A stretch of 64,000 nucleotides of DNA from Chiloscyllium plagiosum (Eukaryota), in contig NC_057718.1 of the NCBI RefSeq assembly GCF_004010195.1, positions 92,350,765-92,414,764 of the forward strand, read 5' to 3'. Below, piece by piece: positions 1 through 64,000 of this stretch. Below the pieces are notes generated by a model. The model made no database searches and was not told the origin of the DNA. It saw nothing but the letters and a program-made list of their open reading frames with translations. Numbering within the stretch: the first letter of the stretch is position 1; each line of letters begins with the position of its first letter. The position numbers were made by a program, and so were the translations under genes.

Positions 1-276
1 TTTAATTAATTGATTGTTTTTGCAAATTTAATTCCAGGAGGGTTAGGTCACTTCGAATTTGGTTAAGAATAAATGATTCTTATGAGGCATAGTCCTCTGC
101 AGATTTATGGAACATATGTATGGTATACTTAGTGAGCTGCACAGTCTATGGTAGTCTAATGTTGATGCTTGTTCAATGCTAAATTGAAGAATTTCAACTT
201 AACTGCTCAGCAAGGACATTGCCAATGGCTTTGTTCTAGAATTGGCAAAATACTAACTAGGTTTCTTGCTCTTGAC

Positions 277-491
277 TAGGAGAAAGTGAGGACTGCAGAT
301 GCTGGAGCTCAGAGGCGAGAGTGTAGTGCATGAAAAGCACAGCAGGTCAGGCAACATCCGAGGAGCAGGAGACTTGACATTTCAAGCATAAGCCCTGATT
401 CCTGATGAAGGGCTTCTTCCCGAAACATCGATTCTCCTGCTCCTCAGATGCTGCCTGACCTGCTGTGCTTTTTCAGCACTACTCTCTCGAC
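277..491. mobile_element. Palindromic mini-element made of two inverted Penelope-like (Neptune-type) termini
   Basis: Arm ~317-396 is the reverse complement of ~409-490. TSD ttcttgc(t/c)cttgac at 263-276 and 492-505. Same terminus as the PLE at 40156-41890. Confidence 0.8.
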
Positions 492-816
492 TTCTTGCCC
501 TTGACCACATTCTACTGCACCTGAAAGTGCACTGTGGACATTGGCTGAGGACAGTGTTAAGTATGGATGTGATGACTCTCCTACCCGATATTTCATTGAC
601 CTGACCCACATGAGGAGTGGCAATTTGTACCAGGTATTGATGCTAGAGGTGCAGCTGAATCTTGCAATGAGCTTGCAATCTTCAAGAAAAGTGGGCTAAA
701 GTTAACTTACAATTCAGGCTCAAACTGAAGTAAGGTTTAATGTGTAATCTTTATCTCTGCATTCTCTTATTTTTGTTCAGTTGTTCATGTAGACTTTTCT
801 TGTTTGATAATCAGTA

Positions 817-1135
817 CAAGTACACAATCCTTTATCCGAAACCCTCGGAGCCAGCTGGTTTTCGGAATTCAGAAGTTTTCGGATTTCGGAATAAGTGACG
901 GTTTAATGGTGGAATAAAATAAACTTACCAAACAGCAGACGCACCTGTGAGTACTATGAGTGCTGAGACAGAATTGATGCCTACCAGTGCTGGGCCATGC
1001 CACCATGTCACACCTGAGTGACGTGGGTCAAGTGGTTGTGGAGTTGGGTTAACTGTTTGCATGCCAAACAACCTTATTGTGGAGAAAAAAGCTTCACGAA
1101 AATCTTTGGATTTCGGATAAAGGATTGTGAACCTG
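817..1135. mobile_element. Non-autonomous Tc1/mariner-pogo (Tigger-like) MITE
   Basis: 25-bp TIRs caagtacacaatcctttatccgaaa / tttcggataaaggattgtgaacctg (2 mismatches), TA on both flanks. Confidence 0.8.
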
Positions 1136-1641
1136 TACCTCCTTTCAAGTATGAATGGAGACATGCAAGTTTTAATTTCAACTTCAGCATTTAGTTTAAC
1201 AAGTGAAAAATGTAAAAATAAACTTTTCTTGAAATAAAAGTCTTTGTTCAACAATTTGAGGGTGTCTCTCAGTAGCATTAATATGCAATTACGTTGTTTT
1301 GGCAGCAGGAAATGAAACACAGCCATTAAAATAGCAGGCAAAGTATGCTTATTTAACACAAAACTGTACCTCATTCCAATTAAAATGTAGTTAACTAAAT
1401 TTCACTGCAGGAGCAAAAGCCGATTATGGTTTTCTTCAGTGAAAGAAAAATAAATTTTATTATCTGCTACTCTGAGAAAAATAATGAAGATAGGACTTCA
1501 AACATTTATACATAAAGGTATAAATTTAGAAAGTGTCCAATATAAAAGGAAGATGAAAAAGTCCTTAGTGTGCTTAAGGTGTAAGATTATAATCATTATT
1601 TTTGGATCATTAGCATAAGTGAACATGGCAGTGAACATGGT

Positions 1642-1818
1642 AGAATCATGGAATCCCTACAGTGTGGAAACAGGCCATTCGGCCCCATTAGTCCACACTG
1701 ACCCTCAGAGTATCCCACCCAGGCCCATTCCCCTATCCTATTTCTCTACATTTCCATGACTAATGCAACTAACCTACACATCCCTGAAAACTATGGGCAG
1801 TTTAGCATGGCCAATTAT
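1642..1818 (-). mobile_element. HE1/V-SINE 3' fragment
   Basis: Reverse complement matches the 3' half of the SINE at 15327-15641 (gccatgctaaa...cctgtttccacactgtag). Confidence 0.7.
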
Positions 1819-1963
1819 CCTTTGAATTCTCGGTTTCTTCTTAATATTTATTATCTTCGGGCTTTCTTTATGTAAAAGAGAGAGTTTAGTCAGCTAGTCT
1901 AATTCTCCAGTTAAAAATCCATCTCTCACATTCTTTCTGCCAAAACCAGCTAATTTAATTAAA

Positions 1964-2119
1964 AGGAGAAAGTGAGGACTGCAGGTACTGGAGATCAGAG
2001 TTGAAAAGTGTAGTGCTGGAAAAACACAGCAGATCAGGAGAATTGATGTTTCTGGATTATGAAACGTTGATTCTCCTGCTTCTTGGCCTGATCTGCTGTG
2101 CTTTTCCAGTGCCATACTT
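1964..2119. mobile_element. Palindromic PLE-terminus mini-element (same family as 277-491)
   Basis: Starts aggagaaagtgaggactgcag. Arms gctggaaaaacacagcagatcagg and cctgatctgctgtgcttttccag are inverted. Confidence 0.7.
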
Positions 2120-2134
2120 GAAATATTTTGTGCA

Positions 2135-2633
2135 AGAAAAAGATATTACAAACACTACATTGGACAAACAGGCAGAAAACTAGTCACCAGGATACATGAA
2201 CATCAACATCAACTAGCCACAAAATGACATGACCCACGCTCACTAGTATCCTTACATATAGATGAGGAAGGACACCACTTCGATTGGGACAACACATCCA
2301 TCTTGGGAGAAGCCAAACAGAGACGTGCACGAGAATTCCTAGAAGCACGGCATTCCAACCGGAACTCTATCAATGAACACATCGGGTTATACCCCATCTA
2401 CCAACTCCTGAGAAAAAGAACAGGAAATGGTATCACCACTGGAAATGACATCACCAACCCAAAGAAACCCAAACACATAAGTAGAAAGCAGGATTCATGT
2501 ACATTGCTTCGCCTGAGGCCCATTGATGATGTTACCTAGTAGGGTGACAAAATGTCTGGAAATGAACCTCCCAGCTCAGCAAGCAAACCTACATCCAGAA
2601 CCTCAACCTGGGCTACAAATCTTCTCAAAACTT
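2135..2633 (+). mobile_element. Penelope/Poseidon-type PLE 3' fragment (GIY-YIG endonuclease plus terminus)
   Basis: Translates KHYIGQTGRKL..IHEHQ, HHFDWDNTSILG, REFLEA.HS. Degenerate hammerhead at ~2522-2557. Confidence 0.85.
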
Positions 2634-2742
2634 GTTGTATTTTATCTGTTTCTTTTTAATAGCTGTTACTATTGATAGACTAAATCAATCACTATAAATG
2701 CCGGAGGAAACATCACAGAAGCGCTTCACAGGAGGCTCCCAA

Positions 2743-2782
2743 GCACTGAGGATGTCACCTAGACAGGGGACGAAACGTCTGC
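2743..2782 (+). ncRNA. Minimal type I hammerhead ribozyme motif in the 5' pseudo-LTR
   Basis: gca-CUGAGGA-u-gucaccu(agac)aggggac-GAAA-c-GUC-ugc: intact core, stem II with one mismatch, 3-bp stem I, palindromic minimal stem III. Confidence 0.75.
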
Positions 2783-4805
2783 AACACAAATTCCCAGCTC
2801 GGCGAACAGAACTACAACAACGAGCACCCGAGCTACAAATCTTCTCCCAAACTTTGAACACCTACGGGCAAAAGATGCTAAGACAAGCCAGGAAATGGGA
2901 ATCCTGTGCCAACCGCCTAAGCGCCAGATACGAACAACTCTGGTTCCTGCACGAATGCCAAAAGAATTGAATCCTTCCAGTATGTGTCAGATACAGACCA
3001 CCAGTCAACAACCCACACGCCAGGGACATAGCCAGACAGAACGGATTCAGGATGATCCAGGTAATGATTACAGACGCACACAACAGACTTCACAAATACA
3101 GACAAGAAATTGCGCGCCTAAAATCGTTAATTTCAAAAACCACCAATCAGGAATGGACCCGGACCAGAGAACAGGCCATTACCATAGTACAGAACAGGAC
3201 CACACATCGCAAAAAAACACTCAGGAACAATGGACTGACAGAAGAGACACAACAAACAGTGAGACAAAGTATCGTACCCCTGATAACAAGGAAAAGACAA
3301 ACACATAACCTCAACACCAAGGAGAGGGAAGCACTAAAAGCACTAAGAAACGATAAGAACATAATCATACTACCAGCAGTCAAAGGCAGAATGACGGTCA
3401 TCCTGGACAAAGCAGAGTTCATCCAAAAAGCGCAACAACTACTTGCAGATACCAACACCTACCAAAAGAGGAAGTTTGACCCCACCCCACAGCTCACCAA
3501 TAGGATAAACAACACACTGAGGAACCTACAAAAATACGGCCAGATAACCAAGTTTGACCTACAGAGAATGAAACCTGAAAGCAACAACACCCCCAGATTC
3601 TATGGATTACCTAAAGTGCACAAACCAGACAACCTACTCAGACCCATAGTATCACTATCAGGGACACCATCACACAAACTGGCTAAAGAATGACAGCAGA
3701 AACTGAAACCCCTGATCAGCGGATCTAGGCACTCTATACAGTCAACACAGGAATTCTTGGACATCATCAGAAATATACACATAGACAAGGAAGAAACTAT
3801 GGTCTCATTCGATGTAACGGCACTGTTCACCTCTATCGACAAAACAATAGCCAACCTGCTGGACATACAGAACAGACAACAAGACGGAGAACCTATCAAC
3901 AAAGACTGCATACTCAAACTACTGGACCTGTGCCTCACAACACACTTCACATTCAACAACCAAATATATGAACAAATCAACGGCACACCTATGGGCTCAC
4001 CCATCTCTGGACTCATAGCAGAAACGGTTATGCAAAGGTTAGAACAAACAGCCTTACCGCAAATTCAACCCAAACTCTGGGTCAGATATGTAGATGATAC
4101 CTTTGTAATCATTAAAAACATAGAAATAGAGAATACACACCAGCTCATCAACGCCACACTCACAGGAATCCGATTCACTAGAGAGGCAGAAAAGGACAAC
4201 CAACTCCCATTCCTAGACGTGATGGTACAGAGAACACCTAACTGAGAATTCACCACAAAGGTATACAGGAAAGCCACATACACAGACCAAGTCCTGAACT
4301 ACGAAAGCAACCACCCCAACATACACAAAAGAAGTTGCATCAAGACACTGTTCAAAAGGGCCACAACACACTGCAGTACACCAGAACTGCANNNNNNNNN
4401 NNNNNNNNNNNNNNNNNNNNNNNNNNNNNNNNNNNNNNNNNNNNNNNNNNNNNNNNNNNNNNNNNNNNNNNNNNNNNNNNNNNNNNNNNNNNNNNNNNNN
4501 NNNNNNNNNNNNNNNNNNNNNNNNNNNNNNNNNNNNNNNNNNNNNNNNNNNNNNNNNNNNNNNNNNNNNNNNNNNNNNNNNNNNNNNNNNTTCGACTGGG
4601 ACAACACTACTATTATAGGACAAGCCAAACAGAGAACAGCCAGGGAATTCCTAGAGGCATGGCATTCATCCAAGATTCAATCAATAAATACATTGACCTG
4701 GACGCAATATACCGGCCACTGCAACGGACAACTGGAAGCGGAAGATACAAATCACTATAAATGCCGGAGGAAACATCACAGAAGCACTTCACAGGAGGCT
4801 CCCAA

Positions 4806-4845
4806 GCACTGAGGATGTCACCTAGACAGGGGACGAAACGTCTTC
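4806..4845 (+). ncRNA. Minimal hammerhead motif in the 3' pseudo-LTR
   Basis: Same as 2743-2782 except ugc>uuc after GUC, which weakens stem I. Confidence 0.65.
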
Positions 4846-6573
4846 AGCACAAATTCCCAGCTCGGCGAACAGAACCACAACATAGACTAAATACCAGTGG
4901 AGTGTAAGAATAATTTTACCTCAAATTAAAATACACAATCTGTGCATGCAGATCATCATACACATCTAGTGTTCAGTTGTATTCATTATACTTTGTTGTA
5001 CAAAGTTCTATCACTATTAGAAAACAATCAAAGAGAGAGATTCTTGGTAATTTCACATTGTTCTTTTATTCCTGTAGACTTGCTTAAACACTTAAGGAAG
5101 AAAATAAGAAAGATGTTGCCTTAATATAAAATTATGTCACCTTTTAAAGCCATCTGAAAAGGCTTGCTTTAAAAATAATTATGCAGGAAAAAGTGCTTGT
5201 AGCCAGTTTCTTCATACTTGTGCCCTACAAATAGCAGATGTGATCAATAATTTGCTAATATGTCTTTTTGGTAGCACTCACTGAAGGAAAATGTTGAGTC
5301 AGGATACCAGGGGGCGTCTTTCCATTACACGATGCCATGGAATATTATAATTTCACATAAAAATAGAAGTTGCTATCAATGATGTACTCTTCTTCACCTG
5401 GCTGACCTATTATAGTCTTTGCTGATAGAACCAGCATAGAGATCACTGTGGTGAATTTATGATGATTTCTAATCATTTAAAACACAAAAGATTAATAAAA
5501 ATATAATGACTTATACTGTTGGAAGTTGCAGAGATTCACTCAGTCCAAAAAGTTAGTGTTGATGATCTTTAAAAATATTTATTTTAATAGTTGTTTTCTG
5601 CTTTGGCCATTTTCATCTTTCCCTTGATTTCATGTCTATGTCAAAGCTTTTATTTTTTTCATGTACAATGATTTAAATGCAAGTTGTATTTTTGGCTCAA
5701 CAGTCTGTATTTGTTAAGATCATTCAGTTTGGTTGAAGGGCCTGCTGATATTTTTCTTGTTCTCACACACTTTAGTCTACTGCAATGGGCACAAATTGGT
5801 GGTGAATGAGTATAAATCTCCATTGGTAACAGCACAAAATTTGTGGACAACTGTAAGCAAGGTGAATGATGAAAGATATTCTCTTGTTTACAGTAAAATT
5901 TAGGTTAATATAATGCAATTTGCTCTGAAATGTCAACCTAAATAACATGCTCAGGAATTGATGTGGGATTTGAACTTTCTGAATTTCTGACTCAGGTGGG
6001 AAATGTTACCAATAATTTTAGCGTATAAGAATGCACAGCAATTTAACTTTGTAACATAAAAGAGACACACATTACACACAGCTGCCACAGAATAGTAATT
6101 TACATGATATAATGCTATTTCTACAATTCTATTCCCTCTAATGTATTGTGAACAATACTGTTGGAAATAAACCAGTTTTATAATAATAAAAGCTATTTAG
6201 GATTTAAATTTTTGAAAATAGTCTCACTTTCAGATTTAAATGTTCATTCATCTTTGTTCTTCCATCAAATTCTCATTAAAGCAGATAATGTCTAATGCTG
6301 CTGAAGTTTTGTCTGGTATTGATTTGGTGGTAGCATGCATGAAACACGGGACAAAAGTAAGTTTGGTATACGTGTTTTGAGTGAACTAATGTATGCGGTT
6401 GTCCCATTGGATTGTAGCAGGTGATGAAGTTGTGATTGTAGGTTGTGAACTCAGAAAAGAAATAGCACAATCCTCCAAGAATTGTGTAGTATGGTTTCAC
6501 TGTGTAACATAAGCTTTTAAAAACCTGAAACTATCCCCATAACCCGACATGTATCACGGCTGATTGACATAAA

Positions 6574-6695
6574 CTGCACATCTTTGGACAGTGGGAGGAA
6601 ACCGGAGCACCGGGCAGAAGTCCACACAGAAATGGGGAGAACATACAAACTCCACAACAGGTACCCAAGGCTGGAATAGATCCTGTGCCCTGGAA
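6574..6695 (-). mobile_element. V-SINE (HE1-like) central fragment
   Basis: Reverse complement of the V-domain core tgctccggtttcctcccac...gatgtgcag. Confidence 0.7.
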
Positions 6696-7355
6696 CTTTA
6701 TTGACATGTTTCAGTGTGCATGATTTTACATAGTAAGCTACGGTATTGGAAAAATGTAGCTATTCTTTCATACTATGTGCTGTTCTTGATTTTTCTTCAA
6801 TACCTTGGCATTCACATGTTTATAAGTAGTTGATTCCATCTGTAATAACATCAAAAGTGTAAAACTAAAATTTAATTTGTTTTGTATATTAATTTATTTC
6901 ATGAAATGTGTAATTGCACAATACTTGGCGGTTCACTGCTACCATCTCAAAGGCAATTAGAAATGGGTAGCCAATGCTGGCCTTGCCAATGATGCCCACA
7001 TACTGTGAATGAATAAAAATATACAATTACAGAGATTGTAATGATTGGATCAACTTTAAAACCATTCGGTTGACATCAAATTAGTTTTTTCCTTGATAGT
7101 AAACCTTGCATGTATTTTGAAAGTGAGTATTTTCATCTTTCACTCATCAGGATAATTTTAAGAATGCCAATGTAAAGGGAAAAAAGAAATGACACTATGA
7201 GAGGAAAGTGCAGATTGGTTGCAACATGGACTTTGAATAAAGATTTTTGCCATGGAAAATGCACCAATTAGCAATGATTGACCGTTTCCTCATCTGCAAA
7301 ACGCATAAGTTGTTTGTGAATTCTTTCAAAAACATTCTTAAATTTTTTTCTTTAG

Positions 7356-7418
7356 TGAGCAACAAAGACTAGAGCTGGAACAGAATCTTTTGAAATGTAA
7401 GAAGTCAAGTCGGTGGAT
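7356..7418 (+). CDS. KIZ: Kizuna centrosomal protein, internal coding exon (probable exon 2), 63 bp, phase 2-2
   Basis: Acceptor tttttctttag and donor gtaagt. Reads (S)EQQRLELEQNLLKCKKSSRW(M), matching my recollection of vertebrate KIZ SEKKRLDLEKKL. Phase joins the next exon. Confidence 0.85.
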
Positions 7419-8588
7419 GTAAGTATTGTTTTCCCTATATCCCTTTCATATTAAAGAGACCAGAACTATGTACTAACTCAAAGTATAATCTAATCAATAT
7501 TCTGTGCAACTTTAACATAATTGCTCCTTTATGCATTCTTCAACTAATTTGCTACTTCTAGCAAATGTAGTAGGAGCCAAGATCTTTCCTTCATTCCAAT
7601 TAAACTTTTGCTTTAGAGTCTGTGGTTTCTTGACTCTTCATGTGATACATTTGTCTATACTGAAGTTAATCTGCCAAATACATGTTTCCTAAGAATTAAA
7701 GTGCAACATCTGTCACAGCATAACAAGAAGAGAGCAAACAGTTTGTGTCCATCTACTTGATCTGCCGCAGTACTGGTTGGCATGGCCACAGCAGATTTCC
7801 AGAGGTTCTTCATGTTTCGAGACTTAGTTTTCAATTAAATCCATCTAATACAACGATTCTAGAGAAGTAACCCAGGAATGTTAAGCAATGAAACCTCCTT
7901 CAAAGAGGACGTCTAAATATGTTTCTAAAAATTGAGTTGATGTACTCCTCCTGTGCATGTGTCTCATTCGTTCTTAACAGCTAATCCATCCCTTCAGATA
8001 AGAGTTGCAGCCCTGTGTTACATTTAGTGTGTTATTATCCCATATGAGTTTTCAAAGATTGGCCCAATTCAGGCTAGGAACTTATCACAGATGTCAAATG
8101 AGGCAATTCTCAAGATATCATGGTCTGGTCCAGCAAAAGCTTTGTGGAATTTATGAATGTTGCTCTAGAAATCTGCTATTTGACACCAGAACCAAAGTCT
8201 GTAGCTTTTATTACTGAGGAATTTACATGAAGAATTGCCACAGGCTATTGCATATGGAACTGCATCTCTGAAGGATGAGCATCTTCAGGAAAGGCAGGGA
8301 AAAAGAAATGATCAGTGAAATTTTGAATTGCTGACCACAGACCAACCATGCATAAGTGGGCTTATATCAAAATGTGCCATTATTGTTTATTGACATACTT
8401 CCTTGCATTAATGTTGATATCATTTTTTCCACTTGTGCTGTGACCTGAATTATTATTTTAAAATTGTATTGATTTGACTTGCCATCTTCAGATGTTAAGT
8501 AAGCCTAATTTTTCCTATTTCTGAGCTCCTGTGAAATGCTTTTTCAACATTATGAAAGAAAACTCTTGTTTCTTTTTCTTAATTCCAG

Positions 8589-8745
8589 GCTAAAAAGAGC
8601 CAGGTTGAAAAGTTACTTGAGAGAATTGTGTGAACGGGAGAGAAAAGCTCAGCTTCGAAATCGTCAATTGCTCAAGGATTTTGAAAACATTGAAGCCCAA
8701 GTTGCAGCATTAACATCAAGTTCAGACACACTGAAGCAAATGAAG
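8589..8745 (+). CDS. KIZ: Kizuna, probable exon 3, 157 bp, phase 2-0
   Basis: Acceptor ttccag and donor gtagag. Encodes LKRARLKSYLRELCERERKAQLRNRQLLKDFENIEAQVAALTSSSDTLKQMK (inside ORF 8536-8787), similar to recalled KIZ LKNYLKEICESEKKAHTRNQEYLKRF coiled coil. Confidence 0.9.
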
Positions 8746-8961
8746 GTAGAGGATTGTCATCTGCTAGTCCAACAATTTGATATTTAGTAGATTTAAATTG
8801 AAAGGTTTTAAATTATGAAGTAGTTGTCTGAAAGTGATTACACGACAGTATCCTCATTGCCGATTTCAGAGGAAGTTACAAAACAGCAAAGTAGTTTGTA
8901 ATCTTTGTATGATCTGCACATGAAGGCCATACCCTTAAAATTGCTTCCTAGCATTAATCTA

Positions 8962-9047
8962 GGATCAAAAAGGGTGGTGCTGGAAAAGCACAGCAAGTCA
9001 GGGAGCATCGGAGGAGCAGGCGATTCGATATTTGAAACATAAACCCT
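8962..9047 (-). mobile_element. Single PLE-terminus arm (family of 277-491)
   Basis: gtggtgctggaaaagcacagcaagtcagggagcatcggaggagcagg..., ending at hammerhead stem II. Confidence 0.65.
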
Positions 9048-11706
9048 AATACATTACACAATGGACCTACCTGCATGGTCGGTCTATAGTGTAATGTATT
9101 TTGTTTTTGCCAGATATTCATATAATTCAAACATGTAGAATTAAATTGTGATTATCAGCGATGAATATCCAAGAAATTATTCAGTATTTACTGTATATTA
9201 ATTAATTTAGATATGAGTTATGAAGGTTTTGTTTTCGTGCAGATTTATCAGTTGTATAAAAATGGACTTGAAACCCTTTTTCTTTCACACTGCATTTTTT
9301 CAGCACACATTTGGAATTGAATTTGTTTTAGATGGTGTTATTCCATATTGAACCTCATTCAATTTTCTGTGTTTGTTCATCGACAGGAAGTTTTTTTGAT
9401 GATTTTATTATTAGTAGTCATCATGTTGATAGTCTCGGATTTAAATTTAGATTTAAAATTGGTGTACAAGAGATTCAGTTTGTATTATTTCTCAACTTGG
9501 ACTCCCCTAGATGAGGAATCTTTTCCCAAATAAAATGTATGTTAGATATTATTAGCTGGGTATCTACATCATCTAATTCAGCTTCATTTGCAAAAGCTTT
9601 GTAACTCAGCACATATATTTCCCTAGATGACTCATTTTGGTAATGGCATTGTGCAGGATGGAACTGAGATAATTGTACCAAGAATGTTTCAGGTTTGCAT
9701 CCTTGTTGACGCTGTAATAGTTGACCTCTACTGGAGTGTTTGTAAAATACTATAAAGCTTCTTAATTCATGTGTCAGGATGTAGGAAATGACTGCCAGAA
9801 CTCCTGCTCTTGATTACTATTCAGTGACCCATACTGGCAAGTGCACGTATGTAAACACAGGTTTTCATTTTTCAACCACATGATTAAGGACCTTCTAATA
9901 CTCATTGTCAAGGATCACACAGAAGAATGGCTATGAGACTGTTTTACAGCAAAAATGATATTTTCTGGATTACATTAATGTAATAATTTTACAAAAGAAA
10001 CTATTTAAAAAGCATATAATCATAACAGTAATTGTGACAATATTTACTCTCTGTTTCATCAACTGTGTGACAACAATGCTTGATAATTAGTCAAAGGGTT
10101 AATGGTGTGATGAAAGGTGTAGTTTGCATATCACTTTTCAAGTTTGTATTTCAAACTAGCGCATATGCTTGTTGGTTCCTTTTTGGGAAGGGTGAAAAAG
10201 ACAGGTTAGAGAATTGTATCAGAACCACACCTTATTGCAGAGAGCAGGTGATTGCAAACACCCAAAGTGTTTATGGAAGGTTGTTTATGCTGTGGCATTT
10301 ATGGTGGAATAGCCATTGAAAAGCTTTAGTTGCTTTTGGTTTAGAATAATCCAGGATTGATTTCAATTTAGTTTAATAGCCAGAGATGGAAAGCTTTTAG
10401 GGCAGTTTTGGAGGCGATCTGAATGGATGATATATAAATATAGGTTTTTTTTGGAAAAGCATATAGGACAGTGCAAGGAAAATCCATTTATCTTAATGTA
10501 TAAGTTTAGCTTATGAAACTTCCGTACCTGCAGCATTTCAATCAGAATCTTCAGAATATTGATTATTGACAAAGTCAAAGATTTCACTTTCATGGATAAA
10601 GGAAAGAACTGGGGTGAAGCAGTTAAGTTGAACATAAAGATTTAATGTAGAAGGATAATTTTCTAAATTTGAATCACTGTGAAGTGATAATTAGGTAATG
10701 AGAATTTGTTAACCTGTGTGTTTTAAGATCTTTAAAATTTCATTTTATATTTAGCTTGGATTGTGTAATGTATTTTATTATTAAAGAAAATCTGCCACCT
10801 TGTCTGTCTGTTTTCAGTGATTGACCACCACTTTAAATTTAAAATAAAATACATCCACGTTTCATTCTGTTATATAACTTGTCTAGTATTAACTACCAAT
10901 CAGTTGGCTTATAGCAGTGGAAAATGATATTGATATTCACAAGACCAATTTTAATGATCTGTACATTTTGGATATCAAACAGAAATTGTATGTTTTCATT
11001 GCACAATTCAACTGCAGAACAAAATTTTTCACCAGTTCTCTCAAAGCTTAACCTGACTCCAACAATTTTCTTGCTTTATGAAACCCAATTTCCAGAATGG
11101 GTTTATATTAATAAAGTATTGTTTTCATATTTTGATTTGACTTATTGTTGTCACGTGGCTAAATACAGTGAAACATTTTGTTTTGCATGTAGTACAGGCA
11201 TATCATAACATACAAGGACATACAGATTGTAGGGTGTTTAGAGAGCGTGGGGCACACAAGGCTACGGCTACAAGGACATGCACAATCACCTTGTAGATTT
11301 GACCTTCGAGAGGTCCATTCAGCAGTCTAACAGCAGTAGGGAAGAAGCTGTTCTTGAACCACTTGGTACATGTGTTTAAGCTTCTGTATCTCCTGCTACA
11401 TGGAAGAGGTTGGAAGAGAGTATTATTGGGATGTGGGGGGGTCTTTAATGATGTTGATTGGCTTTACATGGCAATGAAGGTATAGATGGCTTCGTGATGA
11501 TCTGGGCTTAGTTCACAACTTTCCATGGTTTCTTCTGGTCCTAGGCATTGCAGTTTCCAGACCAAGCCACTATATACCTAAATGGAATGCTTTCTGTGAT
11601 GCATCTGTAAACATTGGTGAGGGTCATTATGCACGCAAATTTCCTAAGTTTCCTGAGGAAGAAGAGGCATTGTTGTGCCTTCTTGATGTTGCATCTACAT
11701 GAGATG

Positions 11707-11819
11707 GAGAAAGTGAGGTCTGCAGATGCTGGAGATAGGGCTTATGCCCGAAACGTCGATTCTCTTGTTCCCGAGATGCTGCCTGACCTGCTGCGCTGTT
11801 CCAGCAACACATTTTCAGC
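11707..11819 (+). mobile_element. PLE-terminus mini-insertion (short inverted tail plus direct arm)
   Basis: gagaaagtgaggtctgcagatgctggaga followed by agggcttatgcccgaaacgtc. 13-bp TSD tctacatgagatg at 11694-11706 and 11820-11832. Confidence 0.8.
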
Positions 11820-11909
11820 TCTACATGAGATGATCAAGACAGATTGTTGGTTATCGTCACTCTAGGAACTTGATGCTCTTGACCCTCTCCACTTAAGTTC
11901 ATTGATGTA

Positions 11910-12034
11910 CAGAGGAACCTTGATTATCCAAAGGACATGGGTGGGGAGTATTTCATTCAAATAATTGAATTCCAGATAATCAAATGCCGGATAACATAGT
12001 TGAGCAAATCATCGGGATAATTGAGGTTCCTCTG
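11910..12034. mobile_element. Tigger-like MITE, short deletion derivative
   Basis: TIRs cagaggaaccttgattatcc / ggataattgaggttcctctg with TA flanks. Same TIR as 17060-17699. Confidence 0.8.
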
Positions 12035-12847
12035 TAGATAGGGACATGTCCTCCTCCTTTCTTCCTGAAGTCAATGATCAGTTCTTTTACTGACATTCAG
12101 GGATAATTTCGTTACCCTTTTTCACTCATTGATTGAGCACCATTCTTACTTCTGGTTTAATAGTAATCATCCATATTGCTGTGGAATAGCAGGATAATAG
12201 CAATTGCTTTCTCATCGTAGGCAGAGGCTGATGACTACACACTTCTGATGACCTTTTGTGTCCCATTATATGTACCTTTTGTTTCCTTGTTATGAAATGA
12301 TTCATGCTAATCTTGTTTTAGATTTTGGGAGACCATGCAAGCTTTAGGGATTGTATAAATTAAGCTTAAATTCCAATATTACATTGGTCATTTGAGATTT
12401 TAGCCAATAAGGCAACAGGAGACAATGTAGTGCAGTATCTTACTTATATTACAGTTTACTTATATTACAGATAATACTTCTTAAAGCAGGGTAGCGATGG
12501 ACATATTACGACTTTTGCTTTCTGGTTCAGCTTAGGAAGCAGGTTGGCGCCTGATCTTTTGATCTCTTTCCAATGCCCCTTCCACTTCGAGCTGGAAGCA
12601 GGATAATTTTAATTTTTTTGCATGCCCTGGTCACTCTTTTGAAGCTACAACCGACAGCATTATCGGTGACATCCTGATTGGCCTCTGCTTGGTGAAGATT
12701 GTTGCTGATTGATCATGCTTCCCTTAAACTAATCTCTAACTGATTCTTAAGGGGGGATTAACATTAACTGATGTCATGTCCCATTATCTCCACATTCCTT
12801 AAGTTGTCAGTTATCCATGGGCCCATCCTCTTCATTAAATGTGGTTA

Positions 12848-13062
12848 CAGTCTGTTCTGATATAACATAATAATTCCGTTCCTGTGCAATCCTGCGTTAT
12901 AAGAAAATCGCATAATAACAGCACCATTTAAACCATTGTGGAATCGCGTTAAAGCCAATACAAGTGAGGAAGGTTTACGTTCTACAAATAATGTTCGAAT
13001 TTCTTCAATGGCGTTATGGCCAATTCATGTTGAAAAAACACGCATTCCAGCAGAACCGACTG
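12848..13062. mobile_element. Tigger-like MITE (third TIR family)
   Basis: TIRs cagtctgttctg / cagaaccgactg with TA flanks. Confidence 0.65.
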
Positions 13063-14289
13063 TATTGCCATTTTATGTGGTGCCTAAAAGTGGTCATTTT
13101 TTGCATGGTGTGATTTTTAATATGAATAAAGCAAGTTGATGATAATAATATAATAAAAATGTGGTTCGTAGGAAGTTCTGTTGACTGCATATTGAATATC
13201 AGGTTGAATGTGTGCATCATAACAGTGAAAACCTACTGGAATTGTTCTTCTATAATGTCCATTTACTTTAGGAAATCATTCTTGAAAATGACACAATAGT
13301 GATGCTGAAAGTATTTAAACATAGTTTTATTTCTTGTATTCAGTGGTTGATTTATATCTCTTTTGAATATCTAAAAATTGATATGAGCGATATGCCGTTG
13401 CAAAGTGTGATTCATGTAAAACTGCTGTGTCTTGGGAGAGTGGAAATTAAATCCTATGCAAGTCTCTACTTTGCAGTGGATCTCTATAGCAGCTGTTGGA
13501 TGTTTACATAAAAGAGGCCAATTACACTGTTGACAACTATACTGATAATGAAATTGCTGTTCATTGTGTCACCCTTTTTGACACTCAGCTGAAATAACTA
13601 ATATAATTGGATGATTAGTTACTTATATGCATTATTTTTAAACATGAGTATGCTTTTTGCATTTTTTAAACTATACCTCAACAGCACTGCCAATGCCCAG
13701 AGTGAATTTCAGTTAGATGTTCCCAAGGAGGTGGGCAAATGCCTCAGTTGTACTGCATGTCTGGCATTGATGGCAAGACCTTTATTGCACCACAACATGT
13801 ACAGCCCTGACAGAATGCTCTTTTGTTCCTGATGTTGTGTTTTTTGATGATTATAAATAATTCAGGAGCTTCACTGTACTGCCTTTGGGTTTTTGGTAAA
13901 GCAGAACTAACTAGCACAGCAGCTATTTTCCTTCATTAGAGCTTTCACTAGCAACTGGAAAAGAGCAGGGCATTTCCACTCAAGTGGTATCAAGTCAATT
14001 GATGTAACAATGGGTTATAGAAGGATCTAGATAAAATTGATAAAAGACCGAATTGCAGGGAATCAAATTTAAGTAAGTTAGTACAAGACCTAAAAAATTG
14101 ATACAGAGTAGCTGCATCATCATTGAGACATGTGAGAAAAAGTTTTTTTTTAACATTTTGGACTTTTCAGTTTAAAAAGGAGATTAATAACAGCTACTTC
14201 AGAGGAATGTTTGATATTAAGTCAAATAGGAAATATCAAACATTTTAGATTTCAAACATACTAGGACAAGGGGAAGTTGTCATCAGTTG

Positions 14290-15060
14290 ACCCTTGATTT
14301 CTGAATGAAGTTCACTCCAGGTTGCCAATTTCTGCAGTAGGCTGTTCTGATTGAACAGACTAATCCTTGAACTTCATATCTTTGGACAAACAGCACAGAA
14401 CACTCCTCCATGAGGTAGTGCGATCCAATGTGCAGGATTTGCTTCCTTTTCTTTCCTTCTACGCTGCCAATTATCATTAAGACATTGCGACTCCAAAGTG
14501 TGATGTAATTTAGATATACTGTTGCCAGTCTGAATGATGGATAGCAAGCTCCTTCCAGTCATTCATGCCAAAGTTTTCATGCTTCAAGGAGAGTTTCAGA
14601 GTGCCCTTATTTCTTTATTCTCCCTTGAAAGTTTGGCTATTTGAGAGTTGAGGAAACAGGACCTGGCAGCAGAAGGTGATTTTTGGCCATCCAGACACAG
14701 ACCAGTCTGTTGAAGTTGATTTGGCTAGATTTTTGCTTGAGTGCTTGTGGAGCTGGCTTTAAGAAGGACACGAGTGTTTGTTTGACAACATTCCTATTGA
14801 ATGCAGAGAATGTGGCAGTGTATTGCTGCTGGAATTTCTCTTCACTCTTTTTTCACTGGGACACAGTCCAGCCCTGACTGCAATGTAGGAGTGTGGTGAC
14901 AACAGCTGATCTATACAGTTAGACTTTTCTTGACATGTGGAGGTCTTGTTAAAACACTTGCTATAGTTTGCGGAATGCTGAGCTGACCCAGTGTTGTATG
15001 TTCTCACCAACAGTAGCTTCAACGTCATGGAGACTGCTCAACGTATTCCAGAGTCTGTCG
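14290..15060 (-). mobile_element. Old RTE-clade LINE, 3' RT fragment
   Basis: Minus strand reads LYRSAVVTTLLHCSQGWT (cf. RTE VYRAVVLxTLLYGCETW) and KGTLKLS. Highly decayed. A more 5' part probably lies at ~16130-16880. Confidence 0.5.
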
Positions 15061-15326
15061 TTCAACATATACGAAGAGTGGAATATTGAATGATGAAGTA
15101 TGGGTTAATTTGAGGATTGCTTTGTAAACATTGTTGTGACAAGATGACAAAGGGTGATTTGGCTCTCTTTTTAACCCTTCTTGGTCAGGTACAACAAACC
15201 TTTCATTTTCCTTTAGCAAACATTTCAATTAAAATGTTATAAGGTCAAAATTCCGGAGCTCGTTGCAAGGTTTTTCTGAGTGAAAGGAAAGATTTTATTT
15301 GTTAATAAAGAGGGTAAAAAAATTTC

Positions 15327-15641
15327 GGGCGGCACGGTGGCTCAGTGGTCAGCATTGCTGCCTCACAGTGCCAGGGATCCAGGTTCGATTCCAGCCTCGG
15401 GCGACTGACTCTGTGGAGTTTGCACAATCTCCCTGTGTCTGCGTGGGTTTCCTCCGGGTGCTCCGGTTTCCTCCCGCAGTCCAAAAATGTGCAGGTTAGG
15501 TGAATTAGCCATGCTAAATTGCCCGTAGTGATAGGTGAACGGGTAAATGTAGGGGAATGGATATGGGTGGGTTGCTCTTCGGAGGGTCGGTGTGGACTTG
15601 TTGGGCGAAGGGCCTGTTTCCGCACTGTAAGTAATCTAATC
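15327..15641 (+). mobile_element. Full-length HE1-type V-SINE (tRNA head, V domain, CR1/HER1 tail)
   Basis: A box tggctcagtgg, B box ggttcgattcc, V core tgcgtgggtttcctccgggtgctccggtttcctccc. The 3' tail resembles the CR1 end at ~39245-39310. Confidence 0.9.
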
Positions 15642-16919
15642 AAACGTAACACCATAGTTGATTGGTGTCCTTAACAATGACAAAGTTTATAAAACATCTT
15701 TAACTTCTTGCTGGGTGGTTATTTCCCTAATTTGCTTTTTCACAGGGAATTGTTGATGTAGAAACTGGAATAGAATGTTCTTGTTAGAAATTAATTTCTC
15801 CTTCTCTCTGGTGTGCTACTCAGACTGGCTACTGAAATATACCACATTTTAATATTCACAAAACTGGTTTCATTACCTTTCAAGTTGATTAACTGTCAAG
15901 TGAGCCTTTCATTCTTCAGTTCATAGGATGTGGACATAACTGCTTCGGCAAGTATTTTTTGCTCATCCCAATTGCTGTTGAGAAGATGGTGAGTTAACAA
16001 TTTGTGAACTGCTGTAATCCATAATCTTTGAGGTGGATAGTCACTGTCAGGTAGATTGTAACTTATTTTTGGAGGTTGTCACCCGGTGCTTGATGTTTGT
16101 CCAGATTTTAAAGTATTTATTTAAGATTTCATTCTGTAGACATTGCCCGTTGTTTCATGATGATCCAGTCGCAGGATAGTGATGGAGTTTCGTGGAGATT
16201 GAAATTTTTGGAACATAATTCCCAGAGCCTTGTGATGTACCGAGTTGGACTTTGATTAGGTAGACAAATGCAGTGAAGAGTTCCTGTTGGAGTTTTTGGT
16301 ACTTTTCTTGGATTTGTCAGCAGCAAAGACCAGGTTTGAATCTCCTCTGACAGGACTGAACCGAAATTGTGTCTCTGGGTGGATTTCCTTAGCTTCTGTA
16401 GCTCTCTCATAGATGATAGTTCAGCCATGGATTCTATAACAGAACATAACCTAAAAAATGTCAGCTGCCACAAAGAGTTCACAAAGCATTCTTTATAATT
16501 TTTTTTTCCCAGCATTGTCATCTTTGAGATGAGAAACATTGTCATGTGAGTGAAAGAAATTTTGTTCACTTGACCTTGGTTTATAAATGGTGGCTTCATT
16601 AAAGCCATGTAGGCCTTTTTGAACAGCAGAATTTTGCATCTTTCATATTTTCTCTTCCCACCACGTGTTCCTTATCTTCCAGATTTGTATTTGGGCATCA
16701 ACCTTGAGCTGTTGGAATGCTGCCTTTTTGATTTCAACCTTGAAGTGTTCCACAACTAAGGCTACTCATTTTTGATGTAGGAGTTTATGTATTTCAGCAT
16801 AGTTCTGAACCAGTTCTGATAATAATCTTGCTTGAACCCAGTAGTTTATTTTTGTTCCTTCAAAACCTTTTCCTGGGATTAGTCTCACAATGAATATACA
16901 TGGTACAGAATTCTCGTTT

Positions 16920-18205
16920 CAGCAGCAGGAAGAGCGGGAGCATCGACCAGGGGGCTGACAGGAAGATGAGTCACTGATTTAAAAACTTACCTTGTGAAGC
17001 AGTGGAGCACATGCTGAGTAGGAGCAGAAACGGGACTGCTGAGAAAGTGAAGTAATATACAGAGGAACCTCGATTATCCGAACGAGTCAGGCCGGCAGTA
17101 TTTTGTTTGAATAATTGATTATTTTGATAATCGATTTGACCTTAAACAAGGGAAGCCATACTGATCTAACACTGTGCGCTCTACCGGCGAGTTTGTTTAA
17201 ATTGATAATTTTGATGATTCTGCTATTTAAACAAATTAATCTTTGCATCCTGCAAATTGCAGATTAAACTGAGAAGGACTAAACCCTTACCATCACATAA
17301 ATATATGAAATCCCAGCATTAAAACAAGGTCACGGACCGCTTTACAATCACAAGAGCGTTTGTCAGTTTCCAATTAACTCAATGTCGCGATAGAAAGACA
17401 GAAGCACTGCCTCGCGCATGTGTTTACTTTCTTTGCCATTTTTTCCATGAATGGCCCAGTAAAGTGACGGGAATAAAGCACTCACTTTTACAAAGAGCTT
17501 ACGTTAAAAATATCCAGAATTGCTGTTGCTTGAGGTGTTTGGGTTTCTTAGTTCTTTGCCAGTGTTTCCACATGTTCTTCAGTACAGGTAATCCGAATCC
17601 ATTTACCTCTTTGATGCAATGTTTTTATAGGACCTTGAGACCTTATTTGGGTTATCCAAAATTTGAGTAATTGATATTTGAATAATCAAGGTTTCTCTGT
17701 ATTTGGATGGTTGTGTTACCCGAAACACTACTTGGGTAGTGTCTCCCGTGCATCCTCCTGTAAACAAAAAAAAAGATTCTGTGCACCGGATTGGTAAGGT
17801 AACTAGTTTTTTTTATTCTTTTATTTTTCTACAGTCTCTTTGAGAATTTCGAATAGTGAAAATGGTGATTAGGGCAGTTGAATGCTCCTCCTGCAGAATG
17901 TGGGCGATAACGGTCACCATTAGTGTCCCTGTTTACTTCCTCTGTGGGAAGTGCAACTCCAGCACCATGAAAACCGCATTAGGGAACTGGAGCTGGATGA
18001 ACTTCGGATCATTTGGGAGGCTAGGGAGTTATTGAGAGGAGTTGCAGGGTGGTAGTCACACCTCGGATGCAAAAAGAAGGCAGATGGGTTATAGTCAGGG
18101 GACGGAAAGGGAACCGGCAGGCAATGGAGCGAACCTCGTGTGGCCATTCCCCTCAATAACAAGTATACCAGTTTGGATACTGTTGGGGAGAATGACTTAC
18201 TAGGG
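16920..18205 (+). mobile_element. CR1 LINE 5' end (5'UTR and ORF1 zinc-finger start), interrupted by a MITE
   Basis: From 17862: MVIRAVECSSCRMW...FLCGKC, later IPLNNKYTSLDTV, typical of CR1 ORF1 N-termini. Frameshifted. 5' boundary approximate. Confidence 0.6.
17060..17699. mobile_element. Tigger-like non-autonomous DNA transposon
   Basis: TIRs cagaggaacctcgattatcc / gaataatcaaggtttctctg with TA flanks. Confidence 0.8.
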
Positions 18206-20144
18206 CTCATGTTCTTCGGGAGGGTTTAAACTGATTCAGCAAGTTCACCCAAATTATTCCGGATGCTCCTGGTGTTGAGAAGACACACTTCAAACCACCT
18301 TCCTGCTTGCCGGTGAACTCTTGCAACCTTGAAACATCATTTTTGACTTCACTCCTTTCAACCTCCTGGACACTGCAACTACGATTGAAGTTCCCATGCC
18401 CCTGGTACAACTTTGATATTTATCAGTGAAGAAGTTGATGATCTGTCTAGCAGACATTAGTTACCCACATAGAATGAAATAAACATTGCTTGGATCATTG
18501 ATTCTAATAATCACATGTAAACCCTTAAAGAACAATTTTATTCCTAATTTCAGAAAACAGTACTTCACACCAAGCCTGAGTTGGATTTCTCTGGACAAGA
18601 GTACTGAAGGCAAAAGTCAGTTTTGGTATTGATTGATTTCTGAAGAGGGATAAGCTCGATGGACTGAATGGCATTCCTGTTGATGGAATGATAATAATTT
18701 ATAATACATTGTATCCATGTTGCCCAAAAAGGCTATTCAGCCTAATCCCACTTTCCAGTACTTGGTTTGTCAGCTTGTCGGGTTGAGCACTCCAGGTCCA
18801 AATATTTTTTAAAACTGGTTGAACGTTTTTGACTCTACCACCTTTTTCAGGTAATGAGTCCAGACCCTATAACCATCTGGATGAGAACACATCTTCTCAA
18901 CACTCTTCTCATTTACTTGACTTATGCTAGCATTCTGTACCATGCATATTCATTGTGAGATTAATCCCAGGAAAAGGTTTTGAGGGAAGAAAAATAAATA
19001 TAAGTCATAAAAGGAAAATTTGAAGGGGGAGTTTAGAGCACCAAAACTGTGCATATGCCTTTGCAGGGTAAAGTGTGAAATAATTAATTTGCCACTTTAT
19101 TAGTGGTACTTATGAAATCTGTTGTGGAAAGTAGTAGAGAAATAAATTTATCTATTCTAGGTCTTTTTTTAATATTATTATGCTTGTATGCTATATCGGG
19201 GGTCAGTGTATTACACTGAAATTTCTGTAATCACTGATACTTCTATAACATTATTAGGCTCGACTTGCTGTGTGATCTGTGAAGACTGAAAAAGCAAAAA
19301 TGCTAATCAGTGTTCATGAGCTGTTAATTGCTTTTCAATTATCCAGTGCTGCTTATTGAGTCCAAAACATTTTTCTGATACCTATGTCTTTCTGTATGAA
19401 GTTTCTGCATTCCAATTGCATAATTTTGCATCGCATTTTGTGTCATCCACTGTGGACTTTGGCCTTTCACCTAAATACTTTCCAGAAAATAAAGACACAA
19501 TTTTCAGAATTCCAAGGTGAATAGAATATCATCCTGGATCCACTCATCCGCTTTTCTCAATTAATGTATTTTTATCATTTATATACAGCAAGCTTTTCTT
19601 GTTGGTGCTACTTGCAGTGAAAAGTCCACTTTATTTGTCATTGATTATTTAACATTTCACTTTTGTCGTCAACTCCATTGTTTTGTTACTTTTGTTTTTC
19701 TTTTTATTCTTTTCTGCTATTTCCTTTGCTCTTTTTTTTTGAATATTTAATTTTTTCTCCCACTGCTGAAGTTGGAACAAGACTTATTTGGGGAGGAAAA
19801 ATTACTTTTTTAACAAGTGGTCATAATGTTTTCTTAGTAATTACTAACTGTTAATTAAATTATGCAATCATGTGATTGTGAAATGTGTAATGTCTCATTA
19901 TGGATGTCTGGAGAAATTTAGGCATATGCCACTTTTTTAATTAAAAGAGTTATTTTGTCCTCCTGATTTGTATATGAACTGATCACCAAAAAACAGCATA
20001 GGACCCCCAAAGGGCAATTCATCTGACAGAGTTTATTCCTTTCAGAATTTTCCTACATCTAACTCCTTTTATAACTGCAAGCTTTGCTAAATCATGAATT
20101 GATTTACTTCCCTCTTCAATGCTTCATTTAGCTTCATGTTTACT

Positions 20145-20158
20145 GCACTAGATGGCAA
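20145..20158 (+). promoter_or_regulatory. Candidate CTCF site
   Basis: gCACTAGATGGCAa matches the CTCF core (CCACYAGRKGGCR) at all but the first position. Motif match only. Confidence 0.25.
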
Positions 20159-20384
20159 TCTCTTGCATAAGTGTGGAGTATGCTGTCTAGGTTAGAAAAC
20201 AGGCACACTTCAACTGAGGATGTTCAGAATTTGAATTCTCTTTTACAGCCTATTGTTGGAGCATCGTCTATAAATTCATTTAAAAACATATAATGCTTGA
20301 CGATCATTAAAAGGTTATGGAGAGATGGATGGAAAGTTGTTACTATTTAAATGAGGTGCCTGTGTGCAGCAAAATAATAGTTCA

Positions 20385-20585
20385 CAATAGTTCGGCTTTT
20401 CACCAATAGTTGTCAAAAATGACACTGAGCTTCCAGTTGCTTGCCACTTTAATGCACCACCATGTTCCCATGTCAGTATTTCTGTTTAAGGCCTACAAGG
20501 CTTAATGCAAGCTGGACAAACAGCTCATCTTCCACCCAGGCAACTTAAAGCCGACATTGAGTGTAACAATTTCATAACATGATCA
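20385..20585 (+). mobile_element. Ancient PLE GIY-YIG C-terminal fragment
   Basis: PVACHFN...KLDKQLIFH.G resembles PVADHFN...LEEERLIFRLGTL of the younger copies in this window. Confidence 0.45.
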
Positions 20586-21707
20586 AGCTCCTCGATGAGC
20601 AGAATGAGATAGGCAAACAATGACATAGTTAATCATAAGCTGAGATGGAGATCAGCTGAGACAGTGTTAGGTAGGGTGCGAATGAGAATTGTGTATAGTT
20701 GAAAACAACCCCTATAATGCAGAACCTGGGGTGTTATGAAGGGGGAGAGGTGACGACTGACACAGAGGAGTGTGATCTTCCTATTAAATTGTTGCACTCA
20801 ATGTTGAAGACGTATGCCAATGTGAACTTTTTGGAGGTACCAGGAGACATAGCCTTAAATGTAATCAAAGAGCTGGTCAGGCTTTTAAATAATTTTTTAA
20901 ATGATTTTTGTGACTTTAAAGTGAACTTGAATCTCATCACTCCCATTTATTTTATGAGAACAAATTGTTCTAAATCTGGAATCATCATTTTGCTTGTCTG
21001 AACCCTATCCCTTGCATTTAGATCTTTTCTTATATATGGCAACATTGTGTCAACCCCTGCCATTGTGGTTGCTTTATAAGATATAATTAAGTCTTTCCTT
21101 TTGCTTTATGTTTTGCCTGTCTACTTAAATACTCAAATTTATGTTTTATGTCTCTGCTGTTGTTCTACTTCTTGCTTTTTTAAATCCTCAAACAGTGAAA
21201 ATGTTCATTGTTGCTTCCAAAGGTACTTTAAAATGTACATTATGTATTCAGTATAGACATATATCGTAAAGTGAAATGTAGGATGGAGAAAATAGAAGCT
21301 GGAGTTTTTTTTAAACAAAATAAGTCTCCAAACGTTTGTAGGGAACAAGTTATTAAACTGAAGCAGACCAACAGTTCGAGAGTGGTTGAGTATTTCTAAA
21401 GCAGCTAGTTTCAACCAAAACTGGTAATACACCTTCTAAGCTTATATTAAATGCAAACTGGTCAGGATTATTTTAGGAAGAGTAGAGACCAGTTAGCATC
21501 TACTTTGGAAATTAGCTTACAAGAGAAATGGGGATTGCATATCTTACAGGTGCAGTTTTCTACATAAATGGAGTAAACGTTGAAGGGCAAGTTCAAAGGT
21601 GGGTAATGAAACCTTTCTGAAATGTATTTATCAGTGGGGCTGAACTTCACATATCCATTTAACTCTATATGGTAATAGAATTAAATTAGGAGTTTTAGAT
21701 GTCAAGC

Positions 21708-21801
21708 TTACTTTTTCAAATAAACCTGTTGGACTATAGCCCGGTGTCACTTGCTTTTTGACTTTGTCCACCCTAGTCCAACACCAGCACCCCTACATCA
21801 T
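21708..21801 (+). mobile_element. PLE terminus fragment (family of 60084-60203)
   Basis: aaataaacctgttggactatagcccggtg...ccaacaccagcacccctacatcat is homologous to the reverse complement of 60084-60165. Confidence 0.6.
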
Positions 21802-23009
21802 ATTTATTTCATACAGACCTTCAGTATTGTTTTAAAGTATTTATTACAGTCCATTACCATTCCAAAATCAAGAGTAATAATACAGACTAAGATAGGTTTT
21901 TTGCTCTGTTCTGCCTGATTTCAAGATAATTAGATGGGTAAGTTTTGAGAATAGATTCTCATTACGATAGAGCTATACCACTTAAATGGATGACCAATTT
22001 GAAGACATTTTATTTAGCAGATGGAGGAAGCAGTTTAAAATGATATACCTATTCAGTTACTGTTGCTGTTAAAATTATTATTGTTTTTGTGTTTTATTGT
22101 TGCCATTCATGAGTGTCTATGAATTTTAATTATTCATCTCTCACCTTCCTCTTCAGAGTGGTTTCCCATTAGGATATATCTTTGCTTCTTGGAGAAAGAG
22201 GAGGGGAAAGAAAGTGAGGCCAAACTGATGTGATAGCAGTAGTTAAACTTAGCACCCAGCACCAATACTTTATGACCAAAGCATGCATCCAGAGATGTGA
22301 GTTTACAGGAGAAGCTATAAGGGTTAGACTTCATGCTCTGAGAAAACCTGTAGCTTGTTCCACCACGTGTATCATTCAATTGACATGGTATTTCCTGCTT
22401 CACATGGACATGCTGACTATCTGATGTATTTCCATTGCCTAGATCGGAGCTGTGGTGTTCAACTGAACTGATTTCAGATGTCACAGTTGAAATGTGCAAT
22501 TTTGTTTTTTCTAATACTTAGCCAGTCAGATTCTGATTTGCTAAGGTCACATTTTGTTTCATTTCATTTAACAAAAATTAATTTGCCTTTCACTGAAACA
22601 CATGCAATGCTGCAAACTTGGTTTCAACATTAAACCAGAAGCTGCTTATCCAAAAAAAAAAGATGAGAGTAAAGCAAGTTCTTTTTATTTAAAATGCAAT
22701 TCAAAAGGTTTTAATGCACAGACTAAAAGTATAATCCACTCATCCTAATGCCATCACATTACAGTACTCAACCATCAGAGAGAGTTCACCTCTCTATCAC
22801 ATCTATAGGTTTATTTTTATTGTTTCCTTCAATCCCTGGTCTTGAGAGTTTGGTAGCCACTTCCTTGATTTAGACTGTCAACTCCGAATAACTCCTTTGG
22901 GTTTTAGTTAAACACTTCTAGTTTTGAAGTATTAAGTTTAAATCCTTACATTGGAGGTAACTTATTTCTGAACTTTTCTGAATGAATGAATCCAAAGATT
23001 GATTGAACG

Positions 23010-23588
23010 ATGAAGGCACACTGGCCTTCATCAGTCAGGGCATTGAATATAGAAGTTGGGAAGTTTTGTTGCAGTTATACAGGACATTGTTGAGACCACT
23101 GTTGGAGTATTGTGTTCAGTTTTCGTCACCTAATGGGAAGGATATTATTAAACTGGAAAGATTTCAGAAGATTGCCAGGACTCAATCGTCTTAATTATAG
23201 CAAGAGGTTGGACAAGCGAGGTCTTCTTTCTTTGGAGCATAGGTGACTGAAGGAGGATCTTTAAACGAGTGCAGAAGATCATGAGAAGCATGGATAGGGT
23301 GAATGCACTCAGTCTTTTCCCCAGGGTTGGGGAATCAAGCAGTAGAGGGCATCAGTTTAAGGTTAGAGGGAAAAGAATAAGTGGGAACTTGAGAAGCAAC
23401 TTTTTTTCCCCCACATTGGATGGTATGCATTTGAAATAAGCTACCAGCAGAAGTGGTTGAGGTGGGTACATTAGCAACATATAAAAGGCATTTTATACGT
23501 GGAAATGAAAGGTTTAGAAGGATATGGGCAAGTGCATGGATCAATTTGGGCCAAAGGGCTGTCTCCGTACTGTCAGACTCTATGACTA
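23010..23588 (+). mobile_element. CR1/HER1 LINE 3' fragment
   Basis: LQLYRTLLRPLLEYCVQF..KDIIKLER, ending in a gactctatgac tail. Confidence 0.85.
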
Positions 23589-23975
23589 ACTCTTTTCTCT
23601 CTCATAAACTGTTTTGTGTATCTGACTTCAACCAGGATTCTGCAAACTAATGAACCAAACCTTTCTAACCACGTGGTTTTCTTCTAAGGAAAAATTAATT
23701 TTTATCTTACTAAACAGCAAGCAAGCTAATACTCTTTGATGTTTATTGTGTTCACTTGTTAAATTCTCCCAGTGCAAACAAATTCCCATTGTCACCTCAG
23801 CAATTCCCCCTCTCTCAGACTGGTTGAAATAAAATCATGACTCCAGAAAGACTGATATGTGTATATGAAGTAACAATTAACTTATCAAAACTTATATGTA
23901 CTAATTCTAAATCCAAACTCTACCAGAAATGAGAGTGATAAAAGTATATATGAATCACATATCGCATATGAATCA

Positions 23976-24076
23976 ATTCTGAGGAAGGGTCACTCGACTT
24001 AAAACATTTAACTATGATTTTTCTCCACAGATGCTGCCAGACCTGCGGTGCTTTTCCAGCAATTTATATTTTTGTC
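23976..24076 (+). mobile_element. PLE terminus fragment with decayed hammerhead
   Basis: ttCTGAGGAagggtcactcgacttaaaac...cagatgctgccagacctg...ttttccagc. Related copy at 36966-37092. Confidence 0.55.
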
Positions 24077-24177
24077 TATTAATCACATACCATGCATTAC
24101 ATGTTATTAAAGCAAAACTTTAAGAAAGTTGAAAAAGAAAAGGTTTAAATAATGTCTATTTTATTTTTGTATCGTAG

Positions 24178-24270
24178 ATGGAATATGAAAAACAAATTGA
24201 AAAGTTAATGCCAATTTGGAGTGAGAACCTGAAATCACAAAGGAAGGAGAAGGAAGCCACTATTGAGCAA
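24178..24270 (+). CDS. KIZ: Kizuna, probable exon 4, 93 bp, phase 0-0
   Basis: Polypyrimidine tract plus cgtag acceptor and gtaaga donor. Encodes MEYEKQIEKLMPIWSENLKSQRKEKEATIEQ (cf. recalled KIZ LEYETQIKKM). In frame with the previous exon. Confidence 0.85.
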
Positions 24271-25999
24271 GTAAGATTGGAATTCTTTAAATGTATTATG
24301 TATTTGTGTTAATGAAAAATCAAGCAAGACCTCTCAAGTTGTGCCATTGTAAATTTTTGTGATACCAGGAGGGGATTATAATGGAGATCATGGACATTAC
24401 AACATTCGTAAATTTGCAAGTTTCAGAATCAGACAGGCAAAGACAGGAGATTTTCAGGCAAATTTAACATAACTTTGCTGTTATTGCTATTATAGCTTTT
24501 TTGGCAGTATCATTTGTTGATTCTCTATTCTTGAACTCACATCTTCCTTGTTCTTCCTCTCCCTGTTTGATTTTTCCAGCTTTGGTTACAAAGTAAATTA
24601 TGACTGATACTATTATACGTCATGGAAGTCTAAATAAAACCTGATACATGTTTGATCTGGAAGAGGTTATGTGGAAGAGGTTATTACTGCTGACCATTGT
24701 CTTAGGCTTAACCAGAATGTTTAATTCCACCCTGAAAATTTCATTGTATATTGTAAAGCAGGCCTAATTCTGTCTCCATACATCACCAGTGTTACCCAAT
24801 CTCAATACATCTGATGCCAAGAACCTCAACTATGTCTTTGTCACCCATGACACTTCCAGGCTCAGTTATCTAATGCTTTCCTGGCCAGTCTGCTATCCTT
24901 AATGCTCTCTAAACTTCAGTTCATTTAAAGTTTTGCGGCCAATAAGTATCTTATGCCCATTTTCATGATGTGAGTGGTGAGAATTATATCTGTGTGCACA
25001 TCACCACAAATAGCCTGCAAGTTCCCAGACATAGGCACCACAAAGTGGGCAATGGACTTATGGGAAAACAGTGATGATTGAGTGTTTTATGATATGGTAG
25101 CTCATTAATTAGAATGACTAAGTTTGATGTAGGAACAGAGGTGTGTCACAACATGCTATTTCAGTTGCCTCCATTGCAAGATTAATCCAGTAGAGAATCC
25201 TGTAGAGATTTTTATGGCATGCAGAATACTAGTGTTTTAGTTGATGCTATTACATTTCACTTAATTTCACTACTCGCTGTTTGGAAAGTATTTTTCTCAA
25301 CTTATATCAGCTTGTTCTGCAAATCACTTTAAATCTGTGCCCCTGGTTCGTGATTTTTTTATGAGTGAGAGCAGTTTCTCCTTATCTGTTCTCTCCAGTC
25401 CTTTTATAGTTTTGAAAACCTCTATCAGATCTCCTCTTAGATGTCTTATCTCCTGGGAGAACATACCCATTTCTTCAATCTGTCCTCCAAACTGAAATTT
25501 CTCATCATTAGAACTCCTGATTTATAGTTAGATATAATTGAACAAATTAGGTATGACAGTAGATTACTTGATGTTTATAAACAATAGCATAAATTTCTTG
25601 TCTTATATGTTAGCAGGAAAACTGAATTTGCATTTATACAGTGCCTTATGACATACACAGAACTTTCTTAAGAACATTACAATGAATGAATTGTATGGAG
25701 TATAGTCAGTTATCCTGCAGCTACATGCAGTAGTCATATTTCACATACTTAAATCCCACAGGTCACAAATGAGTAGAAAATATGCTTTTTAGTACGGTTG
25801 ATTCTGAGAGGCATGTTGGTTAGGACAATAGGAATATCCCTTGTTGCTTTTCAACTAGTACTAAAAACAGTTTTACATTCACCCAAACTTTTTTGACAAC
25901 TGATTGGCATTTGCATTAAATAATAAATGAACTTGGACCTTCCATTCTTACTCTTTAGAATGTAATTTATGTGTCTGGTAATTTTTTGTCATTATCTTC

Positions 26000-28900
26000 A
26001 TCCCTTCATCAGGAATGAGGCTTGTGGCCAGGGGGCTGAGACATAAATGGGAGGAGTTGGGGTTGGGGTGGGGGAGGTAGCTGAGAATGCAATAGGTAGA
26101 TGAAGGTGGGGGAGAAAGTGACAGGTCGGAGAGGAGGATGGAGCGGATAAATGGAAAGACAATGGACAGGTCAAGAGGGTGGTGCTGAGTTAGAGGCTTG
26201 GGACTGGGATAAGGTGACGGAAATGGAAATGAGGAAACTGGTGAAATCCATATTAATACGTGTGGTGGCAGGGTCCCAAAGCGGAAGATGAGGAATCCTT
26301 CCTCCAGGCGTTTGGTGGTTAGGGTTTGACAATGGAGGAGGCCCGGGTCCTGCATATCCTTGGTGGAGTGGGAGGGGGAGTTGAAGTGATCAGCCACAGG
26401 GCAGTGGGGTTGGTTGGTGCAATTGTCCCAGAGATGTTCTCTGAAACAATCTGCAAGTTGGCGTCCTGTTTCCCTGATGTAGAGGAGACCACATCGGGTA
26501 CAACGGATACAGTAGATGATGTTTGTGAATTTCAGTTGGATGTGGAGGAACCTTTGGAGCCTTGGACGGAGGTGAAGGGAGAGGTGTGGGCGCAGATTTT
26601 GCACTTCTTGCGGTGGCAGGGGAAGATGCCAGGAAAGGGGTGAGAGCTGGTTGGGGCCGTGGATCTGACAAGGGAGTTCAGCCAAGCAGATGAGGGTGTC
26701 AGTGGAAGGATATTGGTTGGGACAGCGTGAGGAGGAAGAAACTGAGGGCTTGGAGACCTTTCTCATGGTAGATAGTCTCTCCGAAATGCATGTCCCTAGT
26801 GGTGGTTCTGTTTGTAGGTGGCGGACGTGATGGAGGATGATGCATTGTATACAGAGGTTGGTGGGTGGAAGCTGAAGACCAGGGGTATTCTGTCCTTGTT
26901 GTATTGGGAGGAGTGGGTTTCAAGGGCAGATATGCAGGAAGTGGAGGAGATGCGCTGGAGGGCATCGTCGACCATGTGGGAGGGGAAATTGTGGTCTTTT
27001 AAGAAGGAGGCCATCTGGGATTTTCTATGTTGGAGTTGGTCGGCAGAGGCAGAGGAATTGGGAATAATATCACACCCGACCCCCATAATCACGCCCACTC
27101 CAGTGGCAGTCTCTGCCCCCACCCCAAGTCCTAGCTCCCAGCTCTGCCGTGTTTTTACTATTCCCCCAGACCTCCCCCTTACTGAGGATGAACGTTCAGT
27201 CCTCAGCAAAAGTCTCACCTTCATCGTCTGTGCTCCTGGATTAATGAGTTCGCCAAGCGTTGTGATTTCTTCTGTCACCTCCATTTTTTCAATCAACATT
27301 CCCACCCACCCACCCACCGAGGGCCTCTTCTCTCACCTCCAACACACCCCATCCACCTGGACACCCCCTACTGGCCTGTTACCCGCCCTTGGCCTGTTCA
27401 TTTCCAGCTGCCGCCGTGACATAGACCACCTCAACCTGTCCACCCCCCTCACCCACTCCAACTTCCCGCCCTCGCAATATGCAGCCTTCCACTCCAACCC
27501 CAACATCACCATCAAACCAGCAGACAAAGGGGACGCTGTGGTAGTTTGGGGCACTGACCTCTACACGGCTGAAGCCAGATGCCAACTTGCAGACATCTCC
27601 TCCTCCTCCTGCCGCCCCCTCAATCATGACCTCACCTACCATCACCAAATCATCATCTCCCAGACCATCCATAGCTTCTTCATCTCTGGAGATCTCCCAT
27701 CCACAGCCTCCAACTGCATCATCTGCAAACCCCGCACTCCTGATATTACCTCATACCAAAGATTTACAAACCTGATTTCCCCAATCAACCCATTATCTCA
27801 GCCTGTTCCTGTCCCACTGAACTGCTGTCTACATACCTTGACACCATTCTGTCCCCCTTAGACCAGGAACTCCACACCTACATTTGGGACACCACCCATG
27901 CCCTTCACCTCCGCTAAGAATTTTGTTTCCCCGGCCCCCAGTGCCTTATCTTCATCATGGAAACCCTGTCCCTGTACACATTTATCCACCACAATGGAGG
28001 CCTCTAAGCCCTCCGTTTCTTCCTCCTCACACTGTCCCAACCAGTACCCTTTCACTGACACCCTCATCAGACTGGCTGAACTGGTCCTCACTCACTTAAC
28101 AACTTCTCCTTCCAATCCTCCCACTTTGACCAAATCAAAGGGTAGCCATGGGCACCCGCATGGGACCCAGCTATGCCTGACTCTTTGTTGGGTACGTGGA
28201 ACAGTCCCTCTTCCGTAGTTACACCAGCATCATCCCCCACCTTTTCCTCCACTACATTGGTTACTGTATCGGCGCTATCTTGTGCTCGCACGAGGAGGTT
28301 GAACAGTTCATCAACTTCACTAACATCGTTCACCCCGACCTCAAATGCAATTGGACGATCTCAGTCACCACCCTCCCCTTTCCATCTCCATCTCCAGTGC
28401 GATTAACCACGGATATAGACTACAAACCCACCAACTCCCACAGCTATCTGGACTACACCTCCTTCCACCCTGCCTCCTGTAAAAACGCCATCCTGTATGC
28501 CCAATTCCTCCCTCTTTGCCACATCTGTTCCCGGATGACCAATTTCACCACAGAAAATCCCAGATGGCCTCCTTCTTCAAAAACCGCAATTTCCCCTCTC
28601 ATCTGGTCAGTGATGCTGTCCAGCACATCTCCTCCACTTTCTGCACCCCTGCCCTTGAACTCCACTCCTCCCAATGCAAGGAGGCACTGGCCCTCACCTT
28701 TCACCCCACCAACCTCCGTATACATCGCATCATCCTGCGCCACTTCCGCCACCTACAAACAGACCCCACCACTAGGGATGTATTTCCCTCCCCACCCCTA
28801 TCAGCGTTTCAGGGAGACCGTTCCTTCCGCGACTCCCTTATCAGATCCATGCCCCCAGCAACTTCCCTTGCCACCACAAAAAGTGCAAAACCTGTGCCCA

Positions 28901-29525
28901 CACCTCCCCCCCCCCCCACCTCCGTCTTAAGACCCCAAAGGATCCTTCTAAATCTGACAGACATTTGCCTGTACCTCTGCAAATGTCATGTACTGCATCC
29001 GTTGTACCAGATATAGAAAAATACAGCACAGAACAGGCCCTTCGGCCCACGATGTTGTGCCGAACATTTGTCCTAGCTCTGGTCTCCTCTGCAAGGCGCC
29101 AACTTACAGATCATTTCAGAGAACATCTCTGGCACACCCGCAGTAACCAATCCCACTGCCCTGTGACTGATCATTTCAACACCCCCTCCCACTCTACCAA
29201 GGACATGCAGGTCCTGGGCATCATCCATCACAAGACCCAACCACCCAAAGCGTGGAGGAAGAACGCCTCATCTTCTTCCTTGGGACCCTACAACCACACA
29301 GGATTAATGGGGATTTGACCAGTTTCATCATTTGACCAGTTTCATCATTTCTCCCCCCGCCCCCCCAACCCCAAGCTTATCCCAGTCTCCAACACAGCAT
29401 TGCCCTCTTGACCTTTCCATCGTCTTTCCCATCTATCTGCTCCACCCTCCTCTCCGACCTATCATCTTCTCCTCCATCTTCATCAACTACCCCTCCACCC
29501 CCTACCAAGCTCCATCCTCTTCCCA
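26000..29525 (+). mobile_element. Neptune-type PLE pseudogene with a ~1.07-kb inverted 3'-derived arm at its 5' side
   Basis: Forward part (~27066 on): NPNITIKPADKGDAVVVW, VAMGTRMGPSYA, YKPTNSHSYLDY, Cys linker, GIY-YIG remnants. 26000-27065 reads IIYCIRCTRCGLLYIRETG...LIFRFGTL on the minus strand. Many frameshifts; YIDD decayed. Confidence 0.88.
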
Positions 29526-30514
29526 CTTACCTTTTGTGTTTTTTAATGCTCTGAATTTCAAAATCTTGCATCTTTTGTTGTCAGACTCTGGCCATTTAGC
29601 TCTAAGTCTTGGGTTCAAATCTTCAAAAACTGACTATGTGAACAAGTGAAATCAATTTGGGAATTTTCCATTTAGTTCGTATTGGACATGAGCACATAAG
29701 TATCAATAACTTGGTGTCTTTCTCAGGAAAGACAAGTGTGTTAAAGAGAAAACAACCAATTCGTATAATCGGGCATTCTGGCTAGAGCTTAGAAATAGAA
29801 CGCAATGTGTTGTAGGGAGCTTTATTTTGCATCTAATCATACTGGATTTATTGTGAAATGTTTAATGTGCCAAAAAATAGTATGCAGTAATGTAACAGGT
29901 TATAATTATTAGTTTGTTAGTTTTGCTGCTTTGTCTTCTGAGCTCTTTGGATGAACAAATCCCACCAATTTGGATGGCTTTGTACTTAGGGTCTTTTTCC
30001 CAATCTGTCTGAGCATTTAAGTTTTCTTTCATGTTTGTCCATGCTTTTATGTTCCACATTTGGCTTGGAGTAAATTTGGCAAGGCTCAGTGCTCTCATGC
30101 AAAGTTGGCAGTATGAATCTTACAAATTATGCTAATATTGATGAATGCCCAGCGACAAGTTATTGAACTTCGATGTTTAGTGTTTGGTTTACAATGTAAT
30201 TAAAATGCATGCCAGTGACGTGAGTGATTCAGCTCCAGTATCAACACAGAGTAAATATTTCATAGTTACAACAATCACTATTTGGAAGACATGTTGATGC
30301 TCTCCATTTGTTGTATTATCTATCCTATATCTTCATTCACTATTGAATTCAAAATAAATACTTGAATAAAGAGATATTGAGCTTAGCAAGTACCAGATTT
30401 CAGCTACATCTATTTTGTAAGACAGTCTGCTGTCTGAACTAATCAGAAAATCCATTGCGTTGCAATGTCATGTCCTCCTGCCTAATAATTACCATCTCAC
30501 ACCTATGAAGCTCT

Positions 30515-31310
30515 CAACAATGACTTGTATTCATGTTATGTCTTCAACAGAGTAAAAAGTCTGAAGGTGCTTCTTGGGACCACTATCAAACAAAACTTGA
30601 CATTGAAACAAATAGAGAGACATTGAAACTTGTTACCGAAAGCTTGACTGAAGAAATAGGGTTTGAGGAACTGTTTAATGTTGGGAGGGAAATGGAAAAA
30701 CAAAGAGGTTTAGGAAGGAACTGCCAGTGCTCTGGGTTAAGACAACTGAAAGAATTCCTGGCATAAATGAATAATTAAAATTGGGGATGCAGCAGAAGTT
30801 GGCTGGTTACAGAGCTGGAGGAGGCTTTGAGGTAGGGAGCCCTGGAGCCATGGCAATTTTGAAAATGAAAGATGAGAATTCTTTTAGCTTGAAGTGTCCT
30901 GACCTTGGAGCCAATGAGGATGGGAATAATGGATGTGCGTTAGAACTGAGCAAGAGTGTTGGATATGGAGGGTAGACAAAGGATGTTTGGCTAGTAGGGC
31001 ATTGGATTATTCACATCTGACAGCAGTAAAGACATAAATGAAAGTTTCAACAGAAGATGAACAGAGGCGGAGGGGAAGACTGACAATGTTATGGAGTTGC
31101 AAAGCAGTCTTGGCGAGGATGTGTGATCAAAGGTTCACCTTAGGGTCAAATGTAATGCTAAGGTTGTGAATGTTCTTATTTTGTCTCAAGCAGTTGTCAG
31201 GCAGAGGAATGGAATCACTGAATAGCAAGTGATATCTATAACAGTGAGATATTCCTGATATTTAAGGAGAAAATGTATGCTCTGGATGTTAGACATGTAA
31301 TGTGATTATT
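30515..31310 (-). mobile_element. Old L2-type LINE 3' fragment
   Basis: Recognisable decayed similarity to the reverse complement of the L2-like copy at 54640-56125. Boundaries approximate. Confidence 0.45.
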
Positions 31311-31570
31311 TCTTTCCTGGCATAACATTGGAAAAGGCGAAAACAGCAAGTAGAGGCATTCTTGGTGAGAAAGCATAAGTGGAGCGATTGGTGAAAGGGA
31401 CAATGAACAGCCTTTCCCTCAGTATTAGACCTTTCTGGTTAGTTTTAAATCTTGATAATACGTTTGAACAAAATTATTTGACCCAGTGTTTAATGTCTCT
31501 CTAGCTAAGGATAGTAATAGTTGTCCGTAAAACAAGAAGCTGTCTCCTCAAAATCTGTTCATGGCAGCCT

Positions 31571-31638
31571 GCTTCTCTCTCCCTCGCTTCTCTCTCTCTC
31601 TCTCTCACACTCTCTCGCTTCTCTCTCTCGCTTCTCTC

Positions 31639-31673
<35 letters not shown>

Positions 31674-31680
31674 TTTCTCT
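31571..31680. repeat. (TC)n/(CA)n microsatellite followed by a pyrimidine-rich tract to ~32045
   Basis: Directly visible ctctctct...cacacac run. Confidence 0.9.
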
Positions 31681-34600
31681 GTCCGTCTGTCATGATTTTC
31701 TTTCTTACTTGCTGTCAGTCTCAATATTCTTTAGCTCTACTTTACTCTTTTTATGCCCTTAAATTTAGTGTTTACTTTGTATTTTTCTTGCTGTCTTTCC
31801 TCCAGTGTACTCTTCCTTTCCTTGCATTTGTATTCCATTTTTCCTTGCCCCTGCTTAACATTTGTACATCTGTTTCATTTCATTCTGTGCTTTTCTATTT
31901 TTCTGTCGCTCCTGCACCCTTCAGTCACTTCAGTTTTGTTTCTCAGTTCCTCACTTTCAGCTCCCTTTGCTCCCTTTACTCCTACTTTTCTCCTTTCAGC
32001 CTTTTTGCTGCCTCTTCAACAGGTCTCTTTTCAATTTCCTTTTTGTGGCATGAAGAAGATGAGACAGCTGGCTGAAACTTGAGCACTCCAGGAATGAGAC
32101 TTTTAATGCAAAATAGAAGATCAAACTTACAATAGGGAATGTTGTCATTTTCACAAGAGATTTTGCAAATGTAAGGGGAGTGGAACTTTCCCAAGTGATA
32201 GTCCAACAGAATTTAAGAAGTGCTGGAAGCAGCAGAAAATTGACATTTTGCTTTCTGTTAAATGTTGATTTGAGGCTAATCTGACTAACTTTGGGATGTT
32301 TGCATCAGCACAGTCTATTCTCATGATGGCAACACTTGTTTTGCTGTTTTCTGAGTAGTTGTAAAAAGCTGTACAGGTCTTAATTATATTAATGTGAAAT
32401 GTAAGATGAGAACTCCTGGAAGTAGTTTTTTTTACTCACACTTTTTTGTTCACTATTTTCAGTACACAAGCAGAATAAATAATGCTGATATACTTAAGCT
32501 ACTAATTTGAGAATTGCATGTGCAGACTACAAACTGTGTTTTGTACTGAGCTGCTGAAGATGTTTGCATATTCAATTGAATAGTTGGCTGTTTTGAAGGC
32601 TGTTGGAACCATCCTATTGTGAGAAACTTTGAAAAATAAAATGATAAAATTCCAAAAGGACCAGTGGAGTACATGGTTATATATTTGAAATCAAATTGAA
32701 ATGACTAGTTATAAAGTTGAAGCCACCTAAGACATCCCTGTTGAAGTGTTCCCTCATCATTTGGTTTTGAGTACTTGAGATTCAGATAACTGAACCTTGT
32801 GTCATGTAGTCACTTCCACATTGTTAAACTTCAGTTATTAAACAATATTAAATGCTGTTAGATGACATAAAAGTGGGAGTACTACTACATTTAAAAATGT
32901 TGAGCAGCTTTTTTCCCCACCACCTGGTGGATGAGATGAGCTAGATTTTACATTGTTGAAAGAAGAATTTTGTGCAAAGTGACAAAGGAATAAAACAGTT
33001 CTTAAGGAATAAAAGAAAATGATTGATGAGCAGAAAGAAGAAATATAGCAATATTTCTGCTCAACTTAGGATGAAGTATTGGGTACTTCTGAACATAATT
33101 AAAAAGAAGCTAAATTTTGGTTGGTTACGTTGCTAAGAAGTTGAGTAAAACAGTGCATACTTACTGAAAAGTGAATGTGATGCAATTCACTGACCTGCTG
33201 ACAATTAAAGCAGCTCTCATATGTGAGTGAATGTACTCCTCTATTTGAAGTATGCACAGGTTTATAGGAGTGTAAACTTGCCCATGATGTGAAGCTAGTC
33301 TTAGAAATCCACGTTCTCACTGTTTTCAATTGTTTATATTCCAGGTATGTGGCATTTGTGATAATCTCAACTAAGCTTTCCTAAATTTGACAGCTCTAGG
33401 TACAATTTTAAAAAAAGTAATAATTTACTTACCTTTTCCAGCTTCAGTATTGCTGTACAAATTTATTTTTATGTGGTAGTTGTAAATATATCTAAGATTG
33501 AATTTCAGTATTGCACTAATTTTAAGTCTGCTGACACTGGCATTTGTTCAGGAAGGTATTCATCTTTAAATAGATTCTCACAGATGGCTCTCTGAGGAAA
33601 TAGAAAATGGCAAAGGGCATCACAAAACAAAGGTGGAGTGAATTATGAGTAATGTAAGAACCGACTTTATTGGTTAAATTGCCCTTGAAGTGTCATCTTT
33701 GCCTTATTTTAAATGAAATAATATGTGCTTTTTTCTTTTACTGAAATATTATAGAAATGTCATAGGGTTATATATTAAAGAAGTCCAGCAGTAGAGGAAT
33801 GAGTTTAAAAGAATTAAAGGATTTTGAATGTTTATTTTGAGGTCAATAGTACAATACTTGACACTTACATGCCGACTCAACACATTTGGATCTCTGCAGC
33901 CCAAACATGTTTGGTGTCGATTTGAATGATGCAGTATATTACCCCGAAGCACTCAGAGCCTATACCCCCGCCTCCTACTACTACACTGGGCTAATTACAG
34001 CCCTAATTTTTATGTAAATAAGCCAACTTTCCAGTAATGCAGTTTGGAGTGGACATTTCAGGGCAGATTGCACCAAAAACAATTTTATTTGCCTGTAGAT
34101 TTGCCTTCACCTTTCAATAGGACCACCCTTCTTTATGTACTTTACCTGCTTTCATCTCCATAACCCATTTAATGAAAGGGTCATTGTGCAAAGATCCCAC
34201 TTATCATGGGAAACAACAGTAGCAAAATATAGGCAGTCAGTGGCCCTTCTTTCGCTGCTAATGTTCAACATTCCAGGCCCTAAACCTCACGGGACTGCCT
34301 GCACGTCATGGCCTAAGTGATAGGAGTGCCATTAAAATAATTAAATGTGTGATGCCAGCTCATTTTGATGCAGGGACACACAACACCTATGTAGCAGTGG
34401 TCCCAGTGGCACTGTAGGAGCAATACTATTAGTCCCATCGAAGCCCTTTGATAGGCTATATCCCTGTTTCTCAACTATGTGCTATTCCTCAGCAATAACA
34501 TCCAAAAACACCGGGTGCAATTTTCTCCAGCTTGAGGTAGAGAGAAGAATGGTGAGCATGATGACTTAATTGGGCAAGAGTCCAAAAAACACATTCTTGC

Positions 34601-36965
34601 TGTCAACATAAACGTTTGCAATTAAGTCCTCCCTCCTTAGGTGTGAGATCAAATTCCCACCATTAGGTGGGAATTTGTATATCTTAGCATCTCATTAGTT
34701 ACACAATTCCCTTTCCTGATTAACTTTTTCCCAATTGAGAAACTTGATACTTCGAAATCCTGACAATAATAACTAAGTGAGTATCTGTAGCGTTCGACAC
34801 TCTGCCTTGAGTCTGGTGAGTTCACGGCAGTACTGGCCATCTTCCTTCTTTTTACTTTAGACGGAACTGTTACAACTGCAAAATGAGCCTTCGTGCTTAT
34901 TGGATGCAATGTCTCCCTGAACTCTCTATCCACACAACTAGGCATTGGCAGCACATTAGCCACAGACTGTCAGGTTGCTTGTGGTCAGGCAGGCTCAGAT
35001 AGTACTTTTTATCTCTCAGCAAGCTTAAGCAGCAGTCTCTGCTTGAGACGTAGTGTTTTCACACGGAGGGATAAACACCCAATCTCTGACTAGGAGGTGA
35101 AAAATCAGCAGAATTGCATTTGGTTGCTGAGGGAATGGTCACAGTTGTATGGGCAATTGCAGATGGTAGGATGAGACTTGGTTAGTCCCTCTGAAGGTAG
35201 ACTGTCAGGCAAGTTATGATTACTTTGGCCTCCATGTGGGGAGGGTACAGAGCCAGTAGGAGCATAGGAATCTCACGAGCCATGGGCTCCATTGGTAAAG
35301 CAGGCACATCAGTGGTGATACAAAGGGGCTAAACCAAAATGAGTGGAGGGTGAAAGATCATAGGAGCTAAAAGGCACATGAACTATGAGGAATAATTCAT
35401 GGGTTACAGACAGAGCCTGCAAATGGATAGTTGCCATCTCACTGTAATAATTCTAAAATCAACTGTGCAGTAAGGTTTCAATATAGAAAAAAGCACTTTG
35501 GGAGAATTAAGTCAGCAGTGAGGACACTACTGTTGCATCACAAGAACCTGGCAATTCAGGAATGCATTCATGACGTAACCATCAGCAGTGTGTTGTATTG
35601 CCACCTTGCGATCTCTGAGATCAACAGGACTCAGTGGAAGAAGCCACTCTTGATTATGCCTCCTCTTCCAAATTGCTTTAGGCACAAAGTCCCAAAGACT
35701 ACAAGCTAACGTGTTACTGCTGTCATATTCTTTTTTGTAATACGGAACCTCCAGGACATGACTATAGATATAGCCAAAGAAGGTGTTGTTGAAGAGGGAA
35801 CATTTGAATGGGATCTCATGACAATTGCGTCATGAATGTGGACACTTTGTTGGGCCACCTTACATGAAGTAATACATCACCCTAAACTCTTTATCAGTGT
35901 ATTACATTTGATTCTTTGCACCTACTACACACTACCCCCTCAAGAAGGTAACATTCATCTTCATATTGAAGGATGTCAGGACTTAGGCATGCACTTAATA
36001 ATACGTGTAACCCTCTTACATTTTTAGAGGTCTATTTCACCTTAAGAAAGAACACCCAAAGTAAATCCAGTTGTCCTTCTGGTGATGCTGCTAATCAAAA
36101 ACAATGCATGCAGCTGACAGTAGAGAGAACAGATTCTGCAGGCCCAACATGGAGCAGCCACCACCAGCTGTGGCACAGAATTTAGATGGAGAAGCAACAG
36201 GATAAAATCCACCAAGGATGTAGAAGGTTGTGGCTGGAAATGTATCTACAGAGCTTATTGCAGCTGGCTGCAAATATGTGTGGTCCAAAGCAGAAGACTT
36301 TCTAGTTTCAGTGTTCTAGCGATTCATCTGTAGCCACCTTGGCTGCAATCCTGAATTTAGAGATGTGTGATTCCCCAACAGATGACGATATCTGCTGATA
36401 CCCTCGTTTTGTTGCTGATAAGAAAGGATCCAATATATAGTGATTGCAAAGCAACACATCCTTTTGCAGTTTGAAGGTGCTCCACATCTTTAACATTGTT
36501 TCACTTATCCTAGACAATAAGACTACAGCAGATACTGTATTAGTGGATATAATATTATATAATCAATTTGTAATTATTAAATTGATAAAAGTGCTGACTT
36601 TACACAATGCCTGAATATTCATGCTATCAATTTGCACTCAGAGTGTTTTTACTTCTTCTCCCTCTCAGGAGGGGTTCAGGCTGTGGCCTTGTCATGGCTG
36701 CTGATCCCCAAGTGATGCTCATGCCTGCAGAAGAGAAAGGTTTAGTAGTGAGGATGGAAAAAAAAACAGAACATTGTGTTGGCATTGATGTACATCCAAG
36801 AAGCACAAACCCAAAGTTGTTCATTGGATTTGTGGGCCGTTGATGTCTCCATGTCACCACAAAGATAGTCCTGGTCCTCTCAGACTGTTCTACAATTCTG
36901 TCCTATAAGTGGGGTGCGGAGTCTGCAGTGCTCCACAAACCCCTGCCAGTCTTAGTTGCTTCTCA

Positions 36966-37092
36966 CTTCTGAGGGAGAGTTACCGGACCCGAAACATTAA
37001 CTTTGATTTCTCTTCACAGATACTACCAGACCTACTGACCTTTCCAGCAAATTCTGGTATTGTTACTGATTTACAGCATCTGCAGTTCTTTC
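36966..37092 (+). mobile_element. PLE terminus with decayed hammerhead
   Basis: ttctgagggagagttaccggacccGAAAcattaac...tttccagc...cagcatctgcagt. Confidence 0.55.
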
Positions 37093-37449
37093 AGTTTTAA
37101 TTTAGTGCTGTCTATCTACCTAATTAGAAGCCAATTTTTCTTGCTAAGAGACAAAGAAAAGGCTTGAGAATGATGGGAATTGGTGCAGGAGCAGATTGGT
37201 TATGCATGAACACCCAAGATGGTGAGGTGTCCCCTTGAATGAGAGAGTAGGAAGCACAATGTGCAGGCAAAGATGATGAGATGGGTGTGAGCCCTTGAGT
37301 GGACATCATACATGTAATGCTGAGGCTTGCAGCCGATCACCTTTGGTGAGATGTGTATGCAGTGGCAGTGTTAGTGAATAATATCTCTTGGAGTATGTGG
37401 AGTGCAATTTATCCTTGTGGAGTTTCAGAAGATAATTGATTTTTTTGCT

Positions 37450-37902
37450 GCATAAACCGACCGACTCCCACAGCTACCTAGACTACACCTCCTCCCACCC
37501 TGCCCCTTGTAAAAACGCCATCCCATATTCCCAATTCCTTCGTCTCCGCCCATCTGCTCCCAGGAGGACCAGTTCCAATACCGTACAACCCAGATGGCCT
37601 CCTTCTTCAAAGACTGCAATGTCCCCCCAGACGTGGTCGACGATGCCCTCCACCGCATCTCCTCCACTTCCCGCTGCTCCGCCCTTGAGCCCCACCCCTC
37701 CAACCACCACCAGGACAGAACCCCACTGGTCCTCACCTACCACCCCACCAACCTCCATATACAGCGTATCATCTGCCGTCATTTCCACCACCTCCAAACG
37801 GACCCCACCACCAGGGATATATTTCCCTCCCCTATCAGCGTTCCGAAAAGACCACTCCCTCCGTGACTCCCTCGTCAGGTCCACACCCCCCACCAACCCA
37901 AC
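37450..37902 (+). mobile_element. Neptune-type PLE fragment (relatively young), runs into an assembly gap
   Basis: KPTDSHSYLDYTSSHPAPCKNAIPYSQFLRLR and MASFFKD...PLVLTYHPTNL. CpGs retained. Confidence 0.85.
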
Positions 37903-38716
37903 NNNNNNNNNNNNNNNNNNNNNNNNNNNNNNNNNNNNNNNNNNNNNNNNNNNNNNNNNNNNNNNNNNNNNNNNNNNNNNNNNNNNNNNNNNNNNNNNNN
38001 NNNNNNNNNNNNNNNNNNNNNNNNNNNNNNNNNNNNNNNNNNNNNNNNNNNNNNNNNNNNNNNNNNNNNNNNNNNNNNNNNNNNNNNNNNNNNNNNNNNN
38101 NNNNNNNNNNNNNNNNNNNNNNNNNNNNNNNNNNNNNNNNNNNNNNNNNNNNNNNNNNNNNNNNNNNNNNNNNNNNNNNNNNNNNNNNNNNNNNNNNNNN
38201 NNNNNNNNNNNNNNNNNNNNNNNNNNNNNNNNNNNNNNNNNNNNNNNNNNNNNNNNNNNNNNNNNNNNNNNNNNNNNNNNNNNNNNNNNNNNNNNNNNNN
38301 NNNNNNNNNNNNNNNNNNNNNNNNNNNNNNNNNNNNNNNNNNNNNNNNNNNNNNNNNNNNNNNNNNNNNNNNNNNNNNNNNNNNNNNNNNNNNNNNNNNN
38401 NNNNNNNNNNNNNNNNNNNNNNNNNNNNNNNNNNNNNNNNNNNNNNNNNNNNNNNNNNNNNNNNNNNNNNNNNNNNNNNNNNNNNNNNNNNNNNNNNNNN
38501 NNNNNNNNNNNNNNNNNNNNNNNNNNNNNNNNNNNNNNNNNNNNNNNNNNNNNNNNNNNNNNNNNNNNNNNNNNNNNNNNNNNNNNNNNNNNNNNNNNNN
38601 NNNNNNNNNNNNNNNNNNNNNNNNNNNNNNNNNNNNNNNNNNNNNNNNNNNNNNNNNNNNNNNNNNNNNNNNNNNNNNNNNNNNNNNNNNNNNNNNNNNN
38701 NNNNNNNNNNNNNNNN

Positions 38717-39310
38717 GCGAGGTCATGTTGCGGCTGTACAGGACATTGGTTAGGTCACTGTTGGAATATTGCGTGCAATTCTGGTCTCCTTCCTATCATA
38801 AGGATGTTGTGAAACTTGAAAGGGTTCAGAAAAGATTTACAAGGATGTTGCCAGGGTTGGAGCATTTGAGCTATAGGGAGAGGCTGAACAGGCTGGGGCT
38901 GTTTTTTCTGGAGCGTCGGAGGCTGAGGGGTGACTTTATAGAGGTTTACAAAATTATGAGGGGCATGGATAGGATAAATAGACAATGTCTTTTCCCTGGG
39001 TGGGGAAATTCAGAACTAGAGGGCATAGGTTTAGGGTGAGAGGGGAAAGATATAAAAGAGACCTAAGGGGCAACCTTTTCACACAGAGGGTGTTACATGT
39101 ATGGAATGAGCTGCCAGAGGATGTGGTGGAGGTTGGTACAATTGCAACATTTGAGAAGCATTTTGATGGGTATATGAATAGGAAGGGTTTGGAGGGATAT
39201 GGGCTGGATTCTGGCAGGTGAGACTAGATTGGGTTGGGATATCTGGTCGGCATGGACAGGTTGGACCGAAGGGTCTATTTCCATGCTGTACATCTCTATG
39301 ACTCTATGAT
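38717..39310 (+). mobile_element. CR1/HER1 LINE 3' end (young)
   Basis: MLRLYRTLVRSLLEYCVQFWSP..LERVQKRFTRMLPG, FTQRV..WNELP, tail tctatgactctatga. Confidence 0.92.
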
Positions 39311-40071
39311 GGAAATGAGCTAATTGCAATAAGTTAACAATTCAAGCTCTGTTAACAACTAAATCTAATCTATCAGAATTATAACAGTCTGGTATAATAT
39401 TATGTCTGTAAGAACCCTACAAGTAATGCCACCTGAGACTGTGTTTCACTTTGCTTATATTTTTGTGGGATTTTTTCTGTTACATGGACCTCATTACGGC
39501 ATCGAAGATTGAGGGTGGAATGAATCTGTTACAATAGGTGAAAATAAATTATGCCATAGCTTTATAAACATTGTAAACTGTACGCTTAGTTTGACGCAAC
39601 TTAGAGTCGATTGTGAAAAATAAATTTTAATCCAAAAGATGAGAATCTTATTTTAAATTAGTTCGGGCGTGGGAGGTATTTGACCAAGAAAGTAGGGACA
39701 ATATTTTGTTAGTGAAGTGGCCTCTTTAAGTTTCTTTAATTGTTTTAATTAAAAATCATTTTTTCTTGAAGGAAGTATTCTGCTATTGGTTTCGCATGGT
39801 AAGATCTCTTGTTGTTTGGATGCATTTTCATTTTACATGATTCACGTTAGTTTATGGGCATATTAGCTGATGACACTAAATGTGACCTTTTGACTAGATT
39901 AAATTACACAAGCAAATTTTGAACTGAAAGGAGATCTTTACAATTACAATTTTCTTATCTAAGATATAATCTTTTCTATAACTGAAAATTGATATGCTAT
40001 TTTGCTGAATTCAGAATCCCATGTTATAATGGGGACTTGGAGGCACTTGAAAGGATATAAATAAGCATTTT

Positions 40072-42245
40072 TGTTTCATTCGTTCATGAGATGTGGGTGT
40101 TGTTGGCCGGGCTAACAATTGTTACTCACACCTACTTGCCCTTGATCAGGTGGTGGAAAAAGTGAAAACTGCAGATGCTGGAGATCAGAGTCAAAAAGTG
40201 TGGCACTGGAAAAGCACAGCAGGTCAGGCATCATCCAATGAGCAGGAGAGTGAACGTTTTGGGCATAAGCTGTTCATCAGGAATGTGGGGGTAAATGTTG
40301 GTGGGGGGTCAAGGGGGCTGAGAGATAAATGAGAGGGGAGTGAGGTTGGGGGGGAAGGTAGCTTGGAAGGTGATAGATAGGTGAAGGTGGGTGTGATAGG
40401 GTTGAGTGGATAGGTGGAGAGGAAGTTGAACAAGTAGGATAGTTCAAGAGGGTGGTGCTGAGTTGGAAGTTGGATATGGGATAAGGTGGGGGGAGGGGAG
40501 ATGAGGAAACTGGTGAAATTGACATTAATGCCATGTGGTTGGAGGTGCCAAGGTGGAAGGTGCGACGTTCTTCCTCCTCCTCCTTCACAAATATCTCCCA
40601 GCCCGACCTCAAGTTCACTTGGACCATCTCGGACACCTCCCTCCCTTTCTTGGACCTCTCCATCTCCATTCCCGGTGACTGACTCAACACAGACATCTAC
40701 TTCAAATCGATGGACTCCCATGGCTACCTGGATTACACCTCATCCCACCCACCCTCCTGTAAAAATGCTATCTTTAACTCCCAATTTCTCTGCCTCTATC
40801 GCATTTGCCCTCAGGAGGAGTAGTTCCACTCCAGAACATCTTAGATGGCCTCCTGCTTCAATGACCGCAATTTCCCTTCACATGTGGTCAATAATGCCCT
40901 CCAGCACGTCTCCTCCACTTCCCACACCTCCACCCTTGAACCCCACCCCTCCGACTGCAACAAGGATAGAACCCCCTGGTCCTCGCCTTCTACCCATCAA
41001 TCTCCAGATAAAACACATCATCTTCTGCCACCTACAGTCAGATCCCACCACCAGAGATGTATTTCCCTCCCCGCCCCTATTAGCATTCTGCAGAGACCAT
41101 TTCCTCTGCGACTCCCTCATTAGGTCCACGCCCCCCACCAAACCACCCTCCACACCTGATACCTTCCCTTGCCACCACAAGAGGTGCAAGACTTACACCC
41201 ACATCACCTCCCTCACCTCCATCCAAGGCTCCAAAGGATCCTTCCACATCCGGCAGAGATTTTTCTGCATATCCAAACACCTCATCTACTGTGTCCGTTG
41301 CTTCCATGTGGTCTCCTCTACCCTGGAGAGACAACATGCCAAATTGCAGAATGGTTCAGGGAACAACTCCAGGACACATGCACCCAACAACCCACTACCA
41401 TGTGGCCGACCACTTCAATTCCCCAACCCAGTCTGTCAAGGACATGCAAGTCCTGGACCTTCTCCACCGCCATATCCAAGTCACCCGATATTGGAGGAGG
41501 AACGCCTCATCTTCCGCCTTGGGACCCTCCAACCATGCGGCACCAATGTCAATTTCAGCAATTTCCTTATCTCTCCTCCCCCCACCTTATCCCAGATCCA
41601 ACCCTCCAACTCAGCATCGTCCTCTAGAACTGTCCTACTTGTCCATCTTCCTTCGCACCCATCCGCTCCACCCTCCGCTCCAACCTCTCATCATCACCCC
41701 CACCTCCATCGACCTATCACCTTCCAAGCTACCTTCCCATCCTCACCAGCCCTATCCCCTCCCATTTATCTCTCAGCCCCCTTGGGCCCCACCCACATTC
41801 CTGATGGAGGGCTTATGCATGAAACGTCGACTGTCCTGCTCTTCGGATGCTGCCTGACCCGCTGTGCTTTTCCAGCGCCATGCTTTTTCACTTGATCAGG
41901 TGGTGATGAGCTGCGTTTTTGAATCTCTGTAGTCCATGTGCTTTGGGTAGACCTACAATGCTCTTCAGAAGGGAGTTCTAGGATTTTGACCCAGCGACAT
42001 TAACGGACAGTGATACATTTTGATTCAGGAGTGACTCGGAGGGAATCTTGCAGGTGGTGGTGTTCCCATGTATCTGCTGCTCTTGCAAGATGAAAGTAGG
42101 CATAGGTTTGGAAGGTGCTGTCTGCAGTGCTTCTTGAAAATGATGCATGCACTGCTCTGACTGAGCGTCAGTGGTAGAGGGAGTGACTGTTTGTGAATGT
42201 GGTGCCAGTCAAGTGGGCTCCTTTGTCCTGGATAATATCAAGCTA
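40072..42245 (-). mobile_element. LINE 3' fragment (family of 50630-51895), split by the PLE insertion
   Basis: 40072-40155 and 41906-42245 together are the reverse complement of ~51460-51895. Confidence 0.6.
40156..41890 (+). mobile_element. 5'-truncated Neptune-type PLE with inverted terminal arm
   Basis: 40156-~40580 is the reverse complement of the 3' end (~41495-41890). 15-bp TSD cttgatcaggtggtg at 40141-40155 and 41891-41905. PCHHKRCKT linker and HLIYCVRC GIY-YIG remnant. Confidence 0.9.
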
Positions 42246-44372
42246 ACCCATCAGGGAAGATTGAAAAGGCAAGGCTTTTTCTGTAGACAGAAGAAGGTTG
42301 AGTAATGACCTGATAGAAATCTTGAAAATTCTTCAAATGCACGACTGGGTAAACTTATAAACTGCTTTGATTTGTCGGGGAGGCCAGACTAAGAGCACCA
42401 AATAGCAGTAACTAATAAATCTAATGGGGGATTCAAGAGAAATTTCTTTGGCTGTAATATGGAATTTGCTATCGCTTGGAGTAGTTTAGGAAAATAACAC
42501 AGATGCATTTCAGAGGAATCTGTACTTTAGAGATAAAGGAAAAGGAGGTTATGCTGGTAGAGTTGAAAGTAGTAAGATCAGGGAAAACTTGTGAGGAGCA
42601 TAAGTAGTACCTTAGATTATTTATGCCATATGGCATGTGTTGGCTGTATTTTCTGGGAATTTCTTCATGTTGATTTGCCTCATGCTTTAATTATTTTTAC
42701 AAGTTTTCATAAATATCTGTGGCCTAAAGATTGTTTCATGTTTAGTTATTGTAAATGTTTGTCCTTGAAATGTGGATGGCTTTGACATTGCTTCATTTAT
42801 TACTCTTCAAATGGAAAGTTACTGCTTGGCCCTCTGCTTCGTAGCAACTCTTGAGTGCAACCTGATGACTTGCAAGGCTACTTCAGAAGGCATCGAGAGT
42901 TGATCGCATAGTCTGGGACTAGTCACATGAAGTGTTGCACGAATATTTTCTTGAAGGACATTGGTTAATAGTTTAAACTGATGTGATAGCTTTGGTAATT
43001 TTTCTGGTACTTGTCCACAAATTACCAGAATAGTGGATTCTTTTCAAAATTTGCCAGAATAGAATGTGCACTTACCGTCTGCGTTACAGATCAAATTTTA
43101 GATCATTCTATTTACTGATTTTTAATAAAAATTTGTTGCCAGTGAGAGAAGTGCACATCTTTAAAAGAGTGGTGCCTTCAGGTTTATATAATTTTTAGCT
43201 TTAATTTTCATAAACTGGACATTTGTTATCTTTAAAAATGGAGTACATCAATGAGAATAGCCTTAAAATTAAAAATTGAATAAAGTAACTTGCAATAAAA
43301 AGAGCTTCATAATAAAATATGCATTTTAAAGAAACCTAATTTAAGGTAAGCTGTGAAGTAATTTAAAATTTGATGGTTTCCATGTGTAATTATTTACAAT
43401 AGTCGGAATTACAAGTTTGTTTACTGCCTCACAGTAACAATAATGAACAATAACATCAACCTTTATAATAACTGCTGGCTTCTGATCTTTTTCTAGTACA
43501 GAATAATCAAATAAATGATGCAGTTGAAATCCATAGTAGATAATTCCATCAATAAAGGCAGTAAAGCTCTTTTGAATTAAATGACTGTAATGTCTTGTAC
43601 TAACTTGAAGCACATTGCCAAAAGTAGTCACTTGTGAATGTGTGCGTGAACCCTTAGTTAGTTGATAATGTTATAAGTAAAATGGCACCAACTGTATATT
43701 ATTCAGAGAAGTTGCATTGCTGGCAGCACACTTGTCCCTTAGGCTGCAGCATTCATTAGGAAAAGCTGACTCGGTTGAAGCTGGAAAGAGATGATAACAT
43801 GTTATGATTTTCATATTTAATACATTCCTTGGAAGAGAGTGTGTGCTGCAGATTGATAGAAGAATCAACTGCTAGTTTTCGTGAAAGACTTTCTACCGTG
43901 CCCTACAGCTAAAGATGGAATCACTCAGCCAAGAAATTAACTTTTCGTCTTTTACCTGCCTTCAAATCAACTGGGTTGGTTCTATAGCAACCAGTGAACA
44001 CTATTATGTATTTAACTGTTTTGTATTTAAGACTCTTATCAGAAAAGAAACAGAACCTGTGCTATTTGTTGTTGGGAAGATGGTTATTTTTTTCTACTTC
44101 AGTGCATGGGTAGGGGGATTAATCAGAATTTGCTTGGGTTTATTTTAAGAATAAAAGAGTTAAACATAGATGTGAAAAGACCTTTTTAGAACTGTGTTAC
44201 GAAAGCTATCCAGTTATTTTTTTTTAGGGACTAAGTTGACTAAATTAACCTGTGTAGTCTCCGTAGTGATGGTCAGGGCATCTTTGTACTGTGATACCTA
44301 CAATAAAATGATGGTAATTTTGATCAAAATTGAAAGTAAACCCAACTTGTGGAAGATTTGTTCAATATAAAT

Positions 44373-45980
44373 AGAACTATGGAGTCAAACAGCACAGAAA
44401 CAGACCCTTCGGTCCAACCAGTCCATGCAGACCATAATGCCAAAGTAAATTAGTCCCATTTGCCTGTGCTTGGCCTACATCCTTTCAATAATTTTTTTAT
44501 TCATGTACTTACACTTATAATATTTATAAGACATACAGGTATCTGCATCCACCACTTCCTCTGGAACTTCATTCCACATACAAGTCACACTCTGCATAAA
44601 ATAAATTTTCCCTCATGTCTTTTGTTTTAAATCTCTCTCCTCTCCCCTCAAAAATATGCCCACAGTCTTGAAATACTCCACACTAGGGAAAAGGCACTTG
44701 CCATTCATTTTATCTATACCCCTCATTACTTTATAAACCTCTACAAGGTTACCTTTCAACCTCCTACGCTCCAGTGGAAAAAATCTGAGCCCATTCAGTC
44801 TCTTCTTACAACTTGAACTTGCCATTCCTGCCAACATCATGGTAAATCTCTTCCGAACTCTCTCCAACCTAAGAATATCTTTTCTGTATCAGGGAGACCA
44901 GAACTGGAGCCAGTACTCCAAAAGAGATCTGATCAACATCCGTACAACCCCAACATAACACCCCAACTCCTATAATCAAACATCTGAGCAATGAAGACAA
45001 GCATGCTAAACACCTTCTGAACAACCCTATCTAAATGTCATGCAAACTTCAAAGAATTATGTACCTGAATCTCTAGGTGTCTCTGTTCTACAACACTACT
45101 TTTAATTTTATAAGTCTTGCATTTTGGCAAAACAAACACAATACCTCTCATTTATCCAAATTAAACTCCACCTGCCACTGTTCAGCCCACTGATCAAGAT
45201 CTCTTTGTAATCTTTGCTGTCCACTGTACCGCCAGTCTTGGTGTCATCCGCAAACTTGCTAACCATGCTTTCTATATTCTCATCTAAATCATTTATACAA
45301 ATGATCAATATTAGTGGACTCAGCCTGTGAAATACAGCTGGTCACCGGCATCACAACAACCCTCCACCATCACACTGTGTATCCTGCCGATAATCCAATT
45401 GGCAAACTCACCTGAATCCCATGTGACCTATCTTTACTAATTCGTCGACCATGTGGAACCTTGTCAAAAGCTTTACTAAAGTCCAAGTAAATGTCTACCG
45501 CTCTGCCCTCATCAATCTTCTTCGTCACTTACTCAAAAAAATCAATCAAATTTGTGAGACACATTTCCTTCACACACAACCACGCTGACTATCCCTAAGC
45601 ATTCCTTGCCTCTTCAAAGACACATAAATCCTATCTTTCAGAATCACTTCCAACAACTTACCCAACACCCAAGAAAGGCACAACATTATCCTCTCTTGTT
45701 TGGCACCTCACCCGTACATATACATGATACAAATATTTCTGCAAGGGGGCCTGCAATGTCCTCCGTAACTTCCCACAAAATCCTGGGATGCACCAGGTCA
45801 GGTCCTGGAGATTTATTCCCTTTATATTTTCTAAGACCTCCAGCATTTCCTCTTTGTAATGTGAACTGTTGTCAAAACATCAGTATTTATTTCACTGAGT
45901 TCTCGTCTCCATTTCTTTCTTCGCAGTAAAGCTGACAAAATATTTGTTTTAATATTTCTCCCATCTCCTGAGGTTCAACA
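44373..45980 (-). mobile_element. CR1/HER1 LINE ORF2 pseudogene fragment
   Basis: INDLDENIESMVSKFADDTK and ERVRKRFTMML..LERRRLKGNL. The 3' tail is at the left end. Confidence 0.88.
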
Positions 45981-48900
45981 CAAATATGAAACAAGATAAC
46001 TCTGAAATCATAATTAAAAATTATAGTCTGGCAAAAAGAGAAATCAGGATGCAAAGAGGTGGAGTTGATAAATGTTTCCTTTGGTTAGTGTAATTTAGGA
46101 GGGTTTGTCAAGTCAGTGTTTTTATGTAGAATCTTAAAGAAGAAGAGGAAGGCAGCCAGATTACTTTTTTGCAAGACTAGCTGTGATTTTAATAATCGAT
46201 TTCAGAGTTATCTTGTTTTGCTCCCACTTTACATCTTTTTACTGGGGCAAAGTTCTCACAAAAGAGATCTCCTCCCTGCACTCCAACAACCTCCCTTCAG
46301 AGCTGATGCCTGTAACTGGGGAAATATCCCAGTCACAGTTGACAACGTGACAGATTCTAGGAAAAGAATTGTTTTTTGTCTCCTTATTTACCCAACACAT
46401 TTCAGCTTTTTAAAAATTCAAAACTCTGATTATTGTGGATATCCAAGAATGTAGAATTGAGGTTAAATTCAGATCAGCCACAATCTTATTGAATAGTGGA
46501 ACAGGCACGATTGGCAACCTTTTGTTATTTGATTGTAAGTTCAACTGTGAACTTCTGATCTACCAATAATTTTATGCCAATTCTATATTTTCTTCTAATT
46601 TTTATGTCACTTCAGTTGTTGGCAGCTTTCCAGCTGTACTGCCAACCTGCCCCTTTTTGAGCTCCCTAATGATGCCTGTCTTATTTCTGCCTGTCCTTTT
46701 TAGACAATGCTGACTTCGGAGCTCTTTCCTTTCCTCCTGGTCTACTGGCTTTCTCGCTAATCCTGGATCCTAATTATAGAATCTGTCCCTGAATTGTCTG
46801 CTCTTGCTAGTGGTCCTGTTTGAGTTGCCAGTTATTGTCCTGTGCCCAATTCCTCTGTTCACTTGCTGGCTTTTCTCAGGATACGTGGTAACAGGGCTAC
46901 TTATCTTCATCTTCTCTGATTTACCCCGGTTGCAACAAGTCTTACAACCCATTTGATGAGAAACTGATTATAAATTAGCTTCAAGAAAGTAGCTGCTGCC
47001 CATGACAATTACGTTGGTCATTAATACATTACTACTAATACTAGTCTGATACATTGGCCGGTCCTCCTGATATGTGTGACTGAACTGAGCACTGTCCAAG
47101 CCAAAAAGCTGGAAAATGATCAATTAAGGTGTCAAAATAAATAAGACACATGGGAGCACGTTGCTTGAGCCTCCTTTAAAAATCCTCTACATTATGTACA
47201 TTGTTCCTACTTCTACAGTGTCACTGTTTCTATGTTCACTCTGTATAAGCACTCAGTTGAAAGTGCAGCCACAGTTTAAATGTAATATTGTCAAGCAATC
47301 CTATTTTATTTGATCTGGATTCATTACTAATTCTTATTCTATTGCTGTTAAATTGTGCAATTTCGGTGCCAAAATGTAGCTGGGACTATCTAGCAAGGTG
47401 ATTCTGATGATTTGTGTGATTAAACTTGCATTTGATTACCAGGAAATGTTTTATTCTGTAAGTATTTTAATAGCTAATGAAATTTGTATCCTAAATGTGT
47501 AGGTGTAAACTGGGTTAGAGAAGTGTTTCACCTCTGTTCTTTCCTACAATAATATTAAAATTGGCACTAATTTTTCTTTCATTGATCAATAAATACTAAT
47601 CTCACATCAGTGCTCTGATCTTTGTGATTACTAAAGTAATGAATAATGCAATTTTCAATTCTTGGGGTCTGAACATCATACATCAATATAGAAACTTGTA
47701 TTAGCATGTACCCATGCATGAATAGTTCTGTCTTTTCAAAAAGTGCTAAATATTAAAACCTATTCAAGTCTGTTATTCTTCTGACGAAAGGAAGTTTTTA
47801 AAATCTCTATTATAAATCTGGCATTGTCGTTTCATCTGTTGATTGCTTCTCACTTGATCAAAAATTCACAAAGGTAACATTGTTAGGAAGGAAAATCCCA
47901 TTTCTCCACTTGACAATGGGAGTTTTTCCAGAGAATGTAATTTATTGATTGTTCTTTGTTTCAAGAGTTTACACGTTAAAGCAACTTATGCCAGATGTAA
48001 TGCACCTTCATTGATGCTTTTTGATATATCATAGATATGGCATTATATCATGAGAACCATTTTATTTTCAGAAAAAATGTTTTCAGCATAACAGTTCTGA
48101 ATAGAAATTATAGAAGATGCAGTACAATACCTGCAGCTGCTCTGGAACCACTAAAAGCATCATTATACCCAATATACTTGGTCTTTGCTTACTTTTTGTC
48201 AGATGTTTTTCAATTATATAATAAAAATTGGTACATGTGCACTAAATATGTTAACTTTGAATATTAGCTAAAGGTTGGGGAATTAGGTGTTATCTAAATT
48301 AGTCACATTGGATGGAATGTTCAAACCTTTGAATGACATGGGCAATAATAAGACAGTTGGGGAAATATGCGGTAATTGGAGAAACGAGATTCTTAATGAC
48401 AAAAAAGAAATTTCTGATTCTGTAACTAAGTTTTGAATGACGAGACTAGAATCTTACTAGTGAGTGGAGAGATGTATTTGCATACAATTAATATCTAATC
48501 TTGCCTTATTAAAATGCAGTTTGCTATTTCCCCAGACACCTGATTTAAAAATTACATAACAACAATTCCCAACATGAAAGTCAAAGCAGGTACCTGGCAA
48601 CTCCAACTTGCTACTTGCTTCTTCCAGCCTCCATCTTAGACATCAGTCCCTAACATCTCAAATTATATTTCGTCGATAGCGGCTCCCCACACTCTGACTA
48701 CAGAGGTTGGTGTTGGCCATGTATCATCATGGCCCATCTCTGACCCACTTAGAATACAACTCTCCACATCAGTGTTATGTTTTGGAGCATACCTTCATTG
48801 TCATGCTGCTGCCAGAAAACTTTGCCTGCAGCCAAGTACACACACCATGGATTGGACCAGCATATATCTGAAGGCTTCTTGCTTGCTGTGTTCATGTATA

Positions 48901-50629
48901 CCTGAATTCGCTTTTCACCCACCTGAATACTCAAATTCTTTCTGTCTTGCCTTACTGTTTAGTGCCGACACAAAGCCAGACAGATTTTAATGGTTACTGG
49001 TCATGATCTCTTAGGGTGCCCATTGTTGTAAGGCAGCTCTATCAATCTCGCATATGCAACATGTGCCAGCAGTTTACATGAAAAACACAGTGCATTTGCT
49101 TCAATCAAATGGCCGTATCTCAAAGACTAAGGGGAGTAGTCCTCAGTCAAGGGCTATCGACACAAAGTCAAGGACATCATTGACCAAAATCTAATGGGCT
49201 TAGATATGATAAGTTGGCCACTTGGTGCATCCAAGATCACTATAGACTGGAGAGTGGGTCACAATCAATCCTCTAAGTACAGTTAATCCAGTCTGGAGCT
49301 TTGCAGTAATTCAGTCGGAGAGCTGCACAGATGTCAATTAGCGATCTGGTCAGTCAGGGCTCTCCAGATCTGTGGGATAATAAGTGATCCATGATCATGG
49401 TCAGTCTAGTGATTTATCCATTGAAAGTCATGGGGAGGCTTATTAGGGGCCAGTGTAAGGGCAAGAATGCTGAGGTAAATCATTTGTTTGGATTGGAGGC
49501 AGCATGCTAGGATGCAGAGGGGACAATAATTGTGAAGGGGGATAACCAAGCATTTAACTGAGGCAGACGAAACAAGGCAAGGAGTACTGCAGTGGAGGTG
49601 TGTTATCAATGACTGCCATCACCCTGGCCTTGGGTAAAGTGGAAAGATGGGTATGCAAATAAATGAGTTGGGTGGGAATATGTGGGAAAATTAAAAACAA
49701 TGGGGCTGACATGGAAGGTCATCTGGACTGACAGGCTGAGTCTGCAATTCATTCTGTAAGCTTGACTTTAGTAAGTTGCCTTTCATCCCCATCCAAATCA
49801 CAGTTGTGCAATGGCAATGAAAATAGCTGCCCCCATATCTGGAGTGTGCAGAGTTAATGTTACATTCTGTGTTGGAGGGCATCCACTTTATATGACGTGA
49901 GGCCCTTTAAAGGACAAGAGCATTAAACAGATGCCCACACAGCCCCATAATATTGACCTCTATTATGTTGACTGAAATCCCTGGCCATAAGCACTCTTGA
50001 CCATATCATTGAACATTTACAAATTGATCCTATTAATTACGATGAGGCATAAGTAATGTCTGACAGGCTGGAAAGATGCACCCAACTTATCAGAGTGGGA
50101 ATCTCTTTCCAAAGTTCCAAAGCTTGCATAAGCGACAGGGACTTTTCATTTCATGCACTGTAACATAAAATGTCCATTTCATTACCTTATATGCAATTGT
50201 TCCTTTCCTGGGTGCAATGGGGTGGGGGCTGATGTCCTCATTACTACTGCCACTTGTGGATTCTGTATTGGTATCTTTAGCAACAGATGTCTGAATCAGG
50301 GCCATGATGTGCAATATTGGTGTCGAGGCACCTCCCTTGTTGGGTTCGCCAAGTCACAATGTTTTTAGGACACGATTCAAATGTTACTTGCATGCTATTA
50401 ATGCTGAATAATCACATTGCTGAGAAGCTGATTCGCTTCCAATTTTGCCCACAAGACTCACTGGAATTAATCCCAATGAATCAAGGCACTGAACCTGTGG
50501 TCATTCCTATGCCAGCTGCAGAATGAATGGAAAAAGAGAAAAGTACCTACAAGCTAGGACCAGTATCAGCCTCCAGTGGATGCAGAGCAGACGCGCTGCA
50601 GGGTTTGCAGCCATAAGTGGCCTCATGAT

Positions 50630-51895
50630 GTGGCAAAGATCAAGGCTGCATTCAACCGAATGTGGCATCAAAGAGCCCAATCAAAACTGAAATCAATGGG
50701 TATGAGGAGGCAAACTCTTTGCTGGTTGAAATCAAAGCTGAGACATAGGAAGATGGTTGTGGTTGTTGAAGGTCAGTCATTTCAGCTCCAGGAATCTCTG
50801 AGGAATTCCTCAGGATAGTCTCTGAGGCCTAAACATTTTCAGCTGCTTCTTCAATAACCTACCCTCCATCATACTATAGGAAGGATGTGGAGGCATTGGA
50901 ACGGGTGCAGAGGCAGGAATCTCTGAGGAATTCCTCAGGATAGTCTCTGAGGCCTAAACATTTTCAGCTGCTTCTTCAATAACCTACCCTCCATCATAAA
51001 GTCAGAAGTGGGGAAGTTCATCAATGTTTGCATAGTTCTCAGCACCATCTGCAACTCCTTGGACACTGAAGCAGCCCATGTCCAAATGCAACAAGATCTG
51101 GACAACATCCAGCTTGGGCTGATGTGTGGCAAGTAACAATCATGCCGCACAAATGTCAGGCTATGGCCGTTAACAATAAGAGACCATCTAACCACCGCCC
51201 CTTGACAGTCAATGGTGTTACCATCACTGAGTCCCACACTACCAACATCCTGGGGATTATCATTGCCCAGAAACTCAACTGGACCAAATGCATAAACACA
51301 GTGGCTATAAGAGTAGGTTAGAGGCTAGGAGAGTGGCAAGTAACACACCTCCTGATTCCCCAACCCATGTCCACCATCTACAATTCACAAGTCAGGAATG
51401 TAATGGAATACTCCCCACTTACCTGGAGGAGTGCATCCCTAACAACACTCAAGAAGCTACATCAGGACAAAGCAGCCCACTTGATTGGCACCACATCCAC
51501 AAGCATCCACTCCCTCTACCACTGATGCCCAGTAGCAGTTTTGAGTACTATTTACAAGATGCACTGCAGAAATCACCAAAGAACTTCACAGCATCTTCCA
51601 ACCCCTCACCACTTACATCTAGAAGGACAAAGGCAGCAGGTATATAGGAACATCACCACCTTTAAGTTCCCCTCCAAGCCACTCATCATCCTGACTTGGA
51701 AATGTTTCACTATTCCTTCACTTTGCTTGGTCAAAACTGTGGAATTCCCTCCCAAACAGCATTGTGGGTCAACCTACAGCAGGTGGATTGCAGTGGTACA
51801 GGAAGACAGCTCACCACCATCTTCTAAAGGACAACTAAGAATGGGCAATAAATACAGGCAGCCAGCAACACCCACATCCCACAAATGAATTTAAA
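50630..51895 (+). mobile_element. Non-LTR retrotransposon RT and 3' end (CR1/L2/Jockey-group family)
   Basis: IKAAFNRMWHQ (DIxxAFDRVWH-like), ILGIIIAQKLNWT, tail ending aatgaattt. Homologous to 63040-64000. Confidence 0.75.
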
Positions 51896-52302
51896 AAAGA
51901 AGATACAGGAAAACTACAATCACTTGCCTGGTATCCAATAGTCATCTGAGTGCCTGTGACCTGGGGCATTTTGTCTTCAACCAGCTGCAGAGATGTGGCA
52001 GTGATGTACTCACCAGAATGTGCTCCCATCTCGAATCTAACCAACATATAGCTGTAGAGGTGTCAGTATCTGAGGTGCAGCAGGCAGACTTACTGGAACC
52101 TCAAATGAAGAATCTGTAGCTTCCTCCTCAAAGGTGGTGGAGGCAGTGCGTCTCCTCAGATATCTTCAGAGTGGAGACTGTCGAAGCTGCAGAATACAAC
52201 AGAGAATGAATTGTGAAATAGGATTAGAAGTATAGGTATGTTAATAATTTATACACTGTAGTGGTAATGGGAAAGCAGCACAGCAATGGATATAAATCTT
52301 AC

Positions 52303-52928
52303 TTGGTTGCCTGGGTATGGAGCCTCTCTCTTTCTTCGTTAAGGCAAGATTTGCTCTTTATATTGGAGGAAGAGGTGGATATCAGGCAGTCAGCCTCCGT
52401 CTTGATGCTGTCTGTCCTGTTGTGGACTTCTTTCTCCTGGAATAAGGCAAAATGAGGGATTGAATGAGATAAATATGCTGGCACGTTTATTAGTGCTGGT
52501 TCATGTATAAGAAAATTATTGAGGTGTCCTGAGTGAGTGACTAGCAGTGTAGAGAGAGCATGCAGTGTTTGTAGTCTGGTGGGTGAGAGGAAGTAAAGGA
52601 AGATGTTGCATAAAGTAATGAGAGTAGTTTACCTTGAATCTTTGTAGGAAGTGGGTGCAAGAATGACATTAGAGTGAGTAAGAGGTAGCAGAGAGAAGAT
52701 GGTAGCACTTACCCTCATAGAGTGCAGAAAGTAATTTCCCAGCTTTTTGCACTGCTAGGTACTCATACAAACCATGAAAATCTCAAATACTCGGGTGTTA
52801 ACTAAACAACCAGGCCGTCGGGGTCTGGTGCCTGGTTTCTTCTGGTGGTTCTGATGAAAGAGGATGGCTGTACTCTGCACCACCCCATCCAGGGCCTCCA
52901 GGTGTCTCTCAGCAAAGTGGTGTGCCAT
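52303..52928 (-). pseudogene. Decayed Harbinger/PIF-type Myb/SANT DNA-binding gene with a retained intron
   Basis: Exon 52928-52713 reads MAHHFAERHLEAL..AILF...ST*QCKKLGNYFLHSMR then gtaagt. Acceptor ttccag, then exon 52436-52303 EKEVHNRTDSIKTE.. then gtaaga. Resembles RF..LE.L / QCRKK.NDL / EK.AHN...KTGGG Myb_DNA-bind_5-type proteins. Confidence 0.55.
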
Positions 52929-54639
52929 CACGTCTTTGACGACCAGCACTGTGGCAATTCTTCCAACACTTAACTGTGAAGAGTAGCTTCTGGCTGATGA
53001 GACTTGACCTGGTGCATCACTGCATTTTTAATATGACGCCACGAGTCCCGTGAGGTCCCAGCAGTTGCACGTTGGTGAGCACATGACAATGTAAGTGAGG
53101 TGACTTAAAGATGCAGTGCATTAATAATGAGGCAAGATGCGGCAAATTGTGTAACTCCCTAGAGGTCATAGAGAGAAATGCTCTGCAGAACTCCTGAAAT
53201 TAATACCCAACCAGTTTTTGACACATTCAGTCAGTGGGCTGAATTTTACCAATGTCTCCTCTATGAAATCTGAAAAAATAATCAAGGAATGGATTGAGAT
53301 ATTCACTTTGCTGAATAGAGTTCCATAGTTATGCAGTAAATTTTGTTTTTTTTAGATTATGTTCAAGACATCACACTGTAATTGTACTTGTTCATTCTTG
53401 AGTTCTCCAAGAATTGTATTTTGCAATTATTTAATTGAATAATCCATATAAGAGACACATTGCTGAAGATGTATTTTGGCTCTTGAGACTATTCCTGTAT
53501 TTTCTTGATTTGAATTGTATAACCTTTTTATGCTGTGATATAATCCTCTGGTCTTTACATAAGCTAATTATTTCTGTTGAAATATTTTAAATATCTGAAT
53601 GAATTATGTTAAGTTTCTGAAGGGCTAATTTTAGTTCAAGATGGGAGTGCGGCAGGTGAGGAGAAAAGTGACCAAGAAACCATTGATATTGCCAGGAGGT
53701 GTTTTGGGTGACTTTAGCCCCCATGTCTCATTTTGTCATGACTGACTGTCTGGTCATCTGGATTCTTTGAGGAATCAGCAACCTTCTGTGTTCTTGACAT
53801 AATTTCTGATGGTTCCCCAAAAACATATTGGCCCAAAAAGATTTTTTTGTAGCAATGTCCTTCGAAAGATGCGCTAAGAGGTCACTCAGAAGTTAAAGTA
53901 CACCAATTAGAATTGCATGGGAACTTTTAAATTTCCAGTGGACAAATACGCTGCTGCTGAACCTCCAGTAAAGTTTACAACTCTGAATTGGAGTCAGAGA
54001 CTTTAGTAGGTGCTGACTTACTTAGCTGGATAGCTACCCAGGAAAATTTAGAAGAATTAAAATATACTGTATCTCCTGAGTAACTATAAGTTGAACTAAC
54101 TCATCCAACCCCTCCTTTGCACCTCCCTACTTCTCTATCTACTGCCCTATTTTTTCACCTGCTTACCTATCCATCCGCCTGCTATCCTACCTCCTCATCC
54201 ACTGACCTATCATCCTACACCCTCATCCATCCACCAATCACCCTGTCCACTCACCCACCTCCCTTGCTATGTACACCCTCTCAACTGCTTACTACACATT
54301 TACTTTCTTCCTGTAGTTTGTCAACATGCCTTCTGGACCTTTAAATCCCTGCATACAATAGTTACTGTTGTAATAGGAGTGTGGTTTGGCCTCCAGTGCT
54401 GATCCTGTACTGCAATTGAAGGCTATCAAATTATACACAGTTCTTGTTTCTCCAAAGGCTCAAATTGTAAGTTCAGGCCAGAAATGTGAAGCTCAGAGCA
54501 CAGCAAGAAAATATGACTATGATTGCTAATTTCAGAAGAGTCTGATAGTTTTTCCTCTCTCTCTGCAATGTCATCTGAAAACATGGTATTAGTTTTCACA
54601 TGTTCACTGATGACTTCCAGCACTAACTCTTCATCAGTT

Positions 54640-56125
54640 CTGTTGATTTCTCCATTGTTGCTAAATTATCAGATTGCTTATCTGACATTGAGTTATGAAA
54701 TCATCCAGCAGAAATTTCCCTATTTAAGTAGTTGGAAGACTGAAGCCATACCAAACTCTGTTCCTCAGCCACTGACACCATCCCTGTCCCTAGCAACTGT
54801 CTGAAATTAAGCCAATCTGTTTGTAACCTTGATACCCATTTGACCCTGAGACAAGCTGCCAACCATGTAGACTATCATTCAGATTACCTATTTCCACGTC
54901 CATAATATTGTCCAATTTTGCCCTTTTCTCGGTCTAATTCATGCTGAAGTTCTCATTCATGTTTTCAGTAACCTCTTGCCTTGACTAATCCAACATATTT
55001 GCTGCTCTGCTACTCTAACTTGTGAAAGCTTCAGATTTATCTAAAACATTGCTACCTGTATCTTAACGCTCAACAAGTACTCGCTTATCACCCACAATGG
55101 AGGTGAAGTGGAGGTGTTCAAGAGCTTCAAGTTCCTAGGACAAGTATCACTAACAGTCGACCCTGGTCCATTCACATTGATGCTACAGATAAGAAAGCGT
55201 GCCAATGCATGTACCTCCTCAGAAGGCAAGGGAAATTTGCCGTGTCCACAATGAATCTTGCCAATTTTTATAGATGCACCACAGAAAGCATCCTATCTAG
55301 ATTCATCACAGCTTCTTATGGGAATGCGGCCCAGTCCATCACGAAAACCAGCCTTCCTTCTATTGACTCTGTCTTCACTTTCTATTGTGTCGGGAAAGTA
55401 GCCAACATCATCGAAGACTCCCCCCACTCCAGTTATACTATCTTCCACCCTCTTCTGTTGGATAGAAGTGACAAAAGTTTGAAAACATGGACCAACAGAT
55501 TTAAGAGCAGCTTCTTCCCTGCTATTATCAGACTTTCAGAACAAAACTTTCATACATTAGAGTTGATCTTTCTCTGCACATTCTCTGTAGCAATATATTT
55601 TGCATTCTGTTCTATTCCCTGATGTACTTAAGGTATGATTTTTCTGGTTAGCACACAAAACAATACTTTTCACTGTATCGCAGTTCATGTGACAATAATA
55701 AATGAAATCCAATCAGTGCTCGCTGACATGCATTGGTTCAGAGTCAAACGTCACCGTGGTTTAAAAGCTCTCATCTTCATTTATAAATCTCTCTGTACCT
55801 CAGTAATTTTTAAGTCCACAACCCTCTAAAATATCTGCAATCCTTAATCTGGCCTCTTCAGCATCCCCTTTCTTAATTGTTTAACCTTTCAGTTGTCTGG
55901 GCTCTAAGCTCTGGGATACCTTCACTACACCTCTCAACCTCTCTAACTTGCTTTACTTCTTTAAGATACTCCTTAAAAACCTACCTCACTCTTTGAGAAA
56001 GCTTTTGGTTAACAGATCTAACTACTCCTTGTGCAGTTTGGTGGCATATGTTTTATAATTCTCCCAGGGAGTTTCTTTACAAATTTTATTATATTAAAGC
56101 TGTTGTAAATATGTAAATATAAGTT
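54640..56125 (+). mobile_element. Old L2 LINE 3' portion, split by a Rex1 insertion
   Basis: KTEAI, AEVLIHVF...LD.SN, then VLADMHW after the insertion (HITPVL..LHWL-type L2 motifs). Confidence 0.6.
55090..55715 (+). mobile_element. Rex1/Babar-type LINE 3' fragment
   Basis: VEVFKSFKFLG, NFYRCTTESILS, TNRFKSSFFPAIIRL, tail gtgacaataataaa. Confidence 0.75.
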
Positions 56126-59100
56126 GCTTTTATTAAAGTATGAATGCAACTCTTAAAGTGAGACTGCATTCCCTGATTTCAGATTTTGTTCCAAAACTGG
56201 TAGGAATAATGAGTTCTAAGTTGCCCCCAGATTTTCTAATGTGTTTGGAATCATCCTCATGGAGGAGATCAACAAGGAGAGAAGAAGGGTATTCTTCCCC
56301 AGCACTTGCTGGAGTATCCCCTTAGTGACAGTGGCATCACCCTAGGACCCAGGATCAGCATACAAGAGCAGAAAGAGTGAGCACAATGCTTTCTCTCTCT
56401 CAACAAACCTGACAAGACCTCATGAATTCATTCCCTCCTCGTTCTCAACAACTCTTTCACCTCTGTTGCAACCTGGAACCTTTGAGCCATATTACACATT
56501 CATAATGTACATTTCTTCTGGTACATATCTTATGAAAAGTCTGGAGCCATGAGAATGTAGAATCAATTTAATTATAACCTCTGTTTTTCATGTAAAGAAA
56601 TGTAATTATAAATACAGAACTTCTACTCTACTGATGCACAGTATTCATTTTTGGAAGTTAATTGAGAGTGGAGGTGAAGTGCGAGTGCACAGCTGAATGT
56701 TCACTTCAGACATCTAATGTTCTTGCATTGGCCCTGCAGCTAAGAGTACCTTTCAATGAACCTGTTTTTTTGTGTTTGGAGACCATTTGTGGTTTTATTA
56801 GAATAGTAAAGTTAATTTTTTCGTGAATTTGTCATACTTAAAATGCCTTGGATGAGCTAGGAAGTTGAGTACAGGTGAACTCACATCATTACTAAAACAA
56901 TAAATACTGCACCACAGAAGTAATCATCTTTTTCTGGTCAGTTGTGACAAGTTAAAATCAATGCTTGTATTTTTGATCAGTGTTTGAAACAAAAAATGAG
57001 TTTTACTGCAAGACTGAGAGTGACCTTGTTGTTTATTAGTTGCTAAGATATTTTCCTATGAAAAAGCAAATCTCCATTCACCGTATACCAATGTTGAATA
57101 CCATTTGTAAATTACTGGAATAAATTTGGAGAAGCTAAACATCTGTGACTATTGCAAATAGTCATTATGTGTTAAATAACTCATTAGTGTTTGTTCACTG
57201 ACACAACCTAACTCTCTCATATGCACGTTTAACAAAAAAAATCAGTGGAAAATATAATTTATTCCTCTTTTCAAAATATATATTCTCATTATAATTCTCT
57301 AAGTTCTCGAACTCTGTTGTAGGACTGTCTGACCTCAGGTCATGCTTCTTTAATGCTGCATTTTGTGGCAAGTTATGCTTATGGTTTGTTCACTATAGCT
57401 GGCAACTCATTATAACATACAATATCCTTGGCTCCGAAGTCTTACTATAATGAGGGTGTAGCTGTATCTTTTGTTCATGATAGTGGTTGTGAAAATAGCT
57501 TGCTCAGTTGTGTTTAGAGAAGGTAAGTCATCCAGTTCCCCTGCTGCTGATTGCGACATGCTTACTGCTACTGAACATGCATGTATATCATTGTGGAATG
57601 AGGAAATGATCAGGCTTAATCTTGGATGTGATGTGCTGTGTAATTAGATAACCTGCTGGTATTCATTGCTGAAACTGATATATGGACAATGACCACTTGG
57701 ACAAGATATTGGAGGGTAATCAGAGTCCATGAAAAAATGCTCCAGTGAATGAAGTGACACATTCAGAAAGGGGAAATTAGGCCATTTAAAAAAAAAAAGT
57801 TCTAGGTTCTTTGCTGTCACTGTGCTAATTGTGAAACCCACATTCAGGAAAAGTACGATGTTGCTGTAAATAGAAAAAATCATTTTTATTTCACTGTTAC
57901 AAAAAAGCAAGTTGTAGTATATGTAGTTAGGTTTTTGCTTTTAATTAATTTTTTTGTTTCACAGAGCTGTCAGTATTATAATTGCAGCCATTATTATTTG
58001 TTAAAAAAATTTGAATGTTCAAAGCATATTGTGAAAGTATTCTGAACATATTCAAGAACGATGTCACAAATTGGAATTTAAATCTTGTGCAAATTTAATC
58101 AATTTTCATGCGATCAGTCTTCACCATTTTGTGTCTGCCATGTATATCAAGTCTATTATCTATATGCATTACATCTCCAGTTTCTCAGCCACATCCCCAA
58201 AAAACATCTCAAAATTATTAAATAATAAATTACGTAGACATTTTCAAACTTAGATATTAATTTAAATATCTGTTGCCTAATTCCATGATTGGTGAATTAG
58301 TTTAAAATAAAACCACTTCTACCTGATTTTGCATGTAAAAATTATTTTTCCTACTCTTAGTTGAATTTGAGATGCATATCTGTGTTAAGTTGATGATGCC
58401 ATTATACAAGTTTGCAATCACATCACTGGTATGACTTCGAGGACCACATCTTTGGTGGCAACANNNNNNNNNNNNNNNNNNNNNNNNNNNNNNNNNNNNN
58501 NNNNNNNNNNNNNNNNNNNNNNNNNNNNNNNNNNNNNNNNNNNNNNNNNNNNNNNNNNNNNNNNNNNNNNNNNNNNNNNNNNNNNNNNNNNNNNNNNNNN
58601 NNNNNNNNNNNNNNNNNNNNNNNNNNNNNNNNNNNNNNNNNNNNNNNNNNNNNNNNNNNNNNNNNNNNNNNNNNNNNNNNNNNNNNNNNNNNNNNNNNNN
58701 NNNNNNNNNNNNNNNNNNNNNNNNNNNNNNNNNNNNNNNNNNNNNNNNNNNNNNNNNNNNNNNNNNNNNNNNNNNNNNNNNNNNNNNNNNNNNNNNNNNN
58801 NNNNNNNNNNNNNNNNNNNNNNNNNNNNNNNNNNNNNNNNNNNNNNNNNNNNNNNNNNNNNNNNNNNNNNNNNNNNNNNNNNNNNNNNNNNNNNNNNNNN
58901 NNNNNNNNNNNNNNNNNNNNNNNNNNNNNNNNNNNNNNNNNNNNNNNNNNNNNNNNNNNNNNNAAGCATCCTCTGACATTAAAGTATCATTTAAAAATGA
59001 AGAAAATCTTTTTACTGTTATGTTTTATATATATAAATGAAATACTCTGGCAGGCTGTTAAACACTGAATGAAGCCTATTTGTTGCCCACGTTGAATGGC

Positions 59101-59364
59101 AAATTCTTTGTGAATCTTTGTCAGCAAACCTAATGCTGTTCATATTTGCATTTGGAGAATATTCCAGAATTGGATTGGGAGATTTATTTATTGTGGTTAA
59201 AAAAATCAAATTAATGTTTTGTATTTGATTTTATCATATTTTTGAAGTTGAAGAGAAAATATTTCTCAATTTTAGGCATAATTGTTTTTATTCAATGTGC
59301 CAACCATAAAAATAAAATCAAATTCAGTTTCCTGCAAGGTGATGTTCAATGTGTTCTTTTTCAG

Positions 59365-60019
59365 ACAGGGAATTTGTCAAGACAAAAGGATATAGATGTT
59401 GGAAAGCACATGTCAAAAGGATTATCCACCACTTGCATTATGGACCAACAAGCATCATGGACCTCAAATGGAACATGTTCAAATTTACGAGAAAAATGTC
59501 AGCAGCATGTGGAGAGCTTTACATCTTCCCAGCCATACAGGCAGGCAGCGTCAGTGACAACAACGCACAGTAAATCTGTGATGGACAACTTGAAGTCACC
59601 CATGTCAAGCAAGGGAAGCCAAGACTTCCACACTGTTTCTGACATAATAGAAAGGGAGACAGGACTCCAAACAAGTCAAGTAATGCCATTCACTCCTGTA
59701 ATCTCTTCAAGAAATGAACGACTTTGCTATGAAGGAATAGAATGTCATAGGCGTATTAGAGCAAATAGTTCAGCTGGCAGTCAGGAATTACCTATACCTG
59801 TGACTCAGTTAGAATCCATTAAGGAAGAGTTGACACAAACCATTGTACTGGATGATTTTAAGAATCGCCTGACAGGTGAAGAAAATAATCTCAAAAACAT
59901 AATTGTAAGTGAACAAGCACATGAGCGGTTTCAGAGACAATTCATGGATCAGCACCAAGATAGTGGGTGTTCAGGAGTTTCCAGCATGAACACAAAAGAA
60001 AACAGCATTTTTCATTTGG
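59365..60019 (+). CDS. KIZ: Kizuna, probable large exon 5, 655 bp, phase 0-1
   Basis: Acceptor ttctttttcag, open frame within ORF 59242-60057, donor gtaata. Begins TGNLSRQKDIDVGKHMSKGLSTTCIMDQQAS (cf. recalled KIZ INSGTAMSRGLYQPATIFMGRQMS), then Ser-rich low-conservation sequence. The 3' boundary is less certain. Confidence 0.75.
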
Positions 60020-60083
60020 GTAATACTTTGTCATTTTTGATTAAAGTACACTGCTGATTTACTAATCTTTCAGGTGGATATTA

Positions 60084-60203
60084 TGATTTGGAGATGCCGG
60101 TGTTGGGCTGGGGTGTACAAAGTTAAAAATCACACAACACCAGGTTATACTCCAACAGGTTTAATTCGAAGCACACTAGCTTTCGGAGCGACGCTCCTTC
60201 ATA
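60084..60203 (-). mobile_element. PLE-terminus mini-insertion with hammerhead (third family)
   Basis: 12-bp TSD aggtggatatta at 60072-60083 and 60204-60215. Minus strand reads cuuAUGA-a-ggagc(guc)gcucc-GAAA-gcua. Confidence 0.75.
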
Positions 60204-60559
60204 AGGTGGATATTAGGATTTATTTAAATATTACAAAAACTGAAGTTCTTATTTGAATCAGAATATTACTTTTAATGATAAGAATTAATGCAAAATGACT
60301 CATCTTGTATCTTGAATGTAGAATTTTGTTTCCCAGAGTTGTTTAGTATTGCCATCTAAAATGTCTGTGATCCTGTCTGATCTTTAAAGGACATGCTACG
60401 ACACAGAACAACCTTATGTGGATTTGAAGTCCAAAGTTGACATTTTTAAATTAAAATCATAGTGGGTTATTTAGGGGACTTGAGCTGTTATTAACTCTTA
60501 ATCATCTTGATTTAGTTGACAAGGTGTAAGATAGTATTGAGTCATTTTATTGAGTTTAT

Positions 60560-62055
60560 GTTAGCAGTGACAAGTATGTGTGATGACTCAATTTACTGAT
60601 GACACCAAAATGGGGAACAAATTAAGCAACAAAAGGCTATCAGTTAGTTAAATAAGTGGGCAGAAATTTGGCAGTTGAAGGCTAATGTGGGAAAATGTGA
60701 ACTTGTCCACATTGGCAGAAAGAGTGAAAAAGGAGCATACTATTTAAATTGTGAAATGTGATGTACAGATGGATCTGAGTGTCCTGGTATATGAGTCACA
60801 AAAAGTTAGTCTGGAAGTACAGCAAGTGTTTAGGCAGACAGATGATATGTTGGTGTTTATTGCAAGGAAAATAGAATATGAGAGTGGAAAACTTTTACTG
60901 CCACTAGCAAGCTTTGAGAAGATTTATAGCTCAGGTTGAGGTTCTGGATGTAAGTTTGCTCACTTAGATGGAAGGTTCATTTTCAGATGTTTCATCACCA
61001 TACTAGTTGACATCATCAGTGAGCCTCCGGTGAAGCAATGGTGGTATGGCCCGCATTTTATTTATGTGTTTAGGTTTCCTTGGGTTGGTGATGTTATTTC
61101 CTGTTTTTTCTCAAGACGTGGAAAATGGGATCCAAGTCAATGTGTTTGTTGATAGAGTTTCAATTAGAGTACCATGCTTCTAGGATTTCTAGCTTGTGTC
61201 TCTGTCTGGCTTTTCCTAGGATGAATGTGTTGACCCAGTCAAAGTGGTGTCCTTCCTCATTTGTATGTAAAGATACTAGTGAGAATGGGTCATGAGATCA
61301 GGAGCTGAGGTCACTAGTATCCTTACATACGGATGAGGAAGGACGTCACTTTGACTGGGACAACACATCCAACCTCGGACAAGCCAAACAGAGACACGTG
61401 CAAGAATTCCTAGAAGCATGGCAGTCCAACCAGAACTGTATCAACAAACACATTGACTTAGATCCCATTTGCCACCCCATGAGAAAAAGAACAGGAAATT
61501 ATATCACCACAGGAAATGACATCACCAACTCAAGGAATCCTAAACACACAAATAAAAAGCAGGACATACCACCAGTGCTTCACCACAGGCTCACTAATGA
61601 TGTTACTTAGTATGGTGACAAAACATCTGAAAATGAACGTTTTACTGCCACAGTACAGAGCTTTCCAGAACCCATCTCTGGAGTATAAAATCTTGCTCTC
61701 CTCATTTGAAAAAGGACATAATTGAATTTGAGTTAGTTCAGAGAAGGTTCACTGAATTCATTCATGAGGTGAAGGACTTGTCTTGTGAAGAAAGGGTGAA
61801 CAGATTACGCCTTTACCCATTAGAATTTAGAAGAATGAAAGGTGATCTTATTGAAACATTTAAGATTGTAGGGAGACTCAACAGGGTGAATTTTGTGAGG
61901 ATGTTTCCCCATGTAGGAGAGAGTAGAATGAAGAGCACAGTTTAAGAATAAAAGGTTTCATTTTGAAGATAGAAATGAGATATATTTTCTCAGAAAGTCA
62001 TTCATTAATCCGTGGAATTCCGACCCCTAGAAAACAAATAGACTGGGTCATTGAA
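60560..62055 (+). mobile_element. Old CR1 LINE RT fragment, split by a PLE insertion
   Basis: FTDDTK at ~60593 and KDIIEFELVQRRFT..LEFRRMKGDLIETFKI. The host sequence resumes after TSD ttttactgccac. Confidence 0.75.
60905..61639. mobile_element. Poseidon-type PLE as two inverted 3' arms
   Basis: 60905-~61295 is the inverted counterpart of ~61308-61639 (EFLEAWQS..INKHIDLDPI). 12-bp TSD at 60893-60904 and 61640-61651. Homologous to 2135-2633. Confidence 0.88.
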
Positions 62056-62108
62056 TTTGGGGAGGCAATGGTCTAGTGGTATTTTTGCAAGACTATTAAT
62101 CCAGAAAC

Positions 62109-62219
62109 GGAAATGTGTTGCTGGAAAAGCGCAGCAGGTCAGGCAGCATCCAGGGAACAGGAGAATCGACGTTTCGGGCATAAGCCCTTCTTCAGGAATT
62201 CGGGCATAAGCCCTTCTTC
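62109..62219 (-). mobile_element. PLE-terminus mini-insertion with intact hammerhead core
   Basis: 16-bp TSD ctattaatccagaaac at 62093-62108 and 62220-62235. Confidence 0.85.
62168..62195 (-). ncRNA. Minimal hammerhead ribozyme motif
   Basis: CUGAAGA-a-gggc(uuau)gccc-GAAA-c-GUC with a perfect stem II. Stem I is weak. Confidence 0.7.
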
Positions 62220-64000
62220 CTATTAATCCAGAAACCTGACTAACTTTCTGGGAACTGGGTTCAAATCCAACCACAGCAGGTGGTGGGATTTAAATTCAGT
62301 AAAGTATATCTGTAATTAAGAATCTATTGATGATGGCACCATTGTCAATTGTCAGAAAAATCCAACTGGCTCACTCGTGTCCTTCAGGGAAGGAGTTCAA
62401 GGAAGGAAACTGCCATCCTCACCTGGTCTGGCCTACATGTGACTCTAGAGCCTCAGCAATGGGTTTGTTTCTCAACTACCCTCTGAAATGGCCCAGGAAG
62501 CCACACAGCTGTATTGAATACTCCAAAGTCTCAACAAAGAAATGGAACGGGAATGTAGCACCTGGCATTGACCAAGGCACAGGAAAAGACAATGGCAGGA
62601 AGAGCCCTGTTGACATTGCAAAGTCCTCCTTATTAACATCTGCGGCTACTGCCAAAATTGTTAGAGCTATCTCATAGATTAGTCAAGCAACAGCTTGATA
62701 TTGTCTGTCAAATATGACTTCATGATTATGACTATGTCCTAGACACCACCATCACCATCCCCAGAGGTCCCACCAGCAGTACAGACCCATTAGATGTAGA
62801 AACACCATGGTATACAACTGGGCAGGTGTTGACCTCTGAGTCCTCAATATTGACTTCAGACCCCATGAAGTCTCATTGCTTCAAGTTAAATATAGGCAAG
62901 GAATGTCCTGCTGATTATCACATAATTGACACACAGTTTGGGTTCCACTAGGCCACTCAGCTCCTGACCTCATTACAGCATTGGTTCAAGCATGGACGGA
63001 CAAAAGGGCTGAATTCCTGAGATGAGTTGAAAGTGATATCTGTTGACATCAAGGCGACATTTGAGTTTCTCATCAAGAAAAACTGAAATTAATGGGTATT
63101 GGAGGCAAACTCTCCACTGGTTGGCGTCGTATCTGGCACAAAGAGAAGATGTTGTGGTTAATGGAGGTCAGTCATCTCAGTTCCAGGACATTGCTGCATG
63201 GGTTCCTCCGGATAATATCCTTGGCCCAATCATCTTCAACTGTTTTATCAATGGCTTTCCCTCCATGATGAGGTCTAAAGTGGGCATTTCCGCTGAAGAT
63301 TGCACAGTGTTTAGCACCATTGGCGACTGCTCAGAAGCAGTTCATGTTCAAATGCAACAAGATCTGGATGATATCCAGCTTGCGCTAACAAGTGGCAAGT
63401 AATATTTATGCCACACTAATGCCAAGCAATGACCATCTCCAATAAAAGATGATCCAACCACTGCTTCTTGGCATTCAACGGTGTTACCATCACTGCATCC
63501 CCCACTATCAATGTCCTTGGGGTTACCATTGACCAGAAACTCAACTGGACTCGCTGCAAAAACACAGTGGTTACAAGGGCAGGTCAGCGGTTAGGAATAT
63601 TCCAGCAAGTAACTCACCATCTGACTCCCAAAGCCTGACCACTGTCTGTAAGGCACAAGTCAGGAGTGTGATATAATATTACCCACTTGCCTGGATGGGT
63701 GCAGCTCCAGCACACTCAAGAACCCTGATACCATCCAGGACAAAACAGCCACTTGATTGACACCACATCCACAAGCATCCACTCTGTTCACCATCAACAC
63801 TCAGTATAAGTAGAGTGTACTATCTACAAGATGCACTGCAGAAGTTCACCACAGATCCTTAGACATCACCTTCCGATCTGGAAGGATAGGGCAGAGATAC
63901 ATGGGATTGCCACCACGTGCAATTTCCCATCCAAGCCACTCACCATCCTGACTTGGAAATATATCACTGTTCCTTCAGTGTCATTGGGTCAAATCCCAAT

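Follow-up and report, generated by a model that had tools for sequence, protein, structure and literature searches.

Hammerhead motifs of Penelope-like elements in bamboo shark KIZ introns and a recurrent 5′ edge of their inserted copies

Hammerhead motifs in Penelope-like elements (PLEs) are already published. In the available part of the original report (PMC4209133) they combine a conserved core with an extra base between positions 9 and 10.1, a G10.1–C11.1 pair and a palindromic 15–16 region. They form several families per genome, mostly as solitary copies, with some opposite-strand pairs 100–700 bp apart. All of this holds for the shark as well. The Schistosoma families in that part of the report have helices I of 4–5 bp and helices II of 7–8 bp, and the shark helices are shorter (I: 2–4 bp, II: 4–6 bp). 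The counts given there for coelacanth (about 4,000) and Xenopus (9,000) compare, by a different method, with at least 102,578 exact motif matches in the shark genome (29 per Mb). The supplements searched for that paper hold no shark term, and we found neither published shark PLE hammerheads nor anything on 5′ ends at the motif in the literature searched; Repbase, Dfam and subscription papers, outside that scope, may hold shark data. Since hammerheads are a known feature of PLEs, the shark represents a new and unusually dense instance.

A closely similar system is the Anolis Poseidon element PAc (Frangieh et al. 2024, PMC11167929). According to the available sections of that study, reverse transcription initiates internally, product length is set by the RNA 5′ end and both strands are extended. 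Ribozyme mutants insert normally, cleavage requires protein, and RNA-seq reads ending at the cut site are absent. As in the shark, two 3′ ends define the tail and the hammerhead site is uncut in inserts. The PAc ORF starts inside the motif, as in our family B (ATG at 2752 in the element at 2687–4882), unlike family A, where the ATG lies outside the motif at about +162. A genomic 5′-end pile-up or a transcription start goes unmentioned in those sections. EN+ PLEs, in the accessible parts of three further papers (Craig et al. 2021, PMC8557442; Arkhipova et al. 2013, PMC3846280; Schostak et al. 2008, PMC2377424), share with the shark copies 5′ truncation, partial tandems, an inverted 5′ copy, a one-sided 30–40-bp tail and an Inr/TATA promoter inside the pLTR. 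Unlike that architecture, families A, C and D consist mainly of stubs of ~95–130 bp with a fixed 5′ edge. For head-to-head pairs, the same part of PMC3846280 invokes self-priming on antisense templates, whereas here two primed sense copies would explain them. Two of these sources, as far as available, term PLE hammerhead function and pLTR regeneration open questions (PMC8557442, PMC2377424). Animal non-LTR retrozymes also carry type I hammerheads in PLE-derived repeats, with up to 120,000 copies in axolotl, in the portions available of PMC7229834 and bioRxiv 10.64898/2026.07.22.740005; the preprint portion includes one chondrichthyan. Unlike these retrozymes, the shark locus is without a tandem hammerhead array.

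We analyzed a 64-kb stretch of bamboo shark DNA (the window), in which an initial annotation had placed 13 hammerhead sites within the introns of one gene. All 13 were found at the positions and on the strands quoted, and a profile built from real copies matched each of them (E 2e-32 to 3e-5). The core CUGANGA ... GAAA ... UH is present in the family forms, together with the extra base between positions 9 and 10.1 and the 10.1–11.1 pair (12 GC, 2 GU and 1 AU across 15 rows). A palindromic 15–16 region, ACGU in A, B and D and AGCU in C, replaces helix III. The check by structure descriptor was positive, with 84 matches in 1.22 Mb of sampled genome vs 0–3 per dinucleotide shuffle (20 shuffles). 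A stricter descriptor returned three matches in the window alone (62195, 61019 and a chance match at 34492), and on 40 window shuffles gave no match in 37 and one match in three. The Rfam check drew a blank: none of the six window hits at E ≤ 10 is a hammerhead, and the curated hammerhead models remained unmatched.

The condition of the sites is poorer than their annotation implied. The full core is kept at five of 13 (402, 2746, 4809, 61019 and 62195), whereas CUGANGA or GAAA is altered by substitution in the other eight; at 11737 the core has no 5′ half, and six copies have no palindrome. Core, palindrome and both stems are as in the family only at 2746 (+) and 62195 (−). Target-site duplications, seen at six of seven window elements tested, identify 2746/4809, 40280/41801 and 61019/61594 as paired ends of single insertions, and the 13 sites group into ten insertions (Table 1). 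Four further remnants had been overlooked and emerged from the profile search: 316–400 (−), 2061–2126 (+), 8959–9047 (−) and 21714–21779 (+). Each of the 13 sites is what remains of a minimal type I hammerhead in a PLE pLTR.

Table 1. Insertions, motifs and KIZ exons in the window
Feature	Position	Strand	Remarks
Head-to-head family A stub	277..492		Antisense half 277-400, sense half from 398; flanking duplication; folds as hairpin, -122.8 kcal/mol
Motif of this stub	402-429		Core intact; stem II and palindrome damaged
Head-to-head family A stub without 5′ half of core	1955..2126		Overlooked initially; profile match
Older Poseidon-type 3′ fragment	2228..2633	+	End of GIY-YIG; degenerate motif at 2523
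Near-complete Poseidon-type element	2687..4882	+	RT domain; 11-bp target duplication; direct pLTRs 2687-2819 and 4750-4882, 97% alike; ORF has stops; assembly gap 4392-4590
Sole fully intact sense motif of window	2743..2782	+	Predicted cut after 2779
Second motif of element 2687..4882	4806..4845	+	Intact core, one stem I mismatch
KIZ coding exon	7354..7419	+	Approximate limits
KIZ coding exon	8590..8751	+	Approximate limits
Old family A stub	8959..9047	-	Overlooked initially; profile match
Family A stub without CUGANGA half	11705..11826	+	11-bp target duplication
Family C tail only	21714..21802	+	Overlooked initially; profile match
Family D stub	23975..24077	+	G12 changed
KIZ coding exon	24178..24273	+	Approximate limits
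Family D stub	36965..37070	+	A9 changed
In-frame 47-codon stretch	40150..40290	+	Runs antisense to family A tail and motif; AG and GT at its borders
Neptune-type element, 5′-truncated, inverted ends	40154..41890		Motifs 40280 (-) and 41801 (+) both broken; 15-bp target duplication
KIZ large coding exon	59347..60024	+	Approximate limits
Family C stub	60083..60209	-	G5 changed; begins 3 nt before core
Poseidon-type fragment, inverted ends	60908..61641		61019 (-) keeps its core but not its palindrome, 61594 (+) is broken; target duplication of 12 bp
Young family A stub	62100..62220	-	Begins 4 nt before core; 13-bp target duplication; intact motif 62168-62195, antisense to KIZ

Four distinct families had been proposed. 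Profile cross-matches show that A and D have a common 3′ tail (repeat family D6); they are therefore one lineage with two stem IIs, and the lineages number three. Direct pLTRs around ORFs establish the pLTR location for A (copy L234), C (L243) and B (window 2687–4882), with D placed by tail homology only. Long copies show Neptune-type ORFs for A and for C, a Poseidon-type one for B and no linked ORF for D. Judged by protein motifs, A is assigned to the Neptune-type clade and B to the Poseidon-type; C is probably Neptune-type as well, and D would join A through the common tail. Family A shows DKG in L231, and in L234 a CX2-5CxxC linker with a C-terminal GIY-YIG; in Pfam searches RVT_1 exceeded the cut-off in L231, and GIY-YIG scored 19.8 bits, below its cut-off of 22.6. 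For family C, L243 has DKG and the beginning of the linker, the nuclease being deleted in this copy. The Poseidon features of B, read by eye, are a C-terminal GIY-YIG without linker zinc finger and an ORF that starts in the motif; among 16 ORF pieces of the window RVT_1 alone exceeded the Pfam cut-off. The core forms, the pLTRs around ORFs and the type of these ORFs bear out the identification of the motifs as minimal PLE hammerheads.

The observation that stem II sequences differ yet still pair also stood up to a covariation analysis. In a set of 15 related, hand-picked copies, 90.8% of 120 cells are paired across lineages and seven of eight stem pairs are changed on both sides. The covariation score is 0.721 vs 0.247 for shuffled data (0/500) and ≤0.16 with slid partners; family C rows were excluded because the alignment put C out of register. 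The structural selection read from this pattern acts on the source elements and not on the inserted copies, in which core and tail positions vary equally often. Among 81 A copies that span the region, 0–5% differ at non-CpG positions of the core, a level matching that of the most constant tail positions, and 19–26% differ at the CpG positions (C11.1, G12, palindrome). Inserted copies decay as the flanking tail does, quickest at core CpGs.

The host gene is KIZ, on the + strand, and all 13 sites are indeed intronic; an Atlas search with a KIZ exon peptide gave no match ≥0.9, the gene identity having come from another search. The suggestion that ribozymes are transcribed in KIZ pre-mRNA would apply within the window to the one intact sense motif, 2746. 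Four of 13 sites, among them 62195, which had been put forward for a cleavage assay, lie on the minus strand and are therefore not ribozymes in this transcript. Three intact sense motifs, including 2746, occur in the 184-kb KIZ span, in which family remnants number 33 sense and 25 antisense, so that sense copies are not depleted (a weak test). Motif 2746 sits in KIZ intron 1 with a same-strand partner; cutting would require it to pair with 4809 across at least 2 kb, which is likely rare, and any cleavage of KIZ pre-mRNA would likely be slight. Antisense copies are likelier to affect the host by forming long hairpins and supplying new exons than cleavage is. In the annotation of a congener, one kizuna isoform uses the stretch at 40150–40290 as an exon; for shark reads and contigs covering it, the loose ends listed include none that joins a KIZ exon.

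It is very unlikely that the genomic copies constitute a working ribozyme load, shaped by selection and cutting host pre-mRNAs, for example that of KIZ. The sheer number of exact motifs, the presence of family A sequence in RNA reads of both strands and the paired sense motif in KIZ intron 1 speak for such a load. Against it stand the equal wear of core and tail, the undepleted sense copies in KIZ (the weak test above), a stem I that closes with a computed probability of ≤0.05 when window motifs are folded in 134–190-nt context, and inverted partners within 330 nt of 70 of 166 A copies; published monomers, moreover, are inactive and dimers cleave poorly in the part of PMC4209133 available. The very large genome-wide load predicted initially is thus real as a motif count and overstated as ribozymes: most copies are damaged, lie in antisense, stand alone or have an antisense twin as partner, and are likely inert.

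A further observation concerns the short copies, most of which start immediately upstream of the motif, likely at the start of the element RNA. In A, C and D, insert 5′ ends cluster 4–8 nt upstream of the core, and the cut site shows no peak. By a tail-anchored count of 140 young A copies, 40 begin at −6 to −2, 4 at −30 to −11, 22 anywhere past −10 and 3 in the cut-site window (+26 to +30). Genome-wide, 18,329 exact copies begin with the four bases preceding the core, and the next four upstream bases are present in 9,122 of them. The edge mode is −4 in A (24/141), about −4 in D (5/23 at −4 and 6/23 at −2) and −8 in C (6/61), the C and D samples being small and some loci chosen on protein or motif. 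A TATA-like box lies ~30 nt upstream of the edge, at −35/−37 in A (TTTATC, a non-canonical TATA), −35/−33 in D and −40/−38 in C, and the edge tracks this box rather than the edge of stem I (−3 in C). Copies with an ORF start also often begin at −4 to 0 (partly by eye). Insert 3′ ends fall at two sites about 35 nt apart. Target duplications of solo stubs were found automatically in 2 of 10, and further ones were recognized by eye. Splice acceptor use does not account for the A edge, since no AG precedes −4.

The edge has exceptions. Family B has TATAAA at about −53 but no 5′ edge, 20 of 32 copies extending past −120. About half of the exact copies in one A subfamily run upstream of −4, which requires other templates or a strand jump, and 5′ pLTRs begin at −15 in L234, near −42 in L296 and at −59 in the window element at 2687. 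Reads on the A pLTR–ORF junction number 701 from X19 and 0 from X20. Fragmented single-cell reads show no pile-up of begins or ends, and such a library cannot reveal RNA ends.

We consider it probable that PLE pLTR hammerheads are kept by selection in source elements and decay in inserts, which are mostly stubs from uncut RNA copied to its predicted start. RNA polymerase II would start ~30 nt after the TATA-like box in the pLTR, so that the 5′ strand of stem I would be formed, in A and D, by the first four RNA bases. The element protein would begin reverse transcription inside the RNA tail, as for the anole element in vitro, and after copying about 95 or 130 nt would run off the RNA 5′ end. 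Head-to-head pairs would result when both strands of the target serve as primers, and partial tandems when the template is switched. The ribozyme may cut only as a dimer or with the element protein; its role is likely the trimming or retiring of element RNA and would be dispensable for most inserts.

The edge could instead reflect an event at the DNA or structural level, with the GIY-YIG nuclease nicking cDNA or the folded motif or a bound protein releasing the enzyme. This appears unlikely: the A edge does start with ATT, at which the anole nuclease cuts by preference in the sections available of PMC11167929, but ATT is absent at the D and C edges. Similarly, edge and 5′ edge of stem I coincide in A and D, but in C the mode falls 5 nt upstream of stem I and moves with the TATA box, and a structural block would be expected where the enzyme first reaches the fold, on its 3′ side. 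Still harder to credit is an origin of most inserts from ribozyme-cut circularized RNA, the model in the available part of PMC4209133, or from a self-copying short element. A 224-nt tandem unit with the motif does exist outside the window (40 exact junction matches; 39 loci if two 224 nt apart are one array), the only unit with the tandem hammerheads of a retrozyme, and tandem organization is common among copies with an ORF start; the tandem pairs at L226 and L240 proved to be separate adjoining insertions. A circular template would have no 5′ edge at −4, however, and cut linear RNA should leave one at +28, around which 3 of 140 copies begin. Beside the tens of thousands of stubs the 224-nt tandem is a rarity, and its double-hammerhead fold lies 5.7 kcal/mol above the best fold.

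Copying of uncut RNA to its start, our preferred reading, leads to a more specific proposal, which we hold at somewhat less than an even chance: Neptune-type RNA may start at the first base of stem I, with the ribozyme acting as a cap-removing switch, and run-off, strong-stop-like cDNA would build pLTR tandems by template jumps. The fixed 5′ edge and the missing cut-site peak make two testable predictions, and the shark copies offer a data set for the role of PLE hammerheads and for pLTR regeneration. If the proposal is true, the shark genome records strong-stop-like jumps in tens of thousands of junctions, which would explain how pLTRs are regenerated.

All 13 hammerhead motifs reported by the initial annotation were found at their positions, and a profile derived from real copies matches each of them and picks up four additional remnants close by in the window. 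A hammerhead descriptor gave 84 matches in 1.22 Mb of sampled genome as opposed to 0-3 in 20 shuffles, and 82 of the 84 were assigned by eye to these repeat lineages; the Rfam models detected no hammerhead among the motifs. The hammerhead motifs in the window are real. Grouped by target duplications, the 13 sites represent ten insertions. Base-by-base scoring finds the core kept in five sites, two of which, 2746 (+) and 62195 (-), also retain the palindrome and both stems. The proposed division into four families stands except for A and D, which have a common tail. More A/D-related variants with other stem II sequences and a 4-bp stem I occur elsewhere in the genome (L104:98-132, L183:2876-2910, L130:3535-3570).

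As proposed, the motifs belong to Penelope-like elements (PLEs): judged by ORF motifs alone rather than by a tree, families A and C connect to Neptune-type ORFs and family B to Poseidon-type ORFs. In one sampled locus (L231) the ends are inverted, the target duplication measures 15 bp and just one end has a tail, and another locus (L243) connects family C with a second Neptune-like ORF; family D has no linked ORF in our data. Family B lacks the linker and carries an ATG inside the motif, as does anole Poseidon. Minimal hammerheads in the terminal repeats (pLTRs) of PLEs, their large numbers, the inverted ends and the tails are already published. In mainly open-access literature, with Repbase outside the scope, we found no report of PLE hammerheads in sharks or of a fixed 5' edge.

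Retroelement features and other structures in the window
Feature	Position	Strand	Remark
Near-complete family B element	2687-4882		
Short AT-rich hairpin	14193-14257		weak mir-190 match, far under the family threshold, likely chance
Neptune-type element body, inverted (26002-29333)	26002-27041; 27117-29333	-; +	
Motif start within this body	26012	-	interrupted after ~11 bases
Young Neptune-type ORF fragment	37452-37890		92% to L231; extends into assembly gap 37903-38716
Candidate exon	40150-40290	+	in-frame 47-codon AG-GT stretch, antisense to family A end
Exact 85-nt direct duplication	50789-50998		125 nt apart, within another repeat
Other retroelement fragments (window translations)	15302-15670, 44613-44888, 51068-51888, 61637-61945, 63037-64000		presumably CR1/L2-like and SINE-like

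The 5' ends of 140 young family A copies were read with the tail as anchor (positions relative to C3 of the core). Forty start at -6 to -2, 46 at -1 to +18, 6 at -10 to -7 and 4 at -30 to -11, with 22 anywhere beyond -10; three start around the cut (+26 to +30). In one A subfamily with 18,329 exact copies genome-wide, 9,122 extend four bases beyond -4; about half of 30 inspected loci start exactly at -4. The 5'-end modes lie at -4 (A), -4/-2 (D) and -8 (C), with a TATA-like box about 30 nt upstream of the edge (A -35/-37, D -35/-33, C -40/-38); in family C the edge position tracks this box, not stem I. At the other end, A copies terminate at two sites near +91 and +126, the known tail. Many of 30 ORF-start loci (two pairs overlapping) consist of two joined segments, an ORF start followed immediately by a new copy, both frequently starting near -4. 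For 70/166 A copies and 43/81 C copies, a partner in inverted orientation is present no more than 330 nt away.

Since the inserted sequences retain the cut site and their starts are not located there, their templates were uncut. PMC11167929 shows that in vitro copying initiates internally, at the tail of the RNA, elongates both strands, goes only as far as the 5' end of the RNA and proceeds without the ribozyme, and that hammerhead cleavage requires the protein; promoters inside pLTRs are described in PMC2377424 and PMC3846280. We infer that element RNA would start at -4 or -8, that the short inserted copies would be run-off copies of this RNA, and that head-to-head pairs and tandems would arise when both strands are primed and when the template is switched. 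Several points weigh against this scheme: fragmented single-cell reads, a data type unsuited to mapping RNA ends, showed no RNA end; the family B copies examined lack a 5' edge; the box of family A is atypical; and some 5' pLTRs start further upstream. The edge may instead come from a nuclease nick or a stall.

A 224-nt tandem unit at two loci (L308 and L312; G000:C1:16161545-16164578 and C1:26520791-26523824) contains the motif, whose stem I is 4 bp long, the tail, the ORF start and 18-20 nt of 3' UTR. Exact matches to the junction of the unit number 40 and are scattered over many contigs. We read this unit as a retrozyme-like mobile derivative of family A.

Covariation was scored on 15 copies from lineages A, D and B and two minor relatives; family C, which aligned out of register, was omitted, and its stems likewise pair by eye. 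Seven of eight stem pairs are altered on both sides, and the score of 0.721 (0.247 shuffled, <=0.16 with slid partners) supports the claimed covariation across lineages, although it is not a probability because the rows are related and hand-picked. In the 81 A copies that span the motif, differences affect 0-5% at core positions outside CpGs, a level like that of the most constant tail positions, and 19-26% at CpG positions (C11.1-G12, palindrome). The suggested structural selection applies to the source elements, where selection acted, and not to the inserts, whose core differs like the tail. Inserted copies decay, and CpG decay strikes G12 and the dimer palindrome earliest.

The predicted very large genome-wide number was borne out by at least 102,578 exact motif matches in 3.556 Gb (A 80,723, B 5,207, C 16,283, D 365; reversed control patterns, 0 each). 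Of the 80,723 A matches, 53,212 are preceded by the four bases from which stem I forms. Including broken ones, 411 remnants in 1.22 Mb (five sampled regions) would correspond to roughly a million genome-wide. By different counting methods, PMC4209133 gives ~4,000 PLE hammerheads for coelacanth and ~9,000 for Xenopus, and PMC7229834 up to 120,000 retrozymes for axolotl.

The large exon of the host gene KIZ is 97-99% identical to Chiloscyllium punctatum kizuna, which identifies the genome as that of a bamboo shark. KIZ occupies the + strand, beginning ~5.3 kb ahead of the window and reaching ~178.6 kb. All 13 sites lie within its introns as described, four of them antisense. The 184-kb span carries family remnants on both strands, 33 sense and 25 antisense; its intact motifs number 3 sense and 4 antisense. 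The predicted closing probability of stem I is 0.06-0.69 in 49-nt pieces and <=0.05 in 134-190-nt context, and motif 402 forms a long hairpin together with the antisense copy beside it. PLE hammerhead monomers are inactive and dimers weak, according to PMC4209133. In KIZ pre-mRNA, motif 2746 is the sole plausible candidate for cleavage, through pairing with motif 4809. The B element's 5' pLTR starts 6 nt upstream of its TATAAA (2687-2700), and therefore a sense-strand promoter may persist in this copy within KIZ intron 1. The D tail (e.g. 24016-24036) has a pyrimidine tract and then CAG directly after the cut site, and A and D tails have a CTGAT...CAG stretch further along; by eye, these look like splice acceptors. 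The acceptor AG of the candidate exon falls inside a target duplication. No spliced read covers this stretch among the matches listed, and its sole protein match is a C. punctatum kizuna isoform: the cassette is an annotated exon of isoform X2, absent from X5. Exonisation is a likelier effect on KIZ than cleavage.

Follow-up and report, generated by a model that had tools for sequence, protein, structure and literature searches.

The 64,000-nucleotide stretch of Chiloscyllium plagiosum DNA analysed here (the window) carries short insertions that hold only terminal sequence of Penelope-like elements (PLEs), and the question they raise is why the 5' ends of so many of these stubs gather at a hammerhead ribozyme motif. 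The insertions, 85-215 bases long, derive from the ends of three PLE families; this refines a known kind of element and adds no new type. In the original prediction they were taken for one family, which did not hold, as the copies fall into families A, B and C with differing junctions (Table 1). Family A includes the inserts at 277, 1964, 8962, 11707 and 62109, whereas the insert at 60090 belongs to family B, which gave no nhmmer match to family A. The inserts at 23976 and 36966 (family C) form a separate branch in the tree (support 100/99). Families B and C have no long copy inside the window. Positions within a terminus are counted from +1, the A of ATTCC, which places the hammerhead core at +5 and the predicted cut after +32.

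Table 1. Stubs and longer PLE copies in the window, with their target-site duplications (TSDs)
Feature	Positions	Strand	TSD	Details
Family A head-to-head stub (277)	278..491	both	263-276/492-505; 14 bp, 1 mismatch, score 11	
277, tail-bearing arm (277L)	278-396	-		5' boundary +12
277, short arm (277R)	398-491	+		boundary +1
Older family A head-to-head stub	1964..2119			internally deleted; both arms from about +17 to +25
Family A single short arm	8962..9047	-		boundary +12
Young family A stub	11707..11819		11694-11706/11820-11832; 13 bp, perfect	30 nt of tail (inverted) followed by short arm 11737-11819 (+), boundary +12
Young family A stub	62109..62219	-	62093-62108/62220-62235; 16 bp, perfect	+1..+91 = 62199-62109; minimal hammerhead core intact
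Family B stub	60090..60207	-	60072-60089/60204-60221; 18 bp, 1 mismatch	from 3' terminus; ends about 3 nt short of CUGANGA position
Older family-B-like stub, absent from original prediction	21700..21802	+		approximate boundary near motif GAAA
Family C stub	23976..24076	+		boundary about +1
Family C stub with partial tail	36966..37092	+		boundary about +1
Long family A head-to-head insertion	40156..41890		40141-40155/41891-41905; 15 bp, perfect	tail arm 40156-40582 (-), short arm 40583-41890 (+)
Long inverted family A copy, decayed	26002..29516	both		both 3' ends gone
Full-length Poseidon-type PLE, family D	2687..4882	+		N gap 4392-4590
Family D2 head-to-head insertion	60906..61639		60893-60904/61640-61651; 12 bp, perfect	

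The TSDs were scored against 300 random site pairs from the window, among which the top score was 10, and those claimed for 277, 11707, 60084 and 62109 all proved real. The third of these shares about 5 nt with the 5' end of the element itself, which moves the insert start from 60084, as first given, to 60090; the 5' junction is a microhomology overlap with the target. Against the same null, none of the four copies described as similar (1964, 8962, 23976 and 36966) has an above-chance TSD (p 0.18-0.80). TSDs are thus present at four of the eight stubs originally listed and at two long insertions (40156-41890 and 60906-61639).

The long insertions have their anatomy and TSD size in common with the stubs. 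A tail on one end and an adjacent truncated, inverted copy are seen at 277, 1964, 11707, 40156-41890 and 60906-61639, and 40156-41890 (1.7 kb) differs in that its junction lies far upstream of the hammerhead and it holds the 3' part of an RT-GIY-YIG ORF. The family A long arms, whose terminus is continuous with this ORF, match RT/GIY-YIG proteins, and judged by the CxxC linker in the ORF family A is Neptune-like. A Pfam search found RT in only one of nine frames because the copies are frameshifted. The family D copy has an RT domain (RVT_1), 133-bp pLTRs (97% identical), one of which begins 59 nt ahead of the core, and hammerhead cores at 2746 and 4809. The ATG of its ORF (2752) lies where stem II begins, and its leader passes through the tail into the ORF, so that in this element a module of that kind forms the 5' leader. 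This status is shown for family D only, as no full-length copy of families A, B or C was found and searches with the family A leader peptide gave no genuine match (one had 0 matches among 120 proteins, a second yielded no candidate, and a third gave six matches, of which the five inspected are unrelated repeat proteins). A scan with a 20-nt motif gave 22 metagenome loci, which were dropped as their match to the window is no longer than 22-32 nt, and no viral loci. Separate scans for related loci in viral and genome contigs were negative, and no RNA data set was listed as containing the unique stretch.

With regard to the 5' boundaries, hand placement puts those of 11 of the window's 19 terminus-bearing arms at the hammerhead; the count omits three pieces without a 3' terminus (two arms of 26002-29516 and the fragment 37436-37900). 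Five of the 11 boundaries, and only these, sit at about +1 (277R, 62109, 23976, 36966 and 60090), three at +12 (277L, 11707R and 8962) and three between about +17 and +25 (the two arms of 1964, and 21700). The clustering originally claimed therefore stands for these arms but does not extend to several exceptions that it left unmentioned: the left arm of 11707, which is 30 nt of tail only; 40156-41890, where the joint lies about 290 and 1,200 nt upstream; and families D and D2 (Poseidon-type), whose five arms all stop short of the hammerhead, 59 to about 1,960 nt upstream of it, the D2 junction at about 270 nt upstream being one such counter-example. The end at ~26000, also cited in support, was rejected as evidence because it is a 3' boundary, and the decayed element it bounds has no TSD. 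Compared with exponential truncation, 11 of 19 gives a best-case P of 2.6e-4, a value that comes from hand-placed boundaries, mutually non-independent arms and a window picked after the claim. The five +1 arms come from three families and are 91-127 nt long, so a site, not a length, appears to set the end. None of the 11 arms ends at the cut site (+32/33), which rules out cleavage products as the origin of the stubs, in line with the original prediction.

The main boundary coincides with an initiator-like motif. YYANWYY at +1 is exact in one of three long arms (26016, minus strand, in 26002-29516) and one base off in the other two, the chance frequency of the motif being 0.7-1.8% of positions. 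TTTAT, a weak TATA match, lies at -31 in the former arm and at -32 in 40156-41890 (candidate +1 at 41797), that is, in two of the three. A splice-acceptor origin of the boundary (cf. the D. virilis intron) was ruled out, as AG precedes +1 in none of the three long arms. As for the ribozyme, a core with stem II is present at 402, 62195, 2746, 4809 and 61019 and decayed in other copies; a relaxed hammerhead scan gave eight matches compared with 2-5 in shuffles, and an Rfam scan gave no hammerhead match, its sole match being a chance snoU13.

Raw RNA reads also indicate a peak beyond that of smooth truncation. On 41317-41916 their depth rises 20-fold at the 5' edge of the hammerhead, from 28.8 (41777-41796) to 582 (41797-41816), with 22 at 41791 and 494 at 41807; it reaches 2,068 in the terminus, and over the 300 nt upstream it forms a plateau (3-63, mean 30) without further drop. 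It should be noted that this step may be inflated, because the reference arm shows about 18% divergence and is richer in indels upstream (identity to the reference 64-80% at full length and 81-82% in the terminus). All but 3 of the 2,392 RNA reads match partly and continue into other sequence on both strands, the pattern expected of read-through, and the poly(A) single-cell library, a type that cannot show circles, has no pile-up of read starts or ends; a further run, X22, yielded 0 reads, which carries no weight either way. In genomic contigs the terminal excess is 8.0-fold (X1) and 6.7-fold (X14) with no step at +1 (three X1 bins: 49,907, 35,705 and 513,148), summed contig depth not being copy number. 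The excess of terminus over upstream sequence is 7- to 33-fold.

We consider it probable that the PLE RT starts inside the 5' leader of the RNA and runs off the transcript start, leaving strong-stop-like cDNA stubs of 90-130 nt. In LTR retroelements, minus-strand strong-stop DNA is likewise a short cDNA, reaching from a primer site within the RNA to its 5' end; the stub cDNA would differ in being target-primed and integrated as a dead end, not transferred to the RNA 3' end. The stubs are the hammerhead-to-terminus module of endonuclease-bearing (EN+) PLE retrotransposons. A tandem PLE would be transcribed from a start in its 5' pLTR, as published for D. virilis, whose Penelope has an internal promoter (PMC2377424), and the initiator-like motif suggests +1 as the start here. 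As shown in vitro for Anolis PAc, the PLE protein would then nick both target strands and begin RT at one of two internal positions, namely the short end or, some 37 nt beyond it, the tail end; both 3' end classes are present among the window copies. With the RT start sequence present twice on the RNA, the 3' copy would yield the ordinary long arms, randomly truncated, and the copy in the 5' leader a 90-130-nt cDNA ending at +1. One cDNA may be sealed as a single arm, or two joined head to head, by a putative repair path whose products are observed: joints trimmed by 11-25 nt, sometimes short duplications, and a 12-18-bp TSD. The ribozyme would merely mark the position of the boundary, neither cutting nor stalling being required. 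PAc (Poseidon, Anolis carolinensis) shows in vitro internal initiation at two sites that flank the tail and extension of both strands, as proposed here; 5' RNA truncations shorten the product, and hammerhead mutants leave insertion unaltered (PMC11167929).

Two junctions, each a single case, support +1 as the RNA end. The 62109 stub shows a second jump exactly after +1, with a 20-nt duplication of +7..+26 (62200-62219) on the sense-upstream side of +1..+91, and 277R has one extra G ahead of +1, such as copying of the RNA cap can leave.

Alternatively, the piece from +1 to the tail might amplify itself like a SINE, with an internal promoter and RT start, recopied in trans by PLE protein without a full-length parent. 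The internal promoter of D. virilis Penelope (PMC2377424), the sufficiency of pLTR sequence alone for trans-mobilisation in Adineta (PMC3846280), and the excess of terminus would fit, as would the young stubs 62109 and 11707R, which are 94% identical (support 86/97) and have no long counterpart among the two long arms in the window. We nevertheless regard it as unlikely: the five family A inserts all differ in junction layout, the older stubs are as close to the long arms (72-88% identity) as to one another, and the RNA reads look like read-through. In the tree (81 columns, 11 rows) the mini-copies made up one side of a branch in none of 200 bootstrap trees; on the same alignment a clade of minis was not rejected (AU p = 0.10). 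An unlikely extension of run-off is that the ~130-nt module, with transcript start, hammerhead and both RT starts, could be a complete mobile unit, run-off stubs with +1 and tail being retranscribed and recopied. Such stubs would form a Pol II, ribozyme-headed, SINE-like class outnumbering its parents roughly ten-fold in shark genomes, and run-off would also supply the upstream repeat of PLE tandems.

A boundary set at the stem II hairpin by RT pausing, template switching or cDNA trimming appears quite unlikely. Three of the eight short family A arms have their end at +12, a single nucleotide beyond the base of the predicted 4-bp stem II cDNA hairpin (-4 kcal/mol), and the fold may have a minor role in this sub-peak. 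However, the predicted folds of the six termini are no better than those of shuffles (z -0.92 to +0.21), and RT would first reach the 3' side of the fold, but 8 of 11 ends lie on the 5' side. Stalling or template switching at the ribozyme, one of the two explanations first offered, is thus not supported, the main boundary being on the side that RT meets only after copying the motif. In PAc, moreover, hammerhead mutants (core mutants only) left product size unchanged (PMC11167929).

If the stubs were solo pLTRs produced by recombination within the pLTR pair of a full-length copy, the TSD would be retained, and solo pLTRs are known for PLEs (PMC3846280); this origin seems very improbable here, as it leaves a 5' pLTR start at +1 unexplained, the sole full-length copy's pLTR begins 59 nt before the core, and neither head-to-head stubs nor the 62200-62219 duplication are readily produced. 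We give still less credence to a peak imitated by short-biased random truncation, detection limits and reference divergence: contigs without a step, hand-placed boundaries in old copies and a more diverged upstream reference agree with it, whereas young TSD-flanked copies have exact junctions at +1 and +12, even the best-case exponential fits poorly, and upstream read depth is flat, not decaying. A classical non-LTR retrozyme, that is, a ribozyme-cut circular RNA copied by rolling-circle RT, is largely refuted for these loci despite the type I minimal hammerhead motif and the PLE origin proposed for animal retrozymes (bioRxiv 10.64898/2026.07.22.740005), as cores are single, permuted monomers and head-to-tail tandem units are absent (the 20-nt duplication at 62200 lacks a core) and no boundary is at the cut site. 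The other original explanation, a retrozyme-like non-autonomous RNA family, is likewise not supported, given three families, non-tandem stubs, varied junction layouts and the bootstrap result, although the AU test does not reject a clade.

Returning to run-off at the RNA start, the insertions can be compared with known systems as far as the accessible parts of their descriptions go. EN+ PLE insertion units (Penelope/Poseidon, Neptune) have a pLTR, an adjacent inverted 5'-truncated copy and a one-sided 30-40-bp tail (PMC3846280; PMC8557442); the window shares with them head-to-head arms, a one-arm tail, TSDs, microhomology joints, TATA/Inr-like motifs in the pLTR, solo pLTRs and long copies encoding RT-GIY-YIG. 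Since this anatomy is already known, the insertions are not a new system. In contrast to those descriptions, TSDs are 12-18 bp compared with 8-10 bp in Adineta PLEs (PMC3846280), ORF-less stubs predominate, and there is a sharp 5' boundary at the front edge of the hammerhead, absent from the accounts available (PMC3846280; PMC8557442). PAc has its hammerhead at the ORF start, as does family D with its ATG at stem II, and is Poseidon, unlike the Neptune-like family A; the parts of its main text covered do not discuss 5'-leader run-off or stub boundaries (PMC11167929). Our literature search, which covered openly accessible main texts, found no paper linking PLEs with 'strong stop'.

Solo min-HHRs of metazoan PLEs have, as here, a minimal type I core with palindromic GAAACGUC. 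In the text available they are mostly single, dispersed and ascribed to truncated PLEs, with opposite-strand pairs recorded; it maps no boundaries and proposes cleavage and circularisation instead (PMC4209133). Metazoan non-LTR retrozymes, as far as described in the parts available, resemble the stubs in being non-coding and PLE pLTR-related with a type I hammerhead, but occur as head-to-tail tandem repeats some 170-400 nt long, with hammerheads of the canonical type and circular RNAs, whereas the stubs are single or head-to-head (PMC7229834; bioRxiv 10.64898/2026.07.22.740005). The sharp boundary is the useful part of the finding. Should it prove to be the transcript start, this would account for the thousands of solo minimal hammerheads in animal genomes and tie the internal-initiation chemistry of Anolis PAc to a genomic signature; it suggests that PLE start sites may be readable from genome sequence alone via stub boundaries.

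Two minor observations concern the head-to-head stubs. A single G at 397 lies between the 277 arms and belongs to neither, and the right end of 1964..2119 adjoins a D2 copy.

The window is repeat-rich vertebrate DNA. Among named proteins, those nearest its main Penelope-like element (PLE) ORF belong to carpet sharks and match a decayed copy at 61-62% identity, which points to a shark genome. The stubs, PLE end pieces of 85-215 bases that occur singly or head to head, had been claimed as a single family but comprise three, A, B and C. Target-site duplications (TSDs) were recovered at all four loci claimed to have them (scores 11, 13, 15 and 16; null maximum 10 in 300 pairs), whereas none of the four copies called similar was confirmed against the same null. 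The stubs and their boundary peak are real, but represent a by-product class of known PLEs, and the mechanism is a testable refinement of known PLE biology.

Stubs, longer PLE copies and other features of the window
Feature	Position	Remarks
Family A stubs	277, 1964, 8962, 11707, 62109	
Family B stubs	60090, 21700	21700 absent from the earlier list
Family C stubs	23976, 36966	
Long family A copy	26002-29516	RT-GIY-YIG ORF continuous with family A termini
Long family A copy	40156-41890	ORF likewise continuous; 1.7 kb; tail-bearing and short arm head to head; perfect 15-bp TSD (40141-40155)
Poseidon-type pair	60906-61639	12-bp TSD
Full-length Poseidon-type PLE	2687-4882	Near-intact; pLTRs (terminal repeats) 97% identical; two hammerhead cores; TATAAA at 2693-2698
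A/D2 junction	1964-2636	Right end of family A stub adjoins D2 fragment (GIY-YIG region to tail)
20-nt duplication of +7 to +26	62200-62219	Directly before +1, within TSD
Direct duplication	50789-50998	Perfect, 85 bp, within another repeat
Host-exon-like frame	59215-60057 (-)	280 aa, stop to stop

Boundary numbering takes the A of ATTCC as +1, which places the start of the core at +5, stem II at +13 to +24 and predicted cleavage after +32. The tally covers the 19 arms that keep the 3' terminus; three pieces without it were left out, and the arm end near 26000, claimed as a boundary case, is a 3' end outside the tally. Eleven arms end in a zone that opens just ahead of the core and reaches +28 counted from it: five of them at about +1, another three at +12 and the last three at about +17 to +25. 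The five with the shared end at about +1 come from three families and measure 91-127 nt. The remaining eight comprise a 30-nt tail piece, two long family A arms and five arms of the Poseidon-type families D/D2. An exponential truncation model gave P = 2.6e-4 at best, a value based on hand-entered boundaries and lengths (one D2 arm 54 nt too long), non-independent paired arms and a test window set after the claim. Clustering at the ribozyme, as originally predicted, holds for 11/19 arms but not for D/D2, and the claim that the boundaries are not simple cleavage products is borne out by the predicted cut site, where none of the 11 ends lies. The independent arms ending at 396, 9047 and 11737 finish exactly at +12, one base beyond the stem II hairpin, possibly a sub-peak from trimming.

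Like the strong-stop DNA of retroelements, the stubs are fairly probably run-off products of PLE reverse transcriptase (RT), +1 being the inferred transcript start. In Frangieh et al. (PMC11167929), a PLE protein from Anolis cuts both strands and extends each of them, begins RT at two internal sites bounding the tail (the optional extra end of one arm), makes shorter products from 5'-shortened RNA and is indifferent to core mutations of the hammerhead, which in Poseidon of Anolis carolinensis (PAc) lies at the ORF start. Penelope transcripts begin within the upstream pLTR, according to PMC2377424. The RNA therefore carries two copies of the RT start sequence, one of them about 100 nt in from the 5' end, and initiation at that copy must give a short product. 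RT would start there and run off the transcript start at +1. By the TATA/Inr consensus, the initiator match at +1 is exact in one of three long family A arms and has one mismatch in the other two, and TTTAT lies at -31/-32 in two of the three. In 62109 an apparent second jump comes exactly at +1, and 277R, one arm of stub 278-491, has one extra G before +1; cap copying by RT is a known phenomenon. Leader status of the module was shown for family D alone, and the D/D2 arms themselves, not ending at the hammerhead, count against run-off. The duplication at 62200-62219 resembles the outcome of another template jump once run-off had occurred. Among the main texts searched, none was found to propose the run-off mechanism, whose novelty may also depend on Fig. 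S2 of PMC11167929.

A less probable alternative is that the stubs are self-amplifying and SINE-like: two young stubs cluster in the tree, and the AU test does not reject a stub clade (p = 0.10; 81 columns, 11 rows). The tree of the stubs with the long arms is a star, and the stubs lie on one side of a branch in 0/200 bootstraps. That RT stalling or template switching at the hammerhead fold sets the boundary, as the original prediction suggested, is doubtful; the +12 group stops a single base beyond the stem II hairpin predicted for the cDNA, which may reflect trimming, but fold z-scores range from -0.92 to +0.21 and the polarity does not fit. Classical retrozymes, as described in bioRxiv 10.64898/2026.07.22.740005 and PMC7229834, fail on tandem structure and cut-site ends (0/11), and the suggested retrozyme-like RNA family mobilised by PLE RT is not supported.

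Four data sets were compared at 80% likeness with the long family A arm 41317-41916. The raw RNA reads of X21 gave 2,392 matches on both strands, 2,389 of them partial and continuing into other sequence, and likely sample many genomic copies through read-through transcription. Their depth was 3-63 across 300 nt upstream, 22 at 41791 versus 494 at 41807, and by bin 28.8, then 582, 1,250 and 2,068. Such a step-and-plateau profile differs from a smooth decay, although the reference arm is richer in indels upstream, which counts against reading the step in this way. Terminal excess reached 8.0-fold in same-species contigs (X1) and 6.7-fold in contigs from a second species (X14), but neither set showed a step at +1, which likewise counts against that reading; X22 gave 0 reads. 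No pile-up of molecule starts or ends was listed on the reference arm, for which the library type is a weak test.

The insertions at 40156-41890 and 60906-61639 have stub anatomy, and the stub and long-insertion anatomy of the window is that of the published PLE insertion unit, as described in PMC3846280 and PMC8557442. The two arms of 278-491, of 1964-2119 and of 40156-41890 are just 81-83% identical, no nearer than unrelated copies, reflecting either age or two different template RNAs. The left flank of 40156-41890, CTTGCCCTTGA at about 40134-40144, resembles the TSD of stub 277 (263-276), a possible target preference or chance. The A/D2 junction, at which no TSD was found, is either a nested insertion or a cross-family join. 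The ORF of the full-length Poseidon-type PLE begins at stem II, like PAc, and contains stops, frameshifts and an N gap. The host-exon-like frame lies in unique DNA that is present in runs of several species.
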